A DNA stretch of 64,000 nucleotides from a virus, in IMG/VR virus record IMGVR_UViG_3300012920_000023, positions 49,464-113,463 of that record; one strand, 5' to 3'. The position numbers and the translations under genes were made by a program. The stretch's first letter is position 1; every line of letters begins with the position of its first letter. The notes below the pieces were generated by a model. The model was not told the origin of the DNA. It saw only the letters and a list, made by a program, of their open reading frames with translations, and made no database searches. Of this stretch, positions 1 through 64,000 are shown piece by piece.

Positions 1-3000
1 CATACCACCCGTAGTGATCTTTGCGGTTGTAGTGCCGGCACTCGTTGTGTCTCCGATAGTAAGAGCATTTCCACTTACTCCGGCTTTACCTTGAATGTGC
101 AGACTACCCTGTGGATTGAGGTTAAACTCGCCGGGATCTTCATCCCATGAAATGATCGCATTTGTGTCTGTACCACGCTCCACAGTTAGCAGAGTTGCGT
201 CGGCATTATCACCGGCGTTCGTATCATTTGAGTTGAACACGATACCGCCACAAGTATCATCTAGGTTAAGAGTGTCGCCTAAAGTTGTAACGCCGGTTAC
301 GGCAAGTGTGCTCGTGACTGCGAGAGTACCTGCGATGGCAGTGTTGCCACTTGAAGCGGTGACATTGAACTTGTTCGCTCCAACAATAAAGTTTCCGGTA
401 GACTTAAGTGCATTAGACAACGCCCAATGGCCATTAGTCTCGTCCCACTTGATGCTTGCGTTAGTCTCATCGCCACGCTCTACCTCAATGATTGCGTCTC
501 GCTCTTGGCTTGTGCCTACATCACTGTTGAGCACAAGCATTGCACTCTGAGAGGCATTACTTAAGTCGCTCGCTTGAATGTTAAGACGGCCTGCCTGCGT
601 AGTCGCACCTGTGGAAGAAACGACAGTGTACTTAGTTGATCCAACAGCACCTACAGTGAGATTCCCGGTTGAGTTAAGTGCATGACTGAAATCAAACACA
701 CCGGGATTAGTGTCCCACTTAATGGTTTTATAAGCCGGGCCTGCACCGCCGTCATTGACACGGATAAGTGTTGCGTCTCCGGCACTTCCATTTGAAGCGA
801 TATCAGAACGGAAGGTGATACCGTCGGATATGCCGTCCTTGATGTTCAACGCATCTGCAAACGTTGTTGCTCCTGCAATCGAGACAACGCCTGCTGTGCT
901 GACGGTAAACTTGTCGGTGTTGACAGCAAATGTGCCGTTAGTTGCGATGTTACCGCTAGTGTGTGCGACTGTGAAAGCACCACTGCTCACATTGATTCCA
1001 CCGTTAGGACTGAGTAGTCCGGAGAAAGACCCGACTCCAAAACTGCTTGTGGATGTAGATGATGCTGTGAAACCGCCCGATGAACCTGTGCAGGTCATAG
1101 AGTCGGCCTTTAACTCATTCCCTCCGAAACTCGTCTCACCACTTGCCGAGGTAATCTGTCCGCTTGCGAATGTTAGGTTGGCGATCTTTGACGATGCCGG
1201 TAATTCGGTAATCTCATGGAACTGAATCTTGTGTGCACTCGTCGTTGTCACAAAAGTGGCGAACCCGTCGGTGTCTGCGGAGGTTCCAATCGTTAAGGCA
1301 GAGGGCTTGTTGGCATCTAGGAGAATGTTGAGGTTTGACCCATCATCACTCTTCAAAATGTCTGCGGAGAGTGAGCCTACATTAACAATGTTGAAATCAC
1401 CAACGTCTAGGTTTGCTCCGAGGGTAGTAACTCCCGTTACTGCTAGTGTACCGGCGATGGCCGTATTACCACTCGCCTGTGCGACTGTAAACTTATTCGT
1501 ACCGACTGCTGTACCGACTGAGAAGTCTGTGTTTGAGTGAAGTTTCCCACCGTTTACTGCAAACGTGCTATTGACATCATCCCAAAAAATATAGCCCTCA
1601 TCGGCATTGCCCGATCCGGCTTCTACAGTGATCAATTTCACATCGAAGTCAGAACTTTTATTTTGTGCACCACGATCTGAGTTAAAGACGATTCCGAAAT
1701 CATCGTCCGGTTGGCTTTGAATGAACAGGGTGTCTTTTACGGTCAACTCTGCGTTTACAAACCCGTTCCTTGTGATGATCAAGTCTTGGCCTACAGTTAC
1801 ATCGGTTGAAACTGAGAGGTTGTGGCTAAACGCCCAAGTTGTCTCATCATGTTGCCAAGTAATCGTTGAATAAGTATCGCCCATGTCAACGGCAATCACT
1901 GCGTTCTGACCCTGCCCTGTGCCTGTATCGGCATTAAGGATGATCAACTTATCGGATTCAGTAGACTTCTTATTTATACTTAGTGTGGAGTCTGCTCCAA
2001 GCGTAGCACCGCCCGTTAGAGTTGACAGTCCGGCTACTGAGAGAGTACCGGTTCCTGTCGCACTAATGTTGCCGGAGGTGGTAAGGTTCTCGCTTCCAAA
2101 ACTAATTTGAGCACCACCGCAGACAATACTTCCATCTGAGATTGTGATGTCGCCAATGCTTGATCCGGACTTAAAACTAGATACGTCGTTTGTAGCGGTA
2201 ATCCCACCGTCTGTGTTTACCACGAAGTCATCATTTACGTTGATTCCCCCGTCTAGTGAAGCCAAGCCCGTTACGTTGACTTCTCCGGATGCGGTCAAAT
2301 CTTTAAGAGACAGGTCTGCGTCCGTTGTGTTACCGGTGGTGAAGTCGGATGCTGTGTGTGCTTCTGTGGTTAGCCCGAATCTAAATGCACTTGCGGAGTC
2401 GTCAAAGTACAAGATAGCGTCGTTCCCACTGTTACCACGCTCCATCAGAATACCGATATCGTTTGAGTTAGCACCTCCTGCCACCGAGTGGTTCAAGCGA
2501 ATAACCGGATCTTTAACCTCTAGGGTTGTTGTGTTAACCGTTGTGGCAGTTCCGCTAATCAACAGGTCGCCGGTTATTACAACCTTACTGCCTGTACCAC
2601 CAAGAGTAATGGTGTGTGGGTTATTGCTTCCGTCTTTAGTAACGGTCGCTCCGATAGAGACATTTCCGTTAGTGAAGTCTAAGCCTGTAAGCCCGGTAAA
2701 TGCAGTTTCTGTGGCTCCGAGGGCTACAGAAGTCGCCCCGATAGTCACTGTACTGTTAGTCAGTTTGGCATTTGAGATTGCACTATTATTAATAATGTCG
2801 ATTTTAGCCGATGTGATAGCACCGCTTTGAAGCGTCGCCACACCCTCGTTATTGATGTTTAAGTCGCCGGAGATGGGCTTATTTCTAAACTGATTTGCCC
2901 CGGTACTCCCGTCGGAGTCAGTATTAAAGATAAGAAAATCTGCGTCTGAGAGTGCGTCCTCAGTGCCACCGTCTACTCCTAGGGTGACGTTTGACAGTGA

Positions 3001-3327
3001 GCCGATCTCAATCGATGAAGCACCACCGGAGTCAACGTATCCTTTAGTCGCCACGTCGGAGGATTCGGCAGGTTCTTCAACACCTCTTAGCCTAACGGTC
3101 GCATTACCTGCACTATCTAGGAACGAAACAACTTGACCTGCGGAAAGGACGTTAGAACCGAGGTTGTCCAAGTCGGCTCTGAGTGTCTCACGGCCACCGT
3201 TGGTTGTGCCGTCATGGACACGGATAGAACTGTTCGTAGTGTCTACCGTGATTTCACCGATAGCCCCTGCAAAGGCATCATTTTGCGTGTGTGTACCACG
3301 CCTTAGTTTTACTCGTCTTACTGACAT
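1..3327 (-). CDS. Large tail fibre / receptor-binding protein with Mtd_N-like N-terminus (3' end outside window)
   Basis: Not in ORF track. AGGAG RBS then ATG at 3327: MSVRRVKLRRGTHTQNDAFAGAIGEITVDTTNSSIRVHDGTTNGG, the typical Mtd_N-type motif. Same frame open at window start; Gly/Thr/Ser/Asn rich with internal repeats. Confidence 0.8.
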   Translation of the reverse strand, partial: MSVRRVKLRRGTHTQNDAFAGAIGEITVDTTNSSIRVHDGTTNGGRETLRADLDNLGSNVLSAGQVVSFLDSAGNATVRLRGVEEPAESSDVATKGYVDSGGASSIEIGSLSNVTLGVDGGTEDALSDADFLIFNTDSDGSTGANQFRNKPISGDLNINNEGVATLQSGAITSAKIDIINNSAISNAKLTNSTVTIGATSVALGATETAFTGLTGLDFTNGNVSIGATVTKDGSNNPHTITLGGTGSKVVITGDLLISGTATTVNTTTLEVKDPVIRLNHSVAGGANSNDIGILMERGNSGNDAILYFDDSASAFRFGLTTEAHTASDFTTGNTTDADLSLKDLTASGEVNVTGLASLDGGINVNDDFVVNTDGGITATNDVSSFKSGSSIGDITISDGSIVCGGAQISFGSENLTTSGNISATGTGTLSVAGLSTLTGGATLGADSTLSINKKSTESDKLIILNADTGTGQGQNAVIAVDMGDTYSTITWQHDETTWAFSHNLSVSTDVTVGQDLIITRNGFVNAELTVKDTLFIQSQPDDDFGIVFNSDRGAQNKSSDFDVKLITVEAGSGNADEGYIFWDDVNSTFAVNGGKLHSNTDFSVGTAVGTNKFTVAQASGNTAIAGTLAVTGVTTLGANLDVGDFNIVNVGSLSADILKSDDGSNLNILLDANKPSALTIGTSADTDGFATFVTTTSAHKIQFHEITELPASSKIANLTFASGQITSASGETSFGGNELKADSMTCTGSSGGFTASSTSTSSFGVGSFSGLLSPNGGINVSSGAFTVAHTSGNIATNGTFAVNTDKFTVSTAGVVSIAGATTFADALNIKDGISDGITFRSDIASNGSAGDATLIRVNDGGAGPAYKTIKWDTNPGVFDFSHALNSTGNLTVGAVGSTKYTVVSSTGATTQAGRLNIQASDLSNASQSAMLVLNSDVGTSQERDAIIEVERGDETNASIKWDETNGHWALSNALKSTGNFIVGANKFNVTASSGNTAIAGTLAVTSTLAVTGVTTLGDTLNLDDTCGGIVFNSNDTNAGDNADATLLTVERGTDTNAIISWDEDPGEFNLNPQGSLHIQGKAGVSGNALTIGDTTSAGTTTAKITTGGM

Positions 3328-3354
3328 TTAAGTCTCCTTAAAATTAAATAGAAA

Positions 3355-5733
3355 TTAAACAACTAGGCAACCGTAGTCCTCTTCACAGTATATAAGCGTA
3401 TCTGTAATAGATCCAAAGTCTACTTCAAAATGAGTACCCTCCACAAAGGTTGTGGCCACTGAACCGTAATCTATGGTCTCTAAAACACGTCCAAATATGA
3501 TGAGATCACCGGACTCAATGGCGACTGTGCTTGATAGATAGTGGTCGCTTATAACAGGAACACTTCCGGACGTTGTTCCGGTGTCTTTTGTTGACGCAGT
3601 TCCTAGAGAGACAGGCTTATACTTATTAAGACTTGAGTCTGTAGTAAACTGTAATACCTGCCCGTTAGATGGAGCAGTTGAGTCCACGTCGGTTAGGTTT
3701 GCGGTAGAAACGCTTAGAGAGAGACTGATTTCATTAGCGGTATCATCATGGGCAAATGTAACCGAATCAACCCCTCCACTGCCATCGCTAGTGTTTCCAC
3801 TTATCAAGGCGTTAGCCACGGCATCTCTAGCCTCTTCATCGGTATAACTAGTCACATCTCCGGGTACAAACTTTGAGGTTCCGTCCCACACTAATGACTG
3901 CCCCGATGTAGGTGCAACAGAGGTGATGTCAACGTCAGAGAGTTTATCAATAGAGGGGAGTGCAGTGAGGTTGACTCCGGAAACCGCCGGTAGACCGCTT
4001 GAGACCAATTTGACCACGTTGTCTGTGTTTGTGCCGGTATCGAGTGATGCCGAAGTTCCGAGAGTTGGAAGCCCGGATAAATCACTGTAAGCGAGCGTTG
4101 CGTTTACAAAAGCAGACCCACTATACCGGAGGACTTGCCCTGCATTTGACACGCTAAGTGTTGAAAGCGTTACATCGTTTAACTCGCCGACTGACTCGTT
4201 GCCCAAATTGACCTCAGATGGAGCGTTAACCCAAGTGGCCGTTCCGTTAGAGTTGGCCTGTAGCAGTTGCCCTGCGGAGCCGTTTGAGGATGGGAGTGTC
4301 CATGCGTCGCTAATCTTCACAGCCCCGGAGTAAATCTCAAGTCCGGTTGTTTCTGTGCCATTTACGGGAACTTTAAGTTTGATTGATCCGTCTGTGCTTG
4401 AAGCGGTGGTGTCCGATGCACATGACTCAATAACACCGTATGATACTAACGTGCTCCCTCCGGAGTCCTTTCCGGTGAACTTTATCTGACCTACAACCTC
4501 GTCTGTGGAGACAGTTGCGTCTGTCTGTAGATCAAGGGTTGGCCCCGTTGTGTTTGACGCTTCTGTGCTCTTAAGCGTGAGGGTTGGCTCTGTGTTACCC
4601 TCAGAGGACATATTTAAAACTAAGCCCACTCCTGCCACGCTATCAAGCGAGATATCGGATGCTCCGAAGTATATTTTCCCTCCGGACTTCAAGTAAAGAT
4701 CTTGCCAAACTGAACTTGAAGAACCGAGTGTGTTGGTTCCTGCGTTTGGCAAAAGGTTTCCTGTCGTTAAGGCGTTTGAAGTGCTTGCTCCACGCCCGGT
4801 GACAGAGTCAAGGGTGTCTGAAAGTGCAGTTTTATCTGCCCAAGAAGTTGTGCCACTTCCATTTGTAGTTAATACCTGCCCGTCGCTTCCCGAATCTGTG
4901 GGCAGAGTCCATGTATTGCTAATTTTAACGACTGCATCCGATGACCCTACTGAATAGACAGACAGGGCAACTAGACTGCCTGCTGTACCTAGGACGTTTA
5001 GATCAATTTGACCCGATTCAAGATCTTCACCAACATCTTTTGCTTTGGCAGTTAGGCTTGCAAATGTCTTGGTTGTGCCTCCGTCATTATCTCCCTTAAA
5101 GTTTAAGATACTAACGGAGTCATTGTCGCTTAAAGTAGCAGAGTTATATATCTCAATCGTATGACCGCTAATTTTTATTCGGCCACTTGTATCTGTGTTT
5201 CTAAGCCCTTTATAGAAGTAGACTTCACCGTCACTAAGAGCCACATCTAAAATATTGGTGATGGTCGCACCGTTGCCGGCTTGCAGAAAGAATGAATCGT
5301 TTCTAGGGTTCGCTAGACCGCCCGAAGCGACAGAGTTTGTGTGTGCACTTACTGCACAGAAGCCTAGCCTAAATCCCTCAATGCCGGATTCGCCTATTTG
5401 AGTGTTTGATGTACCGTGATTAAACTGCACGACGCTACTTGTAGGGTCATTTCCCCGGAGGGTTAGGCGATTCCATGTAGAACCACCTGTTCTTGAGACT
5501 CTGATCTCTTGTCCGTCGATAACTGTTGCACCATCGCCTCTAGTGGCGGTGATCTTACCGGCATCTCCATCACTGACTCCGTTTGTATGAATAGAGTCTG
5601 TAACTTTGAGACCGCCCACCTCAGTTGTGGCCTTAAACGTATGTGCAGAGTTCAGAGTATTTACGTCGCCGGAGTTCAAAATGAACCGTCGGCTTTGACT
5701 GCCCTGTAACCCCTTGTCTGTATAATTCGCCAT
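3355..5733 (-). CDS. Virion structural / tail fibre-like protein
   Basis: Ser/Thr/Gly-rich; repeated WTLPxxxGxxGQVL and LxDVxxxxPxxGQVL segments; C-terminal DYGS/DFGS motifs; GGAGGAG RBS before ATG 5733. Confidence 0.7.
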   Translation of the reverse strand: MANYTDKGLQGSQSRRFILNSGDVNTLNSAHTFKATTEVGGLKVTDSIHTNGVSDGDAGKITATRGDGATVIDGQEIRVSRTGGSTWNRLTLRGNDPTSSVVQFNHGTSNTQIGESGIEGFRLGFCAVSAHTNSVASGGLANPRNDSFFLQAGNGATITNILDVALSDGEVYFYKGLRNTDTSGRIKISGHTIEIYNSATLSDNDSVSILNFKGDNDGGTTKTFASLTAKAKDVGEDLESGQIDLNVLGTAGSLVALSVYSVGSSDAVVKISNTWTLPTDSGSDGQVLTTNGSGTTSWADKTALSDTLDSVTGRGASTSNALTTGNLLPNAGTNTLGSSSSVWQDLYLKSGGKIYFGASDISLDSVAGVGLVLNMSSEGNTEPTLTLKSTEASNTTGPTLDLQTDATVSTDEVVGQIKFTGKDSGGSTLVSYGVIESCASDTTASSTDGSIKLKVPVNGTETTGLEIYSGAVKISDAWTLPSSNGSAGQLLQANSNGTATWVNAPSEVNLGNESVGELNDVTLSTLSVSNAGQVLRYSGSAFVNATLAYSDLSGLPTLGTSASLDTGTNTDNVVKLVSSGLPAVSGVNLTALPSIDKLSDVDITSVAPTSGQSLVWDGTSKFVPGDVTSYTDEEARDAVANALISGNTSDGSGGVDSVTFAHDDTANEISLSLSVSTANLTDVDSTAPSNGQVLQFTTDSSLNKYKPVSLGTASTKDTGTTSGSVPVISDHYLSSTVAIESGDLIIFGRVLETIDYGSVATTFVEGTHFEVDFGSITDTLIYCEEDYGCLVV

Positions 5734-5832
5734 GACGAACTCCTCCAAAAGACAGTTTAATGGTGTTTGGCTAAAGATTGTACCACTCGGCACATTGAAA
5801 GTTAAACCTATAAAGTTTTATTTTATTTTTAC

Positions 5833-5861
5833 TTGACTATACGAGTGTCTTAATATAGTAT
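5833..5861 (+). promoter_or_regulatory. Sigma70-type promoter
   Basis: TTGACT-17 nt-TAGTAT preceded by T-rich tract. Confidence 0.7.
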
Positions 5862-5901
5862 AACCAAAGTTGATTGAGATAAAAAATCCAAGGAGGGTTT
5901 T

Positions 5902-6699
5902 ATGAGTAAGAGAAAATCACATAACGACGAATGGTATGAAGAGTTTGAGGGCACAGAAGATACCGGATTCGATCCGGATTACTGCTACGAGTGCGACTCA
6001 TTCCGATGCGAATGTTATGAACTTCTTGACGGTGATTACAACCAAAGAGGTCGGCAACAGAACTTGTTTGATGGCCTTTTTGATAGTTATCAAAGTGATG
6101 ATTACAATCAAGATTATGGCTATGATGAAGATGATGAATATGATGAACAGCCGGATAACGACTACAGTCAAGTTGTAGAGTATCAACGCAGACCGTTGAG
6201 TCAACCTTTATGGAGTCAGAACTCATTCAGACGCTATAGCATCAAGCCTTTAAATAGAGTTGATCCTAATGAACGGGTTTTATACTTCGCATTTGGCTCA
6301 AATATGGAAAAGAGCCAAATGTTAAAGCGTTGTCCATCGGCTCAAGAGGTTGAGGGCAAGTATACACTTGATGGTTATCGATTGACTTTCTGCGGTCATT
6401 CAAACAAGTGGGGTGGTGGAGTAGCCACAATCATAAAAGAGCGTTTTGATATAGTCCTAGGTCGGTTATTTAGCCTAACTTGGAGCGATGTATATAAACT
6501 AGATGGCTTTGAGGGTCATCCATACGTTTATAAGCGTCAGTATGTCACTCTTACCGACGGTCAAAGGGCATTAACTTACATCAAGCCGGTTAAGAATAAT
6601 GAGTCTAAACCAAGCCTTTCATATTTCACAACAATCGCAAGGGGCTATCAACAAGTGGGGTATGAGTTAGATAAACTTGTTGACTCATCTAGCAAGTAA
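5902..6699 (+). CDS. Gamma-glutamylcyclotransferase (GGCT/AIG2-like) with acidic N-terminal extension
   Basis: LYFAFGSNM, GVATI, LDGFEG and PSLSYF motifs. Confidence 0.85.
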   Translation: MSKRKSHNDEWYEEFEGTEDTGFDPDYCYECDSFRCECYELLDGDYNQRGRQQNLFDGLFDSYQSDDYNQDYGYDEDDEYDEQPDNDYSQVVEYQRRPLSQPLWSQNSFRRYSIKPLNRVDPNERVLYFAFGSNMEKSQMLKRCPSAQEVEGKYTLDGYRLTFCGHSNKWGGGVATIIKERFDIVLGRLFSLTWSDVYKLDGFEGHPYVYKRQYVTLTDGQRALTYIKPVKNNESKPSLSYFTTIARGYQQVGYELDKLVDSSSK

Positions 6700-6771
6700 G
6701 ACGCATACTCTCTTCTGCTTTTAGATAAAATGCAGTCAATGTTGAAAAGCGAGAGAAAGGTCTAACTTATT

Positions 6772-7038
6772 ATGAGTGCAAGTTTCTACGAAAATGCCGA
6801 TATAACCGTATTTGGAGTACAATTTTCAAACTCCACACCTCTTCAAATAATCCAATACTTTATGGATAAATCGATTTTTAAAAAGTATAACACCATTGAA
6901 GAATATATGGTTCATCTTGAGAGGTTTATGGAAGTTCCGGAGCGAGTAGAGGGCGAATCAGATCGTGATTTTGTGGAGCGACTTTTTGATGAGTTCTACA
7001 GACTTGGCATTCTAAAGATAGACGAAGTAATACATTAA
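6772..7038 (+). CDS. Hypothetical protein
   Basis: 88 aa ORF with RBS, fills gap before nrdJ. Confidence 0.6.
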   Translation: MSASFYENADITVFGVQFSNSTPLQIIQYFMDKSIFKKYNTIEEYMVHLERFMEVPERVEGESDRDFVERLFDEFYRLGILKIDEVIH

Positions 7039-7041
7039 TCA

Positions 7042-7061
7042 GTGCACACGTGTGCACACGT
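7042..7061. repeat. Tandem GTGCACACGT x2 upstream of nrdJ
   Basis: Direct 10-bp repeat; related 12-15-mers dispersed across the window. Confidence 0.7.
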
Positions 7062-7100
7062 TTAGGGAGTTGGGCAACCACCCATCTCTCCGGAGGCTCT

Positions 7101-9188
7101 ATGATATTTTCCGGCGAAAATGAGGGGCGAAAGGTACGTTCTTTTGTCCTGCCTAGTTCATTTATTGATCAATATAAAGAAAGGCAACCCAAGTGGGGGC
7201 CATTAGGTTACATAACTTATAAGCGAACTTATGCTCGGCCTAAGCCGGATGGAAGTTCAGAAGAGTTCTATGAGACTGCTCAAAGAGTAGTTGAGGGTGT
7301 GTACAATGTCCAAAAGATACACTGTAGAAGACTCGGACTTCCTTGGGATGATCGTAAGGCTCAAAAATCTGCTCAAGAAATGTACCGCCGTATGTGGGAG
7401 TTTAAGTTCCTCCCACCGGGGCGTGGTCTATGGATGATGGGCACAGAGCAGGTTTACAAGAACGGCAGTGCAAGCCTTAATAACTGTGCGTTTGTATCAA
7501 CGAAAGACATAGCCACTGATTTTGCATCTCCGTTCACCTTTTTGATGGATATGTCTATGCTAGGAGTTGGCGTCGGGGGTGACTGTAAAGGTGCAGGATT
7601 AGTACGGATTGTTGAGCCATCCATTGATGAAGAAACTTATAAAGTAGAGGATAGCCGGGAGGGGTGGGTTGGACTTCTGAGGGTTATTTTAAACGCCTAT
7701 GTAGGAAAGGGCAGTCTCCCGGCAGAGGTTGATTACAGTGATGTCCGGCCTTACGGTACACCTATTAAGGGCTTTGGTGGTGTAGCAAGTGGCCCTAAGC
7801 CTTTGATTGAACTTACTGATAAAGTTAAAGAAGTCCTTAATACTCCCGGTGAGTTAATCACGACCTCGCAGATCGTAGACATATTCAACCTTATCGGTGT
7901 GTGTGTTGTAGCAGGCAATGTTCGGCGTACTGCCGAGATTATGTTCGGTGAGCCGGACGACGAGGTTTTCGCAAAACTAAAAGACCCATCTGAACTCAAT
8001 GAACTTTATCGCCGGCAACAAGAACTTGAGAGCGATTATACGTTTCCCGATGAAAGTGTAGAGTCTAAGATCGAAGAGGTTAAGAGACAAATCTCAAATC
8101 ACCCTCTGCGAACTCACCGGTGGGCTTCAAATAACTCAATATTTGCCGAGATAGGAATGGACTACAGCACGATAGCCGAGTCAATAAAGGCGAACGGAGA
8201 ACCGGGCTTGGTTTGGTTAGACACAATGAGAGATTGGGGCCGGCTCATTGATCATAAACCTAACGGTAAAGATTATCGTGCGATGGGTTCAAACCCATGT
8301 GCAGAGCAGACTCTTGAGTCCTTTGAGTTGTGCTGTTTAGTAGAGACATTCCCGGCTCATCATGATGATCTAGATGATTATTTAGACACATTAAAATACG
8401 CATATCTGTATGCAAAAACCGTGACCCTCATTCCGACTCATGACCCCCGGACAAACACTGTTATGAACAGGAATCGTCGTATAGGTTGCAGTCAATCGGG
8501 GATTGTACAAGCGATGAACAAGTTAGGCAGAAGAACTTATCTTAATTGGTGCAACATCGGTTACAATCGCATTAAGACTCTTGATAGGAAATACTCAGAG
8601 TGGCTAGGCATCCCGAAGTCGATTAAGACAACCTCAGTAAAGCCGTCCGGCACTGTCTCACTTCTGTGTGGTGCGACTCCGGGCATCCACTTCCCTCACA
8701 GTGAATACTATATACGTCGCATTCGTATCGCCGAGGGATCACCTTTAGTCGAAATGTGTGCTAATGCCGGTTACCCCGTTGAAACCGATGTTTATGATCA
8801 GACCGGCAAGACTATGGTTGTGTCTTTTCCTGTCAAAGAGGAGCATTACACTAAAGGGAAGAGTGAAGCCACTATATGGGAGCAGGTTGTCAATGCCGTT
8901 GACTTACAGCACTATTGGGCCGATAATCAAGTTAGTGTGACTGTTACTTTTAGCAAAGATGAGGGAAATCAGATTGTGCCGGTGTTAGAGTCATTTGAGA
9001 ACCGACTTAAGAGCATATCATTCCTACCAATATCGGAACACGGATATGCTCAAGCACCTTATGAGACAATCAGTGAGTCGGATTACAACACGCTTATAGA
9101 GAATATAAAGCCCATGTTGTTGACTATTGATGGCCATGATGTAGAAGATAAATTCTGCGACGGTGACAGTTGCGAAATAAACTTTTAA
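7101..9188 (+). CDS. nrdJ: Class II (adenosylcobalamin-dependent) ribonucleotide reductase, monomeric RTPR type
   Basis: YKRTYAR, PPGRGLW, LNNCAF, NPCAEQ, KPSGTVS and C-terminal FCDGDSC; GGAGG RBS before ATG 7101. Confidence 0.93.
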   Translation: MIFSGENEGRKVRSFVLPSSFIDQYKERQPKWGPLGYITYKRTYARPKPDGSSEEFYETAQRVVEGVYNVQKIHCRRLGLPWDDRKAQKSAQEMYRRMWEFKFLPPGRGLWMMGTEQVYKNGSASLNNCAFVSTKDIATDFASPFTFLMDMSMLGVGVGGDCKGAGLVRIVEPSIDEETYKVEDSREGWVGLLRVILNAYVGKGSLPAEVDYSDVRPYGTPIKGFGGVASGPKPLIELTDKVKEVLNTPGELITTSQIVDIFNLIGVCVVAGNVRRTAEIMFGEPDDEVFAKLKDPSELNELYRRQQELESDYTFPDESVESKIEEVKRQISNHPLRTHRWASNNSIFAEIGMDYSTIAESIKANGEPGLVWLDTMRDWGRLIDHKPNGKDYRAMGSNPCAEQTLESFELCCLVETFPAHHDDLDDYLDTLKYAYLYAKTVTLIPTHDPRTNTVMNRNRRIGCSQSGIVQAMNKLGRRTYLNWCNIGYNRIKTLDRKYSEWLGIPKSIKTTSVKPSGTVSLLCGATPGIHFPHSEYYIRRIRIAEGSPLVEMCANAGYPVETDVYDQTGKTMVVSFPVKEEHYTKGKSEATIWEQVVNAVDLQHYWADNQVSVTVTFSKDEGNQIVPVLESFENRLKSISFLPISEHGYAQAPYETISESDYNTLIENIKPMLLTIDGHDVEDKFCDGDSCEINF

Positions 9189-9200
9189 GGAGATAAAGAG

Positions 9201-9977
9201 ATGTCCCTAGATATAATGGACGCAAGAAGCGGTACTCTCAGTGGTAACTTGGCAAGTGGAGTTCAACTTGAGGACTCAATGTGCCATGATTATGTTGTTC
9301 AAGAGATGACCGGTGTCGAAGAGGACTTATTGGCCGGAAAAGGCCCGATAATGCCAAGGCTTAATCAAGTGATTCTTAACTGCACAGTTTCTATAGGAGG
9401 TGTTGCAGACAAGAAAACTTTAGCCGGCATGATACGGAAATTAACGTCAGTTGATCGTATGATTATGCTTGTGTCTATTCGGCGAGCATCGCTCGGAGAC
9501 CACTATCGGGTTAAGTATAACTGCCCATCATGCACTTCAAGTAATAATGCGAGCGTTGACCTCAGTCAACTTGAAATCACTAGAGCGAGAAGTGAATCCG
9601 AAACACATGAAGCCCAATTAAGTAGCGGTTGTGTTATCGAATGGCATACTATGACCGGGCTAGACGAAGAGTGGTTGTCCACTCAAACTAAGCGTCAAGA
9701 AAAAACCGGACGGGCAGACATGTTGACCTTGGCCATTTTAACAAGAGTTGACTCGATTGACGGTGAAAAGATTGACCGCCGAAAGGATCTTAACTCTGCT
9801 CTTAAAACCGTTAAAGGGCTTAGACTTTCTGAGAGAAACGAACTCCGGAGTATATTCAAGGAAGAGGAGGGCTCTTATGATACAGAGATTGAATACGAGT
9901 GTGCCCATTGTGGACATGAGTTTAAAGCCGACCTTGATGTAGGCCAAGCAACCTTTTTTTTCCCCTCGGGAATATAG
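9201..9977 (+). CDS. Tail assembly chaperone / baseplate hub assembly protein (T4 gp26-like, two CxxC)
   Basis: Immediately before tape measure; CPSC and CAHC; ends in FFFP. Confidence 0.7.
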   Translation: MSLDIMDARSGTLSGNLASGVQLEDSMCHDYVVQEMTGVEEDLLAGKGPIMPRLNQVILNCTVSIGGVADKKTLAGMIRKLTSVDRMIMLVSIRRASLGDHYRVKYNCPSCTSSNNASVDLSQLEITRARSESETHEAQLSSGCVIEWHTMTGLDEEWLSTQTKRQEKTGRADMLTLAILTRVDSIDGEKIDRRKDLNSALKTVKGLRLSERNELRSIFKEEEGSYDTEIEYECAHCGHEFKADLDVGQATFFFPSGI

Positions 9978-10147
9978 TGGCTTATGAGTCTGAGGTTTTC
10001 TATTTATCCGAACTGTGGCATACTAGCCCTTGCGAGATAAGTAAAATCCCCTATTCCCTGCGAAAGCGACTATGTGATCAGAAAGACGACCTCGAGAGGA
10101 GGAGACAGGCACACAATAGAAGCGGAAGCACCCGGAAAGTTCGCTAA
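9954..10147 (+). CDS. -1 frameshift extension of tail assembly chaperone (G-T fusion type)
   Basis: T8 run at 9954-9961; -1 frame open to TAA 10145-10147, encoding EVFYLSELWHTSPCEISKIP. Confidence 0.7.
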
Positions 10148-10161
10148 ACGGAGAATGCCAA

Positions 10162-12978
10162 ATGTCACTACTAGGTTTTAACTTTTCTTTTGGTGCTAGG
10201 GATGATGGTTTTGCGTCGGCCTTAACAAGAGCCGGTTCCGGCATTCAAAACGTCTCGGCCAAGTTTGATGGTTTAGCCAAGCAGGTGAGCAGTGGAAACT
10301 TCTTCAATGCGATGAACACTCTACAACTTGATCGGATTGGCGATCAGTTAGCAGGATTGAAAGGTCAAAGCACTCAACTAGAGACAAGTCTAGAGGGTAC
10401 GTTCAGAGGTATGTCTGCCGAAATAAGGCCGGCATTGGCTCAAATGAATCTGACTCAAAAAGAGTTCAGTAGAGCCAACTCTCAAATTGTGTCTACAGCA
10501 GACGCTTTAAATGTGGGTGCAGGGGAAGTTGCTTCGTCATTTCGGGCGATAAGTCGTACCGGAGAAAGCACTAAAAAAGTGCTGAAAAGCATGGGCATCG
10601 GGATGAAAGAGTTGACCTTAATCCAAAAGGCAACGGGGATGGAGTCTGAACAGTTCACGGCCTTAGTCACAAACCTTACTGACTCCTATGGCTTCAATAC
10701 AGAAGAGACCAAGAGTTTCCTAAACAACTTTACAAACTTAAGTCAAGGTTTAGGCATTGCAGACATAGCCTTTGGTTCGCTCCAAGAAACAATGGGGACA
10801 CTAGACGAAACTTTATCTTCAAACACACAGTTTATGGCGATGAGTCGTGAAGAGCAGGCGAAGCACGTTGAAGAACAGGTCATGGGCGTGCAGAGGCTAA
10901 CCAAGTCGTTTATGACGCTAGGTAAAACGCCACAAGAGGCTCAAGCGTCGGCACTCCAATTCTTTAAGACGATTAGTCAAGAACGCAAAAGCATTAATGG
11001 TATGACTATTGGTATAGGAGATATGGGGGAGACGTTTAAGTCATTGGCAGAAGAAGCCGGTTTTCAGAACGTGGATAAACTGTTTAGCAATATATCTTCT
11101 GATCCGGTGCAGGCACTCCAACAGATAATGGAGATGCAGGAGGAATTGGCTAAAGCCGGTGATCCTGCGAAACTAGCCCGTTTCAACTCAAAATTGCAGG
11201 ACATGATGGGCGGTTTGGCATTTATGAAAGATGCCGGCAAAGGGTTTAGAGACTCTCTCGGAAAGGTAAATGAAGCCACATCAAAGACGGGCGATGGATT
11301 AGTAGGCATGGCCAAAAGGGCACACACCACGAATCGTGGTCTCGATGAGGTGCTTACTAGGATGGAAGACCGGTTTGAAAGGAACTTGATGAAGTTGACC
11401 GGTAACACCCGTACGATGTTTGTTCGGCAACAGAGAGACATGTATAAGGTTGTTGGTAAAGAAGCGAAGAACCTTGCCGGTAATGAGACTTGGGGGCCAC
11501 TCTTCAAGCAGTTTGTGTCTGCAAGAAAGATTGGAGCATCGGCATTCTTCTTACCAATGCAACGAGATGCCAAGCAGACAAAAAAGGCTCTTGCCGGAAT
11601 TGACGAGGCTGTGGGTCAAGGTGGGCTTTTGGGTCGGTTTAAGGCGATACAGTCGGCAGGTATAGCAGGGTTCTTTATGGACTTAGACGGGGCTTTTAAG
11701 TCAAACGCAGACAGGCTTAAGGACGCAGAGGACAAGGCTTTAAAATACTATGCAAGACTTGAAGCGATTGGGTTGACAACGGAGACATTAAAGCCGGCTC
11801 TCATGGCTCTCGGGACAGCGTTTGCAAGTCTGTTTGTAGTGACTAAGGTTGTCAGTTCTCTTGCTACATTAGTATCTATAGGTGGTTCTGTAGCCGGGGT
11901 GCTTACTTCAATCGCCGGGGGAATAGCGTCGGCAATCGGGGCAATAGCGTCTGCCCCGGCGGTCATTGCGGTGGCACTCGCCGGATTAATATACGGCATC
12001 GGTGAGGGGATAAAGTTTCTCGCAAACGCCCCTCAAGAGTTCTTCGACGGCATAGCAGACACGATTGACAATGCCACAATATATTTAAGTGATGCGTTTG
12101 ATGCGATCATGGACATAGATGTATTTATGATGGTGACAACAATGCTAGATAAACTAGAGGATTGGATATTTTCTGTATTTAAAGGCTTGGCTTCGTTTTT
12201 TAGCAACCCGTCTAAGTTTATGGTTGTTATAAATGCGATAGGTCGTTTCGGCATAAAACTTGGAATGGTTGCTGTCGCAGTTTTAGGAAAACTAGGTGAA
12301 GTGTTCGTTGCTATAGGGCTTAAAGCAGTTTCAAACTTGCAGAGAGGATTTCAATTCGGCATGAATCTTCTTGACGAATATGTGGGGAAGCCTCTCAGAT
12401 CGTTAGGCCGTAAGATTAGTAAGGCATGGAACGAAAGGATAGTCGAGCCGGTAGCCAAGGCAGGCACTTATCTGTACGATGCTTTTACAAAGCCTTTTGA
12501 ATATATCTCCGAATGGTGGGCAGGCTTCTCGTTAGTTGATAAGTTTAAGGAGAACGTGTGGTTCCCATTGGCGAGGTTCATAATAACGATTGGAAAATCG
12601 ATCATGATCTTCTTTAATGATGTACTGATTAAACCGTTTCAAGGTCTTATCAACATGCTCATTAAAGTGTTCAACAGTGTAAATGACCTCTTACCTAAGA
12701 GTCTTCAGTTAGCAAGAAAAGAGTACGTTAATTTCTCACTTACTGATGAAAACATGGGTGATGTCCTCATGGGTCGGGTGACTTCTGATTACGGTAAAGA
12801 GCCGGCAGGAAAAGATGTAAAAGTTGCTGTTGATCAGACTAAGGTCGAGCGTTTACTCGCAGATGGCATCAAGATAAATAAAGAAATGCTTGAAGAGGCG
12901 AAACGATCCCGTGGAACCCCCAAAGGTGGCACATCGCCACATAATACCGGAACCACACAAGTAGCACTTAGGAGATAG
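10162..12978 (+). CDS. Tape measure protein
   Basis: 938 aa, helical, Ala/Gly/Met rich with hydrophobic segment and periodic aromatics; canonical position. Confidence 0.85.
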   Translation: MSLLGFNFSFGARDDGFASALTRAGSGIQNVSAKFDGLAKQVSSGNFFNAMNTLQLDRIGDQLAGLKGQSTQLETSLEGTFRGMSAEIRPALAQMNLTQKEFSRANSQIVSTADALNVGAGEVASSFRAISRTGESTKKVLKSMGIGMKELTLIQKATGMESEQFTALVTNLTDSYGFNTEETKSFLNNFTNLSQGLGIADIAFGSLQETMGTLDETLSSNTQFMAMSREEQAKHVEEQVMGVQRLTKSFMTLGKTPQEAQASALQFFKTISQERKSINGMTIGIGDMGETFKSLAEEAGFQNVDKLFSNISSDPVQALQQIMEMQEELAKAGDPAKLARFNSKLQDMMGGLAFMKDAGKGFRDSLGKVNEATSKTGDGLVGMAKRAHTTNRGLDEVLTRMEDRFERNLMKLTGNTRTMFVRQQRDMYKVVGKEAKNLAGNETWGPLFKQFVSARKIGASAFFLPMQRDAKQTKKALAGIDEAVGQGGLLGRFKAIQSAGIAGFFMDLDGAFKSNADRLKDAEDKALKYYARLEAIGLTTETLKPALMALGTAFASLFVVTKVVSSLATLVSIGGSVAGVLTSIAGGIASAIGAIASAPAVIAVALAGLIYGIGEGIKFLANAPQEFFDGIADTIDNATIYLSDAFDAIMDIDVFMMVTTMLDKLEDWIFSVFKGLASFFSNPSKFMVVINAIGRFGIKLGMVAVAVLGKLGEVFVAIGLKAVSNLQRGFQFGMNLLDEYVGKPLRSLGRKISKAWNERIVEPVAKAGTYLYDAFTKPFEYISEWWAGFSLVDKFKENVWFPLARFIITIGKSIMIFFNDVLIKPFQGLINMLIKVFNSVNDLLPKSLQLARKEYVNFSLTDENMGDVLMGRVTSDYGKEPAGKDVKVAVDQTKVERLLADGIKINKEMLEEAKRSRGTPKGGTSPHNTGTTQVALRR

Positions 12979-12986
12979 GAGTAAGT

Positions 12987-13334
12987 ATGCCTAAAACTAT
13001 AGGATCAAAACCAAATCGAAACTCTTGGCTAAACTTCTGTGAACCTACCGAAATAAAGTTAATCAAAGGATCATTCAAAAACCCGGAGAGGACGGGGTAT
13101 TTTGAGTTGTTCATCCCCCCCACTATCCCAAGTTCTGAGAATGACATAAGGCATATTGTGTCTGTACATGAACGAGTCGACTTGATTGCACACAAGTATT
13201 ATGGAACGTCAGAACTTTGGTGGGTCATTGCGGAGCGTAACAATATTGATCTCCCCATAGCAGAATTAAGAAGAGGGATGGAGTTGATCATTCCTGCAAG
13301 AAGTGTCGTTGAACTAGTTATTTCAAAGGTGTAA
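12987..13334 (+). CDS. LysM/tail protein X-like baseplate protein (gp53-like)
   Basis: ERVDLIAHKYYGTSELWWVIAERNNI...GMELIIP motif. Confidence 0.8.
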   Translation: MPKTIGSKPNRNSWLNFCEPTEIKLIKGSFKNPERTGYFELFIPPTIPSSENDIRHIVSVHERVDLIAHKYYGTSELWWVIAERNNIDLPIAELRRGMELIIPARSVVELVISKV

Positions 13335-13339
13335 AAATT

Positions 13340-14602
13340 ATGGCCGGAAGTTCTCATTTTAATGCTCTCTGTCAGATCACGATTCATACCGTTAATGGTC
13401 AAGATGTCGCTATGGGTGTCGGTACTGACTACCCATTTGTTACGTCCGTACAGGTCACTCGTGTCTTTGAGAGGTCGTCGGATATTAGCGTCACGATTGA
13501 AGCACCGTTCAACGAGGGTCGTGAAATGATGAATAGTGATCTGTTTCATAGTGGAAATAAGATCACCATAAGAATGAGTTATCCGGACGATTCAAAGGCT
13601 CAATTTGAAGTGCAGGGCGTTATTCTCAAGGGGGGAGTCGGGTTGTCTGTCACCCCAAATGGGATCAGTGGTTCTCTTTCTGTCCGTGGCACAAGTATAA
13701 CATCGGAGCAGAAGAAGCCTATGGTGCAACCCGGTGAAAACTATGATGCCTTTGTTTGGCTCAAAGCGGTGGTTGTAGAGGCCGGGTATATTGATCTTAT
13801 AGCATCTGAGAGAATAAAGAATGATCTCAGTATCATCGATACGCAGTTTAATGGAGCGAATAGTCTAGAGGGGCATTTAGAGGATTTCTGTATGATGAAC
13901 GGCTTCCGATGGGTTGAGAACTACGATATGGACAGGGGAGGCAACATCATTGAAATCCTAGACGATGAAGAGATCGATATAAAGCCGGTGTCTAGAATAT
14001 TTGTAATGAGAGATTCATTTATGGACACGGCGTATCTTGCTAACAATGAGTTTATCAAGAACGCAGGAGCAGAAAAGGCCACTGCCTATCCAATTATCTC
14101 TTATTCTCCGGAGTTATCCGGGGGATTCTTCGCTAATACAGAGACTATGAAATCAAGTTTAAGAGGTATAGATGGTGATGGTAAAACGGAAGTGAAAGAC
14201 GAGACCGCCAAGTCTGTAAGGTCGGTTAAGCAGGGGATAAAGGGGGGAGACCCGTCAGATGGCACAGAGGATCAACAGGCAGGTGGAACGACAACGGTCA
14301 AGGCGGTAGACGAAAAGACCACCGGCGAGGTCATAAGTCCGCTTTATCCGGAGACTAAAGATAGAGATGTAGACAAAAAGAGACTCGTTAGAGTCATGAG
14401 TAGGAATTTGATATCGTACAATGCGAGCCTTACCACTTTTGGTGTGCCGGATCTCGTACCGTCAGAGAGGATTGCTGTTGTCGGATTAGGTGCTCTCCTT
14501 GATGGAATCTTTACAGTCAAAGAGGTTACTCAAGTTTGGAGTGCCGGCAAAATAGATACGACCATAGGGATATATGGACGAACCAATGGAGTAGATGCAT
14601 GA
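13340..14602 (+). CDS. Baseplate hub protein (gp27/late control D-like)
   Basis: Position before spike; C-terminal GVPDLVPSERIAVVGLG...GIFTVKEVTQ motif. Confidence 0.7.
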   Translation: MAGSSHFNALCQITIHTVNGQDVAMGVGTDYPFVTSVQVTRVFERSSDISVTIEAPFNEGREMMNSDLFHSGNKITIRMSYPDDSKAQFEVQGVILKGGVGLSVTPNGISGSLSVRGTSITSEQKKPMVQPGENYDAFVWLKAVVVEAGYIDLIASERIKNDLSIIDTQFNGANSLEGHLEDFCMMNGFRWVENYDMDRGGNIIEILDDEEIDIKPVSRIFVMRDSFMDTAYLANNEFIKNAGAEKATAYPIISYSPELSGGFFANTETMKSSLRGIDGDGKTEVKDETAKSVRSVKQGIKGGDPSDGTEDQQAGGTTTVKAVDEKTTGEVISPLYPETKDRDVDKKRLVRVMSRNLISYNASLTTFGVPDLVPSERIAVVGLGALLDGIFTVKEVTQVWSAGKIDTTIGIYGRTNGVDA

Positions 14603-15516
14603 TTGATCAGAAGTTAAGGGTTCTAGACCCGATAGGTTGGCTAAGAAAATGTATTAAGATGTTCGGTATAGGGAGAGCGTTAGGCAGGTATTATGGGGTT
14701 TATAGAGGGCAGGTCATAGATAATGAAGATGAAGAGAACCGGGGCAGGATAAGGGTTCTTGTGCCGGCAATCGGACACATCGACGAGGCTGATGTACCAA
14801 GCACTATATATGCTCTACCAACCGGCATGACCTCCGGGCTTAAAACGAATCCACATGGGATCTATTTTACGCCCGATGTGGGAGATTTTGTTTGGGTTAT
14901 GTTTGAAGACGGATTGACTCACCTGCCTATTTACTTCACCGGATGGGTTAATCGCAGTGCGGTTGCGTCGGGCAGTAATGTTAAAGGAACGGCAGTCAAA
15001 GGGTTCTTTACCAAGTCGGGGCATGCCGTTGAACTTGATGATGAGAGCGGAAATATTCTTATTCAAAGGGGTGGGAGTAGCACGATGATATCCATGTCGA
15101 CAGATGGGTTTGATGATGAGATTGTGATTTCAAATAACAGTGGAACAAATGTATATTTGACCACAGACAAGGCTACTGTCTTCGCTAAAGACGGCTCTCA
15201 TGTGTCAGTGGGCGGTGATAACGTAAGTATGGTTAATTCGAGTGGCTCATATATGAGCATAAAAGGCGGTAACATCACTCTTGGGGCATCGGGCAGTATC
15301 GTTATATCCGCAGGGGCAAAGATAAGCCTTAAGGGATCTGTGGACTTAGGAAATGGGCCGGTTTATGAACCTGCTGTCTTAGGAACAAAGATGGCGGTCT
15401 CATGGCAGGCACATTCACATGTAAGTGCCGGCCCGGGTAACTTGACCGTTCCCGGAACTAATAATGTTCCTATGACTCCGGGGGCACAGTTAAGCGGTCA
15501 AGTGAGGTTATCATGA
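14599..15516 (+). CDS. Baseplate central spike (gp5/gpV OB-fold)
   Basis: YYGVYRGQVIDNED..RGRIRVLVP, PDVGDFVWVMFEDG, beta-rich repeats, C-terminal HSH. Confidence 0.88.
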   Translation: MIDQKLRVLDPIGWLRKCIKMFGIGRALGRYYGVYRGQVIDNEDEENRGRIRVLVPAIGHIDEADVPSTIYALPTGMTSGLKTNPHGIYFTPDVGDFVWVMFEDGLTHLPIYFTGWVNRSAVASGSNVKGTAVKGFFTKSGHAVELDDESGNILIQRGGSSTMISMSTDGFDDEIVISNNSGTNVYLTTDKATVFAKDGSHVSVGGDNVSMVNSSGSYMSIKGGNITLGASGSIVISAGAKISLKGSVDLGNGPVYEPAVLGTKMAVSWQAHSHVSAGPGNLTVPGTNNVPMTPGAQLSGQVRLS

Positions 15517-15863
15517 TTTGTAATGAAGACCATTTCCCGGCGTTTAGTCTGCCGGGGTTAAGTTTACCGATACCAACTCTCGATTTTAGTATTCCTCTCC
15601 CGGAACTCCCGGAACTCCCCGACCTGCCAACGATACCGGGTATCTCTCTATCATTACCAACCTTGAGTCTGCCTATCCCGACTCTCGATTTTAGCATCCC
15701 ACTTCCCGAATTGCCGGACTTGCCGGACTTGCCTACAATCCCCGGCATATCTCTCTCGCTTCCGACTGTAAGTCTTCCCATACCAACCCTAGATTTTAGT
15801 ATTCCCCTGCCGGAACTGCCGGAACTGCCAACCATATCACTGTGCCCACTAGATCATCGCTAA
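15513..15863 (+). CDS. Pro/Leu-rich tandem-repeat protein
   Basis: About three copies of a 35-aa unit with synonymous divergence; start overlaps spike stop. Confidence 0.75.
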   Translation: MICNEDHFPAFSLPGLSLPIPTLDFSIPLPELPELPDLPTIPGISLSLPTLSLPIPTLDFSIPLPELPDLPDLPTIPGISLSLPTVSLPIPTLDFSIPLPELPELPTISLCPLDHR

Positions 15864-15872
15864 GGAGAAATC

Positions 15873-16247
15873 ATGGCAAACCGTGAGATAAGAGGAATCG
15901 GATTTCCGTTTGATAGAGGATCGACTTCGTTCCCCGACACAGCAAATGGAACCAATGCGATAATAGCAAGAGTTAAGTCTCTTCTTACAACCGGGCCGGG
16001 TGAAGTGCCCATGCAACCAAATCAAGGCTCCATTGTTCAAAAGTACGTCTTTGAAAATATGACACCTTTAATGCGTTCCTATCTCTCTGATGAGATTAGA
16101 AATCAGATCAACACATTCATACCTCAGATGAATGTAGTTAGTGTCGCCACTGAGGTGAAAGACAATATAGTAACAACCACGGTTGAGTACGTTCTTGAGG
16201 GTGTAGCCGGAAACTTAGAGGTCGAGTTCGGCCCCGACGGAGGTTGA
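15873..16247 (+). CDS. gp25/GpW baseplate wedge subunit
   Basis: GIGFPF and LLTTGPGEVPMQPNQGS...VFEN motif. Confidence 0.88.
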   Translation: MANREIRGIGFPFDRGSTSFPDTANGTNAIIARVKSLLTTGPGEVPMQPNQGSIVQKYVFENMTPLMRSYLSDEIRNQINTFIPQMNVVSVATEVKDNIVTTTVEYVLEGVAGNLEVEFGPDGG

Positions 16248-16544
16248 TTCGGGTAGGATAATGCTCTGCCTAAGTATCTTAGAGACACGGCTTAACGAGA
16301 ATGCTTCCAATGAGGAGGCGATTTCATCATTGCCCTCTTTCTTCATACGAATCATCTCGTCTTCAATCTTTATCCCTTTTCGGTAAAGTAGAGTGACAAT
16401 CTCTAGCATAAAGGCGTTCTCAATTCGTGCACTCGTGTGCGTTGAACAATCCCTAAGTAATTCTAGGGCAACTTTACGAGCAAGATACAACTCATTCAAC
16501 ATTACATGGAACTTATCTTGTTCCTTATCAACCGCTTCACTCAT
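16215..16544 (-). CDS. Hypothetical protein
   Basis: Last gene of tightly coupled minus-strand operon. Confidence 0.55.
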   Translation of the reverse strand: MSEAVDKEQDKFHVMLNELYLARKVALELLRDCSTHTSARIENAFMLEIVTLLYRKGIKIEDEMIRMKKEGNDEIASSLEAFSLSRVSKILRQSIILPESTSVGAELDL

Positions 16545-16984
16545 AATCTATCTGCTATATCCTTATCGTGGTTCAAGTCTCCCATGTCATGGAGATGCTT
16601 CATAATAAAAGCGTAAACTCTGCCCCATCCCCATTGCTGTGGAGATACCCCGGGACGGCGTCCGGCGGTTTTACTCGCCTTTACACCTCTAGCAAATATC
16701 TCTTCAAGGTCTTTTAAGGGAATGCCGGTGGCATCTGAAACCGATTTTAGTCCACCGTCCAAGTCTCCATAGGTTTTTTTGAATGCCTTGGTGTATTGAG
16801 ACGGTTTTGTCTTTGCGTCATCTCCGGGCAAGGGCAGGTCTAAAGTTGGCGAGTCCGGGTCTTTTAAGGCAATCTTTTTACGCCTAGAAATCTCTCGATC
16901 TCGCTTCTGTCGCAACTCTTTATCAAGGCCGGACAGGTATCTTGCAGGATTGTCATCCCCTTTAAACCGATATGCCCTCTTCAT
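16541..16984 (-). CDS. DUF5824-like viral protein
   Basis: KPSQYTKAF and TGIPLKDLEEIFARG...RRPGVSPQQWGWGRVYAF motifs. Confidence 0.6.
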   Translation of the reverse strand: MKRAYRFKGDDNPARYLSGLDKELRQKRDREISRRKKIALKDPDSPTLDLPLPGDDAKTKPSQYTKAFKKTYGDLDGGLKSVSDATGIPLKDLEEIFARGVKASKTAGRRPGVSPQQWGWGRVYAFIMKHLHDMGDLNHDKDIADRL

Positions 16985-16989
16985 AATGA

Positions 16990-17340
16990 CTATTCCACGT
17001 CTTCTGATTCGTCAGAGACATCAGACTCTTCGGAATCTTCGACTTCTTCGGAGTCTGCGGAATCTTCTTCAAACGAAATGTCGATGCCATCTTCCTCAGA
17101 TTCGGCTTGAAGTTCGTCCTCAGAGTTATCGCCGGAGCCTGTGATTCGTGCGTATTCGGCCTGTAGACCTTGAAGCGAAAGTGCACATGCTTGAATAATG
17201 ATCTGTCTCTCATAAGGGTTAAGCAGTACACGCTCTGCCACTGCGGTTACGACTTTTACTGCTTCAAAACGTGCTTCAACAATCTGTTCTTCGGTAGGTT
17301 GCTGTTGAGTGTTTGCTTCACTGCTCATAGTTCTCTCCAT
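16990..17340 (-). CDS. Hypothetical protein with acidic C-terminal tail
   Basis: ORF in operon; Glu/Asp/Ser-rich end. Confidence 0.6.
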   Translation of the reverse strand: MERTMSSEANTQQQPTEEQIVEARFEAVKVVTAVAERVLLNPYERQIIIQACALSLQGLQAEYARITGSGDNSEDELQAESEEDGIDISFEEDSADSEEVEDSEESDVSDESEDVE

Positions 17341-17650
17341 TAAGGCGTTTTCTTAGGTCTGAGTTTTCTCTTTCAAGAAACTCGAGTTTAACTTTCATTG
17401 CCGACAACTCGGCTGTGAGTTGGCCAATCTGCTGTAGCAGTGTGACTCTCTCGGAGTTTTGACTATCTATCATTGCCTCTAATTTTGCAACCCTTTCTCT
17501 TAGATCATCACGATATTGAACCAACTTGGTTTCGTCGTTTCTCTCACGCTCAAGTTTGAGTTCGGACTTCTTTTGAAGCCAATCCCAAAGTTTTGATCCT
17601 GCAAGAGCGGTCGCAATCGCTCCTATTAATGTGACATAATCAGATTTCAT
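17318..17650 (-). CDS. Membrane-anchored coiled-coil protein (possible lysis accessory)
   Basis: N-terminal hydrophobic helix followed by heptad repeats. Confidence 0.55.
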   Translation of the reverse strand: MKSDYVTLIGAIATALAGSKLWDWLQKKSELKLERERNDETKLVQYRDDLRERVAKLEAMIDSQNSERVTLLQQIGQLTAELSAMKVKLEFLERENSDLRKRLNGENYEQ

Positions 17651-17651
17651 A

Positions 17652-18044
17652 CTATTTCTCCCGATATATTTTCTCTCGATAGAGTCGCCATTTTAAGTAA
17701 AAAGGTGGCAGTAGAAGTGTTGCAACTAAATAACATATTCTGCCGGCAGGGGAGCCAAGATGTTCAGTTTGAGCATAAATATGACTCGCATAGTAAACCG
17801 CCATGAGACTAAACGCTCGGTGCCTGTGGTTCAGATCCCTAGTTATAGTGCTCGCTAGAGAGTAGAGAGCGATGATCATTCCCGAAGCGATCATAAGTAG
17901 CGGATAACCCCTAAAAGTTGCTCCATAAGTTGACTTTGCTAAAAGAGTCAAACCAAGGCACAGTTCAAGCAGGTGCGTATCACTCCACAGGAGTATATTC
18001 TTGAGCCGGTTAAAGGCTCCATCTTCTTTATTAGTGTAACTCAT
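17652..18044 (-). CDS. Small multi-pass membrane protein (holin candidate)
   Basis: 3-4 hydrophobic segments, basic C-terminus. Confidence 0.5.
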   Translation of the reverse strand: MSYTNKEDGAFNRLKNILLWSDTHLLELCLGLTLLAKSTYGATFRGYPLLMIASGMIIALYSLASTITRDLNHRHRAFSLMAVYYASHIYAQTEHLGSPAGRICYLVATLLLPPFYLKWRLYREKIYREK

Positions 18045-18158
18045 CTAAACTCTCTACTTTAAGGCTGTTCCAACTTAGGTTATTTTACAATGGTTCAACG
18101 GACTACACAATCATCGATTGTTCAAGTAGAATAATAACAGTATGAGTTAGGAGTGGAA

Positions 18159-20327
18159 ATGAGCACCGAATATTTAGAAGACAAACAACCGTTAAATCAA
18201 GTCCAATACTCGGCAAAAGATTACTCAAGTTATTTTGATTCTATACTCACTCGCCTGCGAGAAGAGTATGGGGAGGATTATAACGACTTTGCCTCGTCTA
18301 GTGTAGGAGTCATGTTTGTCAACCTTATGGCCTATGCTATGGGGCAGTTAAGTTGGTACTTAGACCGCCGGTCTAGCGAGTCATATTTAGCAACAGCAAG
18401 GACACTTGATTCGGTCACTAGATTGGCCTCTCAGATAGGATACAAGCCTAAACGTGCTAGTGCGTCAAGTGTGGATCTAACGATTACCTTTCCGGCCTTA
18501 ATCGCAGACACCGTCATGTCTAGCGGATTCAATTTCTCCGGGCCGGGCGGTACAAACTTCCAACTAATGAATGATGTGCTTTTATCGGTAGGACAGACGA
18601 CTGCCGTGATCACGGTGTCTGAGGGTGAGCAAAAGACACAGAGTTTCACTTCCGACGGAGAGCCGGCACAACAGTTTATCCTGCCGGGAGTGTTGGATGG
18701 GGAATACGTTGCCGATCAATCTGTCAGAGTTTTTGTCAACGGTTTAGAGTGGACTGAGAAAGACTTCTTAACATACGACAAGACAAACCACTTTAGTGTC
18801 TCTTATACTACAGATCCCCCGGTTGTTCTTTTTGGCGATGGGAGTGCCGGGAACATTCCCAATCGAGGGGCTGACATTAGAATAGATTATCGGATTATAC
18901 ACGCCGAAGAGGGGAATGTTAGATCAAACACAATAACCTCAACAAGTGACACTCTCGTTGTGGCAGGTGATGTGGTCGATCTTCTCACTATAACTAATCT
19001 TGAGCCTGCCTCCGGTGGGAGTGGCCCTCAAAGTATTACTGAAATCAAGCGTGTAGCACCTATGGCTTTTCAAGCCGGTGGGAGTGCAGTCACTCAACAG
19101 GACTATTATGCTTTGGTGAACTCGTTTTCAGATCCTCTTTATGGCTCTGTCGCTAAAGGTTTTGCCGGTGTAACTCGACAAACATCTGCCGATGAGTTTA
19201 CTCGATCTCGATTGCAGGCTATTTCTAATGCTTTTGTAAATATCTTTGATAGGTCAGTGCTCCTAAACACGGAGACAAGAGCACTTGTGGAAGATATCCG
19301 GAGTTTAAGCAGTAACTCTGCGACGATTGCAGTTGATACTATCCTCGCAGACAATCTTAACTCGATCATAAGTCCGGCACTCACCAATATCGAAAACCTG
19401 TCTGTGCAGGCTAGAAATGAGAGCATACAGGTTCAATCAAGGTCACAACGTATAGTCGAGTTAGGGAATGACATACAGAACCTTGAAATAGAGTTGATCG
19501 GGGTTGCTGATCTCAATCCCGGCCTCCCTTTACCGCCTAACTCTACGTTTAACAGTCTCCAAGAAATTGTGACTGCGATCTCTAACCTCCGCAACGAGAT
19601 TCAACTAATAAGCCAAAACATAGAGACCTCGGCTCAAACAATACAGCCCATAAACGGCAGTGAGATACCGACTCAAGTTAATGCAATCAAAGATAGCGTC
19701 TCAATAGTCGGAACATCACTGCTTTTAGTTAGGGATAATAGCACCGGGGTCGTTAATAACGTAAATGAGATACTGTTGGACTTGACTGAAAACGCCAACT
19801 TGGTGGTTGTTAACAAGGATACAGGAGACACTTCTTTAGTCGAATTGTCTAATCATCTTGATCAACTTTTCGATGATTCTTGTAAAGCGAATGTGGTCAC
19901 CGTACCGATACTCGTTGAGGGTCGAGAGGGCTTTTATCAAGCCCCAAGTCGAGGTCTGATAAGGGCATTGCAGACATATCTTGATGAGGTAAAAGAGGTA
20001 ACTCATCTAGTCCGGGTTGTGGACGGCTCAACGGCACTTGTTCCGGCCAATGTGAACTTAAAGGTAGAGTTTAACACATCTTTTGTTAAGTCTGAGGTTA
20101 GAGCCGAGATAGAGTCCGGCATAGATACTCTCTTAAGACGGAGGGACTTTTCGATTCCGCTTTACCTATCTGATCTCTATAATGTTGTCGAGTTGGTTGA
20201 TGGAGTAGATCATGTTAATATACTGATCGACAGCCCTATTGAACGTATCGATAACGACGGAAACCTTATTGTAGGCGAGTTAGAGGTCGTTACTAAGGGC
20301 ACAATAACTATAGAGGAGGTCGTATGA
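18159..20327 (+). CDS. Baseplate wedge protein (gp6/J-like)
   Basis: YNDFASSSVG, ESYLATAR, IGYKP, FGDG..GNIP, ASGG, AVTQQDY motifs. Confidence 0.88.
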   Translation: MSTEYLEDKQPLNQVQYSAKDYSSYFDSILTRLREEYGEDYNDFASSSVGVMFVNLMAYAMGQLSWYLDRRSSESYLATARTLDSVTRLASQIGYKPKRASASSVDLTITFPALIADTVMSSGFNFSGPGGTNFQLMNDVLLSVGQTTAVITVSEGEQKTQSFTSDGEPAQQFILPGVLDGEYVADQSVRVFVNGLEWTEKDFLTYDKTNHFSVSYTTDPPVVLFGDGSAGNIPNRGADIRIDYRIIHAEEGNVRSNTITSTSDTLVVAGDVVDLLTITNLEPASGGSGPQSITEIKRVAPMAFQAGGSAVTQQDYYALVNSFSDPLYGSVAKGFAGVTRQTSADEFTRSRLQAISNAFVNIFDRSVLLNTETRALVEDIRSLSSNSATIAVDTILADNLNSIISPALTNIENLSVQARNESIQVQSRSQRIVELGNDIQNLEIELIGVADLNPGLPLPPNSTFNSLQEIVTAISNLRNEIQLISQNIETSAQTIQPINGSEIPTQVNAIKDSVSIVGTSLLLVRDNSTGVVNNVNEILLDLTENANLVVVNKDTGDTSLVELSNHLDQLFDDSCKANVVTVPILVEGREGFYQAPSRGLIRALQTYLDEVKEVTHLVRVVDGSTALVPANVNLKVEFNTSFVKSEVRAEIESGIDTLLRRRDFSIPLYLSDLYNVVELVDGVDHVNILIDSPIERIDNDGNLIVGELEVVTKGTITIEEVV

Positions 20328-21691
20328 CTCAAGAGACTAGACGCATAAAGATTCCCTATCCATCAGATGGCCAAGACCCCTATTATCCGGCGTTTGAAGC
20401 AATGGTGCAAACCATAGATGCATCCGTCTTTGGGTCAGTAAGCAATCGCAACACGATATTTTTTGGTGGCGGTCGGATCACATGGGTGGGAGGTGTCCTG
20501 TCTTTTAGTGAAAACATAGTCTTTGTAGAGCCCACTTTTGGGCAGAGACAGATTCTCTCTGCTCAAGCAGACATCTTTGTCCCAAAAGGACACTTTGTTT
20601 ATGTTGAACTTAGTAGAGGCAACACTCAAGAGGTTAGTCTATTTGCAAAGGTGGGGTCTAGTATACCGGTAAACTCTAATGCATTCGTTCTTTCTTGGAG
20701 AAATCCTACAACGGGAGTTCTGTATTGGAAAACCGGGGCAAAGCAGGTAGACGGACAGGAGATTACCAATATCGGAGAGGTGTCGAGTGGGTCAAACTCT
20801 TCGTATATTTTAGCGGAAGCAGATCAGAGCCTGCCTAACTCAAGGGTTTTGACTGAGGGAACAACCGGAACAGTGCTCGTTACCGACCAAGGTGCTTTAG
20901 GGGGGCTAAATATAGACTTAGCAACAGTTCCCGGTGTCGCAGGTCAGTACAGTTTGGCTTCACTTACGATTAATGAATACGGTCAAATAACGAGTGCCCA
21001 AACCTATGATCCACAGGTTCTGAATGAGAGAGCCATAGATGTGACAGTGGAGGCAGGTAGCGGTTATTTCAAAGTAATCCAAAATACCACCGGTATTAGA
21101 TTGGGTGGCCCTTTTGAGGACGGTCAGATTGAAGTTGAAACGCCCGATCCCGACGATAGTTCTATAACACACCGGTTCATTGGGCAGACTTGGGTATCAC
21201 TCCCGGTGATGACACAGAAACCCATGAACTTAGCAATGGTCTACCCTTTCCGTATTCCAAGTGATGCTAAAGACCTGTCTATGTCTACACATAGTGCAAG
21301 GTTCCGACACTATATTAAGGTCTCCGGGGAACAGTCGCTCACTGTGGTTAAATATACCATTCGTATAGGCTCTAATACTTATACACACAATCGAGCCGTA
21401 GGAGTGACAGATGTTGTCCAAGATATACCTTTGACAGCATTCAACTCTCTGCCGATAGAGGATCATCAAGGTCTGTCTGCGTTCTGTGAGGTTTCGGCTT
21501 CTAACACTTTAAACGCCGGTGCTAATTTTGAAGTCATTTTCGGGCCTCTGTATCTGACGTTCAAGAATACAGAACCAACCGAAACGACCGGTCAGTTTCA
21601 GTTTGTTAGTGCTCAATCTAGTAATCAAAACGTGATAGAGTCCGGCACAGAGTTATCTCCTAGTGTTTTCTCATCCGCAAACTCTAACTAG
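20324..21691 (+). CDS. Virion structural protein (baseplate/fibre-associated)
   Basis: In baseplate operon; GQYSLASLTINEYGQITSA fibre-like motif. Confidence 0.6.
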   Translation: MTQETRRIKIPYPSDGQDPYYPAFEAMVQTIDASVFGSVSNRNTIFFGGGRITWVGGVLSFSENIVFVEPTFGQRQILSAQADIFVPKGHFVYVELSRGNTQEVSLFAKVGSSIPVNSNAFVLSWRNPTTGVLYWKTGAKQVDGQEITNIGEVSSGSNSSYILAEADQSLPNSRVLTEGTTGTVLVTDQGALGGLNIDLATVPGVAGQYSLASLTINEYGQITSAQTYDPQVLNERAIDVTVEAGSGYFKVIQNTTGIRLGGPFEDGQIEVETPDPDDSSITHRFIGQTWVSLPVMTQKPMNLAMVYPFRIPSDAKDLSMSTHSARFRHYIKVSGEQSLTVVKYTIRIGSNTYTHNRAVGVTDVVQDIPLTAFNSLPIEDHQGLSAFCEVSASNTLNAGANFEVIFGPLYLTFKNTEPTETTGQFQFVSAQSSNQNVIESGTELSPSVFSSANSN

Positions 21692-21702
21692 AGGGAGACC
21701 TT

Positions 21703-23853
21703 ATGCCTATCTTTGGATCGAGAGATGCTTTTGGCCGTAGCAGATTTGGTCAAGCAAATTACGGTGAGTTGGTATTGTACAATCTTCTGCCAAGGATTCA
21801 TCGTGCCTTAGACGAGGATAGGGGCTTTCCGGTCAAGAGGTTGTTTAGATCTTTTCAAGAAGAGATGGAAGAACTAAGGCGAGAGATTGACTTACTGCCT
21901 TTTCAACGTGACCCATATCTAGCAAATGGACTTGATTATCCGTCGATTTTGATCATTACCAATGCTGTTGATGATAACGGAAATGTTCAAGTTAGATTTG
22001 ATGTAGAACATCGGATTGTGTCTGTCGATCAAATTGACATATTAGGTACACAGGCCAATGTGATGGACGGGCGTTTTGAGATTGAAGCAGTTATTGATGA
22101 TTTTACCCTTACTTTAAAGAGAGAGAGCAACTTTAACCTCGCCGACGTTTTGACCGCTAAAGCGGTGCGTGTTACATCAAACTGCTGTCTCGTTGAAATA
22201 CTAGATGTCACTCCATACACTGAACCTTGGGGAGACTTAAAGCGACCTTTAGTTAAGTTGACGCTTTCTAATCCCTCAAATGTAGAACTAGGATTGGGCT
22301 TTACTGCTGTGATTGAAGCAGATGAGCCTGTTCCCCCCCCGGAGAACGCATTCCTTGAGCCGGACAGGGCAATCTATAAGGTTGTCTATGTAAGAAAGCG
22401 AGAAAAGGCTTTAGGGTACGATATTGAAGTAATCTGTGATGGAGGGGTGCGTCTTGAGGATTTGACCGGAGACCTCCCCGAGAGGATTATTACTCTTTTT
22501 AAAAGGCCATCATCGCTCGCTCTTTTAGCGAATGATTACGGGTTGGTTAGTGATGATAACCTGCCCGATATTTTCCAAAGGACTGAGATTGCGAATGTCT
22601 TTCAGTTCTTAAAACTCAAGTCTTCTAAAAAAGCGTATGAAGCCCGAAGTGCCGGTGGTGGTTTCAACGTAACAGTAACGCAATTGTATCGAGTGTGTGA
22701 TGAAAGACTCGATGACATACCCGATCACAATCTTTTTGTTGGAACAACCGGAGCCGGCAATACTGCATATTACACAGACATTACTATAGTTAGACCTCGT
22801 TATGATGAGTTAAGTGCGGACGTTGTTCTGCCGTCCGGACGAGCGATAACTGACATTGTTCTGTTCTCAATTCCGGAAACAACTGCATTAAGTCAAGAGG
22901 TCTCAGACTTTTTCGACTGTCTGTTTAATGTACTTATAGAGTCAATAACACTCCTTGATGATCCTGCGGATTTTGAACCACTTGGTTATACCACTCCGGT
23001 TTACGAGATTGGTGTGAACGTCAATGGTTGGCCTAATGAGGGTTGGCAGGTTGCGGATCTAAGCGGAGGGGCGTTCTCTCTCAAAGATGGCGACGAAGAG
23101 TATATTATTGATGGCTCCGATGACAATGATCGAATGAACCGACCTCAAGTGTTTCTGCGTATACAGGTGGAGAACATCAACTTTGAGGTGGGTGATACTC
23201 TGTGTGTGGCTTATAGGCCAACAGCAGATGATTTTGACTGCTGTCCATGTCCTAGTGCAGAGATCATGATAACCATTGAAGCCCTGCCGGCATTCATCAA
23301 TCGAAGCGGTTACTCCGGGGTTGCTCTGTCCGATGCGGTTAAAAGAATCTTAACTCGGCTTAAACGAGAGCAAGTTCCTATTCATGTTCATACTGCAATC
23401 GAAAGGCTTGTTATCAATATCGATGTAGAGGTTCCAAGATTCGACGTAGAAGATGTCGTCGTGGGTGTAGAGATAGAGCCTATTGTTGTCGATTTTGAGC
23501 CGGAGAACAACAGACTGTTTGATTGCCGTTATGATGACATCCCTGCCGATGAGATAATTTTAGATGAGTGTGCTTACGTCCTCTCTTATCCGGGAGTAGA
23601 GGTTGACATTTCAGAGGGGGCTCCACCTCAATCCGGAGAGGTGATAGATATCGTCTTGCCTGCCTTGGACGCACCTACTATCACTGTGCAAGTTCTTGAG
23701 TTTGTGCAAAGAGACATTGTCGTCGATGGTTCATCCTACTATGATGACATTCCTGCCGATGATGAAATCGTAGATAATAGGCGTTCAACCATGATTCCGG
23801 AAGTCAGTGTGGAGGTTACCACAACTCTTGTAAGTGGTGGACAAATACCCTAA
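21703..23853 (+). CDS. Baseplate protein (gp7/tail protein I-like)
   Basis: LYNLLPRIHRALD start, LKLKSSKKAYE, PIHV; acidic; three YD(D/E)xxAD motifs. Confidence 0.6.
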   Translation: MPIFGSRDAFGRSRFGQANYGELVLYNLLPRIHRALDEDRGFPVKRLFRSFQEEMEELRREIDLLPFQRDPYLANGLDYPSILIITNAVDDNGNVQVRFDVEHRIVSVDQIDILGTQANVMDGRFEIEAVIDDFTLTLKRESNFNLADVLTAKAVRVTSNCCLVEILDVTPYTEPWGDLKRPLVKLTLSNPSNVELGLGFTAVIEADEPVPPPENAFLEPDRAIYKVVYVRKREKALGYDIEVICDGGVRLEDLTGDLPERIITLFKRPSSLALLANDYGLVSDDNLPDIFQRTEIANVFQFLKLKSSKKAYEARSAGGGFNVTVTQLYRVCDERLDDIPDHNLFVGTTGAGNTAYYTDITIVRPRYDELSADVVLPSGRAITDIVLFSIPETTALSQEVSDFFDCLFNVLIESITLLDDPADFEPLGYTTPVYEIGVNVNGWPNEGWQVADLSGGAFSLKDGDEEYIIDGSDDNDRMNRPQVFLRIQVENINFEVGDTLCVAYRPTADDFDCCPCPSAEIMITIEALPAFINRSGYSGVALSDAVKRILTRLKREQVPIHVHTAIERLVINIDVEVPRFDVEDVVVGVEIEPIVVDFEPENNRLFDCRYDDIPADEIILDECAYVLSYPGVEVDISEGAPPQSGEVIDIVLPALDAPTITVQVLEFVQRDIVVDGSSYYDDIPADDEIVDNRRSTMIPEVSVEVTTTLVSGGQIP

Positions 23854-23882
23854 AATCAGCAATAAAATAAGGAGAAACGATT

Positions 23883-24392
23883 ATGCCTGCAACCGGTGTA
23901 TATACAGATGTTTATAGAGAAAAATTAGCACAGTTAAGTGCCGACGCCTTGGCCGATCAAACTAAACTTGACATGCCGATACTCTTCTTCAAAGTCGGAG
24001 AGGGGGGGTTTGAAACACAACCTAACGGACAGCAGACACCCAAAGTGCCCGATCCTAGTCGTACTGACTTAGAGGCTCCGTCAGAGATGGGTTCAAATGA
24101 TCCCCGTAACCCTTTAGGTGGATTTTTTGTAAAACAACTGACACCGCAACAGGTTTCAATCCAAGGTCGGGACGTAACAATTTCATGTGTTTTGAGTGCC
24201 AACGAGGCTAATCTAGACGGATCAAGTAAACTTCTCGGTAACGTCCAAGGGACTCCGAAACTTTTTGAAGTCGGAATTTTTGACGGTAACCCGGTCACGA
24301 GAGAGGCGACCATGCTTGCGTACTGCACGTTTGATGAGGTCGTTAAGATCCCCGATATTCAAGTCACTATAAATATAACGATCAAATATTAA
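23883..24392 (+). CDS. Tail collar-like protein
   Basis: FKVGEGG and EVGIFD...MLAYCTF...K motifs. Confidence 0.65.
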   Translation: MPATGVYTDVYREKLAQLSADALADQTKLDMPILFFKVGEGGFETQPNGQQTPKVPDPSRTDLEAPSEMGSNDPRNPLGGFFVKQLTPQQVSIQGRDVTISCVLSANEANLDGSSKLLGNVQGTPKLFEVGIFDGNPVTREATMLAYCTFDEVVKIPDIQVTINITIKY

Positions 24393-24403
24393 GGAGGGTT
24401 TCA

Positions 24404-27400
24404 ATGCCTACTCAACTCCCAATAAGTGTGGATGAAATCACGATTAAATGGAGACAACCTTATGTCTCAGAAGCCCTAAACCGTAAAGCCAAAGCGGATG
24501 ATGGCGGTATCATTAGAGGGTATGAACTTAAGATCAATCCGGACGTTAATGCACCGAATACTGTCATTTTAGATGTTGATGCACAGACCGGTGACTCGGC
24601 AATGAACATCATTAATTCGACAGATCCGGAGTATGCTGTTGCTTGGGTGAGGGATACTGCATTAGTGCTTGCAGTTCCGAATGTGGCCGGTTACCAACAC
24701 CTGTTCGCTAACCACGGATATACTGAGGGTTCGGACACAGTTCCTACTTTAACTTGGTATAGTAACGCAGAGATTACAGTCATTGATCCCCCCCCGGGCA
24801 TGTATATCGGATCAGTAAACATTCAAATTGGAAATGTAAAAACTTTTTACTCGATTACCGGTTCGCTCTCCTTTAAGCGATCAACACCTAGTGCTTTCCG
24901 GGGAGCCAAGGGACGTGTCGACACTTATTACGACGAGAATACACTCCTTTACACTGATTTTAGTGACCGCAGATTTGTTCCAATAGACGACAATCCTACG
25001 GTATTAAACCGAGTATCGGCCTCGATTGTTTCAAGAGAAATGTTAGCAGGCAATAACATTACTACCATCTCTCCTTTAACTAACATTCAGACTATCTATC
25101 CCGAGACAAACCGCAGTGTTCTGCTTTTTTGGAGAACAGATGCCGACGTCACAAATCGACCGGCTGTAGGCAACCACGAAAAGCGGTTCATACTTCCTTA
25201 TTTCGTACCTTGTGTGTCTCAATGGGATTCGGATGCCGATCAGAGGATTCTTAGATTCGCAGTAAGGATTGCCGGCTTTAGGAATAGAAACCAACGTCCT
25301 GCCAATCAGTCTGAGACAGACAAATGGCGGTTAGCGGTTAATCTTACGCTCGGGAATGTGCCTTTAGTTACCGGCCCGAACATTGTTCCCGGGCAGACTG
25401 TCACTACAGACACATTCCTATCTCATGAGCAGGTGAATAACTACACGCTTTCTTCTGACGAAATTGACTTTGAGCCTTTAAACAGCACGACGGATGGCTT
25501 TAAGGATTGGGGTTGGCAGACAGGTCAAGTCTACCTCCCAAATAAAGACTCTCAAAACAACCCTATATCTATTCTAGGGTTCAGTGTTTCTATCATTATC
25601 CCGGATATGCGTAACGACGAGTTCTTGGCAATTGATCGCTTAGTTGTAGAGGGTGAAAATATTGCCTTAGTGGATGCTTTTGACTCGGCTCATCACTTAG
25701 GAGGCATGGAGCGTTATGGTTCAATCAGTGCTAGTGAGATTACTCGTTCAACTGAGTTGACTCCAAGCGTGAGGGCACTAAACCTAGTTCCGTCGAATTG
25801 TTGGGGACTAAAGGTTAATGGCAACACGCAGTTCCTCTCTGAGAGAATCAAGCACAATGTAAATATCGGTCTACCTTTGAGAGATAGAGATCACATTGGT
25901 CGATTAGAGGGCTATGCGGACGACACTGTATTCTACGACTCCGAGGGCAGTGCACCTATTCAGTTTAAGGAGATCAGAAACCTCTTTAAACAGTCTAACG
26001 TGAATATCTATGCTCCCGGTCAATACGAAACACGGAGTTTGATCTCGGCTTTAACGGCAACTAATGCTTTAGTCCCGGACTCTCTTAAGGCTCCTTTTAG
26101 AGCAGGCTTGACCATTCACAACGGAAATCTGTTTGCCCTTAAAAGCACTTCTAACCTTAGCACTGAATATGAGTCTCAAAATGGCTCACCCTCTAATCTA
26201 ACAGGTTACCTTGTAGCAGAGGGTGGTATCCTAGCAGATGCTCAGTATATTGAGCGTGGTACTTATGACTTTGACACCGGAGTCGCTACACCTGCTCCAA
26301 GACTTGAAGTAAAGTCGCTAATGAGTGATAACTTTCAATCTCAGATTTCAAACGTATTCGCTTATCTTGCTCGCCATGACACGGTAGGTTATTTTGACGG
26401 TACGTTTAGAGATGGAGAGGGCATACTACTTTTCAAATCGGAACCACTAACTAGCGGACTCTTAAACTTTTATGTGGATGGTCTTAGGTCTGATGGGGCT
26501 ACTCAGACAGGCGTGTCTAATCAGTTGTCGTTCTTTAGATATAACAACATGGTTACTCTTATAGGTGCACCTTTTCAAGCCGACACCGGGCTTGACGAAA
26601 ACGGGAGTCCGGCTATCGACTTTCCCCTCATTGGGATAAGAGTCAATACTCAAAAACAAGTTATCGCTAGTGTGCCAATTGAGAGTTTAACTGCTCAACT
26701 TGATCAACATCTTGCTGTAAACAACGGTTTTACCATTGATTCTAGTGTGAGACACACTGTTAACTTTAGACGGGCGTTAGGCAGTTTATTAAATGGTGCC
26801 GATATTGACATACCCGAGACAGGAAATGTTGCTGACGATGAGGGGGGTGATTTGACGACCGGCGGTGTTCGACCACGGCTTTATTATGGATTAGAGGGAA
26901 TCGGCCCTTTCGGTTTCTCGGTTGATCCCGTCTCCGGGCTACAGAGTTTTGGAAACACGACGAAAGTTTATCGATTCCAAGATGATTCTCTGTCGGGTCA
27001 AGCGGACGGTTCTGATGTTCGCAATAAAGTCACGATTGTAAACACCGTACTGCCCCAAAACTATGGAGACATGACAGTTGAGCCTATGACTGAGAGTAAA
27101 ATCTCTTATCAAAATCCACTTAGTAATCTTGTTGGCAGTGCGGATGATCCCGGTCGATATAAGATAACGAAGTTCCTTGGCAGGTTGTATGATAGCCAAC
27201 TAATAATCCCTGCTAGTGGAGAACTACTAGGGGTTATCGGTAATGATAACGATCTTTTTGGTGGCGAGATTTCCGCAACCTTGGATCACCTCCTTTACAT
27301 GTTTCAACCTCTTGATAAAAATGGTGATGTTGCAGTACATATACAAAACAGGACTGCTGTTGGCTTCCGTTTCCAACAATATTTCCTCGATGCAAATGAC

Positions 27401-28030
27401 TCTAACTATCCATTCACCGGCCTTTCTAATGCAACCAAGACAAGAGACACTTTGTTTGAAAGAAACTTTGTGCGAGATGTGTTTTTGAAATTGCAGTTAT
27501 CTGTCCTGCCCAAAGGTAGACTGAGTACCGGAGGGTTTACCGGTAATCCGAACTCTTTTGAGGCAACGTATGGAGCAATTTGTACAAAGACTTATTTAGT
27601 CAATATGTATCAGTATGTTGCGTCGGTGTTCGGCTTGATTGACGGTACAAGTACATTTAATTGGCCACAGCAGAATGGTAGTGATCTGAGCGACCTAGGC
27701 TTTAGTGCCTATATACGTCAACGACTGATTAGTGGCATTCCTTGGGAGTTGGACGTGGACAACCCTCTTTCTACGGATTGGCTTTCTCTTACAAACACGC
27801 CACTGAACAATGGTGAAGCAACGGATCGAACCATCGGTCAAATACAAACTCAGTTGGAAGCCCTTTCATTCAGTCCGAACATTCTTGATCCTTACGAGTA
27901 TGATCATATATTTAGCATTAGCACTCTATACAGGAGTTCTTACGGATCTATAAATCGAGAATCTCACCCTATAAATCTGTCTCCCGCATATCGTGAGATA
28001 TTCTGCCAATACGAAAACAGTTCACTTTAG
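24404..28030 (+). CDS. Large tail fibre / structural protein
   Basis: 1208 aa beta-rich protein directly after collar gene. Confidence 0.6.
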   Translation: MPTQLPISVDEITIKWRQPYVSEALNRKAKADDGGIIRGYELKINPDVNAPNTVILDVDAQTGDSAMNIINSTDPEYAVAWVRDTALVLAVPNVAGYQHLFANHGYTEGSDTVPTLTWYSNAEITVIDPPPGMYIGSVNIQIGNVKTFYSITGSLSFKRSTPSAFRGAKGRVDTYYDENTLLYTDFSDRRFVPIDDNPTVLNRVSASIVSREMLAGNNITTISPLTNIQTIYPETNRSVLLFWRTDADVTNRPAVGNHEKRFILPYFVPCVSQWDSDADQRILRFAVRIAGFRNRNQRPANQSETDKWRLAVNLTLGNVPLVTGPNIVPGQTVTTDTFLSHEQVNNYTLSSDEIDFEPLNSTTDGFKDWGWQTGQVYLPNKDSQNNPISILGFSVSIIIPDMRNDEFLAIDRLVVEGENIALVDAFDSAHHLGGMERYGSISASEITRSTELTPSVRALNLVPSNCWGLKVNGNTQFLSERIKHNVNIGLPLRDRDHIGRLEGYADDTVFYDSEGSAPIQFKEIRNLFKQSNVNIYAPGQYETRSLISALTATNALVPDSLKAPFRAGLTIHNGNLFALKSTSNLSTEYESQNGSPSNLTGYLVAEGGILADAQYIERGTYDFDTGVATPAPRLEVKSLMSDNFQSQISNVFAYLARHDTVGYFDGTFRDGEGILLFKSEPLTSGLLNFYVDGLRSDGATQTGVSNQLSFFRYNNMVTLIGAPFQADTGLDENGSPAIDFPLIGIRVNTQKQVIASVPIESLTAQLDQHLAVNNGFTIDSSVRHTVNFRRALGSLLNGADIDIPETGNVADDEGGDLTTGGVRPRLYYGLEGIGPFGFSVDPVSGLQSFGNTTKVYRFQDDSLSGQADGSDVRNKVTIVNTVLPQNYGDMTVEPMTESKISYQNPLSNLVGSADDPGRYKITKFLGRLYDSQLIIPASGELLGVIGNDNDLFGGEISATLDHLLYMFQPLDKNGDVAVHIQNRTAVGFRFQQYFLDANDSNYPFTGLSNATKTRDTLFERNFVRDVFLKLQLSVLPKGRLSTGGFTGNPNSFEATYGAICTKTYLVNMYQYVASVFGLIDGTSTFNWPQQNGSDLSDLGFSAYIRQRLISGIPWELDVDNPLSTDWLSLTNTPLNNGEATDRTIGQIQTQLEALSFSPNILDPYEYDHIFSISTLYRSSYGSINRESHPINLSPAYREIFCQYENSSL

Positions 28031-28040
28031 GAGATTGAAC

Positions 28041-28397
28041 ATGAAAGTATTTAACTCACTCTTAATCTTATTGTTTGTTCTGACATTCACCGGTTGCAAC
28101 CGTGTGATCATTAGAGATTCCAAGGCATATAAATTGGAGGCATTGTACTTCTCAAAGACAATTGCTGAGACCAACAAGATTGTTCTTCATCGCTTAAAGA
28201 CTCAATGTTGTGAGGGTGCTGTGTTTAATAGTGGCGACGAGTCATGCTCTAAAGATGGTGAGACGTTCGCAGTCACGCACGCACGTGCACAACATCATTA
28301 TGATCGCTTGATGTTTCTTGCAGGTTTCACTGAACAAGACCCGGGGAGTGCCCCCGATTTTGAGATTGACGATATCTTGGTGGGGGTGTGCAAATGA
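28041..28397 (+). CDS. Lipoprotein
   Basis: AGGAG RBS; MKVFNSLLILLFVLTFTG-C lipobox. Confidence 0.7.
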   Translation: MKVFNSLLILLFVLTFTGCNRVIIRDSKAYKLEALYFSKTIAETNKIVLHRLKTQCCEGAVFNSGDESCSKDGETFAVTHARAQHHYDRLMFLAGFTEQDPGSAPDFEIDDILVGVCK

Positions 28398-28774
28398 ATG
28401 ACGCTATTCTAAGCATGGCTAGTAATCTTGCCGGCAAGGCTCTTGATGATTTGATTAAGAGTCTTAAAGAAGAGGTCGGTGAGTCTTATGCGGATAAGAA
28501 TGTGCAGAGAGTTGCTGAAATTGGCTTAAGTCTAGCGTCTACCATTGGTAAATCGGGGCTTGACATCGTGGAAGCGATGATTGAGGGCCGAAACTATGAT
28601 GAACGTGTTCTTGCAGATAATCTATCTCTTCGTGAAATGTCAGACCTCTTGGACATTCTCCAAAACTTGGAAGCCGATCAAAAGGCTTCGATTAACCGGG
28701 TTATCTCAGTCACTAAAGACTCTGCAATTCAAGCGTCATCGATTTTGATTAAGGCTGTTCTTTCAGTTTCTTAA
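28394..28774 (+). CDS. Hypothetical helical protein
   Basis: Coupled to upstream lipoprotein (ATGA overlap). Confidence 0.6.
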   Translation: MNDAILSMASNLAGKALDDLIKSLKEEVGESYADKNVQRVAEIGLSLASTIGKSGLDIVEAMIEGRNYDERVLADNLSLREMSDLLDILQNLEADQKASINRVISVTKDSAIQASSILIKAVLSVS

Positions 28775-28890
28775 GTTTTGGACTTGACTCTCAGTCAAAT
28801 AGATGACAAAAGATATTCTCATACTGATAAACCTCAAGGAGAGGTAAACATTTAACAGGACTCTCCTTGAACAAAAAATAAGGGGATTAC

Positions 28891-29535
28891 ATGTTAAGAA
28901 AAAGAAGAATCCTATCACCCGAGGATCTCAAAGTAATGATCGCTCGGCTTGAAGAGCGAGATTGCAATGCGGTGACAATACCGGACGCAGAAGACGCTTT
29001 GGTGGGCTTTGTTGTCAATGATTATGAAACCGGTGAAGCACTTGCCGTTTACGACCTTGATACTCTTACAGAGTCAAAGGCTTATGATTATCAAGTCGAT
29101 AATTCGATAAGCGATGATGATGCTATTATGATGTCTAAGGATGACATCAGTTTTAATCTTTTAAACACTTTGGGTTTTGAGGGGAGTCCCCTGCTTATTG
29201 ATGTATGCGGTGAAAGATCAATCACTCTTGACGAGTACCAAGAGAACGCAAAACGTACCGCCCAAGTGTCAGAAGATCCTAATCTTATGGCCAATTGGGC
29301 TTTAGGTATGGCCGGTGAGGTTGGCGAGTCGGTTGAAATCATTAAAAAACATCTGTTTCATGGTAAACCGCTTGACTTAAAAGAGGTTGAAAATGAACTT
29401 GGTGACGTACTTTGGTATTTAAGCATGTTGGCTACTCAATGCGGTCTTTCCTTAAACGCTATTGCCGACAAGAATCTGAGTAAACTTGAGTCACGCTATC
29501 CAAATGGCTTTGTAAAAGGGGGAGGAAATAGGTGA
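28891..29535 (+). CDS. mazG: MazG-like NTP pyrophosphohydrolase with N-terminal extra domain
   Basis: LGMAGEVGESVEIIKK...ELGDVLWY...NLSKLESRYP. Confidence 0.85.
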   Translation: MLRKRRILSPEDLKVMIARLEERDCNAVTIPDAEDALVGFVVNDYETGEALAVYDLDTLTESKAYDYQVDNSISDDDAIMMSKDDISFNLLNTLGFEGSPLLIDVCGERSITLDEYQENAKRTAQVSEDPNLMANWALGMAGEVGESVEIIKKHLFHGKPLDLKEVENELGDVLWYLSMLATQCGLSLNAIADKNLSKLESRYPNGFVKGGGNR

Positions 29536-29990
29536 TAAATATGAAGTTTGAAGCATTATGTATTATTCTAGCCGGGTGGTCGCACAGTGCCGATCCTGCA
29601 AAAAAGCGAGCAACCGAAGTCTGTACTGCGGTCGCAATCGAAGCGACTAAACAGCAAGTGCCCGTTGACGAAGCCTTGGCTTTGGCGTGGGCAGAGAGCA
29701 GGTTCACGCCTACAGTAAACCGAAGAACGGGAGCGAAAGGCCCAATGCAGGTTTTACCTAAGTGGTGGTGTCCTAAGCCGGCTACTTCATGCGATTATGT
29801 AGAGGCCGGAGTTAGAGCCTTAAAGACTTTTAAGAAGTTGTTTCCGGGCTTTAAGAACGCCGTATGTCACTATAACAGTGGGGTTGATCCGGAGTGCCCT
29901 GCTAGGAGTGAATCTTTTGCAGAGGCGGTTGAAGTGCAGAGGGTGAAGATTAAAAGGCAACTAATGAGATCGAAAAGTGGAGCGAAGTGA
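29532..29990 (+). CDS. SLT-family lytic transglycosylase with signal peptide
   Basis: AESRF catalytic Glu, GAKGPMQV, YNSG; hydrophobic N-terminus. Confidence 0.8.
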   Translation: MINMKFEALCIILAGWSHSADPAKKRATEVCTAVAIEATKQQVPVDEALALAWAESRFTPTVNRRTGAKGPMQVLPKWWCPKPATSCDYVEAGVRALKTFKKLFPGFKNAVCHYNSGVDPECPARSESFAEAVEVQRVKIKRQLMRSKSGAK

Positions 29991-30301
29991 TGGGAACTAG
30001 AACTGTTTTTATACCTACTAAGGCCAAACGTCAGAATCGGGAGTTTGAACCACCTGTTGAGCCGGGAGAGCATACCAAGTATGGTTTCTGTCATTATCTT
30101 CAAAGATGGGTTCGCCGAGATACTATGTTAGGCGTTAATATACGCTTTTATAACGCCGACAATGAGCAGACAACGATTAAACTAAGGTTATCCCCCGAGG
30201 GGTGGCAGGATCTCATCGACAGGGCGACTCCTGCGAATTGGGATAATGAGTTAAAAACTAAAGCCGAGTTGGATGCAGAGGGGATAGAGTATGACTCTTG
30301 A
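29987..30301 (+). CDS. Hypothetical protein
   Basis: Overlapping operon ORF. Confidence 0.55.
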   Translation: MMGTRTVFIPTKAKRQNREFEPPVEPGEHTKYGFCHYLQRWVRRDTMLGVNIRFYNADNEQTTIKLRLSPEGWQDLIDRATPANWDNELKTKAELDAEGIEYDS

Positions 30302-30977
30302 GCCGGTCTATATAGGCGACGGTTTTGTCAAATTAGTCGACAAGATGATTAGCCCTGCGGATCTAAAGGTCGTGAACTCTGCTAGAATCTCAATGGGTAA
30401 GCAGACCGAGAAAATGAAGCCTAGAGATGATCGGCTTATCGAGTATTTGGCTCGTGAGAACCACACCTCACCTTTTAGGCATACTTACATGACCTTTCAT
30501 ATCAAGGCTCCCATCTTTGTACTTAGGCAATGGCAGAAGCATCAAGTCGGTTGCAGTTTCAACGAGATATCGGGTCGATACGTTGAGTTTAAACTTGAGT
30601 ATTGGAAGCCGACGGAATGGCGAGAGCAGGCAGATAATGTTAAGCAGGGCTCCGGCGGTGATATAGTTGACATGGGCATGAAAAAAATTGTGGAAGACAC
30701 CTATCGAGAGTGCTGTGATTCTGCGTTTGATGCTTATGAGTCTCTCTTAGCATTAGGGGTATGTCGAGAGCAGGCGAGGGCTTGCTTACCCTTAGCCATA
30801 TACTCTGAGTGTTATTGGACTGTAAGTATGCAGGCCGTTGCTCACTTCTTAAAATTGAGGGAGGACTCTCATGCTCAAGCGGAGATAAGAGATTATGCTC
30901 AAGCGGTACGCTATTTAATCGGTGAGGGTATTTATGGCGGTGAAAAGGTATTAGGAGCGTTAAATGGCGAGGGGTAA
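30291..30977 (+). CDS. thyX: FAD-dependent thymidylate synthase
   Basis: NSARIS, HTSPF, APIFVLRQW, SFNEISGRY, REQAR, HAQAEIR. Confidence 0.93.
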   Translation: MTLEPVYIGDGFVKLVDKMISPADLKVVNSARISMGKQTEKMKPRDDRLIEYLARENHTSPFRHTYMTFHIKAPIFVLRQWQKHQVGCSFNEISGRYVEFKLEYWKPTEWREQADNVKQGSGGDIVDMGMKKIVEDTYRECCDSAFDAYESLLALGVCREQARACLPLAIYSECYWTVSMQAVAHFLKLREDSHAQAEIRDYAQAVRYLIGEGIYGGEKVLGALNGEG

Positions 30978-31329
30978 GAAAGTTTACGGATATCTTAAAA
31001 GGGATATTCGCTTGAATAACCCGAGTTATCTTATTTGGAAAAATAAGCCGGTGGGGGAGAACATATTCCCTCAACACATGAAAGTGGCTCTGTGTAAGCC
31101 TACTAGATACGAGGAGGGTCAACTGAGACGCATGGCCAATCAATATAATGAGCCTTGTTTTGTAGTCAATGTGGAGGGTCACAGAGTATACTTAATGCGT
31201 AGCGTTCTATTGACGGAGGACGAATATGATGAAATCAGACGTGATCAGAATAAGAAACACTCAAAGGCAAAGCAAAAATTGGCTTTACTTAAAAAGCGAG
31301 ATGGGGGTGTGGGTAAGGGGACTCGTTGA
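30964..31329 (+). CDS. Hypothetical basic protein
   Basis: AGGAG RBS; operon position. Confidence 0.55.
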   Translation: MARGKKVYGYLKRDIRLNNPSYLIWKNKPVGENIFPQHMKVALCKPTRYEEGQLRRMANQYNEPCFVVNVEGHRVYLMRSVLLTEDEYDEIRRDQNKKHSKAKQKLALLKKRDGGVGKGTR

Positions 31330-31861
31330 CTACAAAACCGGGGCTATAGTCATTGAGTATCAACCTCAAATAAAGTTCCGGGATAATGGATTTGATGTTC
31401 TTGATCTTAACGGAGATGTCTCTGAGAGATTTGTGTATGGTCGGAGTTTATCAGACGTATCCAATGAAGCATGGAAAGTCGCCGGAAGACTTGAGTTCTC
31501 ATTGATTGAGGGTCTTGAGGTTTATGATGTTAAACGAAAAGTGCGTGCGTTTGATGAGATATTGGACACTAGTTTGATGTTGATCCTCTTAGGGTACGGA
31601 GAAAGCCCTCAAGATGTGCTAGATTGGTTCAAGACTCCCTCTTACGGTCAGTGGGTTCAACCGGGAGTGCCATATATGGTTAGAGTCTCAGAACTAGGGA
31701 GCAGTCGAGTTGAGGTGAATAACGCAGAATGTTCTATAGACGGGCAGGTTGCATTTTCTGTCTTATTTTTAAGAGAGGAGGTTGACTTAACTATGTCATG
31801 GGATAGATTCTTACTAGCATCAAAAATAAATGTTAGGGAGGACTTTTATGAAAGCATCTAA
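31301..31861 (+). CDS. Hypothetical protein (start uncertain)
   Basis: Operon ORF. Confidence 0.5.
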   Translation: MGVWVRGLVDYKTGAIVIEYQPQIKFRDNGFDVLDLNGDVSERFVYGRSLSDVSNEAWKVAGRLEFSLIEGLEVYDVKRKVRAFDEILDTSLMLILLGYGESPQDVLDWFKTPSYGQWVQPGVPYMVRVSELGSSRVEVNNAECSIDGQVAFSVLFLREEVDLTMSWDRFLLASKINVREDFYESI

Positions 31862-32036
31862 AGAAGTTAAGTCGTGGGAGGGAAGCCGTGGGGAGAGCGA
31901 GTTTCGCCTGTTTTATGTTAGCGGTGAACTGTTGAGTCTGTTGAATGACTTAGCCGATGAGAGAGAGCAGGGCGACTTGCTTTATGAGTTAGTAAAACAG
32001 GAGCACGATAAGAGGTTTGGGGGTAGGAATGACTGA
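31848..32036 (+). CDS. Hypothetical protein
   Basis: GGAGG RBS before ATG 31848. Confidence 0.55.
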   Translation: MKASKEVKSWEGSRGESEFRLFYVSGELLSLLNDLADEREQGDLLYELVKQEHDKRFGGRND

Positions 32037-32385
32037 TTTTTGGTCGATATCTTATCCTCTAGGATGCGTCGCCAAGTCATTAAAAGAGGGCCGGATATTA
32101 GAGGCCATACGAGGCATTGAAGATGTTATCAAAAGTTATTCAGACACAGTGGCTTCTTGGGAAAAGTCGGATGCTAAATATCTTGATGGGTTGTTCAAGT
32201 TTCAAGTTTATTTGACGCATAGGCAGGGAGTTGTTTTTCCAACCCCGGAGTGCGTTTACCTATGGGTTGCACACATGTCTGCAAGAGAGTTGCACGGCGG
32301 TAAAGTCTTGGGTTACCATGTTCTCAATAAGTTGTTAATGGAGTTAAAAGATGAGAGAGTATTACAGAGGAAACACATCGTTTGA
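32029..32385 (+). CDS. Hypothetical protein
   Basis: Operon ORF. Confidence 0.5.
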   Translation: MTDFWSISYPLGCVAKSLKEGRILEAIRGIEDVIKSYSDTVASWEKSDAKYLDGLFKFQVYLTHRQGVVFPTPECVYLWVAHMSARELHGGKVLGYHVLNKLLMELKDERVLQRKHIV

Positions 32386-32794
32386 AGTTATTGATGTGAT
32401 CCACACTGAGTCGATTGGTTTTAGTTTAGGGAACGTTTTAAAGTATATATGTCGGGCAGGTCATAAGCCGGGGAATACGTTAGAGGGTGATCTAAATAAG
32501 GCTTTAGCCTATCTTGATTATGAAATTGACAGGCTTGATCATCTAAAGAAAGGTTTGGCCACTCGGCCTATTGAAACGCTTGGTCAAGTTTATCCGGAGG
32601 GCTTTTCCTGTCAGATTCAAGCCATAGGCGAGGCGTGGGGCTTAAACTCTTGCTTTGAGTCCATACTTGAATGTGTTGTGATGGCAAACAGACATAACCG
32701 ATTAGGACTTTACACACAGGCGATCCGTTATCTTGAAGACGCTAACGTGCTGTTGGTTAGGGTATTAGCCGAGGGAGGTAGAGATCATGCCTAG
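32351..32794 (+). CDS. DUF3310-domain protein
   Basis: EVIDVI...GFSLGNVLKYICRAGHK...DLNKALAYL. Confidence 0.8.
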   Translation: MREYYRGNTSFEVIDVIHTESIGFSLGNVLKYICRAGHKPGNTLEGDLNKALAYLDYEIDRLDHLKKGLATRPIETLGQVYPEGFSCQIQAIGEAWGLNSCFESILECVVMANRHNRLGLYTQAIRYLEDANVLLVRVLAEGGRDHA

Positions 32795-33146
32795 GTTTAA
32801 ACCGAGTGTGTTTTCAGATCCCGGCGATACTCCGACTGACCAAGAGAACCGTGTGGCCATGAAGTTAGGTGGACGACGGCAGAGGGGAAGTGGAGCGTCC
32901 GATTATGCTAAAGGTGATGTTAAAACAAGTGATTTTTTGATCGAGTGTAAGCAAACTGAGAAGAAGAGTCTGTCTGTCAAAGGCGAGTGGTTAGGTAAGA
33001 TCACAAGAGAAGCGATGGCGTCCGGGAAAATACCGGCACTATCTATTGAGATCAAAGGTAATCCCGACCGGATTGCAGAGCGAGATTGGATAGCGATCCC
33101 TATGTCCGTGTTCCGGCGATTGACTTCCCCCGATGAAGACTGTTAA
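32787..33146 (+). CDS. PD-(D/E)xK nuclease, Hjc-like Holliday junction resolvase
   Basis: E..VA, GSGA...KGDV...LIECK, LGKITREA. Confidence 0.75.
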   Translation: MPRFKPSVFSDPGDTPTDQENRVAMKLGGRRQRGSGASDYAKGDVKTSDFLIECKQTEKKSLSVKGEWLGKITREAMASGKIPALSIEIKGNPDRIAERDWIAIPMSVFRRLTSPDEDC

Positions 33147-33195
33147 ACTTAATCTTAATTTTAGCCAAAAACATCCCTTAAGAGAGAAGTGTATA

Positions 33196-33546
33196 ATGAG
33201 ACTAGACGAAGCCATTCAGATCATTGAAAATCATAACCATGACTCTTCTCTTGCAGAGTCAACCCCTGCCCGTATAACCACTCATGACCTCGCCATGCTA
33301 CTAAAGGATGCCGGCAACAAAGTCACTATGGAGCCTTGGAAAGACGGGACTGTAGGTATCTCAATTCGGCATGGTCAAAGGAAGTTCTTGCAGGGTGTAA
33401 AAGCGATTAAAGACCTTAAGAACAACATAACCGGCTTCACAAATAAGCGTGCTAAAGGTTCATTCTCTTACAAGGGCAATGAGTATCTTTTTCAGCCATA
33501 CAAGGGCTATATTTTCATTATGCCTCTTACTGAAAGAAAGTATTGA
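33196..33546 (+). CDS. Hypothetical protein (possible internal virion protein)
   Basis: Begins MRLDEAI. Confidence 0.5.
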   Translation: MRLDEAIQIIENHNHDSSLAESTPARITTHDLAMLLKDAGNKVTMEPWKDGTVGISIRHGQRKFLQGVKAIKDLKNNITGFTNKRAKGSFSYKGNEYLFQPYKGYIFIMPLTERKY

Positions 33547-33572
33547 TCTTTATATAGGCTTAAGGAGGACTC

Positions 33573-34145
33573 ATGTTTAAACCACCTAGAGAAGTGCAGA
33601 AGCAGGCCCGGCTTGGTCTTGAGTTAAGGCGTAAGTACAAGCGTGGAGGGTTGACCAATAAAGAGGCTTCAAAGCATGGCATTGGTTCGGGAGTACAGAG
33701 GGCAGTGAACCTTTCTAATGGCGACGAGTTGTCTTTTGATACAGTAAAGCGTATGAAAGCCTTTTTTGACAGACATCGAATCTACAAGGAGAAAGGCTAT
33801 CATGACACAGGAAACTCTGCTTCTTATATATCTTGGTTGTTATGGGGGGGAGATCCCGGATACAAATGGGCAAAAGAAATCGTATCCAAAAATCAGACGG
33901 AGGGCATGGGCATGGGGCAGTTGGTGAGAGACCTTGAGGGGCTTTTAAAGCGTGATCAGAATGATCGGGTGATGATCAAGAACGCATTGAGTACCGGCAA
34001 AAGAGCCATTCAGCAAATCGAGACTCTACTAGCAAGCGGAGATGCGGACTTGGCTTCTTGGATGGAATATAAGGTGTATCAAGCCACGGACGGGCTAAGG
34101 TCAGTCCGTGATTCGCTTCTTGCCGACCGTAGAGATGAAGATTAG
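33573..34145 (+). CDS. Conserved phage (head-associated) protein
   Basis: ARLGLELR..GG..GVQRA..L..DTVKRM..FF.RH...WLLWGG motif. Confidence 0.65.
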   Translation: MFKPPREVQKQARLGLELRRKYKRGGLTNKEASKHGIGSGVQRAVNLSNGDELSFDTVKRMKAFFDRHRIYKEKGYHDTGNSASYISWLLWGGDPGYKWAKEIVSKNQTEGMGMGQLVRDLEGLLKRDQNDRVMIKNALSTGKRAIQQIETLLASGDADLASWMEYKVYQATDGLRSVRDSLLADRRDED

Positions 34146-34281
34146 AAATATTTCTCTCAAGTTGCTCCGTATTTATGCTCATTTAACCGGTTTTAGATGC
34201 TGACAATCATGAAAGCAGACTTGGGTCAATCGCCGGGCTAATATACTATTGTGTGAACCTTTATTAAGGAGGACTTCATAC

Positions 34282-35163
34282 ATGTTAGAAATACAGGAAA
34301 TATCTGTAGAACCAAGTTTCATAAACCGTCTATACAAAAGAAAATCTATTACATCTCAGGAGTTTAGCGAGTCTGAGGGGGTTGAATGGGATTGTCGTGA
34401 GAGCAATTTTTACTTACTTAAAGTAGAGTCGACCGGGCAGAGTGCTTTAGCACTTTGGTGGGGTGAAGACGTACTAGAGTTGGTGGAGACAAAGGGTGTG
34501 TCTTTCAAGGGGATTGTACCTAGAGACGCTCCGCAGTCTTGTATGTTCCACGCACTCCGTAAACGTAGGTTAACTGTGGTTTTAGGTGAAGCCGGAACGG
34601 GCAAGACGACGATTGCATTGGCTTATGCGTTAGAGTGTCTTTTTAAGCGTGAAATGAATGTAGTGCTCTGCAAGCCGACGGTGTTTGTGGGTCAGAGATC
34701 AAATGCTATGGCTCCGATACCGGGAGATCACCGTGAGAAGATGGCCGGTTATATCGATTCCTATTTGACCTCTATGCAACGTATCTTGGGAGACACTTTT
34801 GAGCATCACCTGTACGAGTTGGAAGATGAGGGTCGGATAAAGTTTCAACCTCTTGAGTTGATCAGAGGTCAACACTTTGAAAAGAGCGTTGTAATCATTG
34901 ATGAAGCCCAAAACACTTCACCGCATGAACTTATGTCGGCAATAAGCCGGCTTGATGAAACGAGCGTGTGTATCGTTCTAGGAGATCCATGTCAGATAGA
35001 TTTGAGCAGTGGGTTTTCAGAGACAGGTTTAGGTGTGCTTGTAGAGAGCGAGGCATTTGAGTTCTCAGATATATCTGCCGGGGTTCGGCTCACCACCAAC
35101 TATCGTGGCCCGTTAGCGGTCTTGGCTTCTGAGGTCTTAAAAGAGTTAAGTGAACGCCGGTAA
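34282..35163 (+). CDS. phoH: PhoH-family ATPase
   Basis: GEAGTGKT, IRGQHF, IIDEAQN, GDPCQID; AAGGAGG RBS. Confidence 0.9.
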   Translation: MLEIQEISVEPSFINRLYKRKSITSQEFSESEGVEWDCRESNFYLLKVESTGQSALALWWGEDVLELVETKGVSFKGIVPRDAPQSCMFHALRKRRLTVVLGEAGTGKTTIALAYALECLFKREMNVVLCKPTVFVGQRSNAMAPIPGDHREKMAGYIDSYLTSMQRILGDTFEHHLYELEDEGRIKFQPLELIRGQHFEKSVVIIDEAQNTSPHELMSAISRLDETSVCIVLGDPCQIDLSSGFSETGLGVLVESEAFEFSDISAGVRLTTNYRGPLAVLASEVLKELSERR

Positions 35164-35169
35164 GTTGAA

Positions 35170-35267
35170 GCATCAACAGTGGCCACCTATGGTGCTCGTA
35201 AACGCCTGTAAGTAAATGAAAATAAGTGTTATTTGTATTTGACATTCAAGGCCACTTGATATAGTAT
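35170..35267 (+). promoter_or_regulatory. Palindrome-promoter module (degenerate left arm)
   Basis: GCATC..TATGGTGC ends 35195; 43 nt; TTGACA 35239; 17 nt; TAGTAT. Confidence 0.75.
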
Positions 35268-35320
35268 ACTTACAACGGTTGATTAAGGCCGGATTAATAC
35301 GACTCTAAAGGAGAGTGAAT

Positions 35321-35479
35321 ATGCTTAGGTTTAATGATGGCGTGACTATTGATACGAGTGGTGAGTACCGACCGCTTAAACTTAAAGACGGTTGGTACGT
35401 TGTTGGTCAAGGCTCATGTATGCCCGTTGAGTCTCGACAGGAAGCCCTTGAGTTGATTGCGAGGTTGACCAAAAAGTAA
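35321..35479 (+). CDS. Small hypothetical early protein (52 aa; not in track)
   Basis: AAGGAG RBS; MLRFNDGVTIDTSGEYRPLKLKDGWYVVG...TKK stop. Confidence 0.7.
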   Translation: MLRFNDGVTIDTSGEYRPLKLKDGWYVVGQGSCMPVESRQEALELIARLTKK

Positions 35480-35531
35480 ACCGCTCCGGGCCAACCTTGA
35501 TTACTCGGGGTTGTTGCCCAACCGGCCTAGA

Positions 35532-35676
35532 GCACCTTATAGGCAATTATGGTGCTCTGCAACTTAGGAGCAACTTAGGAGCACCTTATAGGTAAACCAT
35601 AACGCTTCTAAGTTGTTAAAATAAATCAAAAAAAGATCATTTTTAACTTGACTATAAGGCAGGGCCGAGTTAGTAT
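35532..35676 (+). promoter_or_regulatory. Palindrome-promoter module (one full and one degenerate site)
   Basis: GCACC-N14-GGTGC 35532-35555; second site from 35581; TTGACT 35648-17 nt-TAGTAT. Confidence 0.8.
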
Positions 35677-35715
35677 ATTACATCATTAACGATAAACGCT
35701 TAAGGAGAGCGAAAA

Positions 35716-36057
35716 ATGGCAAATATATGTAGTTATGCATTTAAGTGGGAAGATGGACAAGGTCGGCTGTTTAATGACCCCGAGTCTTACGATCAAGAGA
35801 TCGCAGGTGATACAACGATCGGATGCCGAAAGTGGCATCCACCGATCAGTTTATTAAGGGCGATGAAAGCATCGGGCAGGCTTGATTGGGAGGAGCATGG
35901 CTTACTAGGAGTAGGCTATACAATACTCAAAGACGGCGTTATTACTCAACAGGTGGCGGTTGATACACCCAAGAACATTGAAGAGTGTAGGGAGGTAATG
36001 AATACCTATCCAACCCTTGATGTTCAAAACCTTGTTGATCAGTATGAGGACGAGTAA
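35716..36057 (+). CDS. Hypothetical early protein
   Basis: Own promoter and AAGGAG RBS. Confidence 0.7.
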   Translation: MANICSYAFKWEDGQGRLFNDPESYDQEIAGDTTIGCRKWHPPISLLRAMKASGRLDWEEHGLLGVGYTILKDGVITQQVAVDTPKNIEECREVMNTYPTLDVQNLVDQYEDE

Positions 36058-36127
36058 GCAGGCTACTGATCAAGGGGGGGAGTGCTGGGTGCTTAAGGGA
36101 TGGCGGTCATTGGTTGCGGTATGGGGA

Positions 36128-36261
36128 GCACCTTATATATGTGTTATTGGTGCTCCTTAACCGGCTTACATATATAGAACACCATAGCCGGTAAAAGTGT
36201 GACATTTTTTTTAAAGTTTTTTTATTTTTATATTGACTATCACCTTAAACAGAGTTAATAT
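36128..36261 (+). promoter_or_regulatory. Palindrome-promoter module
   Basis: GCACC-N16-GGTGC 36128-36153; TTGACT 36233-17 nt-TAATAT. Confidence 0.8.
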
Positions 36262-36300
36262 AGTTACATCATTAACGATAAACGCTTAAGGAGAGCGAAA

Positions 36301-36597
36301 ATGATCGGACAAACAATCATTCAACAATTAGGCGGAGCCGGTAGGCTTCAAATGTTCATCGGACTAAGACAACTTTTGACCGAGGAGAGCGGAGTGACGC
36401 TCGTATTTCCTAAGCCCAAACACGCCGGTGCGGTCAATAGAGTTCGTATTACCCTTAACCCCAAAGACCTTTATGATATGGAGTTCATTAGATACTCTAA
36501 AAGAGGCGTAAAGGTTGTTAAAGAGTCCAATGACGTTTATGCCGAGGACTTGAGAGATAGATTTGAAGAGGGAACCGGCCTTTATATCCGGTTCTAA
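36301..36597 (+). CDS. Conserved phage hypothetical protein
   Basis: TIIQQLGG...DLYDMEF...DVYAEDL..FEEGTGLY motif. Confidence 0.75.
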   Translation: MIGQTIIQQLGGAGRLQMFIGLRQLLTEESGVTLVFPKPKHAGAVNRVRITLNPKDLYDMEFIRYSKRGVKVVKESNDVYAEDLRDRFEEGTGLYIRF

Positions 36598-36679
36598 GTT
36601 GAGCCGGAGCGAGGGGTATAGGTTGAGCCGGTAGAGAGAGGGGTTAGGTTGACTTGGTCTTGCTAACCGGCTCATGACA

Positions 36680-36776
36680 GCACCTTTATTGACCATAATG
36701 GTGCTCCGTAAGGGCTTAAAACAAATAAACTTTTTTATTATTTTTACTTGACTATTGGGTGTGGATATTGTACTCT
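36680..36776 (+). promoter_or_regulatory. Palindrome-promoter module
   Basis: GCACC-N15-GGTGC 36680-36704; 43 nt; TTGACT 36748. Confidence 0.8.
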
Positions 36777-36814
36777 ATATACATGTTAAAGATAAACGCA
36801 AAGGAGGCGTTAAC

Positions 36815-37033
36815 ATGAAAGAGCAAAAACCCTTTAAAGTACTCGTCAAAGATATGGATTCTCATCATGGCGTCGAGTTCAAAATCAAAGAGAAAGGCGT
36901 GCCAAGCGTGGACGCCAAAATCTACCGAGCAATTGAGCAAATCAAACTGCAACGTAAGGAAGCCAATATGTTTGAAGTCCGTATTACTGCATGTAACGGA
37001 GGCCATGAAGATTACCAACTAGTCTCGCCCTAA
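36815..37033 (+). CDS. Hypothetical early protein
   Basis: AAGGAGG RBS before ATG 36815. Confidence 0.7.
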   Translation: MKEQKPFKVLVKDMDSHHGVEFKIKEKGVPSVDAKIYRAIEQIKLQRKEANMFEVRITACNGGHEDYQLVSP

Positions 37034-37097
37034 AAACAGGGGCTAGGTCGGGCAGGGTAAGACCTTAGCCCTCGACCTCAACCAAGACACCCGGAAA

Positions 37098-37124
37098 GCC
37101 CCCTCGTCAATCGAGGGGCGTTTT
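37098..37124 (+). terminator. Intrinsic terminator
   Basis: CCCCTCG-TCAAT-CGAGGGG stem-loop then TTTT. Confidence 0.65.
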
Positions 37125-37138
37125 ATCGAAATAAAAAT

Positions 37139-37235
37139 GCACCATTATGATCAATAAAGGTGCTCTTAAGTACCTGTAATCAAATGAAAATAATTGTTTC
37201 TTTTACTTGACTAACAGTGTCCCTTAGTGTATAAC
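37139..37235 (+). promoter_or_regulatory. Palindrome-promoter module
   Basis: GCACC-N15-GGTGC 37139-37163; 43 nt; TTGACT 37207-17 nt-TATAAC. Confidence 0.82.
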
Positions 37236-37276
37236 TGTATACATCATTAACCGCTAATCAGTCAAAGGGATTGAAA

Positions 37277-37738
37277 ATGATTGAACAACTAAACGACTTA
37301 TTTAATAAGATTCAAGGCCGGCTCGTCGAAGCCTTTGACCTAGTAGCCGACGAGGCTCTAGGGTTAACTTTACTCATGATGGTTAACCGAAAAAAGGCTT
37401 TAAGCCGGAACGGGTTGACCGCAGAGTGGCGTAAGGATGACGCACGCCGAATGGCACAACATTTCTATTGGCTCGCTAAGACTTACGAGCGTATAGGTGA
37501 GGATGGGCGAGCGATCTGCTTCAAACGAGCGTCAAGCGTCATTTATAAGGCGATCAGAAAAAATGAGGGCTTCACCGGTAAGGACTTTTTAACTCATGAG
37601 CATGTCGGAAAAAAGGTGAGACTTGAAGCGTACCAAGTATGGCTTAAGGATGGGTACACAGAGAGAGTACAAGGATTAATCGACGGTGGTATGATCGACC
37701 CCGATTATCCGGCTCCAATGACAACTTGGGAGGGATAA
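37277..37738 (+). CDS. Protein with PolX/pol beta 8-kDa (HHH_8)-like domain
   Basis: LAKTYERIGEDGRAICFKRASSVI...VGKK...DG pattern. Confidence 0.55.
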   Translation: MIEQLNDLFNKIQGRLVEAFDLVADEALGLTLLMMVNRKKALSRNGLTAEWRKDDARRMAQHFYWLAKTYERIGEDGRAICFKRASSVIYKAIRKNEGFTGKDFLTHEHVGKKVRLEAYQVWLKDGYTERVQGLIDGGMIDPDYPAPMTTWEG

Positions 37739-37841
37739 GGGCTAGGTCGGGCAGGGATAGGATGAATGACTTTGACTAAATGACTTTGATATTTTGGCCA
37801 TTGAGGGTTATGGTGCTTAAACCTTTTTAGTTGCACCAAGG

Positions 37842-38222
37842 ATGGTTAGAATGAAAGACATTCTCAAGAAGATTATTTTGCTGATTATCGCTGTTGTCGT
37901 TATTTATTCAGTAGCGTTTCAAGAGCGTCGGGTTTATCCGGTAGATGAATGTTACCGAGTGATTTGGGGCGACCTTAACAGAATGAGAGAGTTAGGGCTT
38001 GAAGACTTATCTGCGATGGATGTGTATGAATACTGCCGTGAGGTCATTATCAATGCCGACCCTATAGTTCACCCTCAAGGTGACGCAAACACTCCTAGAC
38101 GCTTCATTATGGGTGAGCCGGTGATAGAGGTTGTGGGCGGTGAAGAGAGCCACAACCTAGACATCAATCAAGACTCTGAACATGAGTTACTTGATACGCC
38201 TCCGATACTAGAGTCTCCATGA
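37842..38222 (+). CDS. Membrane-anchored hypothetical protein
   Basis: N-terminal hydrophobic helix. Confidence 0.55.
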   Translation: MVRMKDILKKIILLIIAVVVIYSVAFQERRVYPVDECYRVIWGDLNRMRELGLEDLSAMDVYEYCREVIINADPIVHPQGDANTPRRFIMGEPVIEVVGGEESHNLDINQDSEHELLDTPPILESP

Positions 38223-38583
38223 GTTCTTGATAATCGACTGTGTCGTATATCACGCCGTCTTTGATCGTGAACACATGCTCCGGCATGACTACTATCCACA
38301 CACCCTCTTGGAGTCTCCACGCTCTTCGCTTTAACCTCAAACGACGGCGAAAGTCTGCACGTTTTAGTTTATAACCGGGTACAGGCTGTCTGTTCCAACT
38401 TGCCCCATGAAGCCAAGCGAGATCAGTACCCTCGCCGGGTTTTCGACCCTGCCGGGCTAGAAACTCAAAGGCTTCCTCATACCCCATACCAAAGGCTATC
38501 TCGCACGCTCTAACACCGCAGTCGTTTTCATCCCGGGAGTGTGGGAGTTCAGAGTACCCTAAGTCTTTAAGAATTACTCTCAT
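38164..38583 (-). CDS. Putative papain-like (C39-related) phage protein
   Basis: NDCGVRA...H...DG.IYDT, a Cys/His/Asp pattern. Confidence 0.55.
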   Translation of the reverse strand: MRVILKDLGYSELPHSRDENDCGVRACEIAFGMGYEEAFEFLARQGRKPGEGTDLAWLHGASWNRQPVPGYKLKRADFRRRLRLKRRAWRLQEGVWIVVMPEHVFTIKDGVIYDTVDYQELMETLVSEAYQVTHVQSLD

Positions 38584-39328
38584 CTTCGTCCGGGAATAGG
38601 GTATCAAGTGTCTCACTGCCATATACAACTTCATTGCCGGTCATGTCAAAAGCGACAACTTTGAATCCAATAACCTGTTCAATGCGGTCAAGGTATTCAT
38701 TAAGTGTATTAAGCCCGGAGTTTTGGCTTAAGTATTCTGTGCAGATGAGGTCAAGGGCATGACCCTCTTTTTCTGTTCCTGCTAAAGTCATGGCTTTCGC
38801 CAACGCAGTTGAAACATTAGTCATCTGATCTTCAAACAGGGCAAAGTTCTTACGCTTAGGTTTCTCCAAAATTGATGGAGCGTCAGTTTCCATCGACTCC
38901 GACTTGGCTTCTTTTACGGCGGTGGTCAGTTCTCTTAGCGATGAACTTTCTGCCACATCTCGCCATTCCTCTGCATTGGACTCGTCAACGACTCCAACCA
39001 ATTCTCGGGCTTTAGTCCAACCCAACTCTTTAACCCATGCTTGAACACTTTCGCTCTGATCACCAAACCACCCGGCAATAGCGACGAGATATTGGGCTTT
39101 GCGTCGTTGCATTGAGAGTTCGTTATCAACATAGTCCGGGAATGAAGTGTAGCCCCAATCTTCATAAGCGTTTTCATTCCAAACATTAAACAGAGCGGTA
39201 GCAAGACGCCAATAGGCACCCTCTACATTATTCTTTGCTTCGATGACCTCAAGACGTAAGTCATCATGTACGCTCGGCGGTAAGACCTCAATGGTCGCCA
39301 AACTTGTTTCATTTGATCGCATTAGCAT
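38567..39328 (-). CDS. Putative DNA-binding protein (DUF3102-like)
   Basis: GYTSFPDYV..ELSMQRRKAQYL and LGWTKAREL motifs. Confidence 0.5.
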   Translation of the reverse strand: MLMRSNETSLATIEVLPPSVHDDLRLEVIEAKNNVEGAYWRLATALFNVWNENAYEDWGYTSFPDYVDNELSMQRRKAQYLVAIAGWFGDQSESVQAWVKELGWTKARELVGVVDESNAEEWRDVAESSSLRELTTAVKEAKSESMETDAPSILEKPKRKNFALFEDQMTNVSTALAKAMTLAGTEKEGHALDLICTEYLSQNSGLNTLNEYLDRIEQVIGFKVVAFDMTGNEVVYGSETLDTLFPDEDESNS

Positions 39329-39477
39329 CTCCGATATTCAACTTAAAATGTTCACTGTGAACATATAACGGATGATGATTGTCACACGCTAGGTTCAATG
39401 TCAAGTCGAAAAGATTGTGCACACGAGTGCATGATGTGGCCGGCAGATTATCTTCTCAGAAATACTTTCTTTTTTAC

Positions 39478-39506
39478 TTGACTATACAGGTGGGTGCTGA
39501 TATGTT
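39478..39506 (+). promoter_or_regulatory. Sigma70-type promoter (divergent region)
   Basis: TTGACT-17 nt-TATGTT; opposite-strand TTGACA at 39399-39404. Confidence 0.7.
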
Positions 39507-39544
39507 AAGTCCATCATTCATTACAGACGTTTAAGGAGAACGAC

Positions 39545-39937
39545 ATGAGCGATAGCACTTTTATTAAACTACTCAAGGCGATCAGAATGCCGACTATTGA
39601 TGGCAGTGATCTCTCAAACCAAAATCATGCGATACGTCATATCGCACAGGCGTTCCTAATACATCTCAAGAGTGAAGATGTGGAAGAGATGATCAAGGAC
39701 ATTAAAGAGGTTTATCCGGATATCGTTACTCATGTGACGGTCTATAATGCAGGGAGCACTCTTAGTAAACCGTTCATGACCGGCTCCGAGAGAGATTGGC
39801 TTGCCACGGCCATGACATGCATATTGAGTGGGTGGGAGGTTCCTACAGGGTGTAACAATAAAGATAAAGAAAATAATGTAGAAGAGGAAAGTGATGTTGA
39901 TGGCTTTATGGGCGATTCCCGTATAGGTCGGTGGTAA
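39545..39937 (+). CDS. Hypothetical protein
   Basis: AAGGAG RBS. Confidence 0.6.
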   Translation: MSDSTFIKLLKAIRMPTIDGSDLSNQNHAIRHIAQAFLIHLKSEDVEEMIKDIKEVYPDIVTHVTVYNAGSTLSKPFMTGSERDWLATAMTCILSGWEVPTGCNNKDKENNVEEESDVDGFMGDSRIGRW

Positions 39938-40022
39938 TCGCCACGGCTAACTTGCATATCTGAGGATATAGTGTAGCCTTTTGGTAAAATTACTTTTACC
40001 GTTTACTTGCCGGGAGGTTACT

Positions 40023-40511
40023 TTGATATATATAGGCTTAGACCTAAGTTTGACCGCATCCGGCATGGTAGCCGTCGAGGATGGCGATGTTATAAAATCC
40101 AAGACATTTGGGTACGGGCTTAAACGGAAAAGCAGTGGAGAAAGAAAAATAAAGCGACTCCTGCATATCGCTTCCGAAGTTTGCTCGTTTATACAGGAGC
40201 ACGTTAAGGGCAAAGATCAAGGTGGCATCAAAGTTGTGATTGAGGGCTATGCGTATTCTGCCCGGGGATCGCAGAATGATCTAGCAGAACTCCAAGGTGC
40301 GATTAAAACACAGATTTACCTTATGTTTAAGATTGTGCCGGTGATCATGCCTGCGTCAAAGGCTAGAAAAAATGTCTTTGGACGTGGCCGGATCAGAAAA
40401 GATGAGATTCTCCTTGAACTTACTGAGCAGGGGCATCCGTTTACCGACCATAATCAAGCCGATGCTTTTGTGGTAGCAAGGGCACAGTATAACCTTGATA
40501 TCTGTTCTTAG
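40023..40511 (+). CDS. ruvC: RuvC-like Holliday junction resolvase
   Basis: IGLDLSLTASG, VVIEG, LAELQG, HNQADA; GGAGG RBS before TTG. Confidence 0.8.
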   Translation: MIYIGLDLSLTASGMVAVEDGDVIKSKTFGYGLKRKSSGERKIKRLLHIASEVCSFIQEHVKGKDQGGIKVVIEGYAYSARGSQNDLAELQGAIKTQIYLMFKIVPVIMPASKARKNVFGRGRIRKDEILLELTEQGHPFTDHNQADAFVVARAQYNLDICS

Positions 40512-40520
40512 GAGTAAAGC

Positions 40521-40877
40521 ATGAGAGAACATCTCTATCACTATAAAGCCCGGGTGGTTTCCGTTTATGATGGAGACACAGTCACGGTCTTGATTGACTT
40601 AGGTCTAAACATATTTGCTAAACGTAAGGTGCGACTCATCGGGATAAACACCCCGGAGATACGCACCCGGGATGCCGATGAAAAGAAGCGTGGCTTAGAA
40701 GCAAGAGACTATCTTAGGGAACGAGTTCTTGAGAAAGAAATCATCATACACACAGTGGGCAAGGGGAAGTATGGGAGATGGCTTGGAGAGATATGGACAC
40801 TTGACGATTATGGCGATACAATACTTGAAAGTGTAAACGACGAACTTATTCGCACCGGGCATGCTCAAAAGTATTAA
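40521..40877 (+). CDS. Thermonuclease (SNase family)
   Basis: VYDGDT, VRLIGINTPE, GKYGRWL. Confidence 0.92.
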   Translation: MREHLYHYKARVVSVYDGDTVTVLIDLGLNIFAKRKVRLIGINTPEIRTRDADEKKRGLEARDYLRERVLEKEIIIHTVGKGKYGRWLGEIWTLDDYGDTILESVNDELIRTGHAQKY

Positions 40878-40889
40878 AAGGATCAAGCG

Positions 40890-41597
40890 ATGTATCTAAA
40901 TGAAGCGATAACGATATTAGATGGGTTAATGTATGAGTCAGACCTAGATCGGTTAAAGGCTTTACGCCGGATAAAGCGTGTCAGCAAAGCACCAACTGAT
41001 AGGCTTATTGCTCTCTTGAAGAAAAAGGCGGAGAGAGATAGTGCACGCAAACCCAAGTTTATTGGTCAAATCGGCTATTTGAAGTTAGCGTGGTCTTTTG
41101 ATGGGAAGAAAGACACTTATATTCACTACACCACAAGAGAAAACGCTAAAAAGATACTCAAAACCAATATGCTTGACAGCAAGAACAGCGATAACCCTAT
41201 GTTTCGTGAGTCGAATTTTGCCATATCTATGACTTTTGGGGGCAACCATCCGGGTGTTCAACGTGGCACTGTCTGCGGTCTTAGGAATGCAAGAGAGTGC
41301 GACATTGTGGCTATCGTGTTCAAAAGCGATGTGCAACCGAAAGTTGGTTATCAAGATGAAGTTATATTCCGTGGCCGGACTAGGATAAAAAGCCCGGTGA
41401 TGTATGACATAACAAGCCCAAAGTTTAAGTCAATCATATCTAAACTAAATGGCATGCCGGGAGTTACTCAAGACCATGTGGACTCAATGGTGTTCTATAC
41501 GGCGAAAGACATTGAGTCTGCTAAAAAGGAAGCGGAGAACTTTGTCCAAGATCCGGATGATGCTGATATGGATTGGCAGGGCTTCGATAATCAATGA
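40890..41597 (+). CDS. Hypothetical protein (possible internal virion protein)
   Basis: Begins MYLNEAI; basic. Confidence 0.6.
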   Translation: MYLNEAITILDGLMYESDLDRLKALRRIKRVSKAPTDRLIALLKKKAERDSARKPKFIGQIGYLKLAWSFDGKKDTYIHYTTRENAKKILKTNMLDSKNSDNPMFRESNFAISMTFGGNHPGVQRGTVCGLRNARECDIVAIVFKSDVQPKVGYQDEVIFRGRTRIKSPVMYDITSPKFKSIISKLNGMPGVTQDHVDSMVFYTAKDIESAKKEAENFVQDPDDADMDWQGFDNQ

Positions 41598-41712
41598 TTT
41601 GGTACTTTTGGCATCTTTAATCTTATGGTGTTATAGTGCCCCCGTGATTTCTGATAAAATAACTGTATTCGGCATCCCCGGAGCATCAACTTAAGAGTAT
41701 TGGAGTATAACT

Positions 41713-42102
41713 ATGTTGTTACAAGAAGCGATTTTAATTGTGCAGAGTCTGAGTGAAGCACGTCGATTCAGAAAAGGCGATCCGATTAATAACGAACTAA
41801 AGGACGCCCTTAAGTCTCTGCGTAAGCACTCAGAGGTAATATATGACCTAAACCGGGCACGACAGAGTGGCCGTTTAGACAACTATAAACTCAGTGCCAA
41901 AGAGAAGTTAAGGCTAATGTCTATTGCGGATGCAGTTGAGACTATGGGTAAAAATGGTATTAGTTCCGCTAGAATGATAAGGTCTACTGCATTAAAGGGA
42001 ATGAAGAGTGGCAAGATCTCAAGTGCTTCCGTATTACTCATCTCTAATCTCTTGAACCGCCTAGATATGGGAGATTTCGGAGACGAGTTCTCTAGCCTAT
42101 AA
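41713..42102 (+). CDS. Hypothetical protein (possible internal virion protein)
   Basis: Begins MLLQEAI...LSEA; basic. Confidence 0.6.
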   Translation: MLLQEAILIVQSLSEARRFRKGDPINNELKDALKSLRKHSEVIYDLNRARQSGRLDNYKLSAKEKLRLMSIADAVETMGKNGISSARMIRSTALKGMKSGKISSASVLLISNLLNRLDMGDFGDEFSSL

Positions 42103-42116
42103 GCACTCGAGTGCAG

Positions 42117-43022
42117 TTAAGATTTCTTTGATCTCGACTTTCGTGGAAAGCAGTAGTCTCTAACTTTGCAATCTTTCGCCCGGTAGGATGACTTTTTAGG
42201 GCATGAGTCGATCCGGTCATAAAGAGGTACTTCTAAGCCGAGATCAGAAGCGGTGGCACAGTCCTTAAGCATACCTTGAATAAGTTTGATTTGAGCGTCA
42301 TCTCGCTCAACGATATGCTCACAGATCCCCTCCGGGAATAGCATATTCAAGTCTTTATTAATGTAAACAATCCGGGCTCTCTCTAGCCCGGTGAGCCACA
42401 TATAAGCCTGTACTTGAATGACATGCTCTCCTTTCGGTCTACCGCCGAGAGCAGGATCAACATTATCATACCCACGGCTTGAGATCGTTTTCAGTTCAAG
42501 GGCTTCAATGTCATCTTCACCCCATACTAGGACTCCGTCCATGTGGCCGGTGAGCCTATACTCTTGATTTACAAACTCTAACTCTTCATAGACCCAATCG
42601 TCGCCGTCCGGCTTAGGTATCCACTTATGGCTTAATGAATACTCACTCAGTTTAGATCCTTTAGCCAATGTCGAAGCCGAGTGTGATCTTGATGATGTTC
42701 CTCTCTTCCACCACCCTTGAAAAACATCGCCAAGTGTAGGCAGGTAATCCTCTTGAAATTGAGTGTGGATTGCAGTGCCCGACCCAAATATCCATCTAAG
42801 TTTTGAGTCAACTTCAATAGCGAGGTTAACATTATGTTCTTTTCCGAGTTGGAGGGATCTTGGGCATAGCCTATACAGACCGCTTGATCTAAACCACATA
42901 TTCTCATGGGGAGTTTGATCTCTTCTCACCTCCGGCATTGATTCCCAAAGAGCCTCTTGCAAACGCCGGCTTTGAGGTACTGCCTTGGGTTTCATTACAT
43001 CATTGAGGATACTGCCTAACAT
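42117..43022 (-). CDS. Cas4-like PD-(D/E)xK exonuclease
   Basis: CPR, GTAIH, GHMDG, ELKT, QVQAY and C-terminal Cys cluster. Confidence 0.8.
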   Translation of the reverse strand: MLGSILNDVMKPKAVPQSRRLQEALWESMPEVRRDQTPHENMWFRSSGLYRLCPRSLQLGKEHNVNLAIEVDSKLRWIFGSGTAIHTQFQEDYLPTLGDVFQGWWKRGTSSRSHSASTLAKGSKLSEYSLSHKWIPKPDGDDWVYEELEFVNQEYRLTGHMDGVLVWGEDDIEALELKTISSRGYDNVDPALGGRPKGEHVIQVQAYMWLTGLERARIVYINKDLNMLFPEGICEHIVERDDAQIKLIQGMLKDCATASDLGLEVPLYDRIDSCPKKSSYRAKDCKVRDYCFPRKSRSKKS

Positions 43023-43025
43023 GGG

Positions 43026-43370
43026 TTATCCTTGTGGTGTGAGTGAGTAGTCGATTGAGATTCTTGTGATCTTGAAGTCCCCATTTTTAAACGACTGCCA
43101 AAAACCCTCACCGTAAAGGTTTACGAGGTTTGCTTTGACCCCATTCAGTGACTTAAAACCATGACCCTCAAGGAGTTTAGGATTGCTTTCAAAGTCCGAT
43201 AAGGTGATTGGTCTGACAGACTTAATAACGGCCTTAGCGATTACTCGGGTTTTAGATCCCTCATGGCATGAAAGTTCATGCGTACTCATGATGTCCGGGG
43301 CTTTCATACGAAGTAAATGAGAAAGCCTTGAATCTAGGATTCGTCCGGCTTCAATGTTAGTAATGATCAT
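43026..43370 (-). CDS. ASCH/PUA-like protein
   Basis: AKAVIKSV..TLSD....HGFKS..L..LY pattern; degenerate N-terminal motif. Confidence 0.5.
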   Translation of the reverse strand: MIITNIEAGRILDSRLSHLLRMKAPDIMSTHELSCHEGSKTRVIAKAVIKSVRPITLSDFESNPKLLEGHGFKSLNGVKANLVNLYGEGFWQSFKNGDFKITRISIDYSLTPQG

Positions 43371-43547
43371 ATCTTTTCTCCTTGATATGAGGTTGATAAT
43401 AAACTCAAGTTAAGTGCATACATACTGAAAGTCAAATAAAAAAGAAAAAAATAAGTTGCAACTTAAAGCACCTTAAGTCCGGTTGATTGAAGTTCAAGGT
43501 GTCTATATGCTATTGTAACGACACACACTTAAGGCAAGGATATTATT

Positions 43548-44333
43548 ATGGCACAATCGTTACCGGTGGCAATAGACCCACAACTAATAGGCTCGGGAGC
43601 GGTTGCAGGAATATATTCAACCTATGCTCTAGCAAAACGTCCTAATCTACCAACCATGTCGATCATGGGAGTTTCGACTGAGGATGGAACGATTGTTCTA
43701 CCGGAGACTGCGTTTCAGTATTGGCCGGAGACGATTCAAGACACTATGGAGATAGGTTGGGAGTTTACTGCTCTCCCGGCAACATCTCATCCGTTGGCTC
43801 ATTGGACACAAAACGGTGGTCGCACTATTAGTTTTGAAGTCACGTTCGCCCGAGATATGCAGTATGACCCTAAAGCGTCGTTTTTAGCACCTCTTATCAA
43901 GGCCGATCCGGACACTGAGGGAGTCAAAGAATACAATGGCAACCCGGACTATATGATAAAATACCTGCGTGCGTTCGCACACCCGGAGACAATGCTTGAT
44001 GGTACGGTTTTGTCTCCACCTATCTGTTACGTTCATCTACAGGGATCTAGTATAGGTGCTGACGGATCAGATGCCTTTGCCGGAGTAATGATAAGTTGTG
44101 ATGTGACTTACAAACGTTTTGGGGTTGATGGAGACGGCAAACAGGGATATACACGACTTGCCTCTGTGTCTCTATCGTTCAAAGAGGTCATCCAAAACCC
44201 AACAACTCCGGGCGAGTATAAATACCACAGTATGGACACGCTCTTTGCAGATGGAGCAATGGCCGTTGCTAGAAATGTAGAAGCAAATACTTCTCTTAGA
44301 CAACCAATGAAACCGCCTTTTCCCACTCCCTAG
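43548..44333 (+). CDS. Tail tube initiator-like protein (CIS_tube type)
   Basis: FQYWPETI, SHPL..W..NGGRTISFEVTF, PPIC, ASVSLSFKE. Confidence 0.7.
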   Translation: MAQSLPVAIDPQLIGSGAVAGIYSTYALAKRPNLPTMSIMGVSTEDGTIVLPETAFQYWPETIQDTMEIGWEFTALPATSHPLAHWTQNGGRTISFEVTFARDMQYDPKASFLAPLIKADPDTEGVKEYNGNPDYMIKYLRAFAHPETMLDGTVLSPPICYVHLQGSSIGADGSDAFAGVMISCDVTYKRFGVDGDGKQGYTRLASVSLSFKEVIQNPTTPGEYKYHSMDTLFADGAMAVARNVEANTSLRQPMKPPFPTP

Positions 44334-44758
44334 AATGGTGGGCTAACGCATAAACTCCAAAGTAATGCGACCTCTTTAGTTTCGGCAGGATGGGTTAGTT
44401 GACCTTTTATCGGGCTATCGGGTTCACTTGTTTCCGTGTAGATGATTCGCCAACCCTCTTCATTCCATACCGGGCACTTATAATAATCGAACTTAAAATT
44501 CTGTCCCCACACTTCGGTCATAATCATTCTCAAGGTTGGATCATGATTAAGGTCGGGGAGAAATGTTGGTGAGTCGATATGTTCAAGACTATTTAAATAG
44601 TTGACCGGCACATTTGTATCAGTGCCTTTGCCGGGGGCGACTGCCTTATACAGACCCGGAAACTTAACATCAACAGTGATGAGATTCATGCCCTCTTGAT
44701 ACTTAACAAACCGGTGATAGACAGCGTCTGCTAAAGTCCTTTTCTCTGCGTCACGCAT
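44330..44758 (-). CDS. Hypothetical protein
   Basis: Operon ORF. Confidence 0.55.
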   Translation of the reverse strand: MRDAEKRTLADAVYHRFVKYQEGMNLITVDVKFPGLYKAVAPGKGTDTNVPVNYLNSLEHIDSPTFLPDLNHDPTLRMIMTEVWGQNFKFDYYKCPVWNEEGWRIIYTETSEPDSPIKGQLTHPAETKEVALLWSLCVSPPF

Positions 44759-44770
44759 GATCTGCCTCTC

Positions 44771-45394
44771 TTACCAATCAAGATCAGTATCTTCGACTTC
44801 ACGATACTCATCTTCCCGACTAGGCTTTATGGTAGGTTGTACCACCTGCTGTGCACCGAAAAACCGATCTTGGCATGACCATAGAAAATTGATAGTAGGC
44901 AGACCGCTTAACCGGCCTCGACTGCTCGTAACCATGCCCGGCCATTCCTCCACAAAGTTTTTGATCACGATCTCGACCATCTCTCGGGTGTAGTTTTGGC
45001 ATAGTTTTTTAGCGAGAGTGTTCTCCTTTACTCCCCATCGCTTAGTTATGACCTCTTGGCCATACACCACATTAATCTGTGCTTTGAAATACTTTTCAAG
45101 CCCGGCAGAGATCGACTTCGTTTTCGCAGGCTTTTTTTTAGCAGGCTTGGGTTCTACCGGTGGCTCCATTGCTAACGGTGGGTAGGTTGCCGGTCTGCTT
45201 TTTCTGTTGTACTGTTCAGAGAGGCTCTGAAATACGGTTCTCCGGCGTTGCGGTTGCTCATAAAACTCAGAGAGATTTTGATCTAGTTCTTGATCTGCAA
45301 ATGCATCGTAAATGTCTTTTACTTTTTTAGGCTCAAACGAAACGCTCTCTCTGCGTTTTAAGTTTTTAAGCCTTTTCAACTTATTGATACTCAA
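44771..45394 (-). CDS. Hypothetical protein, possibly replication-initiator-like
   Basis: Basic N-terminus, helical C-terminal domain, near loader/helicase. Confidence 0.45.
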   Translation of the reverse strand: MSINKLKRLKNLKRRESVSFEPKKVKDIYDAFADQELDQNLSEFYEQPQRRRTVFQSLSEQYNRKSRPATYPPLAMEPPVEPKPAKKKPAKTKSISAGLEKYFKAQINVVYGQEVITKRWGVKENTLAKKLCQNYTREMVEIVIKNFVEEWPGMVTSSRGRLSGLPTINFLWSCQDRFFGAQQVVQPTIKPSREDEYREVEDTDLDW

Positions 45395-45410
45395 CTTTTT
45401 CCTCCTATCT

Positions 45411-45707
45411 TTAGTCTACAGAGGTATCGAGTTCTATTTGGTGGGGTTCGTAAGTCGAAATCAAGTTTTTTATTTGAACAACATAGACGCAATAGTCTTT
45501 TGTGTTATCATATTGAGCACTTATGCGAGACAAAAGAAGTTTCGCTTCTGACGTACTCAAGCCTCCTAGAACCATCTCAAGGCTTCGTCTCTCTAAGATG
45601 ATTCCTCGTTCGTCTCTTTCTGTGCGAACAGAGTCCCCGACCCGGAGTCGCCATATTTTGTTATTGAGTAAGTCTTTAAAATGCGTTCTCTTAAACTCTT
45701 TAAACAT
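45411..45707 (-). CDS. Hypothetical protein
   Basis: Operon ORF. Confidence 0.45.
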   Translation of the reverse strand: MFKEFKRTHFKDLLNNKIWRLRVGDSVRTERDERGIILERRSLEMVLGGLSTSEAKLLLSRISAQYDNTKDYCVYVVQIKNLISTYEPHQIELDTSVD

Positions 45708-46006
45708 TTAAGGTACTCCGGAGCACAGTTCCACTTAAAATCGATGCCATCAAGTAACCAAAAAGGACTGCGAATCCTCGTGTCATCTATTTTCCAACCA
45801 TCTGCCAAGAGAATGAGATATAAAAAGCATCTTTGTGCACCATCAAACTTGTTGGCGATGCCTTTAAGTTGGTTGATGCGTTCTCTCGGGTTGATGTTCG
45901 GGCGTCTAGGCAAGGAGATCGACATGATCTCGCCATCAATGATAATCTCATGTCGGTTATTCTTCAACCTATTAACTTGGCTCAGTCGCTTCAACCGGCT
46001 ATCCAT
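45593..46006 (-). CDS. Hypothetical protein
   Basis: AGGAG RBS. Confidence 0.5.
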   Translation of the reverse strand: MDSRLKRLSQVNRLKNNRHEIIIDGEIMSISLPRRPNINPRERINQLKGIANKFDGAQRCFLYLILLADGWKIDDTRIRSPFWLLDGIDFKWNCAPEYLKCLKSLRERILKTYSITKYGDSGSGTLFAQKETNEESS

Positions 46007-46017
46007 TCACGCTACTC

Positions 46018-46296
46018 CTATCTGTTGCGTTCAGTGATGTAATCCATCTCAACTTTGAGTCCCTCTCGACCACCGTGTGCTGTTAAGATACTTCTTATCG
46101 CAGAGACTACATGCCCACTCTTACCGATGACTTGACCCACATCCTTTTTGTCTGTGTGGAGTTCTACTATTAATCTGAACTGCGAGGGGACTATATTCAC
46201 CTCAACAGTCTCCGGACTATCGACTATCCCTTTTATGATAGTAGTGACTAGATTCTTAAGGTTGTCTATATGTTCTCGGGTAATTTGTTTGCTCAT
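46018..46296 (-). CDS. khpA: KhpA-like KH-domain RNA-binding protein
   Basis: IVDSPETVEV...DVGQVIGKSGHVVSAIRSIL (GxxG loop). Confidence 0.85.
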   Translation of the reverse strand: MSKQITREHIDNLKNLVTTIIKGIVDSPETVEVNIVPSQFRLIVELHTDKKDVGQVIGKSGHVVSAIRSILTAHGGREGLKVEMDYITERNR

Positions 46297-46299
46297 CTT

Positions 46300-47019
46300 C
46301 TACCACCTTATCATTGGAAAATTGTCGCTCATGTACTCGTCAAACTCTTGACTATTAAGTGCTAAAGTCTCGACTTGATCTATACTGTGTTGAGGTTCAT
46401 AATACAGGTCTCTTACGATATCTGCACCATATTTTAAAAAGGCTCCCGGAGTAATCGAGTAATAGTCGTTAAAAGATTGTTCCTTAGAGACATACTTCCA
46501 TCCACAGTCATTGGATATGGATTCAATAGGAATAAGCCCGGTTACATAAGCCTTTTGAGAGAACGGTCTAGTCACGCAGAGGATGATGTGATTGCAACCA
46601 AAAGACTTAAGTTTGACATTTTTTTGAGCATTTACTTTGATCGTGTCTCTCTGATGAGGACGCATGATCGAGTATGATTTAGAGTCCACCCACTGCTGTT
46701 CACCCTCGTTTAGAAGCAGGAAGTCGGCTTCTCCATCCGGGCGACTCCTAATGTCTGTGTGCAGGAGATTAGACTGTGCATGGGTTACTGCAACCCCGGT
46801 TGCGTTATTCTTCATAAGGTGCAACATGATCAGAACTTCACTGAACACACCAACAAGATCACACCTCATGTCTCTTATTCGTCCCCTTGATTTTCTTGGG
46901 TCAACCTTACCCCGGTTATAACGCTGACGGTTTAGCATTATCCTTAATGATATGGCCCAAGCGATGATCGGCACATCGCAGAACCCGGCAATACTCTCAA
47001 GTATATCAGTGTCACCCAT
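46300..47019 (-). CDS. Putative PD-(D/E)xK endonuclease-fold protein
   Basis: GVFSE...DGEADF...WVDSKS pattern. Confidence 0.45.
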   Translation of the reverse strand: MGDTDILESIAGFCDVPIIAWAISLRIMLNRQRYNRGKVDPRKSRGRIRDMRCDLVGVFSEVLIMLHLMKNNATGVAVTHAQSNLLHTDIRSRPDGEADFLLLNEGEQQWVDSKSYSIMRPHQRDTIKVNAQKNVKLKSFGCNHIILCVTRPFSQKAYVTGLIPIESISNDCGWKYVSKEQSFNDYYSITPGAFLKYGADIVRDLYYEPQHSIDQVETLALNSQEFDEYMSDNFPMIRW

Positions 47020-47123
47020 AGATCAAACTCCGTCGCTTTTAAACGCAGAGCATTATAACGGGTTTCGATTATAATTTGTCTGACTCTATATGAATGTCAA
47101 GTGGAAAACTCTAAACTCTCAAT

Positions 47124-47435
47124 CTAATCCCAAGAGAGCCTTATTTGAGTAGGTACACGATTGACATCATTTGCGAGGATATTGAGTTCGATTAACATGA
47201 CTCTATCTGTGTAATCACGCAGGGTCTTGCCTCCCATCGTGTACCCGGGAGCGTTTTTCAAATGATGAATGAGCACGTCTGTGCCCTTTATAATGCTCGC
47301 TTCTTTTAAGGGTATCTTGTTTGAGGTAAGGCGTGTGTGAACATAGTTTGCACCGGTGGTGAAGACCTCTATGTACTGTATTCCTGTAGGTGTGCACACG
47401 AGTGCGTTCTTAATCATTTTATCTACATTTTTCAT
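47124..47435 (-). CDS. Hypothetical protein
   Basis: 103 aa ORF divergent from replication operon. Confidence 0.5.
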   Translation of the reverse strand: MKNVDKMIKNALVCTPTGIQYIEVFTTGANYVHTRLTSNKIPLKEASIIKGTDVLIHHLKNAPGYTMGGKTLRDYTDRVMLIELNILANDVNRVPTQIRLSWD

Positions 47436-47501
47436 TTGACTTTCCTAAGTCGCAGAGTTAGTCATTCATACGATACCTTTAAATGATGAAAGGATAAGTG
47501 G

Positions 47502-48131
47502 ATGAGAGAGTTAAACAGTGCCGACCTTGAAGCAATGAGACTGCCTAGGCGGTTTTGGTCGGCTTTTTTTGATAAGATCAATGGCCCGAATGGAGATGGT
47601 TCTGAGGTAAGAACGATGATCGCCGGGTACGTTTCAAATATTCATGCTATGCGAAATGCAGGAGCAGGTCTACTAATTTGGGGGCCGAACGGAACAGGTA
47701 AAACCTCTATCGGTTCGGTAATCCTAAAGCACGCAAGAAGAATGGGCTTCACCTGTTTGTTTATTAATACGGCGAGCCTAAAAGATGTCATTGTGAGTCG
47801 TGAGGTCTATGACCAAGAGAGCGGTCTGACTCTTTGGAATAGAGCCAAGATTGTCGACTTTCTTTTGCTAGATGATCTTGGGAAAGGTTCTCAAGATTCT
47901 ACCGGGTTTGGTGAGCGAATGATCGATGAGTTAATCCGGGCAAGATATGCGGACAATAGATGTACTATAATCACGACTAATATCCCAAAATCGAACCTAA
48001 CAGACTTCATCAAACCGTCAACGCTTCATATCCTCAAGGGATCAAGTGCTCAAATCAAAGTTGATTTTTATGATTTCAGAGTTGAAGAGGGTAAGAGGAT
48101 AAGAGACTTGATAAATGGGGGTAAGCAATGA
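47502..48131 (+). CDS. DnaC/IstB-like AAA+ helicase loader
   Basis: GPNGTGKT, LLLDDLG, RARY..TIITTN; adjacent to DnaB. Confidence 0.88.
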   Translation: MRELNSADLEAMRLPRRFWSAFFDKINGPNGDGSEVRTMIAGYVSNIHAMRNAGAGLLIWGPNGTGKTSIGSVILKHARRMGFTCLFINTASLKDVIVSREVYDQESGLTLWNRAKIVDFLLLDDLGKGSQDSTGFGERMIDELIRARYADNRCTIITTNIPKSNLTDFIKPSTLHILKGSSAQIKVDFYDFRVEEGKRIRDLINGGKQ

Positions 48132-49423
48132 TTGATTCCGGTTTTATTTTTACGCTCTTAAACAGTGAAGATAACACTCAACAGGCTATCCAAACAGGCT
48201 TCGGCAACGAGGACTTCCAAGAGGGCTACCATAGAGCGTTTTCTTTGATCAAAGATCACTTTGAAAGCAGTAAAGGACGTTTACCCACTCTTGATGCAGT
48301 ATCAAGTGCTACAGGTCTTGATATAGAGGATTCGGGTTATGACTTTCAGTTCCTGTTCTCTGAGATGCAGAAGCGAAAACTTTTTCGTAAGGTTCAGAGT
48401 TTGATCGGTAAGGCCGGAGATCAACTTAGGGCGAATGATCCTAGCAAGGCTCTTGAGTTGATAAAAGACCTCGCTAAGAATGAGTTTGGCTCGACCGGTT
48501 CTGTTCAACCTAAGACTGCTCATGATGTAAAGCAACAGGTACTTGATAACCTTAACCGTGTTAGGAACGGCTTTGCCGGCGTCGCTCTGCCTTGGGAAAG
48601 CATTACGAACTTAACGATGGGTATGTGGCCGGAGACCGCCACTTATATAGTTGCAAGACCCGGTGTAGGTAAGACGCAGGTTTCGGTACTAACTGCCCAT
48701 AAGGCTATCAAAGAGGGTAAGAAAGTCCTGTTCATTTCACCGGAGATGTCAAAGGCAGAACTCGCAGAGAGATTCTTCGTTCTTGAGTCCGATGTGAGTG
48801 CTACTAACATGATCCACGGAACGCTATCATCTTTTGAAGAAGAGAAGTTGATGAAATCAATGAATGACCCATCATGCTTGGAGGGTATATTCATGATTGA
48901 TAACGACGATGATTTGACTGCCGGTGGTATGGACTCTGCGATAAGGCTTATAGAGCCGGACTTAGTCATTGTTGACTCTATTTATATGCTCCACTTCAAG
49001 GGCAATAAGAGCGAGAGAACCGAGCGTGCCGTGGACTACATAAGGCAGGCTAGTAAAGTTCATAAAGTGCCTTTTTTGGCGGTGCATCAACTTAACCGGA
49101 TGGCTACTAAAGACGCTAAACATGGCGGTGGTTTTGATACCTCATCGATAGCGTTGAGTGATCAGTTACTTTGGGATGCACATGCAGTATTTCTGCTTGA
49201 GCAGGACGCCGATATGAAAGCAGATAAGAGGTTAAGGATTCATGTAGGTAAGTTAAGGCGTGGAGCCCATCCCGGCAAACCTTTTAATGTAAACTTTGAT
49301 CTCGACAGAATGGACTTTAGTGAGATCGAAGACCTTGATGAATGTTTTGTAGATACCGAAGCGAGTTCAGAGCCTTGGGCAAACTACCATGTAAACCCGT
49401 TCAACGAGGGGGATGTTGAGTAA
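48128..49423 (+). CDS. dnaB: DnaB-like replicative helicase
   Basis: ARPGVGKT, FISPEM, VIVDSIY, HQLNR, DA..KLR. Confidence 0.9.
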   Translation: MIDSGFIFTLLNSEDNTQQAIQTGFGNEDFQEGYHRAFSLIKDHFESSKGRLPTLDAVSSATGLDIEDSGYDFQFLFSEMQKRKLFRKVQSLIGKAGDQLRANDPSKALELIKDLAKNEFGSTGSVQPKTAHDVKQQVLDNLNRVRNGFAGVALPWESITNLTMGMWPETATYIVARPGVGKTQVSVLTAHKAIKEGKKVLFISPEMSKAELAERFFVLESDVSATNMIHGTLSSFEEEKLMKSMNDPSCLEGIFMIDNDDDLTAGGMDSAIRLIEPDLVIVDSIYMLHFKGNKSERTERAVDYIRQASKVHKVPFLAVHQLNRMATKDAKHGGGFDTSSIALSDQLLWDAHAVFLLEQDADMKADKRLRIHVGKLRRGAHPGKPFNVNFDLDRMDFSEIEDLDECFVDTEASSEPWANYHVNPFNEGDVE

Positions 49424-50568
49424 TGCTTACCTCAAGGGAGGTTGCTCTGATCATGTCAGAGATAACCAAGGTTCATTCGGTGGAGTTTGATAAGGTTGTA
49501 TGTCACTGTCCTATGGCCCAATGGGAACACGCCGGTGGTTATGACAATTCGCCCTCATTTGCGGTCATGAGGGGGCGAACAGGTTGGTGGGTAAACTGCC
49601 TAGCCTGTAAGTATAGAAATACGCTTGAGGGTATGATTTGGGACATCATGGGACGCACTAAAAAGCCTTTGACCAAAATCATGGCCCTGCTCTACCACAA
49701 GGATGAATCTACAATAGAGACCCCGGTAAAAGAGATTGCCTACAATCCTATGGGTGCATACTCATCTAAAAATAAACCTGTCTTTAAACGAAGAGAGTAC
49801 GCCGAGTCGGTGGGTGTGCAGACTGATTTGTTCGGCAGAGAGATTCAACCGGTGATTGAAGAGGCGAGGCCATCAGCAATCGAGTTAGATCGATGGGAGT
49901 CGGTGAAACCGCCGATTGATTACTGTGATAGACGTGGCATTACCTATGAAGCCTACAAAGAGTGGCGTTTAGGTCATGACTTTCGGCGTCGGAGATTGGT
50001 CTTTCCTGTGTTCAGTAGAAGTGGCGAATATGTAGGGTACACCGGGCGACTATATGAAGACGGCGACTACTGCTTTTCCTGCGGTACTTATCTAATCGAA
50101 GATAAGATTCATGGCGTGACCGGGGAGTTGATACAGAAAAAAGCGGTGATATGCCCCGGTTGCGGTAGATCACACGCTAAATATAAACACTTCAAAGGCA
50201 AGTGGCGACGGCATGTTGTGTACGGGCTTCATCGTGATGTTAAAGGCCCAATAGTTGTGACTGAGGGAACAACGGATGCCATAAGGCTTTGGATGCTAGG
50301 TATATCAAGGCCGGTCTGTATTTTAGGGGCTAACCTCTCACCAAATCAGATCAACGAGTTGAAAGAAGCCATAGATCCGGACTTGGAGTATCCGATAATT
50401 TTCATGGGTGACGGTGATGATGCAGGCCGGGAAATGGCGGAAAGCGGTGTACAGGCCATGCAAAGAGTTGGAGTTCAATCTTTTTTACTTGACTGTCCGG
50501 CCAAAGATCCCGACAGTATGACCTTAGAGCAGGCGATTGATATATTTCCTGCATATTCATTTAGATAG
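49423..50568 (+). CDS. DNA primase (Zn finger and TOPRIM)
   Basis: CP..H..C..C, VTEGTTDA, DGDDAG, KDPD. Confidence 0.88.
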   Translation: MLTSREVALIMSEITKVHSVEFDKVVCHCPMAQWEHAGGYDNSPSFAVMRGRTGWWVNCLACKYRNTLEGMIWDIMGRTKKPLTKIMALLYHKDESTIETPVKEIAYNPMGAYSSKNKPVFKRREYAESVGVQTDLFGREIQPVIEEARPSAIELDRWESVKPPIDYCDRRGITYEAYKEWRLGHDFRRRRLVFPVFSRSGEYVGYTGRLYEDGDYCFSCGTYLIEDKIHGVTGELIQKKAVICPGCGRSHAKYKHFKGKWRRHVVYGLHRDVKGPIVVTEGTTDAIRLWMLGISRPVCILGANLSPNQINELKEAIDPDLEYPIIFMGDGDDAGREMAESGVQAMQRVGVQSFLLDCPAKDPDSMTLEQAIDIFPAYSFR

Positions 50569-50577
50569 GAGGGCAAC

Positions 50578-51021
50578 ATGCCTTTAAGTTTGAAAAAGCA
50601 GAGATTGGTATGGGTATATGCAAACCATGCCAAGAGAGAGTATTTAAGCGGTAATTTTTTGATCGCCGGGCATCCCCGGACTGCTCGTTATCCCGGTATC
50701 AAAGAGATGATACAGATGGAGAGTGCAGTCGGGGCAGTTCTTTTAAGCCTGCTCACTCCGGTAAGCCGTAAGATTGATGGCTCCCGGGTCAAGCATGAGT
50801 TTAGAGGTCGGTGGGCAGGAGATACGGTCATCTCACTCAATAATAAAGAAGACTATGGAAAGTTTAGGGAGATCACCGAGAGTTATCACTCCGTAAACTT
50901 AGAGGGTGTGGATTATCTAAGAGAGCAAGACTCTTGGGATAGACCTCTGTATGACACTTTGGTTGAGGACTTTGAGATGCCGATGCCAAGACCCGGCAAC
51001 CTTTTAGAGCAGGCTAAATAA
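50578..51021 (+). CDS. Hypothetical protein
   Basis: NHAKREYL and GRWAGD motifs; AGGAGG RBS. Confidence 0.6.
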   Translation: MPLSLKKQRLVWVYANHAKREYLSGNFLIAGHPRTARYPGIKEMIQMESAVGAVLLSLLTPVSRKIDGSRVKHEFRGRWAGDTVISLNNKEDYGKFREITESYHSVNLEGVDYLREQDSWDRPLYDTLVEDFEMPMPRPGNLLEQAK

Positions 51022-51040
51022 TTTCGATATTATTTTATTT

Positions 51041-51073
51041 TGACTTGACAAGTCATTTATATATGACTATAAC
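51041..51073 (+). promoter_or_regulatory. Promoter with overlapping inverted repeat
   Basis: TTGACA 51045-17 nt-TATAAC; TGACTTG-A-CAAGTCA palindrome 51041-51055. Confidence 0.7.
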
Positions 51074-51149
51074 ACTCAATAAGCGTTAATAATGATTAAC
51101 GTGATTTCAGTAATCAACCCAAAACATGAACAAAGATCAAGGAGTTCAA

Positions 51150-51899
51150 ATGAGTAATTGGGGATCACAAGGATGGGATACCGTAGATGATTACGGCCCA
51201 CAGAAGACAGCAGATACCGGCCCTCGCAAGTTCTATATGCCGGCTAACCTCACAAAACGCATCCTATTTTTAGGCTCTGCCCCGTTCACCTTTTGGGAGC
51301 ACTCGCTCTATGAGATCACTAGATCCGGTAAGGATAAAGAGATCTGCCTTAAGCGTAACCGTATCGCCCAAGAGTGCCCACTCTGTGATAAAGAGATGTG
51401 GCCATCAATGATCGGCTATTTTACGGTGGTTGATATGGGTGATGTGAAGCGTCAACCGGATGGCTCTGTTCGCCTAGAGGGTTGGACAAGTGATAAGGGC
51501 GTTACCTATCAGTTTGGTCGTAAACTCTTAGGGGCAAAGCGTGGCGGTAAAGATAAGCCGGGCATCCTTAAAAAGATTGCTCGACTTGCCGAACGACATG
51601 GCGACTTGAAAGGGTGCGTCTTTGATGTATACCGATCCGGCAATAAAGTTGAAACCTGCGGTGATGAGTGGGACTTCGTTGAGAAGATTCCTGCCGATCA
51701 AATCGGGGCTTATTTGATGAGCAACGGAGCAACAGAAGAACAGATTGAAGACCTGTCGGAAGTAAACTACGCAGAGCATTTCGTACCCAAGACAGTTGAT
51801 GAGTTAAAAGCCCTTGTTAATGGGGGCACAAGCAATGACTTCGGCGGTGGCTTCGGTCAATCACCCTCAAGCGGTGATTCGCCTTGGAAGAAGTGGTGA
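51150..51899 (+). CDS. Single-stranded DNA-binding protein (gp32-like)
   Basis: H..C..CPLC zinc motif, YRSG, Gly-rich/acidic tail; in replication block. Confidence 0.7.
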   Translation: MSNWGSQGWDTVDDYGPQKTADTGPRKFYMPANLTKRILFLGSAPFTFWEHSLYEITRSGKDKEICLKRNRIAQECPLCDKEMWPSMIGYFTVVDMGDVKRQPDGSVRLEGWTSDKGVTYQFGRKLLGAKRGGKDKPGILKKIARLAERHGDLKGCVFDVYRSGNKVETCGDEWDFVEKIPADQIGAYLMSNGATEEQIEDLSEVNYAEHFVPKTVDELKALVNGGTSNDFGGGFGQSPSSGDSPWKKW

Positions 51900-51967
51900 T
51901 CTAACGACTTGACCGGCAGTATCGCTTAAAGCAGATGCCTTGAGTATCTGCAACTAATCCTAACCAC

Positions 51968-51987
51968 GGCCCTCCGGGGTCTTTCTC
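51968..51987 (+). terminator. Possible intrinsic terminator
   Basis: GGCCC-TCCG-GGGTC then TTTCT. Confidence 0.45.
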
Positions 51988-52026
51988 GTTTCTATAGGTT
52001 ATTAAAAATGAACATTAGTAAGCGTC

Positions 52027-53493
52027 ATGAAAGAGCATAAGTACATTGCAAGTGGATGGGTGTGGCTCCGTAAGTCTGATTATGCTCCGTCTTATCTCAA
52101 CCATATAAGGAGGGTGCTAACCTGTTACCCTAAGTCGACTTCTGAACACAGCAAAGCCGAGCCGGCTCCAATAAGATTATATGAGGATAGGCGTGAAGTT
52201 CTAGGCGTGCCTAGAGGTTGGTTTACCGATCAACTAGATTATTCAAGAGAAGCGGTAATAGAGCGAGTTTCAGACGGCTCTCCCATAGATACATCCGTTA
52301 AGTCCTTAATGCGGTTTAAAGGGCCATTTAAAGAGCAGGGAAACGCATTAGAGGTCATGCGTGATTACATGAACCTAAAAGGGTTTGGTGGCTTCTTGCT
52401 TCAAGCCGGTTGTGGTTTTGGTAAAACTAACACTGCACTTGAACTCGCTTATCGCAACGGGCGACGCACACTTATCCTTGTGCATAAGGAGTTCTTTCTC
52501 CGGCAGTGGAGAGAACGTATAGAGACATTCTTTACGGGGGCAAAGATTGGTTATATCCGGCAGGACTCGTGTGATTTTGAGGGCTGTGATTTTGTGATCG
52601 GTATGCTTCAATCGATAGCAAGAGATGATGGGGCAGGGAGTAAGTATAACCCGGCGATGTATGAAGCGTTTGGTATGGTGATCTCTGACGAATGCCATCG
52701 TATAGGTGCTCAAAGTTGGTCATCGATTGTGCCGAGGTTTACTGCACGTTGGCGTGTGGGGTTGACAGCCACTCCCCGGCGTAAAGACGACGCAGAGATG
52801 GTATTCTTCAAACACATTGGCCCGATTATATACCGAGCAAAGACATCTGCTCTAGTCCCGGAGGTGCGTGTCTTAGAGACACAGGCGACTCTTGATGGGA
52901 AGCGTGTCTATGGACGTTTCAAGCCGGCAGATTCACTAGGCCATACTGAGGTTCTGAGTCAGTTGGTTAAAGATGACAAGCGGAACCGCCTTATCGCCGA
53001 GGTCGTATCTCGTGCGGTGGCGAATGGTCGTAAAGTTATGATCATCAGTGAACGTTTGAAGCACCTAGATTCCATAAAAGAACAGTTTTTTGAAGAACTG
53101 CTCCGCTTGGATTATGAACTAGACCCGGACGTTCAAGTTGATTACATGGTAGGCTCTAGGAGTGAAAACGAACTCAAAGAAGCAGAGTCGGCAAACGTAA
53201 TCCTTGCAACAAAGCAGATGGTAGAAGAGGGGCTAGATGTACCGGCGATTGATGTGTTGGTATTGGCCACGCCCATGAGTGATGTGGAGCAGACTGTCGG
53301 ACGTGTTCGCCGACACTGCAAACCGTCAAAAGATAAATGCCCAAAAATGTGTCCTTGGAGAGCACACGAGTGCACCGGGAAACCCCACCCGATAGTGGTA
53401 GACGTTCACGACCCGGGCATACCTCAGTCGATGAGAAAAGTTAAACGTCGAAATGATTTCTATACAAAGATAAAAGGAGGCCATAATGGCTAG
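52027..53493 (+). CDS. Superfamily 2 helicase (UvsW/ResIII-like)
   Basis: GFGKT, DECH, GLTATP, EGLDVP, QTVGRVRR. Confidence 0.9.
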   Translation: MKEHKYIASGWVWLRKSDYAPSYLNHIRRVLTCYPKSTSEHSKAEPAPIRLYEDRREVLGVPRGWFTDQLDYSREAVIERVSDGSPIDTSVKSLMRFKGPFKEQGNALEVMRDYMNLKGFGGFLLQAGCGFGKTNTALELAYRNGRRTLILVHKEFFLRQWRERIETFFTGAKIGYIRQDSCDFEGCDFVIGMLQSIARDDGAGSKYNPAMYEAFGMVISDECHRIGAQSWSSIVPRFTARWRVGLTATPRRKDDAEMVFFKHIGPIIYRAKTSALVPEVRVLETQATLDGKRVYGRFKPADSLGHTEVLSQLVKDDKRNRLIAEVVSRAVANGRKVMIISERLKHLDSIKEQFFEELLRLDYELDPDVQVDYMVGSRSENELKEAESANVILATKQMVEEGLDVPAIDVLVLATPMSDVEQTVGRVRRHCKPSKDKCPKMCPWRAHECTGKPHPIVVDVHDPGIPQSMRKVKRRNDFYTKIKGGHNG

Positions 53494-53920
53494 TAAAAAA
53501 AGTGGGACTTACTTTACGGAGTGGTATGCTAAGAACCGAGAAACTTTTCTTGAGAAACGTCGAGCACGTTATCAAGATGATGAGAATTACCGGGAGAGAC
53601 AACAGCGTTACACTAAGGAATCTCGTCAGAGAAAGCGTGACGGTGAAGAGTTGGTTTACAAAAACACTCTTAAAGACCTCGCAGACTCAATGAGTGTTTG
53701 CACAGGGACTGTTCGATATTGGTTCAAGCAGGGTTACATGCCTGTTCCACCCAAAGGCCAATCCGGACGTTATGAGATCACCGATGAGAGTTTATCTATG
53801 ATTTCAAGTGCGTTTAAAGAGTTAGGAGGTCGTTTAAAGCCCTCTAATGTAAAAGAGTTTAAAGACATGACCGGTAAACTCATTGATAGCGGTTGGTGTT
53901 ATGAAGAGGTGGATGCATGA
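53486..53920 (+). CDS. MerR-like HTH DNA-binding protein
   Basis: LKDLADSMSVCTGTVRYWFKQGYMP...GRY. Confidence 0.7.
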   Translation: MASKKSGTYFTEWYAKNRETFLEKRRARYQDDENYRERQQRYTKESRQRKRDGEELVYKNTLKDLADSMSVCTGTVRYWFKQGYMPVPPKGQSGRYEITDESLSMISSAFKELGGRLKPSNVKEFKDMTGKLIDSGWCYEEVDA

Positions 53921-54099
53921 GAGATATTGTTAGCCGGCTAGGTCGGTTCAAGTTTACGGTTCACAACCTTGTGGCACACCCTCTCATGGAGGTACTTCAC
54001 CTCATCGGATTTTCTGAGTTAGGAGACAAAATCCATGATGCCACACTGCCGTGGGATCGCAGTGAAAGTCATATTGAAAATAATGAAAATAAAACTTGA
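53917..54099 (+). CDS. Small hypothetical protein
   Basis: HNLVAHPLMEV...IHDATLP; paralogous to N-terminus of 62907 ORF. Confidence 0.65.
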   Translation: MRDIVSRLGRFKFTVHNLVAHPLMEVLHLIGFSELGDKIHDATLPWDRSESHIENNENKT

Positions 54100-54163
54100 C
54101 TATCATGCAAGTCAAAGTTAAAACTTAATCACGGTTCAACATGGATAAAAAAAGGAGTTGAAA

Positions 54164-54718
54164 ATGACCGTGTTAAGAAATGATGAAGAACGATTTGACC
54201 CTCAGATCCGGTATTATACCGAAGAGCGTGAGACCACAACGACGATTGTCAGTAAAGGCGATCCAACCCTAACGCAAGTCGGCAATCCGGTTGAGTTTAC
54301 ATGGACAGAGGGCTTGCCTAGAGTCGCTTATTCTGCCGGTAAAACCCTCTCCCTCGGCGATTATCAGTTTGCTAGAGTGGGCGTTACTATTGAGGTTGAG
54401 TATGGGCTTAATGACAACCCCGATCATGCCTATGATACAGTGAAGTATCTCGCTAAAGAGATTGTTGCTCAAGAGTCTGCTTCTATAAAGCGTGAAGAGC
54501 GTGAAAACGGTGAGTTCCTGCCCGGTGACTATGGCAAATATAGGATCACACTAGACTATGGCTTAACTTTGAAAACCGGACGCTTTGATTCGTCAAAGGT
54601 TGATGTTATTTTGACTCGGTACTCGACGCATAAAGACCTGCAAGGCGTGTTGGCAAATATGCGTGGAATCCTCTCCAAGAGAGTTCAAGAAGAGGCCGTA
54701 CAAATCAAATCATCATAA
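54164..54718 (+). CDS. Hypothetical protein with internal duplication
   Basis: GKTLSLGDYQFARVGV and GLTLKTGRFDSSKVDV repeats. Confidence 0.6.
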   Translation: MTVLRNDEERFDPQIRYYTEERETTTTIVSKGDPTLTQVGNPVEFTWTEGLPRVAYSAGKTLSLGDYQFARVGVTIEVEYGLNDNPDHAYDTVKYLAKEIVAQESASIKREERENGEFLPGDYGKYRITLDYGLTLKTGRFDSSKVDVILTRYSTHKDLQGVLANMRGILSKRVQEEAVQIKSS

Positions 54719-54728
54719 CGGAGTGAAC

Positions 54729-54983
54729 ATGGATATTGATGTCCTAGTCAAGATGTTTACCGGGGCATCATGGATCATGTATACCTTGCTGATCTTAATA
54801 GGTCTGCCCGGTATGTATAACTCAGTGTGGCAGTTCATAATGGACGATGACATTACAATCGCCATACTTGCCTTTGTCCTGCCGGTGTTTTTCTGTGCCG
54901 GGCTAGGTTTGGCGGTTTATTTCTTCCCGTTATTCTCCGGAGCAGTCATGTCATATTTTATTTACAATACACTTAACAAGTAA
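54729..54983 (+). CDS. Small membrane protein
   Basis: 2-3 hydrophobic segments. Confidence 0.55.
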   Translation: MDIDVLVKMFTGASWIMYTLLILIGLPGMYNSVWQFIMDDDITIAILAFVLPVFFCAGLGLAVYFFPLFSGAVMSYFIYNTLNK

Positions 54984-54994
54984 GGGCATTAATT

Positions 54995-56188
54995 TTGAGT
55001 AGGAGAGATAAGTTAAAGGCGTTTGCGTCTCAAGTAGAAAAGAAGTATGGAGAGCGTTCATTAGATATCGGTTTACGCACCATTGATATAAAGAGGTTGC
55101 CCACCGGCAGTCTTGGTTTAGACTTGGCTTTAGGTGGTGGAGTTCCTTATGGTCGTGTGACTATGATGTATGGTGCGAAATCTAGCGGAAAGACCACCAC
55201 GGCTTATAGGTTAGCAGGTCAATGTCAAGACTTGTGTGCTAACTGCCTGCGACCTGCACAGTTTGATGATCTTAGCGTAAGGTATGACGAGGATGGTGAA
55301 GTCATTGAACCTCAAGGCCACTGTGATTGCTACAACGAGGGTTTATTTACTCCGGTTCAATACCCGGATGAAAATAAACTCGATTTTAAAGCACGTTTAA
55401 AAGCGTATGAGCAGAACTCTTATGAGAGGTTTTGGATTGCGATCATAGACGTGGAAGCGTCTTACGATCACAAGTGGGCGACGAAAGTAGGCTTAAAGCC
55501 TTATGGAGTTGTCTTTAGCCGTCCGGGGTCAGCAGAAGAGGCAATCGATGTTATTGATCATCTCGTTAGAACCGGGAGCGTGGACATGGTTGTTCTAGAC
55601 AGTATCGCTTCTTTGACTCCCTCTAAGGAGATTGAAGAGAGCGTGGAAAAGTGGCAACAGGGCTTGCAGGCACGCCTAGTCAATAAGTTCTGTCGAAAGA
55701 TAAACTCTACCATAAATGATGTGGGCCGGGAGTATGGTCGTAAACCCACTATGGTGTTCATCAATCAGATACGAGAGAAGATCGGCGTTATGTTTGGCTC
55801 AAATGAAACCGTTCCCGGTGGTAGAGGGCAGGGATTCGTAACATCATGCGAGATCAAGATGTGGGCGAACGATTATCAAAAAGAAAAGATGCCGGGTCTT
55901 GATTTTGAAACGACCACAGGCGTGCGGATTAATTTTAAGGTTGAAAAAAACAAGACTGCTCCACCAAAGCGAACGGGTTCATACTTAATGTCTCTTGAAG
56001 ACGGGTCTGTCGATGACAGTAAACTAATTCTCGATTTCGCCGAGGGGTACGGTGTCTTTGGAAAGAACGGAAAAGTTTGGGAAGTTCTTGGAGTAGAGTT
56101 TAAGACTAAAAAGTCGGCGGTAGAGTTCATTATGAAGCCGGAGAATGTTCAGCACATCAAAGAGTTGATGTTAGAGGCTTATGTGTAA
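54995..56188 (+). CDS. recA: RecA recombinase with Cys-rich insertion
   Basis: TGSLGLDLALGGGVPYGR, SSGKTT, VLDSIA, FINQIREKIGVMFG, VEKNK. Confidence 0.93.
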   Translation: MSRRDKLKAFASQVEKKYGERSLDIGLRTIDIKRLPTGSLGLDLALGGGVPYGRVTMMYGAKSSGKTTTAYRLAGQCQDLCANCLRPAQFDDLSVRYDEDGEVIEPQGHCDCYNEGLFTPVQYPDENKLDFKARLKAYEQNSYERFWIAIIDVEASYDHKWATKVGLKPYGVVFSRPGSAEEAIDVIDHLVRTGSVDMVVLDSIASLTPSKEIEESVEKWQQGLQARLVNKFCRKINSTINDVGREYGRKPTMVFINQIREKIGVMFGSNETVPGGRGQGFVTSCEIKMWANDYQKEKMPGLDFETTTGVRINFKVEKNKTAPPKRTGSYLMSLEDGSVDDSKLILDFAEGYGVFGKNGKVWEVLGVEFKTKKSAVEFIMKPENVQHIKELMLEAYV

Positions 56189-56475
56189 TGCCGGAGTTAG
56201 TAGCGATGCTCCTGCTGTCCATTCTGTGCTTCCGGAGGCCATCAAAGGGTCAATCGTGTTCATGGCAGGTTGATGGTATAGGTATCGATGGGAGCGTCTT
56301 TGAGGTTTGTACTAAGTGCACACGAGTGCGTGTCTACCTCGTTGACCGAGATGGTGAGCCTTTAAGTATCTATGAGTTTGACAAGTTAGACTCGTCTGAG
56401 TCCACAGAAGACGCCGTATTAAGAGAGTATAAAAATAACGCAGGTTTGATAGAGATTGATAATGAAGACCTCTAA
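56188..56475 (+). CDS. Hypothetical protein
   Basis: Coupled to recA; CTKC. Confidence 0.5.
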   Translation: MPELVAMLLLSILCFRRPSKGQSCSWQVDGIGIDGSVFEVCTKCTRVRVYLVDRDGEPLSIYEFDKLDSSESTEDAVLREYKNNAGLIEIDNEDL

Positions 56476-56673
56476 GTCTAATATGTAGTCATGGAGGTTG
56501 GTCATGGTTTATATAAAATGTATAAAATGTAATGCAGAGTTTGAAGCCCGGTATACGCCGGAGCGTATTTCATACTGTGGCTTTTGCACTCCAACAGGTA
56601 AGTCCTGCTGTCGCAAGAAAGCAAGACCACCAAAAGATAAAAAACCAACTAGTAAAATAACTTAGGAGTTTTC

Positions 56674-57489
56674 ATGTATTCAAAGCGTATCTCAGACCTT
56701 TTAGAGTCAAGAAAAAATGAGCCGGGCGACTTTGACAAGTCGATTGATGGCATTGACTATGAAGATATTTTCGATGATGAGTGGGAGGACGACGATGATG
56801 AGACCATTGATCCCATTGATTTGGAAGATCAACCAAATACAGTAGTTAATGAAGCACACGGTTTATCACAGGCCGACGCAGACATTCTAAAGAATCATCT
56901 TAACACTGTTCAAGATCCGGAAGTCATAAGAATACTTAACTTTATTATAAAGAGTAATGTATTAGTGCCGTATACTCAAGATGTCACCAAGATGAAGAAG
57001 AAGATGAAGAATGAGTCTGTCTCTCATCAACGTATGCTCGCTAAGTACGGTGAGTATTTTGCCAACTACAAAAGACCTGCGGACGTTAGTTCTAGGATAA
57101 GGAATAACCCGGATTATGACATAGACGCTCTAGTTAAGCGTAGAACAAAGGACATACCGCCGGACGTGCCGTTTGGGGTTGACGATATCTTAAGTGGCAA
57201 AGAACTCAACGCTATTATGAACCATCCGGGCTTCAAGTCAATGGACGCAAGTGTGAGAGACTCAATCATAGATTGGGCAAGCCTTGCGGAGACTAGGGTA
57301 GGCGAAGCGATTGATCAAGTGCTTATCGATGCATTCCTATCGAATGATAAGGTGCTTAAGCGAGGTCTTCCTGCCGAGAGTGCATATCGAGCCGGCATGG
57401 CTACACACGCAGAGGGTCATTTCCGACTTAGTGAGTTAGGTGAAAGACACGCTAAAGATTTGCTCAATAAGTTGATTACAGGAAACTAA
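56674..57489 (+). CDS. Hypothetical protein (possible internal virion protein)
   Basis: AGGAG RBS; LLES, VNEA, KNES motifs; acidic N-terminus. Confidence 0.6.
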   Translation: MYSKRISDLLESRKNEPGDFDKSIDGIDYEDIFDDEWEDDDDETIDPIDLEDQPNTVVNEAHGLSQADADILKNHLNTVQDPEVIRILNFIIKSNVLVPYTQDVTKMKKKMKNESVSHQRMLAKYGEYFANYKRPADVSSRIRNNPDYDIDALVKRRTKDIPPDVPFGVDDILSGKELNAIMNHPGFKSMDASVRDSIIDWASLAETRVGEAIDQVLIDAFLSNDKVLKRGLPAESAYRAGMATHAEGHFRLSELGERHAKDLLNKLITGN

Positions 57490-57495
57490 GAGAAG

Positions 57496-57894
57496 TTAGA
57501 TAACACCGGACATTGCTGATATATTATCAAGAGCAGTCATAGCGATCTTCTTCGCTCTTTGACCTGCTCTGCCAAGACCGGACAAGGCGGTAGAGATCTT
57601 ATTGCGTGCATCACCGACTGCTTTCTTTGCGTTTTTAACTTTATCAGTAAGACCTTTTAAGATTTTCTTCTTACCCTGTAGTGCGAGTCGGATTTGCCTA
57701 CTCCCCCCTTTAATAATGGAGTCCGGTTTACCGTCGTCCGGGACGCCATAAAATCCTACCTTTTGACCTCGTACTGTACGCCAAAACTCTTTTGCTTTAG
57801 CCTCGTCAAGATTCATGACGATTCCAAGATCCTCGGCTATAGATTGCTTTAGAGCACTTACTTCTTCTTCTGTTAGTAGTCCTTTAAGAGACAT
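57496..57894 (-). CDS. Hypothetical basic protein
   Basis: LTEE...LDEA then WRTVRG; Lys-rich. Confidence 0.6.
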   Translation of the reverse strand: MSLKGLLTEEEVSALKQSIAEDLGIVMNLDEAKAKEFWRTVRGQKVGFYGVPDDGKPDSIIKGGSRQIRLALQGKKKILKGLTDKVKNAKKAVGDARNKISTALSGLGRAGQRAKKIAMTALDNISAMSGVI

Positions 57895-58168
57895 ATTCTT
57901 ACTCCGTTATATGGGTTCGTTTATCAGTCATCTCTTGGCGGATTAAGTAGCCGACTAATCAGTTCTTTGATCCAATCCATGATGAATCCTGTCTGCGATT
58001 AATTTCAAGTTAAAATTGCTTGATCAATCTTAACAGTTTTTATCTGCCGACTCAACAGAGGGAGATCGCCCCGGCTCTAGTTGTCCAAAGTTTCTTTGTT
58101 TTCCACTTGACTATCATAATGTGAAATGAGACGGTCTATGTATCAATAGCGTTCAGAAAGGAACCGAT

Positions 58169-58387
58169 ATGACACTCAAACTTGTAACTTTTATTCATGA
58201 TGGGCAGAAAAAGGCAGTACGGACGCCGGAAGAGGCGATGCCGTACCTGCTCTCATCAAATGATGTGATTGATCTAAAGTGGGAAGAGATCACTACTCTT
58301 GCTCAATACGAGAGTTTTAAGCATTCACCGTTGTTAAGTATTGAAGAACTGAAAGGGCTTAAAGGTTATGTACACGGTTCAGATTAA
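58169..58387 (+). CDS. Hypothetical protein
   Basis: RBS present. Confidence 0.5.
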   Translation: MTLKLVTFIHDGQKKAVRTPEEAMPYLLSSNDVIDLKWEEITTLAQYESFKHSPLLSIEELKGLKGYVHGSD

Positions 58388-58598
58388 ACTCCCTAGCGGA
58401 GAGCGAAAAATTATCGGCCATTATGATTCGGAGACGGTCGCCTATATAGAAGCCCGGGCATATTGGAGAAAATGGCTGTCAAAAAATGTTGACGATGATG
58501 AAGACCGTGAGGAATGGCTTAAAGCCGGTCTTGAGGACTCAGACGTGAGAGTCAATCAAAAGGAACGGGATGTTGAATGGAAGTTATCATACTTATAG
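58368..58598 (+). CDS. Hypothetical protein
   Basis: Overlapping ORF. Confidence 0.5.
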   Translation: MYTVQIKLPSGERKIIGHYDSETVAYIEARAYWRKWLSKNVDDDEDREEWLKAGLEDSDVRVNQKERDVEWKLSYL

Positions 58599-58745
58599 TA
58601 ATCATTGTAATAGGTTGGAGGGTGGCATGTATGCTTTAATATTTGGCGTTCTAGAGGTGACGATCATTGTATGCTTAGTGGTGTCTTATCGGGTTAAATG
58701 AGTTTTGGCTAGACTAGGTTGAGCCGTTAGCCCGGGTTCGGTATT

Positions 58746-58841
58746 GCACCATAGTATAGTCTAATGGTGCTCCGTAAGTCTCCGGTTTTATTTAAACTTT
58801 TTTTATTTTTAGTTGACTTTCAATCGGTAATAGGTTAATAT
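58746..58841 (+). promoter_or_regulatory. Palindrome-promoter module
   Basis: GCACC-N15-GGTGC 58746-58770; 42 nt; TTGACT 58813-17 nt-TAATAT. Confidence 0.82.
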
Positions 58842-58878
58842 ATATACATCATTAAATAACGACTTAAGGAGGTCGAAA

Positions 58879-59223
58879 ATGAGTGAATATATTAGAGCCT
58901 TAGTAACGAATATGGATTCTTTAACCGGAGTCATCATTGAGTTCCCTAACGAGCCGGTCTTTACTGAGACCGAAAATATCGTGGATACTCTAGAAGAGTC
59001 TTTTCCTATGATCAACTTTACTCACGTTAATATCTTGACTCATCCGGTCTTTGAGTATACGGCCGTTGATAAAGTCTTGGAGAGCGATGAACTTCAAATC
59101 CTTGGTTCATTTAAGACTATTGAAGAGTATGAAGCCTTTACTCAAGGCGTTCGACTCGGCTTAAGTATTGAGTTCGATAAGATTGAAGTTACACGCTCCG
59201 CTTTACGACTCATTCAAGATTAA
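58879..59223 (+). CDS. Acidic hypothetical early protein
   Basis: TAAGGAGG RBS. Confidence 0.7.
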   Translation: MSEYIRALVTNMDSLTGVIIEFPNEPVFTETENIVDTLEESFPMINFTHVNILTHPVFEYTAVDKVLESDELQILGSFKTIEEYEAFTQGVRLGLSIEFDKIEVTRSALRLIQD

Positions 59224-59277
59224 AGCGAGGTGAGAGCCGGATCGGGTGTACACGCCGGCTCATAAGGCCGGAGCAAA

Positions 59278-59375
59278 GCACCATTAGTATAACCTTATGG
59301 TGCTCCGTAAAGCCTTAATATATATTAAACTCTCTTTCTTTTTTACTTGACTATAAAGGCCATACGAGGTAGTGT
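59278..59375 (+). promoter_or_regulatory. Palindrome-promoter module
   Basis: GCACC-N16-GGTGC 59278-59303; 43 nt; TTGACT 59347-17 nt-TAGTGT. Confidence 0.82.
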
Positions 59376-59413
59376 GTATATATATTAATGATAAAGGCTT
59401 AAGGAGGCCGAAA

Positions 59414-59626
59414 ATGATGGTATCTGATTTTCATAATATACGAATTTGGGTGATTGAGGTATGGAACGTGAACGGCGACTCCGTACTTTTTACCGCTTCA
59501 TCAAAGGCTCGGGCAATCAAGATTGCAGAGGAGGCACTCAAGCCTTATCCCGTTGAGGTTGAGAACGGCGATAGAGGCTTTGAGTTGACGAGTACAACGC
59601 TTGATGAGGTATTTGAGGTTTACTGA
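59414..59626 (+). CDS. Small early protein, paralogue A
   Basis: TAAGGAGG RBS; highly similar to 60608 ORF. Confidence 0.75.
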   Translation: MMVSDFHNIRIWVIEVWNVNGDSVLFTASSKARAIKIAEEALKPYPVEVENGDRGFELTSTTLDEVFEVY

Positions 59627-59713
59627 ACAAGACGGGCGGTCATAGCCACCCGGAAAATAATATGATTGAGGTTGATTAAGTTGACGGGTAAGTAGTGCTT
59701 GATTAAGCCAACA

Positions 59714-59810
59714 GCACCTTTATGAGTATCAATGGTGCTCCATAAGTGCCGGTATTTATTTAAAGTTTTTTTATTTTTATCTTGACTATAAGTGAAAGGT
59801 TAGGTACTAT
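59714..59810 (+). promoter_or_regulatory. Palindrome-promoter module
   Basis: GCACC-N15-GGTGC 59714-59738; 43 nt; TTGACT 59782-17 nt-TACTAT. Confidence 0.82.
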
Positions 59811-59850
59811 CTGAGTATGTTAAATGATATGAGCCAATAAGGAGGCTTCA

Positions 59851-60297
59851 ATGACTACTATCACTTTCCGACACTGCCCCGAAATCCTAGAAGACATCGA
59901 GGGTACAATTGAGTCCAATCAAGTATGGGTTGAGTTGTTCGATTCAAGACATTACATTCCAATCAACATCGACAAAACCCCAAACACTGAGGGTCTGAAT
60001 CTTGAGGTATTCGAGGTCTATGCTTATGTACATGGATCAGTCAAACTTTCTCTTACCCCTTTTCATTGTAATTGGGATGCCGGAGTTGCAGGACGTATCT
60101 TCATCGAACAGCAAATTGAGGGCGAGGCAAAGGTTAAGAGAGTTGAAAAGGTAATCAAGTACCTTAACGACTTCCTTAATAATGACGCATTTGAGTATTA
60201 TGATGAGGAGGGGGAGATAGAGGAGTTTAATGGCAACATGGAGGAATGTATGGAATATGCGAGTAAGTTAGGCTTGGAAGCAGAGTTCGTTTACTGA
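59851..60297 (+). CDS. Conserved acidic phage protein
   Basis: YAYVHGSVKLSLTPFHCNWDAGVAG motif. Confidence 0.7.
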   Translation: MTTITFRHCPEILEDIEGTIESNQVWVELFDSRHYIPINIDKTPNTEGLNLEVFEVYAYVHGSVKLSLTPFHCNWDAGVAGRIFIEQQIEGEAKVKRVEKVIKYLNDFLNNDAFEYYDEEGEIEEFNGNMEECMEYASKLGLEAEFVY

Positions 60298-60393
60298 ACA
60301 ATCACTTGATGAAGATGAAGTTTAAAGACTAAAAGGCCCGGCGACCTAGGTTTAGGAAGTTGTGCCCGAGTGAATGAACCCGGGGGGATCACA

Positions 60394-60573
60394 GTACCAT
60401 AAGGCTGTACTATGGTGCTCTCAGTGCGGATCGTTCTGATCTAATGTACACACACGGGTCGTGTCTGTTGCCGGTTGCACCATTAATGACACTTATGGTG
60501 CTCTGTAAACCCCTAAAAATAAATAAACTTTTACTGTTTTTTACTTGACTATGCTAACGATGCGATGTAGTAT
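60394..60573 (+). promoter_or_regulatory. Palindrome-promoter module with two sites
   Basis: Sites 60394-60418 and 60477-60501; 43 nt; TTGACT 60545-17 nt-TAGTAT. Confidence 0.82.
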
Positions 60574-60607
60574 GTATATATATTAATAGAGGCTTAAGGA
60601 GGCCATC

Positions 60608-60811
60608 ATGACAGTATCAAAAATGACAGTATGGGTGATTGAGATTTGGCAAGTTGGATACGACCCTGTTTTATTCACAGCGTCAACTCGTGAAAAGGCG
60701 ATTGAGATGGCCGAAAAGGCTCTTGAGCCATACTCACTTGAGGTTGAGAATGGCGAACGAGGATACGAGTTGACGAGTACAACGCTCGATGAAGTTTTTG
60801 AAGTTCACTAG
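60608..60811 (+). CDS. Small early protein, paralogue B
   Basis: Shares WVIE.W, LFTAS, EVENG.RG.ELTSTTLDEVFEV with 59414 ORF. Confidence 0.75.
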   Translation: MTVSKMTVWVIEIWQVGYDPVLFTASTREKAIEMAEKALEPYSLEVENGERGYELTSTTLDEVFEVH

Positions 60812-60828
60812 CAGTTAAGGAGACTGAC

Positions 60829-61095
60829 ATGACAGACCATGAAGCAAAAGAGAAGATTGAAGAGACCCTCGCCCGAGTCAAGGGGGAGGAGAAGTGTGAA
60901 GTTGACATTGATGATGTTGCTCACCTCGGCTCAAGGAGTTTCTATCTCGTTGAGGATGAAGAGGGCGATACTCATATCGTTCGGGTTGGCACCGAGGGAG
61001 TATGCATTTGGGAGAGCCGACCGTCAAACGCATGGGGAGGACGCCTTGATGAACGATGGGACGAGATAAAGGAGATGGAAACCGATTATCTCTAA
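60829..61095 (+). CDS. Acidic hypothetical protein
   Basis: TAAGGAG RBS. Confidence 0.65.
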   Translation: MTDHEAKEKIEETLARVKGEEKCEVDIDDVAHLGSRSFYLVEDEEGDTHIVRVGTEGVCIWESRPSNAWGGRLDERWDEIKEMETDYL

Positions 61096-61153
61096 GGGGA
61101 TTGGCGTTTAAGCCACCCGGAGAATAATGTGATTGAGATTGATTAAGTTGACA

Positions 61154-61250
61154 GCACCTTTACGAGTATTAATGGTGCAGTGTAAGTGTCTGTTTTTGTT
61201 TAAAGTTTTTTATTTTTTTATTTGACAAACAAACCTGTGTGGGTTATAAC
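61154..61250 (+). promoter_or_regulatory. Palindrome-promoter module
   Basis: GCACC-N15-GGTGC 61154-61178; 43 nt; TTGACA 61222-17 nt-TATAAC. Confidence 0.82.
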
Positions 61251-61304
61251 TGTCTTATAGGGTAGGTTAGGATTTAAGGTTAGATAATTTTTAAGGAGAA
61301 AATA

Positions 61305-61685
61305 ATGGGAACTACAAAGATGAACAAGATTGAAGAAACAACTAGCAACATCAAGGTTGCGTACATGGAGGGCGGTCGTAAGGTTGTTCTTCTAACTCAC
61401 AGAGATGAGGGAGAGAGGCCGATTGAGGGCGAGATGGCTCACATTACAATATACAATAAGATTACAGAGGATTATTGTGACCCGGAAAATGGGGGTTGGT
61501 CAGTAGAGACAATTCATAGCGAGTTGGCTTCTTGCCCTATGGTTCGATATAACGAAAAGTGGGTTAAGTTTTTCATAGAGGGCTTGGCAAGCCAAATTGA
61601 AAAATGGGAGACGGAAGATGGTTATGATTGTTATATCGCCTTTGAGAAGCATAAAGGGCAATTAGAAAATACTTGGAACATCTAA
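61305..61685 (+). CDS. Hypothetical early protein
   Basis: TAAGGAG RBS. Confidence 0.7.
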   Translation: MGTTKMNKIEETTSNIKVAYMEGGRKVVLLTHRDEGERPIEGEMAHITIYNKITEDYCDPENGGWSVETIHSELASCPMVRYNEKWVKFFIEGLASQIEKWETEDGYDCYIAFEKHKGQLENTWNI

Positions 61686-61745
61686 AATACGGGTGAGACT
61701 CATTGAGATCAGAGGGTCGCCCCTCTGTTTGTTGGTAATAGCATT

Positions 61746-61843
61746 GCACCATGTGCCCATACTATGGTGCTCTATAACCGGCCGAAATCATTTTAAGTTT
61801 TCTATCTTTTTTAGTTGACTTTCAATATGGGTCGAGTTATGGT
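61746..61843 (+). promoter_or_regulatory. Palindrome-promoter module
   Basis: GCACC-N15-GGTGC 61746-61770; 44 nt; TTGACT 61815-17 nt-TATGGT. Confidence 0.82.
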
Positions 61844-61881
61844 CAATCAACATCAACGCTAAGGTCTAAAGGAGGCCCATA

Positions 61882-62157
61882 ATGATTATCGTATTAAACC
61901 CTAAGAGTCAGATGACAGTTCACCAAAACTTTGACGGAGTGAACGAGGGGACGCTCATAGCACTCGACTGCTTCGATATGCATCACAGGATTAGCAGTGA
62001 GGATTATGACAAAGCCTGTTATTACGTCGGTGAGTTCATTGACGGACGATGGGAATATACCGGGTTCACTGACCAAGAGGAGGCACTCAGATTTCAACTT
62101 GAATGCCTTGGCGATCATCATGCTACACGCATGGGCAAACTCACCTACAACAAGTAA
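61882..62157 (+). CDS. Hypothetical early protein
   Basis: AAGGAGG RBS. Confidence 0.7.
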   Translation: MIIVLNPKSQMTVHQNFDGVNEGTLIALDCFDMHHRISSEDYDKACYYVGEFIDGRWEYTGFTDQEEALRFQLECLGDHHATRMGKLTYNK

Positions 62158-62172
62158 TCAAGAGGAGAAATC

Positions 62173-62805
62173 ATGACCTATCAAGATTTAAGCGAGCATT
62201 CGTTCAGTAAAGCAGTCACATCCTATGGCACTCACTTATTATGGGAGTCGGTATCAGATGGCGAGGTTAAGCATCTCGTTGTCCCCCACGAGACCCTGTT
62301 AAGGCATTATAATCAACACAACGTCGAGCCGTTCCTAGATGATCCGGAGTTAGCCTTTAAGAAGCCACTAAAGGGCGTCTCAGACGTATCTTTTGAGTTC
62401 CCTTGGTTCCACTTTAGGTCAGAGGGGTTTGCCCTTGATGTGAGCCTAAAAGACCTATTTGACTATGGCGATATTGAAGCCGAGAATTTCACGGTCAATG
62501 ACGAGGAGTTTGTCCTAAGCAACGGACTGACAATGTTGGGCGAGGTGATCGGCTTTAATGAGAACTTGCTTATCGTTCGACCTAACTTAAAGGGCTTCAA
62601 TAACCTAGTTAAAAAGTTGACATACACGCTAGAAGTGTCGGGTCTGAGTAATGAGTCGATCATGTGGCTTAGTGATCCGGTTCCATACTATGAGACGGTT
62701 TGTATGAAGCGGTTGAGTGCAATCGACCTCAAGCCGGAGGATCATCTGATAACCTGCCGTCCGGTTGAGGGCAAGACGGTGTATTTCGCAGAGCCGGTAG
62801 GTTGA
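62173..62805 (+). CDS. Hypothetical protein
   Basis: GAGGAG RBS. Confidence 0.65.
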   Translation: MTYQDLSEHSFSKAVTSYGTHLLWESVSDGEVKHLVVPHETLLRHYNQHNVEPFLDDPELAFKKPLKGVSDVSFEFPWFHFRSEGFALDVSLKDLFDYGDIEAENFTVNDEEFVLSNGLTMLGEVIGFNENLLIVRPNLKGFNNLVKKLTYTLEVSGLSNESIMWLSDPVPYYETVCMKRLSAIDLKPEDHLITCRPVEGKTVYFAEPVG

Positions 62806-62906
62806 CTTTGAGCGATTTATTTCCTTAAGCCGGAGAGGTTAGTAGACAAGACCTAAGCACGCTCCTACAATGCCGAGGATCAAAACCCTCTCATATAGGA
62901 TTCATT

Positions 62907-63278
62907 ATGCTTAGAGATCTCTTAATGTTTATCCATGACTTTGTCTCTCATCCTCTTATGGCCATTTTTAGGTTAATGGGTCTTAACATAGTAAGCCGGG
63001 TGGTTCACGACTTAACTCTGCCGGCAGATATGAATGGGGCGATAGTTATAAACGGCGATGAGTATATGTTTGAAGAGCGTATGGCTCATGATGATATAGG
63101 TGCCCTGTTAAGTGAGGTGTTTAATAGCACTAATGGACGCATGAAAGCCGGATGCGTTGATCAAGACAAGTGGGCGGTGTCTTTTATTGGTCGGGACGGT
63201 GAGTGGCACACGTTCATTGAAGACACGGCGGTTGATGCGTGTCTCTCTGCCCTAGTCAGTATCAGTGAGGGCACTTAG
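62907..63278 (+). CDS. Hypothetical protein
   Basis: N-terminus paralogous to 53917 ORF. Confidence 0.6.
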   Translation: MLRDLLMFIHDFVSHPLMAIFRLMGLNIVSRVVHDLTLPADMNGAIVINGDEYMFEERMAHDDIGALLSEVFNSTNGRMKAGCVDQDKWAVSFIGRDGEWHTFIEDTAVDACLSALVSISEGT

Positions 63279-63297
63279 TGGGTCTATGCACTCGCTT

Positions 63298-63440
63298 GCA
63301 CCATTAGCAGTCACTAAAGGTGCTCCCGTATATAGGAAGTCGGTTCCTGTTTAGCCCGGTAATAGGAAGTCGCTTCCTATTTAAATATTTCAAACTTTCT
63401 TTCTTTTTTACTTGACTAACAGGTGGGTTTAGGGTATTAT
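63298..63440 (+). promoter_or_regulatory. Palindrome-promoter module with inserted hairpin duplication
   Basis: GCACC-N16-GGTGC 63298-63323; TTGACT 63412-17 nt-TATTAT. Confidence 0.78.
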
Positions 63441-63479
63441 ATATACATCATCAAAGATAGGTTCAGAAAGGAACAAAAG

Positions 63480-63860
63480 ATGAGAAGATTATATGATCAA
63501 AAAGTAACAATCCGACCCAATCTTCATACGGGTTGGAAGTTGAACAAGACCCCCCTTACGACGGTTCATTCGGGCCGGCTTGGTAAGAGTGAGACTCACG
63601 TCTTCACCTGCTCAATCAAATGCACCGACGCCGTGGTCAGACCTAGCGGTCAACGTAAGGCCGAGAATGAGGGCGAGAAAACGGTACACGCCGGCCTTAT
63701 TGGGGAGTTGATACCCACGGTAGCCATAGACCCGTATTTCGCCCGACAGGTTGAATATGCCCCCCACAAGGGCGACAAGTTTTTTCATATCAATGGGGAG
63801 CGTTATGACGGGGGAGGAATCATCACGGCGATTGGGCACTTGTTTTACCTAGTTGAGTAA
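63480..63860 (+). CDS. Conserved phage hypothetical protein
   Basis: NLH...SGQRKA....KTVHA...Y.PHK..FF motif. Confidence 0.7.
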   Translation: MRRLYDQKVTIRPNLHTGWKLNKTPLTTVHSGRLGKSETHVFTCSIKCTDAVVRPSGQRKAENEGEKTVHAGLIGELIPTVAIDPYFARQVEYAPHKGDKFFHINGERYDGGGIITAIGHLFYLVE

Positions 63861-63909
63861 GATGCCCGGGGCGGTGGGCATGTGGGGCGACGGCGAGAGG
63901 GGGGAGATT

Positions 63910-63971
63910 GCACCTTATAGCGTTTAATGGTGCTATCACTTTTGGAGCACGTTAATAACCATTAATGGTGC
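63910..63971. repeat. Two further GCACC...GGTGC palindromes
   Basis: 63910-63933 and 63947-63971, followed by A-rich tract to window end. Confidence 0.8.
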
Positions 63972-64000
63972 AATGTAAGTGGTTAAAAATAAATGAAAAC

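Follow-up and report, generated by a model that had tools for sequence, protein, structure and literature searches.

The window analysed here is a 64,000-nt stretch of the 113-kb record (labelled G000, 63% complete; other G labels denote relatives) of an uncultured marine T4-like phage, in which a short palindromic motif recurs both within and between genes. The exact 12-mer GCACACGAGTGC is present in five copies in the window, at 16429–16440 (minus strand) and at 39419–39430, 47394–47405, 53362–53373 and 56318–56329 (plus strand), and in eight copies in the whole record, with 0.01 expected. The first-pass annotation had reported these five copies with 0–2 extra flanking bases in the coordinates, and its expectation of approximately 0.01 copies agreed with the mean of 0.01 in dinucleotide shuffles, none of 100 of which reached five copies. 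GCACACGAGTGC is the predominant form of a GCAC-N4-GTGC family with 16 members in the record (about 1.5 expected), while the same arms at other spacings (N0–N12) gave only 0–2 copies. The earlier observation was incomplete, the family being broader than the 12-mer and members at 28277, 42103 and 47273 having been overlooked; 1231–1242, listed there as a relative, has only a half-site (centre and one arm) and does not belong to the family. The nine members in the window are as follows (strand given where assigned):

7042–7057: perfect 16-bp palindrome GTGCACACGTGTGCAC; intergenic, directly 5' of nrdJ, where a copy had been noted before
16427–16442, minus strand: exact 12-mer core; within ORF 16215–16544 (minus strand)
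28275–28290: ACGCAC-GCAC-GTGCAC; within ORF 27993–28397
39417–39432, plus strand: exact core; intergenic, flanked by divergent promoter-like sites
42101–42116: AAGCAC-TCGA-GTGCAG; fills the 14-bp gap between convergent genes 41713–42102 (plus strand) and 42117–43022 (minus strand)
47271–47286: weak member, GAGCAC-GTCT-GTGCCC, its match limited to the 4-bp arms; within ORF 47124–47435 (minus strand)
47392–47407, plus strand: exact core; within the opening 14 codons of ORF 47124–47435 (minus strand), the replication module (47502 onward) beginning 97 nt downstream
53360–53375, plus strand: exact core; at the 3' end of the UvsW-like helicase gene, encoding AHEC, 113 nt upstream of gene 53486–53920
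56316–56331, plus strand: exact core; in the small ORF 56188–56475, downstream of the RecA/UvsX-like gene

In this genome the motif takes the form (GT)GCAC-N4-GTGC(AC), with a centre that is mostly ACGA; the record holds 16 copies of a palindrome or near-palindrome of about 16 bp (GTGCAC-N4-GTGCAC), the kind of site expected of a ParABS centromere. The description of the motif as 10-bp periodic was mistaken: relatives show an inverted repeat and not a 10-bp direct repeat, and the apparent periodicity arises because GTGCAC is self-complementary. The argument that protein coding does not explain the copies was upheld, as the four intragenic copies of the 12-mer lie in different frames of unrelated ORFs, and the codon-preserving shuffle proposed as a check gave 1.3 ± 1.1 family sites inside ORFs compared with 11 observed; codon usage is therefore no explanation for these sites. 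A search of a phage collection for near relatives of the window returned no DNA or protein match, the 14-mer GCACACGAGTGCAC gave single chance matches only in IMG/VR, and a literature search on three palindrome words found no paper containing any of them.

Among the relatives the arms of the palindrome differ (types include GTGCAG-ACGT-CTGCAC, GCGAAC-N4-GTTCGC and TGCAAT-N2-ATTGCA) while the layout is constant, with 15–35 copies per genome. Forms and copy numbers in individual genomes were:

G001: GTGCAGACGTCTGCAC, 5 copies
G072: TGCAAT-N2-ATTGCA, 22 copies
G068: GCGAAC-TYRA-GTTCGC, 26–29 copies
G061: GCGAAC-CYRG-GTTCGC, 33 copies
G060 and G059: GCGMAC-ACGT-GTKCGC

The sites are enriched between genes, the intergenic share being 44% in G000, 45% in G052 and 59–80% in the other genomes, where non-coding DNA makes up 5–19%. 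The orientation of the centre relative to transcription was close to 50/50 (14 vs 9 and 14 vs 12), and flank mismatches comprised 29 G.U and 31 A.C pairs with no wobble bias, which argues for a symmetric double-stranded DNA site and against an RNA hairpin. Sites occur at intervals of about 5–7 kb along the whole chromosome (one per 7 kb or so in G000), inside and between genes, with coefficients of variation (CV) in spacing of 0.50 in G000 (P 0.002–0.003), 0.56 in G072 (P about 0.001) and 0.56 in G061 (P below 0.0002); the genome-wide map that had been suggested thus shows spacing more even than chance and no orientation relative to transcription. Conservation at synonymous positions, also suggested, failed at the one checkable site, 53362, which is absent from an 83%-identical relative represented by one 4-kb Tara contig. 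Individual sites therefore turn over, and the maintained unit seems to be the whole array rather than its individual members.

Only a minority of sites lie near promoter-like sequences; most are distant from any, and many are within large genes. Divergent promoter-like sites do flank the copy at 39419, as had been described for divergent -35 boxes at 39.4 kb:

39375–39404, minus strand: sigma-70-like promoter match TTGACA-18-AATCAT, for gene 38567–39328
39478–39506, plus strand: sigma-70-like promoter match TTGACT-17-TATGTT, for gene 39545–39937

This copy is 12 nt upstream of the leftward -35 box and 46 nt from the rightward promoter, and sites 5–12 nt upstream of TTGACA boxes were found in G061 and G068 as well, a placement that matches the promoter-proximal position of KorB operators (PMC11790492). 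The sites do not follow the PeSL arrangement of T4-type phages, in which a stem-loop heads a small-gene cassette and keeps a set distance to an early promoter.

Two proteins named as candidates in the first-pass annotation proved to be lineage-wide helix-turn-helix proteins, the former with a predicted ParB-type DNA-binding fold:

38567–39328, minus strand: best candidate reader, 253 aa; residues 13–148 predicted to fold like the ParB/Spo0J/Noc/KorB DNA-binding domain
53486–53920, plus strand: rival candidate reader, a 144-aa MerR-type helix-turn-helix protein

The AF2 model of the 253-aa protein (pLDDT 71) has a disordered segment (residues 1–17) followed by the DNA-binding domain, and VIA-align matched it to Spo0J–parS (4umk, Z 10.6), ParB–parS (6t1f, Z 9.8), Noc–NBS (6y93, Z 9.3) and KorB–OB (1r71, Z 7.7), all four matches spanning the whole domain; a Z around 10 is not decisive for such a modelled fold, the domain being helical. 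The top ten Foldseek matches were mostly ParB chains, with the Rubisco assembly factor Raf1 among them. Sequence profiles and Pfam did not reach ParB from this family (DUF3102 alone was weakly matched, below the cut-off), its profile gave only chance ferritin matches against PDB sequences, and the leads from the protein atlas were of low score (DUF3102, DUF1016/ParB HTH and a plasmid partition N-terminal domain). No ParB_N/CTP-clamp (GxxR-type) domain was detected in the family. Homologues are encoded in 25 of 33 relatives, and G072, a complete genome without a ParB_N or HTH_ParB Pfam domain, encodes no other ParB-like protein. G064 has a weak homologue, yet merely 4 copies of another palindrome, and sites showed no significant excess over chance in proximity to the 253-aa gene (Fisher P 0.21). 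The residues that track arm class, in both candidate proteins, also track clades, and co-occurrence of the lattice with the candidates is confounded by common ancestry; phyletic profiling was uninformative because the palindrome-free controls G075 and G081 have hardly any genes in common with it.

A further protein, with a ParB_N domain (record positions 16464–17252, 262 aa), is encoded next to the terminase genes, and in six genomes a ParB_N gene adjoins the 253-aa gene. The 262-aa protein has no HTH_ParB match, its AF2 model (pLDDT 58) was too poor for structure search, and its candidacy as reader is weakened by its presence in only 8 of 31 relatives and its absence from the complete G072. 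ParA (PF13614, PF01656) had no match in G000 (63% complete), in G072 and G068 (both complete) or in G061, while the same profiles matched 14 of 14 control genomes; with no ParA partner and no protein combining a CTPase domain with a helix-turn-helix, a ParABS system was rejected.

Cultured phages carry their own versions of the array. Vibrio phage vB_VpS_PG28 and Stenotrophomonas phage DLP_5 encode homologues of both ParB-like proteins (253-aa and ParB_N) and possess TGCA-N6-TGCA lattices (21 copies per 50 kb, CV 0.37, in PG28; 22 per 50 kb, CV 0.58, in DLP_5), a core they have in common with marine T4-like phages. In both, as in G000 (record 16464–21517), ParB_N is followed by a small unknown gene, TerL and portal, in that order. 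The presence of lattice and homologues in these cultured phages makes the idea testable at the bench.

Because related and cultured phages have their own versions, the palindromes are probably docking sites for a phage DNA-binding protein. The earlier proposal of a genome-wide protein-binding signal, parS-like and distinct from promoter palindromes, fits every sequence-based test that was run (symmetry, unoriented strands, intergenic enrichment, even spacing, lineage-wide arm changes and recurrence in cultured phages), although its parS-like part does not extend to a ParABS system. We consider the chances about even that the motif is the local version of a lineage-wide palindrome lattice read by a dimeric phage helix-turn-helix protein, likeliest the 38567–39328 product. 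The 12–16 bp palindromes would be double-stranded DNA sites for such a dimer, and the 253-aa protein would bind GTGCACACGAGTGCAC DNA through its ParB/KorB/Noc-type domain, without a CTPase domain.

In a rival reading the 144-aa protein would recognise the same kind of sites, as a dimer on the dyad; it is an unlikely but plausible reader. It is a MerR-like winged helix-turn-helix protein (Pfam MerR_1, E 0.005; phrog_19880 'transcriptional regulator', E 2e-9) with the conserved pattern YTVG..A..L.RS..TINYW.R.G.LP; its gene lies immediately 3' of the helicase gene in every lineage genome tested, at a position where DLP_5 and PG28 carry a 'transcriptional regulator' or 'DNA-binding domain protein' annotation, its phyletic spread equals that of the 253-aa protein, and site 53362 is upstream of it. 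MerR-family proteins, however, act within promoter spacers at one or few promoters, whereas most sites have no promoter nearby; furthermore, G052 and G072 share GCAAT arms despite very different recognition helices in the 144-aa protein, and this applies equally to the 253-aa protein. Improbable, in our estimation, is a role as packaging marks, in which phage concatemers would be recognised or processed by TerL together with the ParB_N protein and a 219-aa protein, the 253-aa protein taking part or not. The shared gene order from ParB_N to portal and the location of the 253-aa gene 1–2 genes upstream of TerL in G052, G072, G064 and G001 are consistent with it, and even spacing would place a site close to any DNA end, but the 253-aa gene is distant from TerL in G000, G061, G068 and G059, ParB_N is missing from both G072 and G061 despite their full lattices, and headful packaging of the T4 type requires no sequence signal.

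Another possible reader is a host regulator such as a LexA-type repressor: the arms of two lineages resemble LexA boxes (CGAAC-N4-GTTCG in Gram-positive bacteria, TGCNC-N4-GTGCA in Fibrobacter), and Burkholderiales genomes and their proviruses often contain the G001 16-mer. We regard a host reader as very improbable, given 15–35 evenly spaced copies per genome, many intragenic and most far from promoters, two arm variants within the single genome G059, a TGCA-N6-TGCA core shared by Vibrio, Stenotrophomonas and marine T4-like phages, and the association of the G001 word in IMG/VR with phage ParB genes (30 of 50 carrier contigs vs 1 of 25 controls). We also considered the motif as a site, with a 4-nt stagger, of type II topoisomerase or restriction-like character; a literature search for papers on LexA boxes and T4 topoisomerase sites gave no match. 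Many copies in relatives are 2–8 nt before a Shine-Dalgarno sequence, base pairing is preserved through the arm changes between lineages, and a consensus scan rates 39418–39431 as terminator-like, all of which would suit an RNA or ssDNA hairpin (6-bp stem, 4-nt loop) acting as a 5' stabiliser, processing site, translational operator or terminator. Against this, loops occur in both orientations, G.U pairs are not in excess, most copies lack a following T-run, pairing in group A would leave a 2-nt loop, and closeness to ribosome-binding sites is expected for anything in 40–60 nt intergenic gaps, so that a hairpin has scant probability. Equally scant is that of a promoter element for a phage-modified RNA polymerase, substituting for the T4 late promoter missing in the lineage (TATAAATA is essentially absent, with 0–4 per genome on both strands): copy number and position just upstream of genes do resemble a promoter class, but symmetry and the lack of orientation speak against it, as do an intragenic share of one third to one half in G000 and group A and a copy between convergent genes (42103); moreover, a ribosome-binding site begins 2–8 nt past the site, too close for a normal start site to fit in between.

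Under the preferred reading, a lattice read by a dimeric helix-turn-helix protein, sites would be held at roughly even intervals, preferring short intergenic gaps and using coding sequence where needed. From the even spacing over the chromosome and the intergenic preference we infer that the protein may mark or organise the entire phage chromosome in the fashion of KorB or Noc, with long-range silencing, condensation or tagging of phage DNA for the packaging machinery as possible roles; switching of individual promoters is not favoured. More tentatively, and with somewhat less than even probability, many large lytic phages may carry an undescribed form of whole-chromosome marking, namely an even lattice of fast-evolving 14–16 bp palindromes with a ParB-type reader lacking CTPase and ParA, often beside ParB_N and terminase genes, which would organise or silence the DNA or flag it as 'self' when it is replicated or packaged. 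Among the carriers would be marine T4-like myoviruses and, in culture, siphoviruses of Vibrio, Stenotrophomonas, Rhizobium and Rhodobacter. Given a real lattice and a ParB-like reader, centromere- or operator-type DNA-binding hardware would be serving lytic phages in an undescribed genome-wide purpose, be it chromosome organisation, long-range silencing or 'self' marking for packaging, and the rapid arm change between lineages offers a natural data set on the evolution of DNA-recognition specificity.

Bacterial parS sites cluster near the origin. ParB–parS and Noc–NBS (4umk, 6t1f, 6y93) resemble the present case in having near-identical 14–16 bp palindromes that are often intragenic, and their helix-turn-helix domain is the best match of the 253-aa model (Z 9.3–10.6), but the present lattice has no ParA and no fused CTPase, and is far denser and evenly spaced. 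The stoperators of Cluster A mycobacteriophages are likewise many dispersed short sites, intra- and intergenic, read by one phage protein, the immunity repressor of temperate phages; they are asymmetric and oriented with transcription (PMC4351075), whereas the present sites have symmetric arms and a centre divided about 50/50 relative to the gene strand.

The closest published cases are the KorB OB operators and the 17-bp repeats of Cluster O mycobacteriophages. KorB of the IncP plasmid RK2 reads, like the proposed reader here, a dispersed palindrome; its ParB-family DNA-binding domain resembles the predicted fold of the 253-aa protein (Z 7.7 for KorB, 9–10.6 for ParB and Noc, with sequence profiles falling short). 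The 16-bp KorB operator lies 4–10 bp upstream of promoters or at distances from 45 to beyond 1000 bp (PMC11790492), and the present sites are similarly either 5–12 nt upstream of a -35 box or distant. KorB, however, carries an N-terminal CTPase domain on the same chain and works with the partners KorA and ParA-like IncC, while the 253-aa protein has no detectable ParB_N, no ParA was found with it and no KorA equivalent is known, and the setting is a lytic phage rather than a plasmid. Corndog and its Cluster O relatives carry the 17-bp dyad TGTTCGG-N3-CCGAACA, of unknown function, in more than 30 dispersed copies with invariant arms and an asymmetric centre unoriented relative to transcription, about one third of them intragenic, many in short intergenic gaps and few near promoters (PMC4351075). 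These phages, too, are non-temperate, and the present sites likewise form dozens of copies with invariant arms and an unoriented, variable centre. They differ in being Mycobacterium siphoviruses with a 3-nt spacer (4 or 6 here) and in a density that rises towards one genome end without an even lattice; that study names no structural candidate reader and, because five closely related genomes were compared, could not show arm changes between lineages (PMC4351075). If the lattice and its ParB-like reader are as proposed, they would also account for the Cluster O repeats, a puzzle for ten years.

The 12-mer GCACACGAGTGC was present in the window at 16429 (minus strand) and at 39419, 47394, 53362 and 56318 (plus strand), five copies where dinucleotide shuffles gave an expectation of 0.01, and eight times in the full 113,463-bp IMG/VR virus record (here G000; CheckV completeness 63%), of which the window is bases 49464–113463, upholding the enrichment reported in the first-pass annotation. 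It is the most frequent form within a family, GCAC-N4-GTGC, that has 16 copies in the record, whereas the remaining spacings between N0 and N12 yield 0–2 each.

Central tetranucleotides of the GCAC-N4-GTGC family (record, n=16) and family members in the window (n=9)
ACGA: 8 copies
TCGA: 2 copies
GCAT: 2 copies
ACGT, ACAT, GCAC, GTCT: 1 copy each
Window positions: 7044, 16429, 28277, 39419, 42103, 47273, 47394, 53362, 56318

Eleven family sites were intragenic, compared with 1.3 +/- 1.1 after synonymous-codon shuffling within genes, so that the enrichment holds under a codon-preserving null and coding does not account for the family; the four intragenic copies originally listed occupy different frames. 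The supposed relative at 1231 is a half-site only. A second exact family 12-mer, GCACGCATGTGC, occurs twice in opposite orientation outside the window (record 4179 and 11445). The longest nrdJ ORF begins at a GTG (window 7050) within the palindrome 7042–7057, and a start at the GGAGG and ATG about 45 nt downstream of this palindrome is more likely.

A helicase profile recovered 38 related IMG/VR loci, in which the over-represented palindrome differs clade by clade and the layout is common to all.

Over-represented palindromes in related viral genomes (genome, palindrome, copies)
G001: GTGCAG-ACGT-CTGCAC, 5 in 56 kb
G072 (complete, 134 kb): TGCAAT-N2-ATTGCA, 22
G052: GCAA-N4-TTGC, 20 in 54 kb
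G068 (complete, 157 kb): GCGAAC-TYRA-GTTCGC, 26–29
G061 (169 kb): GCGAAC-CYRG-GTTCGC, 33
G060: GCGAACACGTGTTCGC, 10–15
G059: GCGAACACGTGTTCGC and GCGCACACGTGTGCGC, about 10 each

The GCGAACACGTGTTCGC/GCGCACACGTGTGCGC pair of G059 links the GCGAAC type with the GTGCAC type of G000, and the 10-bp periodicity emphasised initially must therefore be set aside: the apparent direct repeat is an accident of the self-complementary GTGCAC, and the inverted repeat is what is conserved. No such palindrome was found in G075 (210 kb) or G081 (174 kb), distant phages with the helicase as the only gene in common. The lineage member G064 (complete, 186 kb) encodes a divergent homologue of the 253-aa product of 38567–39328 but is without a dense lattice: TGTACTSAGTACA occurs there just 4 times, and a promoter-like word, CTTGACAGACGC, is repeated. 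The main 4-nt centre is one change from a perfect palindrome in three lineages (TTGA in G068, CCAG in G061, ACGA in G000), and perfectly symmetric centres are rare (TTAA/TCGA, CCGG/CTAG and ACGT, respectively).

Spacing was even beyond chance under both uniform and gene-start nulls in G000 (gap CV 0.50, P 0.002–0.003), G072 (CV 0.56, P about 0.001), G061 (CV 0.56, P below 0.0002) and G068 (CV 0.74, P 0.006–0.05), and evenness was not significant in G052 and G060, both of which are fragments. The first-pass annotation had also looked to conservation at synonymous positions; at the one position compared, site 53362 is altered to GCACATACCTGC in an 83%-identical Tara relative (AHTC there, AHEC in G000), and other close helicase homologues have AREC or AGEC. 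The array persists across the lineage; individual sites do not.

The intergenic share of sites was 44% in G000, 45% in G052 and 59–80% in G072, G060, G061, G068 and G001, the coding fraction of these genomes being 81–95%. On the sense strand the centres occur in both orientations (TTGA 14 vs TCAA 9 in G068; CTGG 14 vs CCAG 12 in G061), and imperfect flank pairs show no G.U preference (G.U 29 vs A.C 31), which disfavours an RNA hairpin or strand-specific signal and favours putative symmetric double-stranded DNA sites read by a dimer. Many copies lie 2–8 nt ahead of a ribosome-binding site, a closeness that anything in a 40–60 nt intergenic gap would show. A minority of sites, 39419 among them, are 5–12 nt upstream of a TTGACA box and the majority have no promoter-like site nearby; site 39419 precedes the -35 box of the gene at 38567–39328 by 12 nt. 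Given the symmetry, the absence of strand orientation, the even spacing and the lineage-wide arrays, a putative genome-wide protein-binding signal, as proposed at the outset, is the best-supported reading.

Three products were considered as readers of these sites.

Candidate readers
38567–39328 (minus): 253-aa protein
53486–53920 (plus): 144-aa MerR-type helix-turn-helix protein
Record 16464–17252: ParB_N-only protein (phrog_26387)

The reader is probably the 253-aa protein. It matched no Pfam family above cut-off, and 8 of 23 orthologues gave weak DUF3102 matches; in its AF2 model (pLDDT 71), residues 13–148 match ParB-family DNA-binding domains throughout.

Structural matches of the 253-aa model
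Spo0J-parS (4umk): Z 10.6, rmsd 3.3, 115 residues aligned
ParB-parS (6t1f): Z 9.8
Noc-NBS (6y93): Z 9.3
KorB-operator (1r71): Z 7.7

The Foldseek top ten were mostly ParB chains (probability 0.96–0.99) and included the Rubisco assembly factor Raf1; for a helical domain, such Z values are suggestive, not decisive, of the ParB-type fold predicted by the model. The family is present in 25 of 33 relatives and absent in the most distant, palindrome-free ones, a contrast confounded by ancestry. Its gene is 1–2 genes upstream of TerL in G052, G072, G064 and G001 and adjoins a ParB_N gene in six genomes; the order in G000 is ParB_N, a 219-aa gene, TerL (phrog_2) and portal. The ParB_N protein itself was disfavoured as reader: its domain was present in just 8 of 31 relatives, and G072, a complete genome, does not have it. 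Canonical HTH_ParB was missing in G072, G061, G068, G059 and G060, and a ParA-type ATPase was not found in G000 (63% complete), G072, G068 or G061. The sites could instead be read by the 144-aa MerR-type protein, which is lineage-wide and whose gene always directly follows the helicase; it was ranked below the 253-aa protein because ParB, Noc and KorB-type readers are expected at dispersed, non-promoter sites more than MerR-type regulators are.

The G001 16-mer GTGCAGACGTCTGCAC, which over 120 IMG/VR stretches and numerous Burkholderiales genomes contain, independently ties a palindrome of this type to ParB-family proteins: HTH_ParB genes were present on 30 of 50 contigs carrying it vs 1 of 25 control contigs, and in at least 4 carrier loci, which belong to three proviruses, it is located within parB (two genes Pfam-confirmed as ParB). 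The word is found in such large parB genes (ParB_N + HTH_ParB, 500–900 aa) of IMG/VR proviruses at L091:6713–6728 and L116:3821–3836 and in L088 and L085, where it encodes GADVCT within a Cys-rich stretch and is retained as DNA at 47% protein identity. Its wider occurrence includes 30–45 kb proviruses as well as Burkholderiales genomes.

In 80–100 kb siphoviruses of Vibrio, Stenotrophomonas, Rhizobium and Rhodobacter, homologues of the 253-aa and ParB_N proteins co-occur, and two cultured phages were inspected over 50 kb each. Vibrio phage vB_VpS_PG28 has 21 copies of TGCA-N6-TGCA vs 0–1 at other spacings (CV 0.37, P below 5e-5), a core also contained in the G000, G001 and G072 words, and Stenotrophomonas phage DLP_5 has 22 copies (CV 0.58, P 0.004), 14 of which are TGCAAT-N2-ATTGCA. 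The two are not fully independent, since they share the replication and terminase-proximal genes with the lineage, and they show that the lattice accompanies this gene set across morphotypes.

G000 is a T4-like myovirus with a major capsid protein of the Gp23 family; window products include a baseplate-J-like protein, NrdJ, a DnaB-like helicase, a primase, a UvsW-like helicase and a RecA/UvsX-like recombinase, and a marine origin follows from the Tara Oceans source of one 83%-identical helicase. The T4 late promoter word TATAAATA was essentially absent (0–4 per genome, both strands, in G000, G001, G052, G060, G061, G068 and G072), in contrast to the Gp23-type capsid of the lineage. A 92-aa KhpA/KhpB-type KH-domain protein (window 46018–46296, minus; Pfam E 2.7e-15) has conserved counterparts in G072, G068 and G061 and is a predicted RNA or single-stranded nucleic acid binder in a T4-like phage. 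The lineage's UvsW-like helicases (window 52027–53493, residues 431–449) end with a probable zinc finger, a cluster of four invariant Cys (C..KC...CPWR...C) whose last Cys codon is overlapped by site 53362. A staphylococcal-nuclease homologue (window 40521–40877) and a Cas4/RecE-like PD-(D/E)XK exonuclease (42117–43022) were also identified, the latter conserved across the lineage and ending 14 bp from palindrome 42103. In G001 (L047, 7005–11351 and 11323–16983), the TerL- and portal-like genes are 2.7–2.8x longer than those of G000 and align in separate blocks, and Hint or LAGLIDADG domains occur in some helicase homologues (P0048, P0051, P0077); both probably reflect inteins.

Among known systems, the element does not qualify as a ParABS system, stoperators, PeSL cassettes or an RNA stem-loop. 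Mechanistically, the nearest model is KorB, whose 16-bp OB operators are located 4–10 bp or 45 to >1000 bp from promoters (PMC11790492), although the 253-aa candidate, unlike KorB, is without a CTPase clamp domain. The nearest published description is that of the Cluster O mycobacteriophages, with >30 17-bp dyad repeats of invariant arms and an asymmetric, unoriented centre (PMC4351075), these phages likewise preferring an asymmetric centre (TTT/AAA).

Follow-up and report, generated by a model that had tools for sequence, protein, structure and literature searches.

Promoter-phased palindromes in a T4-like myovirus, probably upstream operators at the 5' edges of PeSL-like early-gene cassettes

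The palindromes that recur in the small-gene arrays of this phage are best read, at a probability of about 0.6, as upstream operators: each would be part of an early-gene regulatory module resembling the PeSLs (promoter-early stem-loop cassettes) of T4-type phages, phased with a UP-element/sigma70 promoter and placed at the 5' edge of a gene cassette. A new recombination system is not revealed here. The window, by which we mean the whole 64,000-nucleotide stretch of DNA analysed, covers positions 49464-113463 of the 113,463-bp IMG/VR record IMGVR_UViG_3300012920_000023, a contig that CheckV estimates to be 63% of the genome, with 37% missing. Pfam and PHROG scans identify the phage as a myovirus with a T4-like tail-tube protein (gp19), gp25 and baseplate families, and the contig also encodes a class II ribonucleotide reductase, a DnaB-type helicase, PhoH, ThyX and a ParB-like protein. 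A megablast of 4 kb against GenBank phages gave no match, and tblastn with the helicase and a baseplate protein found GenBank phages to be only ~25% identical by protein. The IMG/VR relatives L034-L038 are ~50% identical at the protein level and carry neither the palindrome motif nor the TTTTNNTTGACW promoter type, and pattern scans of IMG/VR returned only single chance matches, in unrelated contigs. A metagenome scan with the palindrome-plus-promoter pattern recovered four true relatives (L049, L052, L042 and L064) among 26 stretches, L049 being a 5.8-kb sequence with eight sites. On these comparisons, the conservation of the motif is seen only within a narrow clade. A literature search on the motif words returned nothing relevant.

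The motif is far too frequent for chance: exact GCACC-N13-17-GGTGC matches number 12 in the window against 0.10 expected, and none of 100 shuffles reached 12. The contig holds 18 exact matches, and one-mismatch copies beside promoters (the mismatch lying in the distal arm in four of five) bring the total to about 20. These 18 sites are confined to three arrays of small genes, at 35.1-37.2 kb and 58.7-64 kb of the window and at 0.1-4.2 kb of the contig. In its symmetric form the site reads GAGCACC-W-T-W-A, a variable centre, T-W-A-W-GGTGCTC and then CYTAAG; the outer 5 bp of the arms are invariant in more than 40 sites across several phages, and the inner arm positions are only W-T-W-A. The spacing between the GCACC blocks is mostly 14, 15 or 16 nt, and it is 22-24 nt in three sites (G 461, G 5563 and L064 1036). 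The members that lie in the window are listed in Table 1, together with the elements of the two adjoining modules headed by palindromes A and B.

Table 1. Palindromes and neighbouring elements, in window coordinates.
Feature	Position	Strand	Remarks
Family member, one distal-arm mismatch	35170-35195	+	43 nt to TTGACA
Family member (N14)	35532-35555	+	Distal site of tandem pair upstream of promoter 35648
Family member (N16)	36128-36153	+	Upstream of promoter 36233
Palindrome A, GCACC-N15-GGTGC	36680-36704	+	Proximal half-site GGTGC, then TCCGTAAG
A/T-rich spacer, 43 nt, UP-element-like phased A/T tracts	36705-36747	+	
Sigma70-type promoter, TTGACT, 17-nt spacer, TACTCT	36748-36776	+	
72-aa ORFan	36815-37033	+	Shine-Dalgarno AAGGAGG at 36801-36807; no Pfam family
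Canonical intrinsic terminator hairpin, then T run	37100-37118	+	20 nt 5' of palindrome B
Palindrome B, GCACC-N15-GGTGC	37139-37163	+	Reverse complement of A, one core mismatch
A/T-rich spacer of next module, 43 nt	37164-37206	+	
Sigma70-type promoter of next module, TTGACT, 17-nt spacer, TATAAC	37207-37235	+	
153-aa ORF	37277-37738	+	Driven by module headed by palindrome B
Family member (N15)	58746-58770	+	-35 box 42 nt away
Family member (N16)	59278-59303	+	-35 box 43 nt away; heads cassette paralogous to that of 60477
Family member (N15)	59714-59738	+	-35 box 43 nt away; direct relative of 61154
Family member, one distal-arm mismatch	60394-60418	+	Tandem with 60477
Family member (N15)	60477-60501	+	-35 box 43 nt away
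Family member (N15)	61154-61178	+	-35 box 43 nt away
Family member (N15)	61746-61770	+	-35 box 44 nt away; terminator 61710-61727 precedes
Family member (N16)	63298-63323	+	88 nt upstream of promoter 63412
Tandem pair at contig end	63910-63971	+	63910-63933 exact; 63947-63971 one mismatch

What sets these palindromes apart is their position relative to a promoter. Across 28 oriented sites, pooled from the study phage and the four metagenome relatives, the end of the proximal GGTGC lies 42-44 nt from the -35 box (TTGACT) in 21, and exactly 43 nt from it in 16, which places the centre of the site near -91. The consensus of 18 modules runs from the distal GCACC through the variable centre to T-A-W-GGTGCTC and CTAAG, then through phased A/T tracts with a UP-like TTNAAAATAA to TTTTTAC-TTGACTA, an N17 spacer ending in CGAG, a TAGTAT-type -10 box, a CATCA start region, a Shine-Dalgarno sequence and ATG. 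Spacer and promoter sequences are only ~49% identical between modules, and the length of 43 nt is nevertheless constant, so that the length itself looks selected. The orientation of the module to its promoter is fixed as well, and it holds on both strands (minus at contig 0.4-4.2 kb, plus in the window), as does the flank TCCTAAG; of the two half-sites, it is the proximal one whose position relative to the promoter stays constant. The same promoter class also has members without a site (window 5833 and 39478), so that the palindrome marks a promoter subclass or a regulated subset.

Several further elements accompany these promoters. Beyond the hexamers, the CGAG that ends the 17-nt spacer and the CATCA at the presumed start (for example window 35648-35690 and 58813-58850) are conserved in the relatives too. 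A second palindrome, TGCAC-N4-GTGCA (GTGCAC-N3-5-GTGCA), stands beside several same-class promoters (window 39417-39431; contig 4178 and 88880) and also occurs in the relative L052 at 1316 and 2214; the ParB-like protein is encoded at contig 16464-17249, and this second palindrome may be another operator or a parS-like system. Half-sites of the main motif are also found in other arrangements: upstream of the minus-strand promoter at contig 417, at least eight of them (WWTGGTGCTGTGTG and GAGCACCAT) are clustered at contig 430-830 in mixed orientation, including a palindrome with 22-nt spacing, and this cluster may be a hub or a sink for the same binding factor; an everted pair, GGTGCTC-N9-GAGCACC, at contig 46380-46440 is common to the divergent promoters 46366 (-) and 46491 (+). 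About five tandem iteron-like repeats of GGGGTGTTGATA lie at contig 5760-5830, downstream of the minus-strand ORF 5826-6218, and could be an origin or another binding array.

A palindrome can be conserved for the structure it folds into or for the sequence of its halves. At arm positions 6-10, 71 cells are complementary within sites, versus 76 +/- 4.8 when arms are paired across sites, and position 6 is complementary in 13 sites where 17 are expected. This lack of covariation indicates that the arms are conserved as sequence and not as a stem, the two halves being independent copies of GAGCACC-[A>T]-T-[T>A]-A. The palindrome could still act as a stem-loop, as a terminator, attenuator, insulator or RNA-processing or stabilising hairpin, through read-through transcripts or a cruciform and maybe with the help of a hairpin-specific protein. 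RNA hairpins of -10 to -12.5 kcal/mol are in fact predicted (z-scores -3.3 to -4.7), loops of 14-24 nt are natural for a hairpin, most cassettes have no canonical terminator upstream of the palindrome, the orphan site G 5563 sits between convergent gene ends, and termination of transcription by the RB49 PeSL stem-loop has been demonstrated by experiment (PMC2839356). Yet the stem is not followed by a U tract (GGTGCTCCGTAAG follows instead), position 6 is mismatched above expectation, structure alone does not require the invariance of the outer 5 bp, and an RNA element would have no use for a gap of 43 +/- 1 nt before the next -35 box. In addition, two of the palindromes come directly, by ~20 nt, after canonical terminators (37100-37118 and 61710-61727), which leaves no need for the palindrome to terminate transcription at those places, and an Rfam search of the window gave no match. 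We therefore consider a stem-loop function unlikely; an ordinary intrinsic terminator, in particular, was rejected because the palindrome has no T run after it and separate terminators are present.

The operator reading accounts for these properties as follows. A two-fold symmetric, sequence-specific DNA-binding protein, encoded by the phage or by the host, would dock on the two half-sites and, from a fixed position across the bent A/T spacer, would modulate the sigma70-RNA polymerase at ~20 early promoters. Activation or timed shut-off of a small-ORFan regulon would be the most likely effect of such a protein. The half-sites have the sequence conservation without arm covariation that is expected of an operator, and distance and orientation to the core promoter are fixed across promoters and relatives. 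Other observations count against it: the half-site spacing varies (14, 15, 16 and 22-24 nt), which a rigid dimer, though not a hairpin, would tolerate poorly; the RNA hairpins are foldable; at a few orphan sites (G 85, 5563 and 14939) a promoter is missing; a simple repressor would not be expected to centre as far upstream as -91; and the relatives at ~50% protein identity have neither motif nor promoter type. No HTH or other regulator is present among the top Pfam and PHROG matches listed for the 123 ORFs of this 63%-complete genome.

The closest known counterparts are the PeSLs of T4-type phages, in which a stem-loop is followed first by an A/T-rich tract, then by a sigma70 early promoter and finally by a Shine-Dalgarno sequence; they cluster in hyperplastic ORFan regions, mediating insertions, deletions and replacements, and those crossovers that were mapped fall either within the A/T-rich tract or downstream of the -10 box, ahead of the Shine-Dalgarno sequence (PMC2839356, PMC4122927). 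Crossovers in this type of shuffling are homologous and not core-specific (PMC2839356). The likeness is threefold: (i), the order of the elements, through Shine-Dalgarno and ATG, is the same as in the PeSLs compared in RB49/phi1, T4/PST and KVP40/nt-1; (ii), the palindrome modules are, like PeSLs, intergenic and located in small-ORFan arrays of a T4-like myovirus; (iii), as with PeSLs, modules are kept among relatives while genes are replaced, and indel junctions lie at modules. Mini-circles arising from recombination between neighbouring modules are a further trait of PeSL-type cassettes. The differences concern the palindrome itself: PeSL stems are G/C-rich, variable in sequence and shown to terminate transcription, whereas the arms here are invariant (GAGCACC/GGTGCTC), without covariation or U tract, and the palindrome keeps a constant 43 nt to the -35 box, which centres it near -91. 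Because the arms are invariant without covariation, the terminator tail is missing and the 43-nt phasing is strict, we class it with the PeSL-like cassettes and take its upstream element to be, most likely, an operator.

Upstream activator sites or global operators phased with RNA polymerase are known elsewhere and recall this geometry. Protein p4 of phi29 has its sites upstream of promoter A3, as inverted repeats with a distance of 15 bp; Fis sites lie upstream of the rrnB P1 UP element, the OB operators of plasmid RK2 are bound by KorB, and NtrC sites, GCACC-N5-GGTGC with 5-nt spacing, serve sigma54 promoters. The palindromes described here share with these systems two-fold symmetric half-sites in a many-copy regulon and a fixed helical position upstream of a UP-element promoter. 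With NtrC they also share the half-site word GCACC/GGTGC, whereas spacing and sigma class differ. They differ in that the half-sites are ~20 bp apart centre to centre with a tolerance of +/-1, and in that a cognate protein was not found among the matches listed for the 63%-complete genome.

Unlike the genes that lie between them, the modules are repeated and conserved, which suggests that they also act as portable linkers: as units of ~110 bp, they would allow cassettes to be gained, lost, duplicated and flipped, an exchange that would be driven by the general (micro)homology-driven recombination of the phage, as in T4-type PeSLs. The comparison with L049, which is collinear with contig 0-5.5 kb, illustrates this. 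The modules of the two phages are 75-90% identical in nucleotide sequence, and contig site 2398 matches L049 2473 in 25 of 25 positions; none of the small ORFs are homologous, and the sole shared gene is an amidoligase (59% amino-acid identity). A single-copy hairpin, GGAACTSAGTTCC, adjoins site 4117 in the study phage and the orthologue of the 2398 module in L049, implying an indel of three cassettes, which are present in one phage and absent from the other. The junction of this indel lies at the outer edge of the palindrome, and L049 carries the 2398-type inner arm and core, so that the exchange would have spared the core and taken place at the distal GCACC or beyond it. A second difference concerns the amidoligase unit (site, GTGCAC repeats, promoter and gene), which is bracketed by palindromes in both phages and inverted between them, pointing away from the cassette array in the study phage and along it in L049. 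The amidoligase gene itself (PF12224) occupies L049 3528-4475 and contig 4471-5409, and in both phages a same-class promoter without palindrome accompanies it. From this single diverged comparison, the modules appear as seams of exchange, and the events do not indicate a mechanism; that palindromes delimit the shuffled cassettes is supported by them.

As to the genes in the cassettes, Pfam hits were absent or marginal in 20 of 20 cassette ORFs tested. The 153-aa protein encoded at 37277 has homologues (P0001-P0006, 64-97% identity) in ENA/Logan assemblies and none in IMG/VR. Cassettes can also be duplicated within the phage. Those headed by sites 59278 and 60477 encode paralogues of 67-84 aa and have kept arms, promoter and ORF, while their cores have diverged, with a 1-nt indel; the core is thus free to drift, whereas strand exchange would demand the reverse. 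The paralogous ORFs (window 59372-59626 and 60608-60811) both end in ...LTSTTLDEVFEV[YH], and as each has its own palindrome-promoter module, the duplication took in the whole cassette.

A different reading had been put forward in an earlier note on this DNA, which saw in the palindromes a tyrosine-recombinase geometry and singled out two neighbours as near-exact inverted copies. The pair is real: sites 36680 and 37139 are reverse complements with one core mismatch and bracket ORF 36815-37033. They agree in 24 of 25 positions (the mismatch being TTGACCA vs TTGATCA), and what they bracket is one complete promoter-ORF-terminator unit. With 14 of 15 inner positions matching, the pair ranks at the top of ~190 pairwise comparisons, and the probability of a maximum of at least 14 is ~0.01 under position-specific and core-shuffle nulls, both of which respect the motif. 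The likeness could be a coincidence within a constrained motif family, with no meaning of its own, given that 8 of the 15 inner positions are constrained to W-T-W-A, that the pair was picked post hoc and that a P of ~0.01 is not extreme. The other pairs that had been cited do little on the site alone: 58746/60394, described as inverted relatives, match in 12 of 15 positions (P ~0.5), which is the chance level, and the direct relatives 59714/61154 match in 13 of 15 (P ~0.1), a marginal likeness that extends to their flanks and is better ascribed to module duplication. Yet 14 of 15 is the single top value of all these comparisons, and the two sites are immediate neighbours, which makes coincidence quite unlikely. 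The likeness is probably real shared ancestry or conversion, though the statistics are not overwhelming.

How the two sites came to be alike can be narrowed down further. They stand 459 bp apart, and the similarity is confined to the 25-bp palindromes; a recent tandem duplication of the two modules was rejected because the modules downstream of them are only 43% identical, the average for modules. Such confinement suggests short-patch conversion or template switching, or else the 1% coincidence, and the likeness is best explained by conversion or template switching of this kind between neighbouring quasi-palindromes, not by a dedicated invertase. An inversion of 36705-37138 would move promoter, gene and terminator together and thereby switch nothing. 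Short direct repeats of the form RGGTTGAS lie just 5' of site 36680 (window 36596-36660; AGGTTGAGCCGG twice, then AGGTTGAC) and of sites 58746, 59714 and 61154.

In its strongest form, the recombinase reading takes the palindromes as core-type sites of a tyrosine recombinase, either the host XerCD or an enzyme encoded in the missing 37% of the genome, which would shuffle cassettes in a pdif- or integron-like manner, with 36680/37139 delimiting an invertible unit. Most sites do have arms of 9-11 bp around centres of 6-8 bp, the inverted pair is no more alike in its flanks than average modules are, the amidoligase unit lies palindrome-bracketed and in opposite orientations relative to the array in the two phages, and the indel junction adjoins a palindrome. 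The geometry of 11-bp arms and a 6-8-bp core fits the spacings of 14-16 nt, but the members with 22-24 nt do not conform. The search for a tyrosine recombinase beyond the window came back empty: neither PF00589 (Phage_integrase) nor PF00239 (Resolvase) has a match in the 113-kb contig (63% complete), while control genomes do match, and no recombinase is among the matches listed in the Pfam and PHROG scans of 123 ORFs. Only one pair of sites has related cores, and core lengths differ as well, so that strand exchange between sites would be blocked; even that pair, 36680/37139, is mismatched in its core. Degeneracy at the inner arm positions also speaks against a recombinase, as do the fixed orientation of the sites and their phasing to promoters; the unit between palindromes A and B is no switch, and the L049 indel keeps one parental inner arm (TTTA) and core, placing the crossover in or to the left of the distal GCACC. 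We regard this mechanism as highly improbable.

The same conclusion comes from the comparison with characterised sites. Like Xer dif and pdif sites, the palindromes are ~28 bp long with arms around a 6-8-bp centre, some with inner CATAA/TTATG, and like a pdif module one gene unit is bracketed by inverted sites. In contrast, their outer arms are unrelated to the XerC/XerD arms; degeneracy falls on the inner arm positions, where Xer sites are most conserved, so that 11-bp arms with conserved inner positions around a centre of fixed 6-8-bp length were not found; the centres vary in sequence and length, and instead of being shared between partners they are related in only one pair, and there with a mismatch; and the sites keep phase with promoters, show no alternating orientation and have no recombinase found in the contig. 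The attC sites of integrons are likewise imperfect inverted repeats at the boundaries of cassettes, in arrays of small unrelated genes. However, each cassette here has its own promoter and its site lies 5' of that promoter, whereas integron cassettes are promoterless and attC lies 3' of a promoterless ORF; attC measures 57-141 bp against 25 bp here; and neither IntI integrase nor attI site nor common promoter is found in the contig; the arrays do not qualify as integrons.

Of the proposal made in the earlier note, it is thus the idea that the sites delimit shuffled cassettes that stands, through L049, and the recombinase that finds no support. Comparing the cassette order with a relative, as had been suggested there, cuts the same way for L049 and contig 0-5.5 kb, the indel and the inversion abutting palindromes while the one resolvable junction lies outside the core. 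Of the reservations voiced alongside the proposal, the fixed promoter spacing, with its 43-nt phasing and fixed orientation, makes a regulator the better reading; the cores, said there to differ mostly, are unrelated between sites and vary in length.

A more far-reaching version of the operator reading can be envisaged, in which the GAGCACC/GGTGCTC arms are the landing site of a dedicated phage protein that both regulates the early ORFan promoters and promotes the exchange or inversion of cassettes. We hold this to be very unlikely; if true, such a dual-role arm-binding protein would mean site-directed gene shuffling in lytic phages without a canonical tyrosine or serine recombinase. The authors of the PeSL studies raised a similar speculation on shuffling for their own stem-loops and left open whether a helper protein binds (PMC2839356, PMC4122927). 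If the palindromes are operators, as we favour, this phage would be a clear example of an early cassette whose stem-loop part behaves as a sequence-specific operator and not as a terminator, and where the same element, helically phased to its promoter, marks the seams where relatives swap ORFan genes. The modules would then be a handle for finding early regulons in uncultured phages and for identifying their regulator, and they may offer a view on how phages exchange accessory genes, be it for host takeover or anti-defence.

Follow-up and report, generated by a model that had tools for sequence, protein, structure and literature searches.

The right-hand end of the window, the 64,000-nt stretch of the viral contig IMGVR_UViG_3300012920_000023 (49464-113463) analysed here, carries a plus-strand array of small genes whose transcription units are headed by an imperfect palindrome with GCACC and GGTGC arms, followed at a short gap (GGTGC to TTGAC) by a promoter. 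The window sits in a 113-kb contig of about 63% completeness, which ends at window position 64000. An exact 25-nt palindrome (58746-58770) opens the array and is followed after 42 nt by a promoter (58813-58841; TTGACT-17-TAATAT) and by an ORF of 114 aa with a pI of 4.3 and no Pfam family (58879-59223). The next exact palindrome (26 nt, 59278-59303) is also the left edge of a duplicated segment and precedes, with a gap of 43 nt, a promoter (59347-59375) and a 70-aa ORF (59414-59626) that is a paralogue of the one at 60608-60811. The third unit consists of an exact palindrome (59714-59738), a promoter after 43 nt (59782-59810) whose -35 marks the end of the duplication, and an acidic ORF of 148 aa (59851-60297). 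A variant palindrome, GTACC...GGTGC (60394-60418), is an extra tandem copy with no promoter of its own and lies ahead of an exact one (60477-60501), which is linked by 43 nt to a promoter (60545-60573) and a two-gene unit (60608-61095), in which a 67-aa ORF (60608-60811) is followed by one of 88 aa (60829-61095). Further exact copies at 61154-61178 and 61746-61770 head a 126-aa ORF (61305-61685; promoter 61222-61250, TTGACA-17-TATAAC, gap 43 nt) and a unit of three ORFs (91, 210 and 123 aa) that are not separated by palindromes (61882-63278; promoter 61815-61843, gap 44 nt), and a hairpin resembling a canonical terminator, T run included (61710-61727), stands directly before the second of them. 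Downstream of the exact palindrome at 63298-63323, two small AGGAAG...CTTCCT hairpins are inserted and the gap is exceptional at 88 nt; the promoter (63412-63440) serves a basic ORF of 126 aa (63480-63860) that matches PF25735 (Phage_L5_gp82). The array closes with an exact palindrome lacking a promoter (63910-63933) and a variant, GCACG...GGTGC (63947-63971), followed by an A+T tract, and the contig ends before any -35.

A second group of plus-strand cassettes lies in an island at 35-37 kb. The first (35170-35267) retains an intact right arm beside a degenerate left arm (GCATC), with its promoter at 35239 after 43 nt. The palindromes at 35532-35555 and 36128-36153 (...ATTGGTGC) are exceptions in spacing, with gaps of 92 nt to the promoter at 35648 (cassette 35532-35676) and 79 nt to that at 36233 (36128-36261), and those at 36680-36704 and 37139-37163 again stand 43 nt from promoters at 36748 (36680-36776) and 37207 (37139-37235), the latter with a canonical terminator just 5′ of it. 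Elsewhere in the genome, a palindrome occupies a divergent intergenic region (4117-4142) with no co-directional gene upstream, another, which has no promoter, lies at a convergent junction (5563-5596), and arms are densely clustered in non-coding DNA at 440-860. PHROGs matches in the phage include a baseplate wedge protein, portal, head protease, major head protein and a UvsX-like recombinase, and the baseplate protein shares about 25% identity with its cyanomyovirus counterparts; searches of the phage for MotA, AsiA and RegB found none of the three. Judged by these comparisons, the carrier, an uncultivated large myovirus, appears to be T4-like only distantly.

The strict pattern GCACCWT-N8-14-AWGGTGC has 11 matches in the window, where shuffles lead one to expect 0.01; eight of them fall within 58746-63933, and the other three are at 35532, 36680 and 37139. 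The whole 113-kb contig holds 16 exact palindromes. A preliminary description of this DNA counted ten copies in 58746-64000, a number that we reproduce as the eight exact copies plus the one-mismatch variants at 60394 and 63947. The consensus, (CAC)ACA-GCACC-WTWA-N5-8-TWAW-GGTGC with a right-hand flank TCYRTAAG, is asymmetric in its conservation, the right arm and flank being better conserved than the left arm. Spacing between the arms is mostly 14-16 nt, with values of 7, 22 and 35 nt elsewhere. In copies upstream of promoters the arms are intact at 117 of 125 scored pairs and the centre is unconserved, a count in which the copies are not independent because only two genomes, the present phage and a metagenome contig (L072), carry the motif. 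Covariation between the arms is not seen, and pairing at inner positions 6-11 is no commoner than column composition predicts (at position 6, pairing occurs in 7 of the 22 copies, fewer than the expected 11.5). Invariant arms around a free centre that does not covary suggest a sequence-specific reader, and the behavior of the arms points to a recognition site.

The conserved repeat unit is about 130 bp long and forms a regulatory module. In order, it comprises the palindrome, the TCYRTAAG flank, some 10 nt of linker, an A+T-rich tract (about 25 nt) resembling an UP element, the promoter, a leader, the SD sequence and an ATG. The 25 nt directly 5′ of the -35 are 76-96% A+T. One near-consensus σ70-type promoter stands before each unit, and all of the promoters fit TTGAC(T/A)-N17-TAnnn(T/C), the form already given in the preliminary description. 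Downstream of the promoter follows a conserved leader (ACATCATTAA...), and the SD is displayed in the loop of a covarying hairpin with a stem of 4-6 bp, the start codon coming next. Spacers, leaders and SD stems can be aligned between copies, and the palindrome-headed module is one homologous unit. The duplication (59278-59786 / 60477-61226) begins with the first base of a palindrome and runs to the next -35; the modules are evidently the seams of cassette duplication. Between L072 and this genome, all nucleotide matches but one are modules (72-94% identity over 32-98 nt), the ORFs either are unrelated or share about 30% identity, and the genes behind the modules appear to change freely. The pI lies between 4.3 and 5.0 in nine of the ten array ORFs, and a Pfam search of the ten left nine without a family. 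This predicted gene content fits early cassettes, and the earlier view of the array as self-promoted small genes of an early or host-takeover type is borne out, the ORFs being mostly acidic and all but one without a Pfam family.

The architecture matches a published class that the preliminary description missed, the promoter-early stem-loop (PeSL) cassettes of the T4-type myoviruses RB49/phi1, PST/T4 and nt-1/KVP40, in which a stem-loop, an AT-rich tract and a σ70-like promoter are followed by an SD sequence and a start codon (PMC2839356, PMC4122927). Like PeSLs, the modules here are repeated and intergenic amid ORFs with no known family, they run from inverted repeat through AT-rich tract and near-consensus promoter to SD and start codon, they are conserved better than the flanking genes and appear to be places of cassette duplication and exchange, and they are accompanied by degraded half-copies and tandem copies. 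They differ in that the arms are one invariant 5-mer pair without covariation and the inner positions are A/T-rich around a large free centre, whereas the published stems are G/C runs. In addition, the hairpin here is weak and lacks a U tract, the position of the palindrome is nearly fixed (43 nt) rather than falling into five positional subclasses as in RB49/phi1, the TCYRTAAG flank is directional, and the carrier is only distantly T4-like. We regard the array as a variant of the PeSL cassettes known from T4-like phages, one with unusually invariant arms. That these are early-gene cassettes of PeSL type whose palindrome is read sequence-specifically seems to us the best explanation overall, and we hold it with about even confidence.

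The position of the module at cassette edges raises the question of whether the palindrome has a regulatory role at all. It could instead serve cassette exchange, as a patch of homology or as a site to be recognised, and the exchange could run through PeSL-style homologous recombination and mini-circles or be site-specific, as at integron attC or in the REP/RAYT system; a recombination protein that targets the stem was raised by the PeSL authors. Such a role would explain the duplication edges at palindrome and -35 and the near-restriction of L072 matches to modules, and the half-sites, tandem copies and arm cluster at 440-860 do resemble recombination debris. However, searches for PF00589 and PF01797 in the 113-kb contig gave no match to a tyrosine integrase or a Y1/RAYT transposase, although with the contig about 63% complete this does not prove their absence; exchange driven by homology would make the loop uniform along with the arms, and the loop is not uniform; and the cassettes carry their own promoters, which integron cassettes do not. 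We consider a purely non-regulatory palindrome the least probable of the explanations weighed here. The palindromes also recall REP/BIME elements, being conserved, imperfect and only intergenic, and occurring alone, as tandem copies and, at genome 440-860 and in L072, as clusters in which orientation is mixed. They differ in belonging to a phage genome and in being linked to a promoter module, and no RAYT was found in the contig.

The preliminary description reported gaps of 42-44 nt at nine promoters, 43 in seven of them, and our recount of the window returned identical figures. The whole contig contains 14 cassettes with such gaps, four of them on the minus strand at the left end of the contig. 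Five cassettes have longer gaps (58, 66/97, 79, 88 and 92 nt) in which extra hairpins are inserted; these insertions measure 15-54 nt, and none is near a whole number of 10.5-bp turns. Because the spread of ±1 nt together with large insertions approximates neutral indel expectation, the constant distance alone does not prove a selected geometry; the near-constancy of 43 nt arises from the inheritance of palindrome flank, spacer and promoter as a single homologous module. Some eight promoters of this type stand without a palindrome (window 5833, 39478, 51040 and 54096 among them), and palindromes with no promoter of their own occur at genome 5563 and, as extra tandem copies, at window 60394 and 63910. 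The proposal that a factor bound near -92 acts by class I activation across a bent tract is not supported by this comparison: the centre does lie at about -91, but against phase-dependent activation stand the five out-of-phase insertions, the promoterless copies and the promoters without a palindrome. These same exceptions count against coupling between palindrome and promoter in general. A single right arm in L072 stands at the canonical 42 nt from its promoter, which, with the palindrome in the divergent region, indicates that the palindrome travels with the promoter.

At the RNA level, the predicted hairpins have stems of 5-8 bp, loops of 6-11 nt and free energies of -8 to -14 kcal/mol, and no T run follows them. 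The arms are always paired in the predicted fold, the free energy is close to that of shuffled centres, and an Rfam search gave no match for the element. Canonical terminators adjoin the palindrome at about four junctions. The palindrome resembles an intrinsic terminator in being an inverted repeat 3′ of genes, but we rejected that identity on the short A/T-interrupted stem, the large loop, the missing U tract and the canonical terminators alongside. A broader alternative is that the palindrome works solely as a stem-loop in the transcript of the upstream cassette, attenuating or terminating it, with each gene expressed mainly from its own promoter. A palindrome is found at the 3′ side of every transcription unit and none lies inside the two- and three-gene units, as this alternative would predict, and it would also accommodate the copy at the promoterless convergent junction, the extra tandem copies, a distance to the promoter that insertions can break and a variable arm spacing, which a hairpin tolerates. 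Moreover, one published PeSL stem-loop terminates as well as rrnB T1 (PMC2839356). The weakness of the hairpins, hardly above shuffled centres, argues against it, as do the phage's possession of canonical terminators, the lack of arm covariation and of selection for pairing at the inner positions, and the palindrome in the divergent region, which no transcript reaches from upstream. Among hand-picked degenerate arms, five sense-strand changes were G-U-compatible and none was A-C, but a systematic count gave wobble and A-C changes as 3 to 2. We consider a purely RNA-level role rather unlikely when taken by itself, although nearly as likely as a protein bound to DNA.

Most cassettes are not followed by a terminator, so polycistronic read-through is likely, which allows the hairpin a different function in RNA. 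A ribonuclease of the phage or host, or an RNA-binding protein, could recognise the GCACC/GGUGC stem and its UCYRUAAG tail as a processing or stability signal, cutting read-through transcripts to single-gene mRNAs or timing the decay of early mRNA, by analogy to the RNase III sites of T7 and to RegB of T4. A signal of this kind would account jointly for the invariant arms, the free loop, its variable length and the directional 3′ flank. It would leave unexplained the palindrome in the divergent region and the lone right arm at canonical distance, and neither a RegB homologue in the phage nor an Rfam match was found. RNase III, for its part, requires a longer stem than the palindrome provides as a substrate. 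We view RNA processing as improbable.

We infer that host RNA polymerase fires all cassette promoters simultaneously early in infection and that the palindrome marks the upstream boundary of each transcription unit. The leading reading of what recognises it, put forward with somewhat less than even confidence, is a protein, derived from phage or host, on the double-stranded site. The bound protein might insulate the cassettes or shut them down co-ordinately, for instance by forming a roadblock or a bridge between neighbouring sites. We speculate, more tentatively still, that the palindrome is the docking site of a sequence-specific factor, encoded by the phage or hijacked from its host, that insulates or switches off all early cassettes through at least 25 sites and serves as well as a seam for cassette gain and loss. 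If so, the palindrome would be a regulon tag, and the array would possess a trans-acting layer not previously shown for PeSLs. No DNA-binding protein was identified in the analysis. The dimeric factor of the preliminary description is upheld as to a sequence-specific site, given the invariant arms and free centre; the variation in arm spacing and the asymmetric flanks count against a symmetric DNA-bound dimer.

The same description had noted a resemblance to NtrC/Fis boxes. The enhancer site of NtrC (NRI) is TGCACC-N5-GGTGCA, and its half-site core, GCACC/GGTGC, is identical to the arms, a 5-bp identity that is weak evidence. The resemblance ends with the half-site, as the spacer here is 14-16 nt rather than 5 and the promoters are of the -35/-10 σ70 type, not the -24/-12 σ54 type, and an NtrC/Fis-type enhancer was rejected on both spacing and promoter. 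In gene organization, the array is reminiscent of the host-takeover module of the Bacillus phage SPO1, which lies in the terminal redundancy and consists of small early genes in many short operons with strong σA promoters. Both have dense small early genes in units that each possess a strong host-type promoter and a strong SD; we know of no shared upstream palindrome in SPO1. The SPO1 cluster, of 26 genes, is mentioned in PMC6873191.

The array of small-gene cassettes headed by a palindrome that was proposed in the preliminary description is confirmed by motif counts, with the strict form GCACCWT-N8-14-AWGGTGC matching 11 times in the window against 0.01 expected, and 16 times in the whole contig. 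The palindrome series itself stood, although two of the ten copies originally listed (60394 and 63947) are only one-mismatch variants; the island at 35 to 37 kb, put at about six copies, holds five by our count, two of them variant. With every copy oriented by its promoter, the repeat is a module of ~130 bp and not the bare palindrome. The module opens with (CAC)ACA-GCACC-WTWA, a free center of 5 to 8 nt, and TWAW-GGTGC-TCYRTAAG, and continues through a linker of ~10 nt of variable sequence and a tract of ~25 nt that is 76 to 96% A+T and falls into two recognizable subfamilies. The promoter, TTGACW-17-TAnnnT, is followed by a leader that begins with ACATCATTAA or similar and, at the 3′-end of the module, by a short hairpin with the SD core AAGGA in its loop, then ATG. 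This architecture is the same as that of the promoter-early stem-loop (PeSL) cassettes of T4-type phages, in which a stem-loop directly precedes an AT-rich tract and an early promoter of sigma70-like type, and the SD and start codon come next (PMC4122927, PMC2839356). PeSLs cluster in hyperplastic regions where many ORFs belong to no known family; they show stronger conservation than the genes, go together with insertions and deletions, and are found as degraded half-copies too (PMC4122927, PMC2839356). We consider it very likely that the array consists of early-gene cassettes of the PeSL type. PeSL-like cassettes give large lytic phages their way to carry, express, and swap fast-evolving early genes, which are candidates for host takeover and antidefense, and the module delimits a clean set of ~25 early ORFs without assigned function. 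The ORFs downstream of the promoters are small and often acidic, as first described (67 to 210 aa, pI 4.3 to 5.0 in 9 of 10), and nine of the ten have no Pfam family. The tenth, at window 63480-63860, matches PF25735 (Phage_L5_gp82, after Mycobacterium phage L5 gp82; E = 2.6e-12) and is also the sole basic cassette ORF (pI 9.2).

The distance between palindrome and promoter also agrees with the earlier account. Between the final C of GGTGC and TTGAC, the gap at the nine window promoters is 42 nt once, 43 nt seven times, and 44 nt once, and a gap of 42 to 44 nt recurs in five further cassettes outside the window, four on the minus strand at the left end of the contig and one degenerate plus-strand cassette at genome 46491. 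Given a 17-nt promoter spacer, the palindrome spans about −103 to −79 and is centered near −91. Five exceptional cassettes have gaps of 58, 66/97, 79, 88, and 92 nt and contain extra hairpins between the flank of the palindrome and the A+T tract, some of which are canonical terminators with T runs; none of the added lengths (15 to 54 nt) amounts to a whole number of helical turns. The near constancy of the 43-nt gap reflects mainly the inheritance of a single module. About eight promoters have the same A+T tract and core without a palindrome, including those at window 5833, 39478, 51040, and 54096. Palindromes without a promoter occur where two genes converge (genome 5563-5596) and as extra tandem copies (window 60394 and 63910), and in a divergent intergenic region the palindrome at genome 4117-4142 heads the first leftward cassette with no codirectional gene upstream. 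The resemblance to NtrC boxes suggested earlier holds for the 5-bp core only, and both spacing and promoter class differ.

The likeness to PeSLs raises the question of whether the palindrome acts as RNA or as DNA. An RNA hairpin attenuator has been proposed for PeSLs, and one RB49 PeSL stem-loop terminated transcription in a reporter as well as rrnB T1 did (PMC2839356). Unlike PeSLs, the present element forms a weak hairpin that lacks a U tract, its arm sequence is specific, invariant, nonrepetitive, and without covariation, its position is nearly fixed, and its flank is directional. The predicted RNA hairpins have stems of 5 to 8 bp, loops of 6 to 11 nt, and energies of −8 to −14 kcal/mol, near the values obtained with shuffled centers, and no T run follows them. 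Canonical terminators do occur and some adjoin palindromes (61710-61727, upstream of 37139, and genome ~3700), so that the palindrome is something other than an ordinary intrinsic terminator. Of 125 arm pairs scored at the outer five positions upstream of promoters, 117 are intact, but such near-invariance makes them uninformative on pairing. Inner positions 6 to 11 pair no more often than column composition predicts, with a mismatch at position 6 in 15 of 22 copies. In degenerate arms, changes that would preserve pairing (G-U) stood to those that would not (A-C) as 5 to 0 in a hand-picked set and as 3 to 2 in a systematic count, which does not decide for or against pairing. An attenuator, though less probable than not, ranks only a little behind the DNA-bound protein favored below, and a signal for RNA processing or stability, which would likewise act through the folded transcript, is improbable.

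The arms are invariant and the center differs in every copy, also across two genomes. The stem-loop part in this lineage is thus one exact sequence, not a generic hairpin, kept while its surroundings drift, so that the sequence and not only the fold would be read; this points to a sequence-specific reader of the palindrome. Our tentative preference, based on sequence comparison, is for a DNA-bound protein that would work as an insulator or shut-off operator rather than activate in a phase-dependent way. Such a protein, seated on the double-stranded palindrome, would insulate or shut off the early cassettes. A simple symmetric DNA-binding dimer is counted against by arm spacing, which ranges from 14 to 16 nt in canonical copies and takes values of 7, 22, or 35 nt in others, and by the better conservation of the right arm and flank than of the left arm. 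A Pfam scan of 10 neighboring ORFs found no DNA-binding domain, and MotA, AsiA, and RegB were not found on a contig that is ~63% complete. If found, the palindrome reader would open a way into the coordinated control of early genes and into the recombination seams of such arrays.

Those seams are evident in a diverged duplication (window 59278-59786 versus 60477-61226) that encodes paralogues of 67 and 70 aa. The homology runs from the first base of the palindrome to the TTGAC of the next promoter, with 70% identity in the gene and 82 to 93% in the 3′ flank and next module; the second duplicate holds an extra ~300 nt with an 88-aa ORF (60829-61095) absent from the other copy. As a speculation, the authors of the PeSL work suggested that a DNA-binding recombination protein might target the conserved stem (PMC2839356). 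That the palindrome is a recombination seam and nothing else is improbable: the invariant arms would not come from gene conversion alone, because conversion would homogenize the center too, and neither a tyrosine integrase nor a Y1 transposase was found on the ~63% complete contig.

Several other identities were considered and set aside. A micro-ORF running from ATG GTG CTC to the TGA of TTGAC has no SD and an unconserved ATG (the right arm reads AAGGTGC in five copies). Were the CTCCGTAAG flank to pair with the SD downstream, the central mismatch would be constant and the fit poor in several cassettes. A second upstream promoter, MotA type or other (GGTGCT-N16-17-TAYTTW), fits TAnnnT in only ~6 of 16 copies, within an A+T-rich tract, and neither MotA nor AsiA was found on the ~63% complete contig. 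The CIRCE/HrcA operator and the sigma54 promoter do not match in sequence, a tRNA-like reading meets no tRNA genes, and an Rfam search returned no family. Everted arm pairs (GGTGC...GCACC; 7 versus roughly 2 expected) are mostly side products of tandem copies.

The SD displayed in a hairpin loop is the second conserved device of the module. The AAGGA core lies in the loop of a 4- to 6-bp hairpin in nearly every cassette (e.g., window 58850-58880, 59395-59415, 60585-60610, 61860-61885, and 36795-36820, and ~25 others), including those of L072, the related metagenome contig described below. Its stems covary (GAC/GTC, GGC/GCC, AACGC/GCGTT, ACTC/GAGT, and GGTTC/GAACC), and a stem of at least 4 bp is present in 19 of 31 leaders, versus an expectation of 6.8 under permutation of the partners, which reached at most 14 in 2000 trials. 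The hairpin may present the SD to ribosomes or be a nuclease target.

The carrier is a large uncultivated myovirus whose likeness to T4 is distant at best. Its 113,463-bp contig (~63% complete by CheckV), of which the window is the right 64 kb, encodes a baseplate wedge, tape-measure-like protein, portal, head protease, major head protein, and large terminase, together with ribonucleotide reductase, a DnaB-type helicase, and a UvsX/RecA-like recombinase. The baseplate protein is only ~25% identical to counterparts in cyanomyoviruses and Streptomyces phages, and the INPHARED phage collection held no near match to the contig. Cassette modules lie at both contig ends (window 63940-64000, position 64000 being the contig end, short of the −35 predicted near 64015, and genome 1-110), as expected if repeats broke the assembly. 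Repeats probably caused the break, and further cassettes probably lie in the roughly one-third of the genome that is missing.

Scans for the motif plus promoter gave single chance hits only in IMG/VR and 15 scattered hits, about the chance number, in 185,579 prokaryote genomes; phages with 50 to 56% identical RecA lack the motif. Closer relatives by RecA (71 to 80% identical; P0002-P0011, contigs up to 86 kb) are present in ENA/Logan. The metagenome scan yielded one true relative, the 5.3-kb contig L072, which repeats the module at gaps of 44 nt together with its SD hairpins and also has tandem copies, half copies, and an isolated right arm 42 nt from a promoter. By BLAST, L072 and the genome share modules (72 to 94% identity over 32 to 98 nt) and, as the one exception, a noncoding stretch of 196 nt at 68% identity; two L072 ORFs match the genome at ~30% amino acid identity and the others have no match. 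At L072 2937-3010, a tandem duplication of ~35 nt includes a whole palindrome, one copy having a G-to-T change in an arm (GGTGT).

Genome (L158) 886-1074, 68% identical to L072 3916-4104, adjoins a noncoding stretch of ~700 nt near the left contig end (353-1052, minus strand) with no convincing ORF. Here the arms ACACACAGCACC and GGTGCTCC are crowded, partly with a 63-nt period, and CCACCGGG repeats as well; the stretch may be what cassette recombination has left behind, a place where the palindrome reader nucleates, or a structured RNA. An inverted repeat GATAGTCAA-N8-TTGACTATC, followed by a T run, lies at the end of a small gene and is conserved between the two phages (L158 ~1045-1080, minus strand, and L072 ~4070-4110); it makes a terminator-like hairpin whose two halves are the −35 word TTGACTATC in facing orientation. 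A second palindrome family, TGCAC-N4-GTGCA, has the GCAC/GTGC core in common with the main palindrome and occurs at window 39418-39431, genome 4178, and L072 ~5155, 1530, and 160. In each of the two genomes one copy abuts the palindrome of the array's first cassette, and others lie inside genes; promoter 39478 has no main palindrome, and there the copy ends 44 nt before the −35, the main palindrome's usual place.
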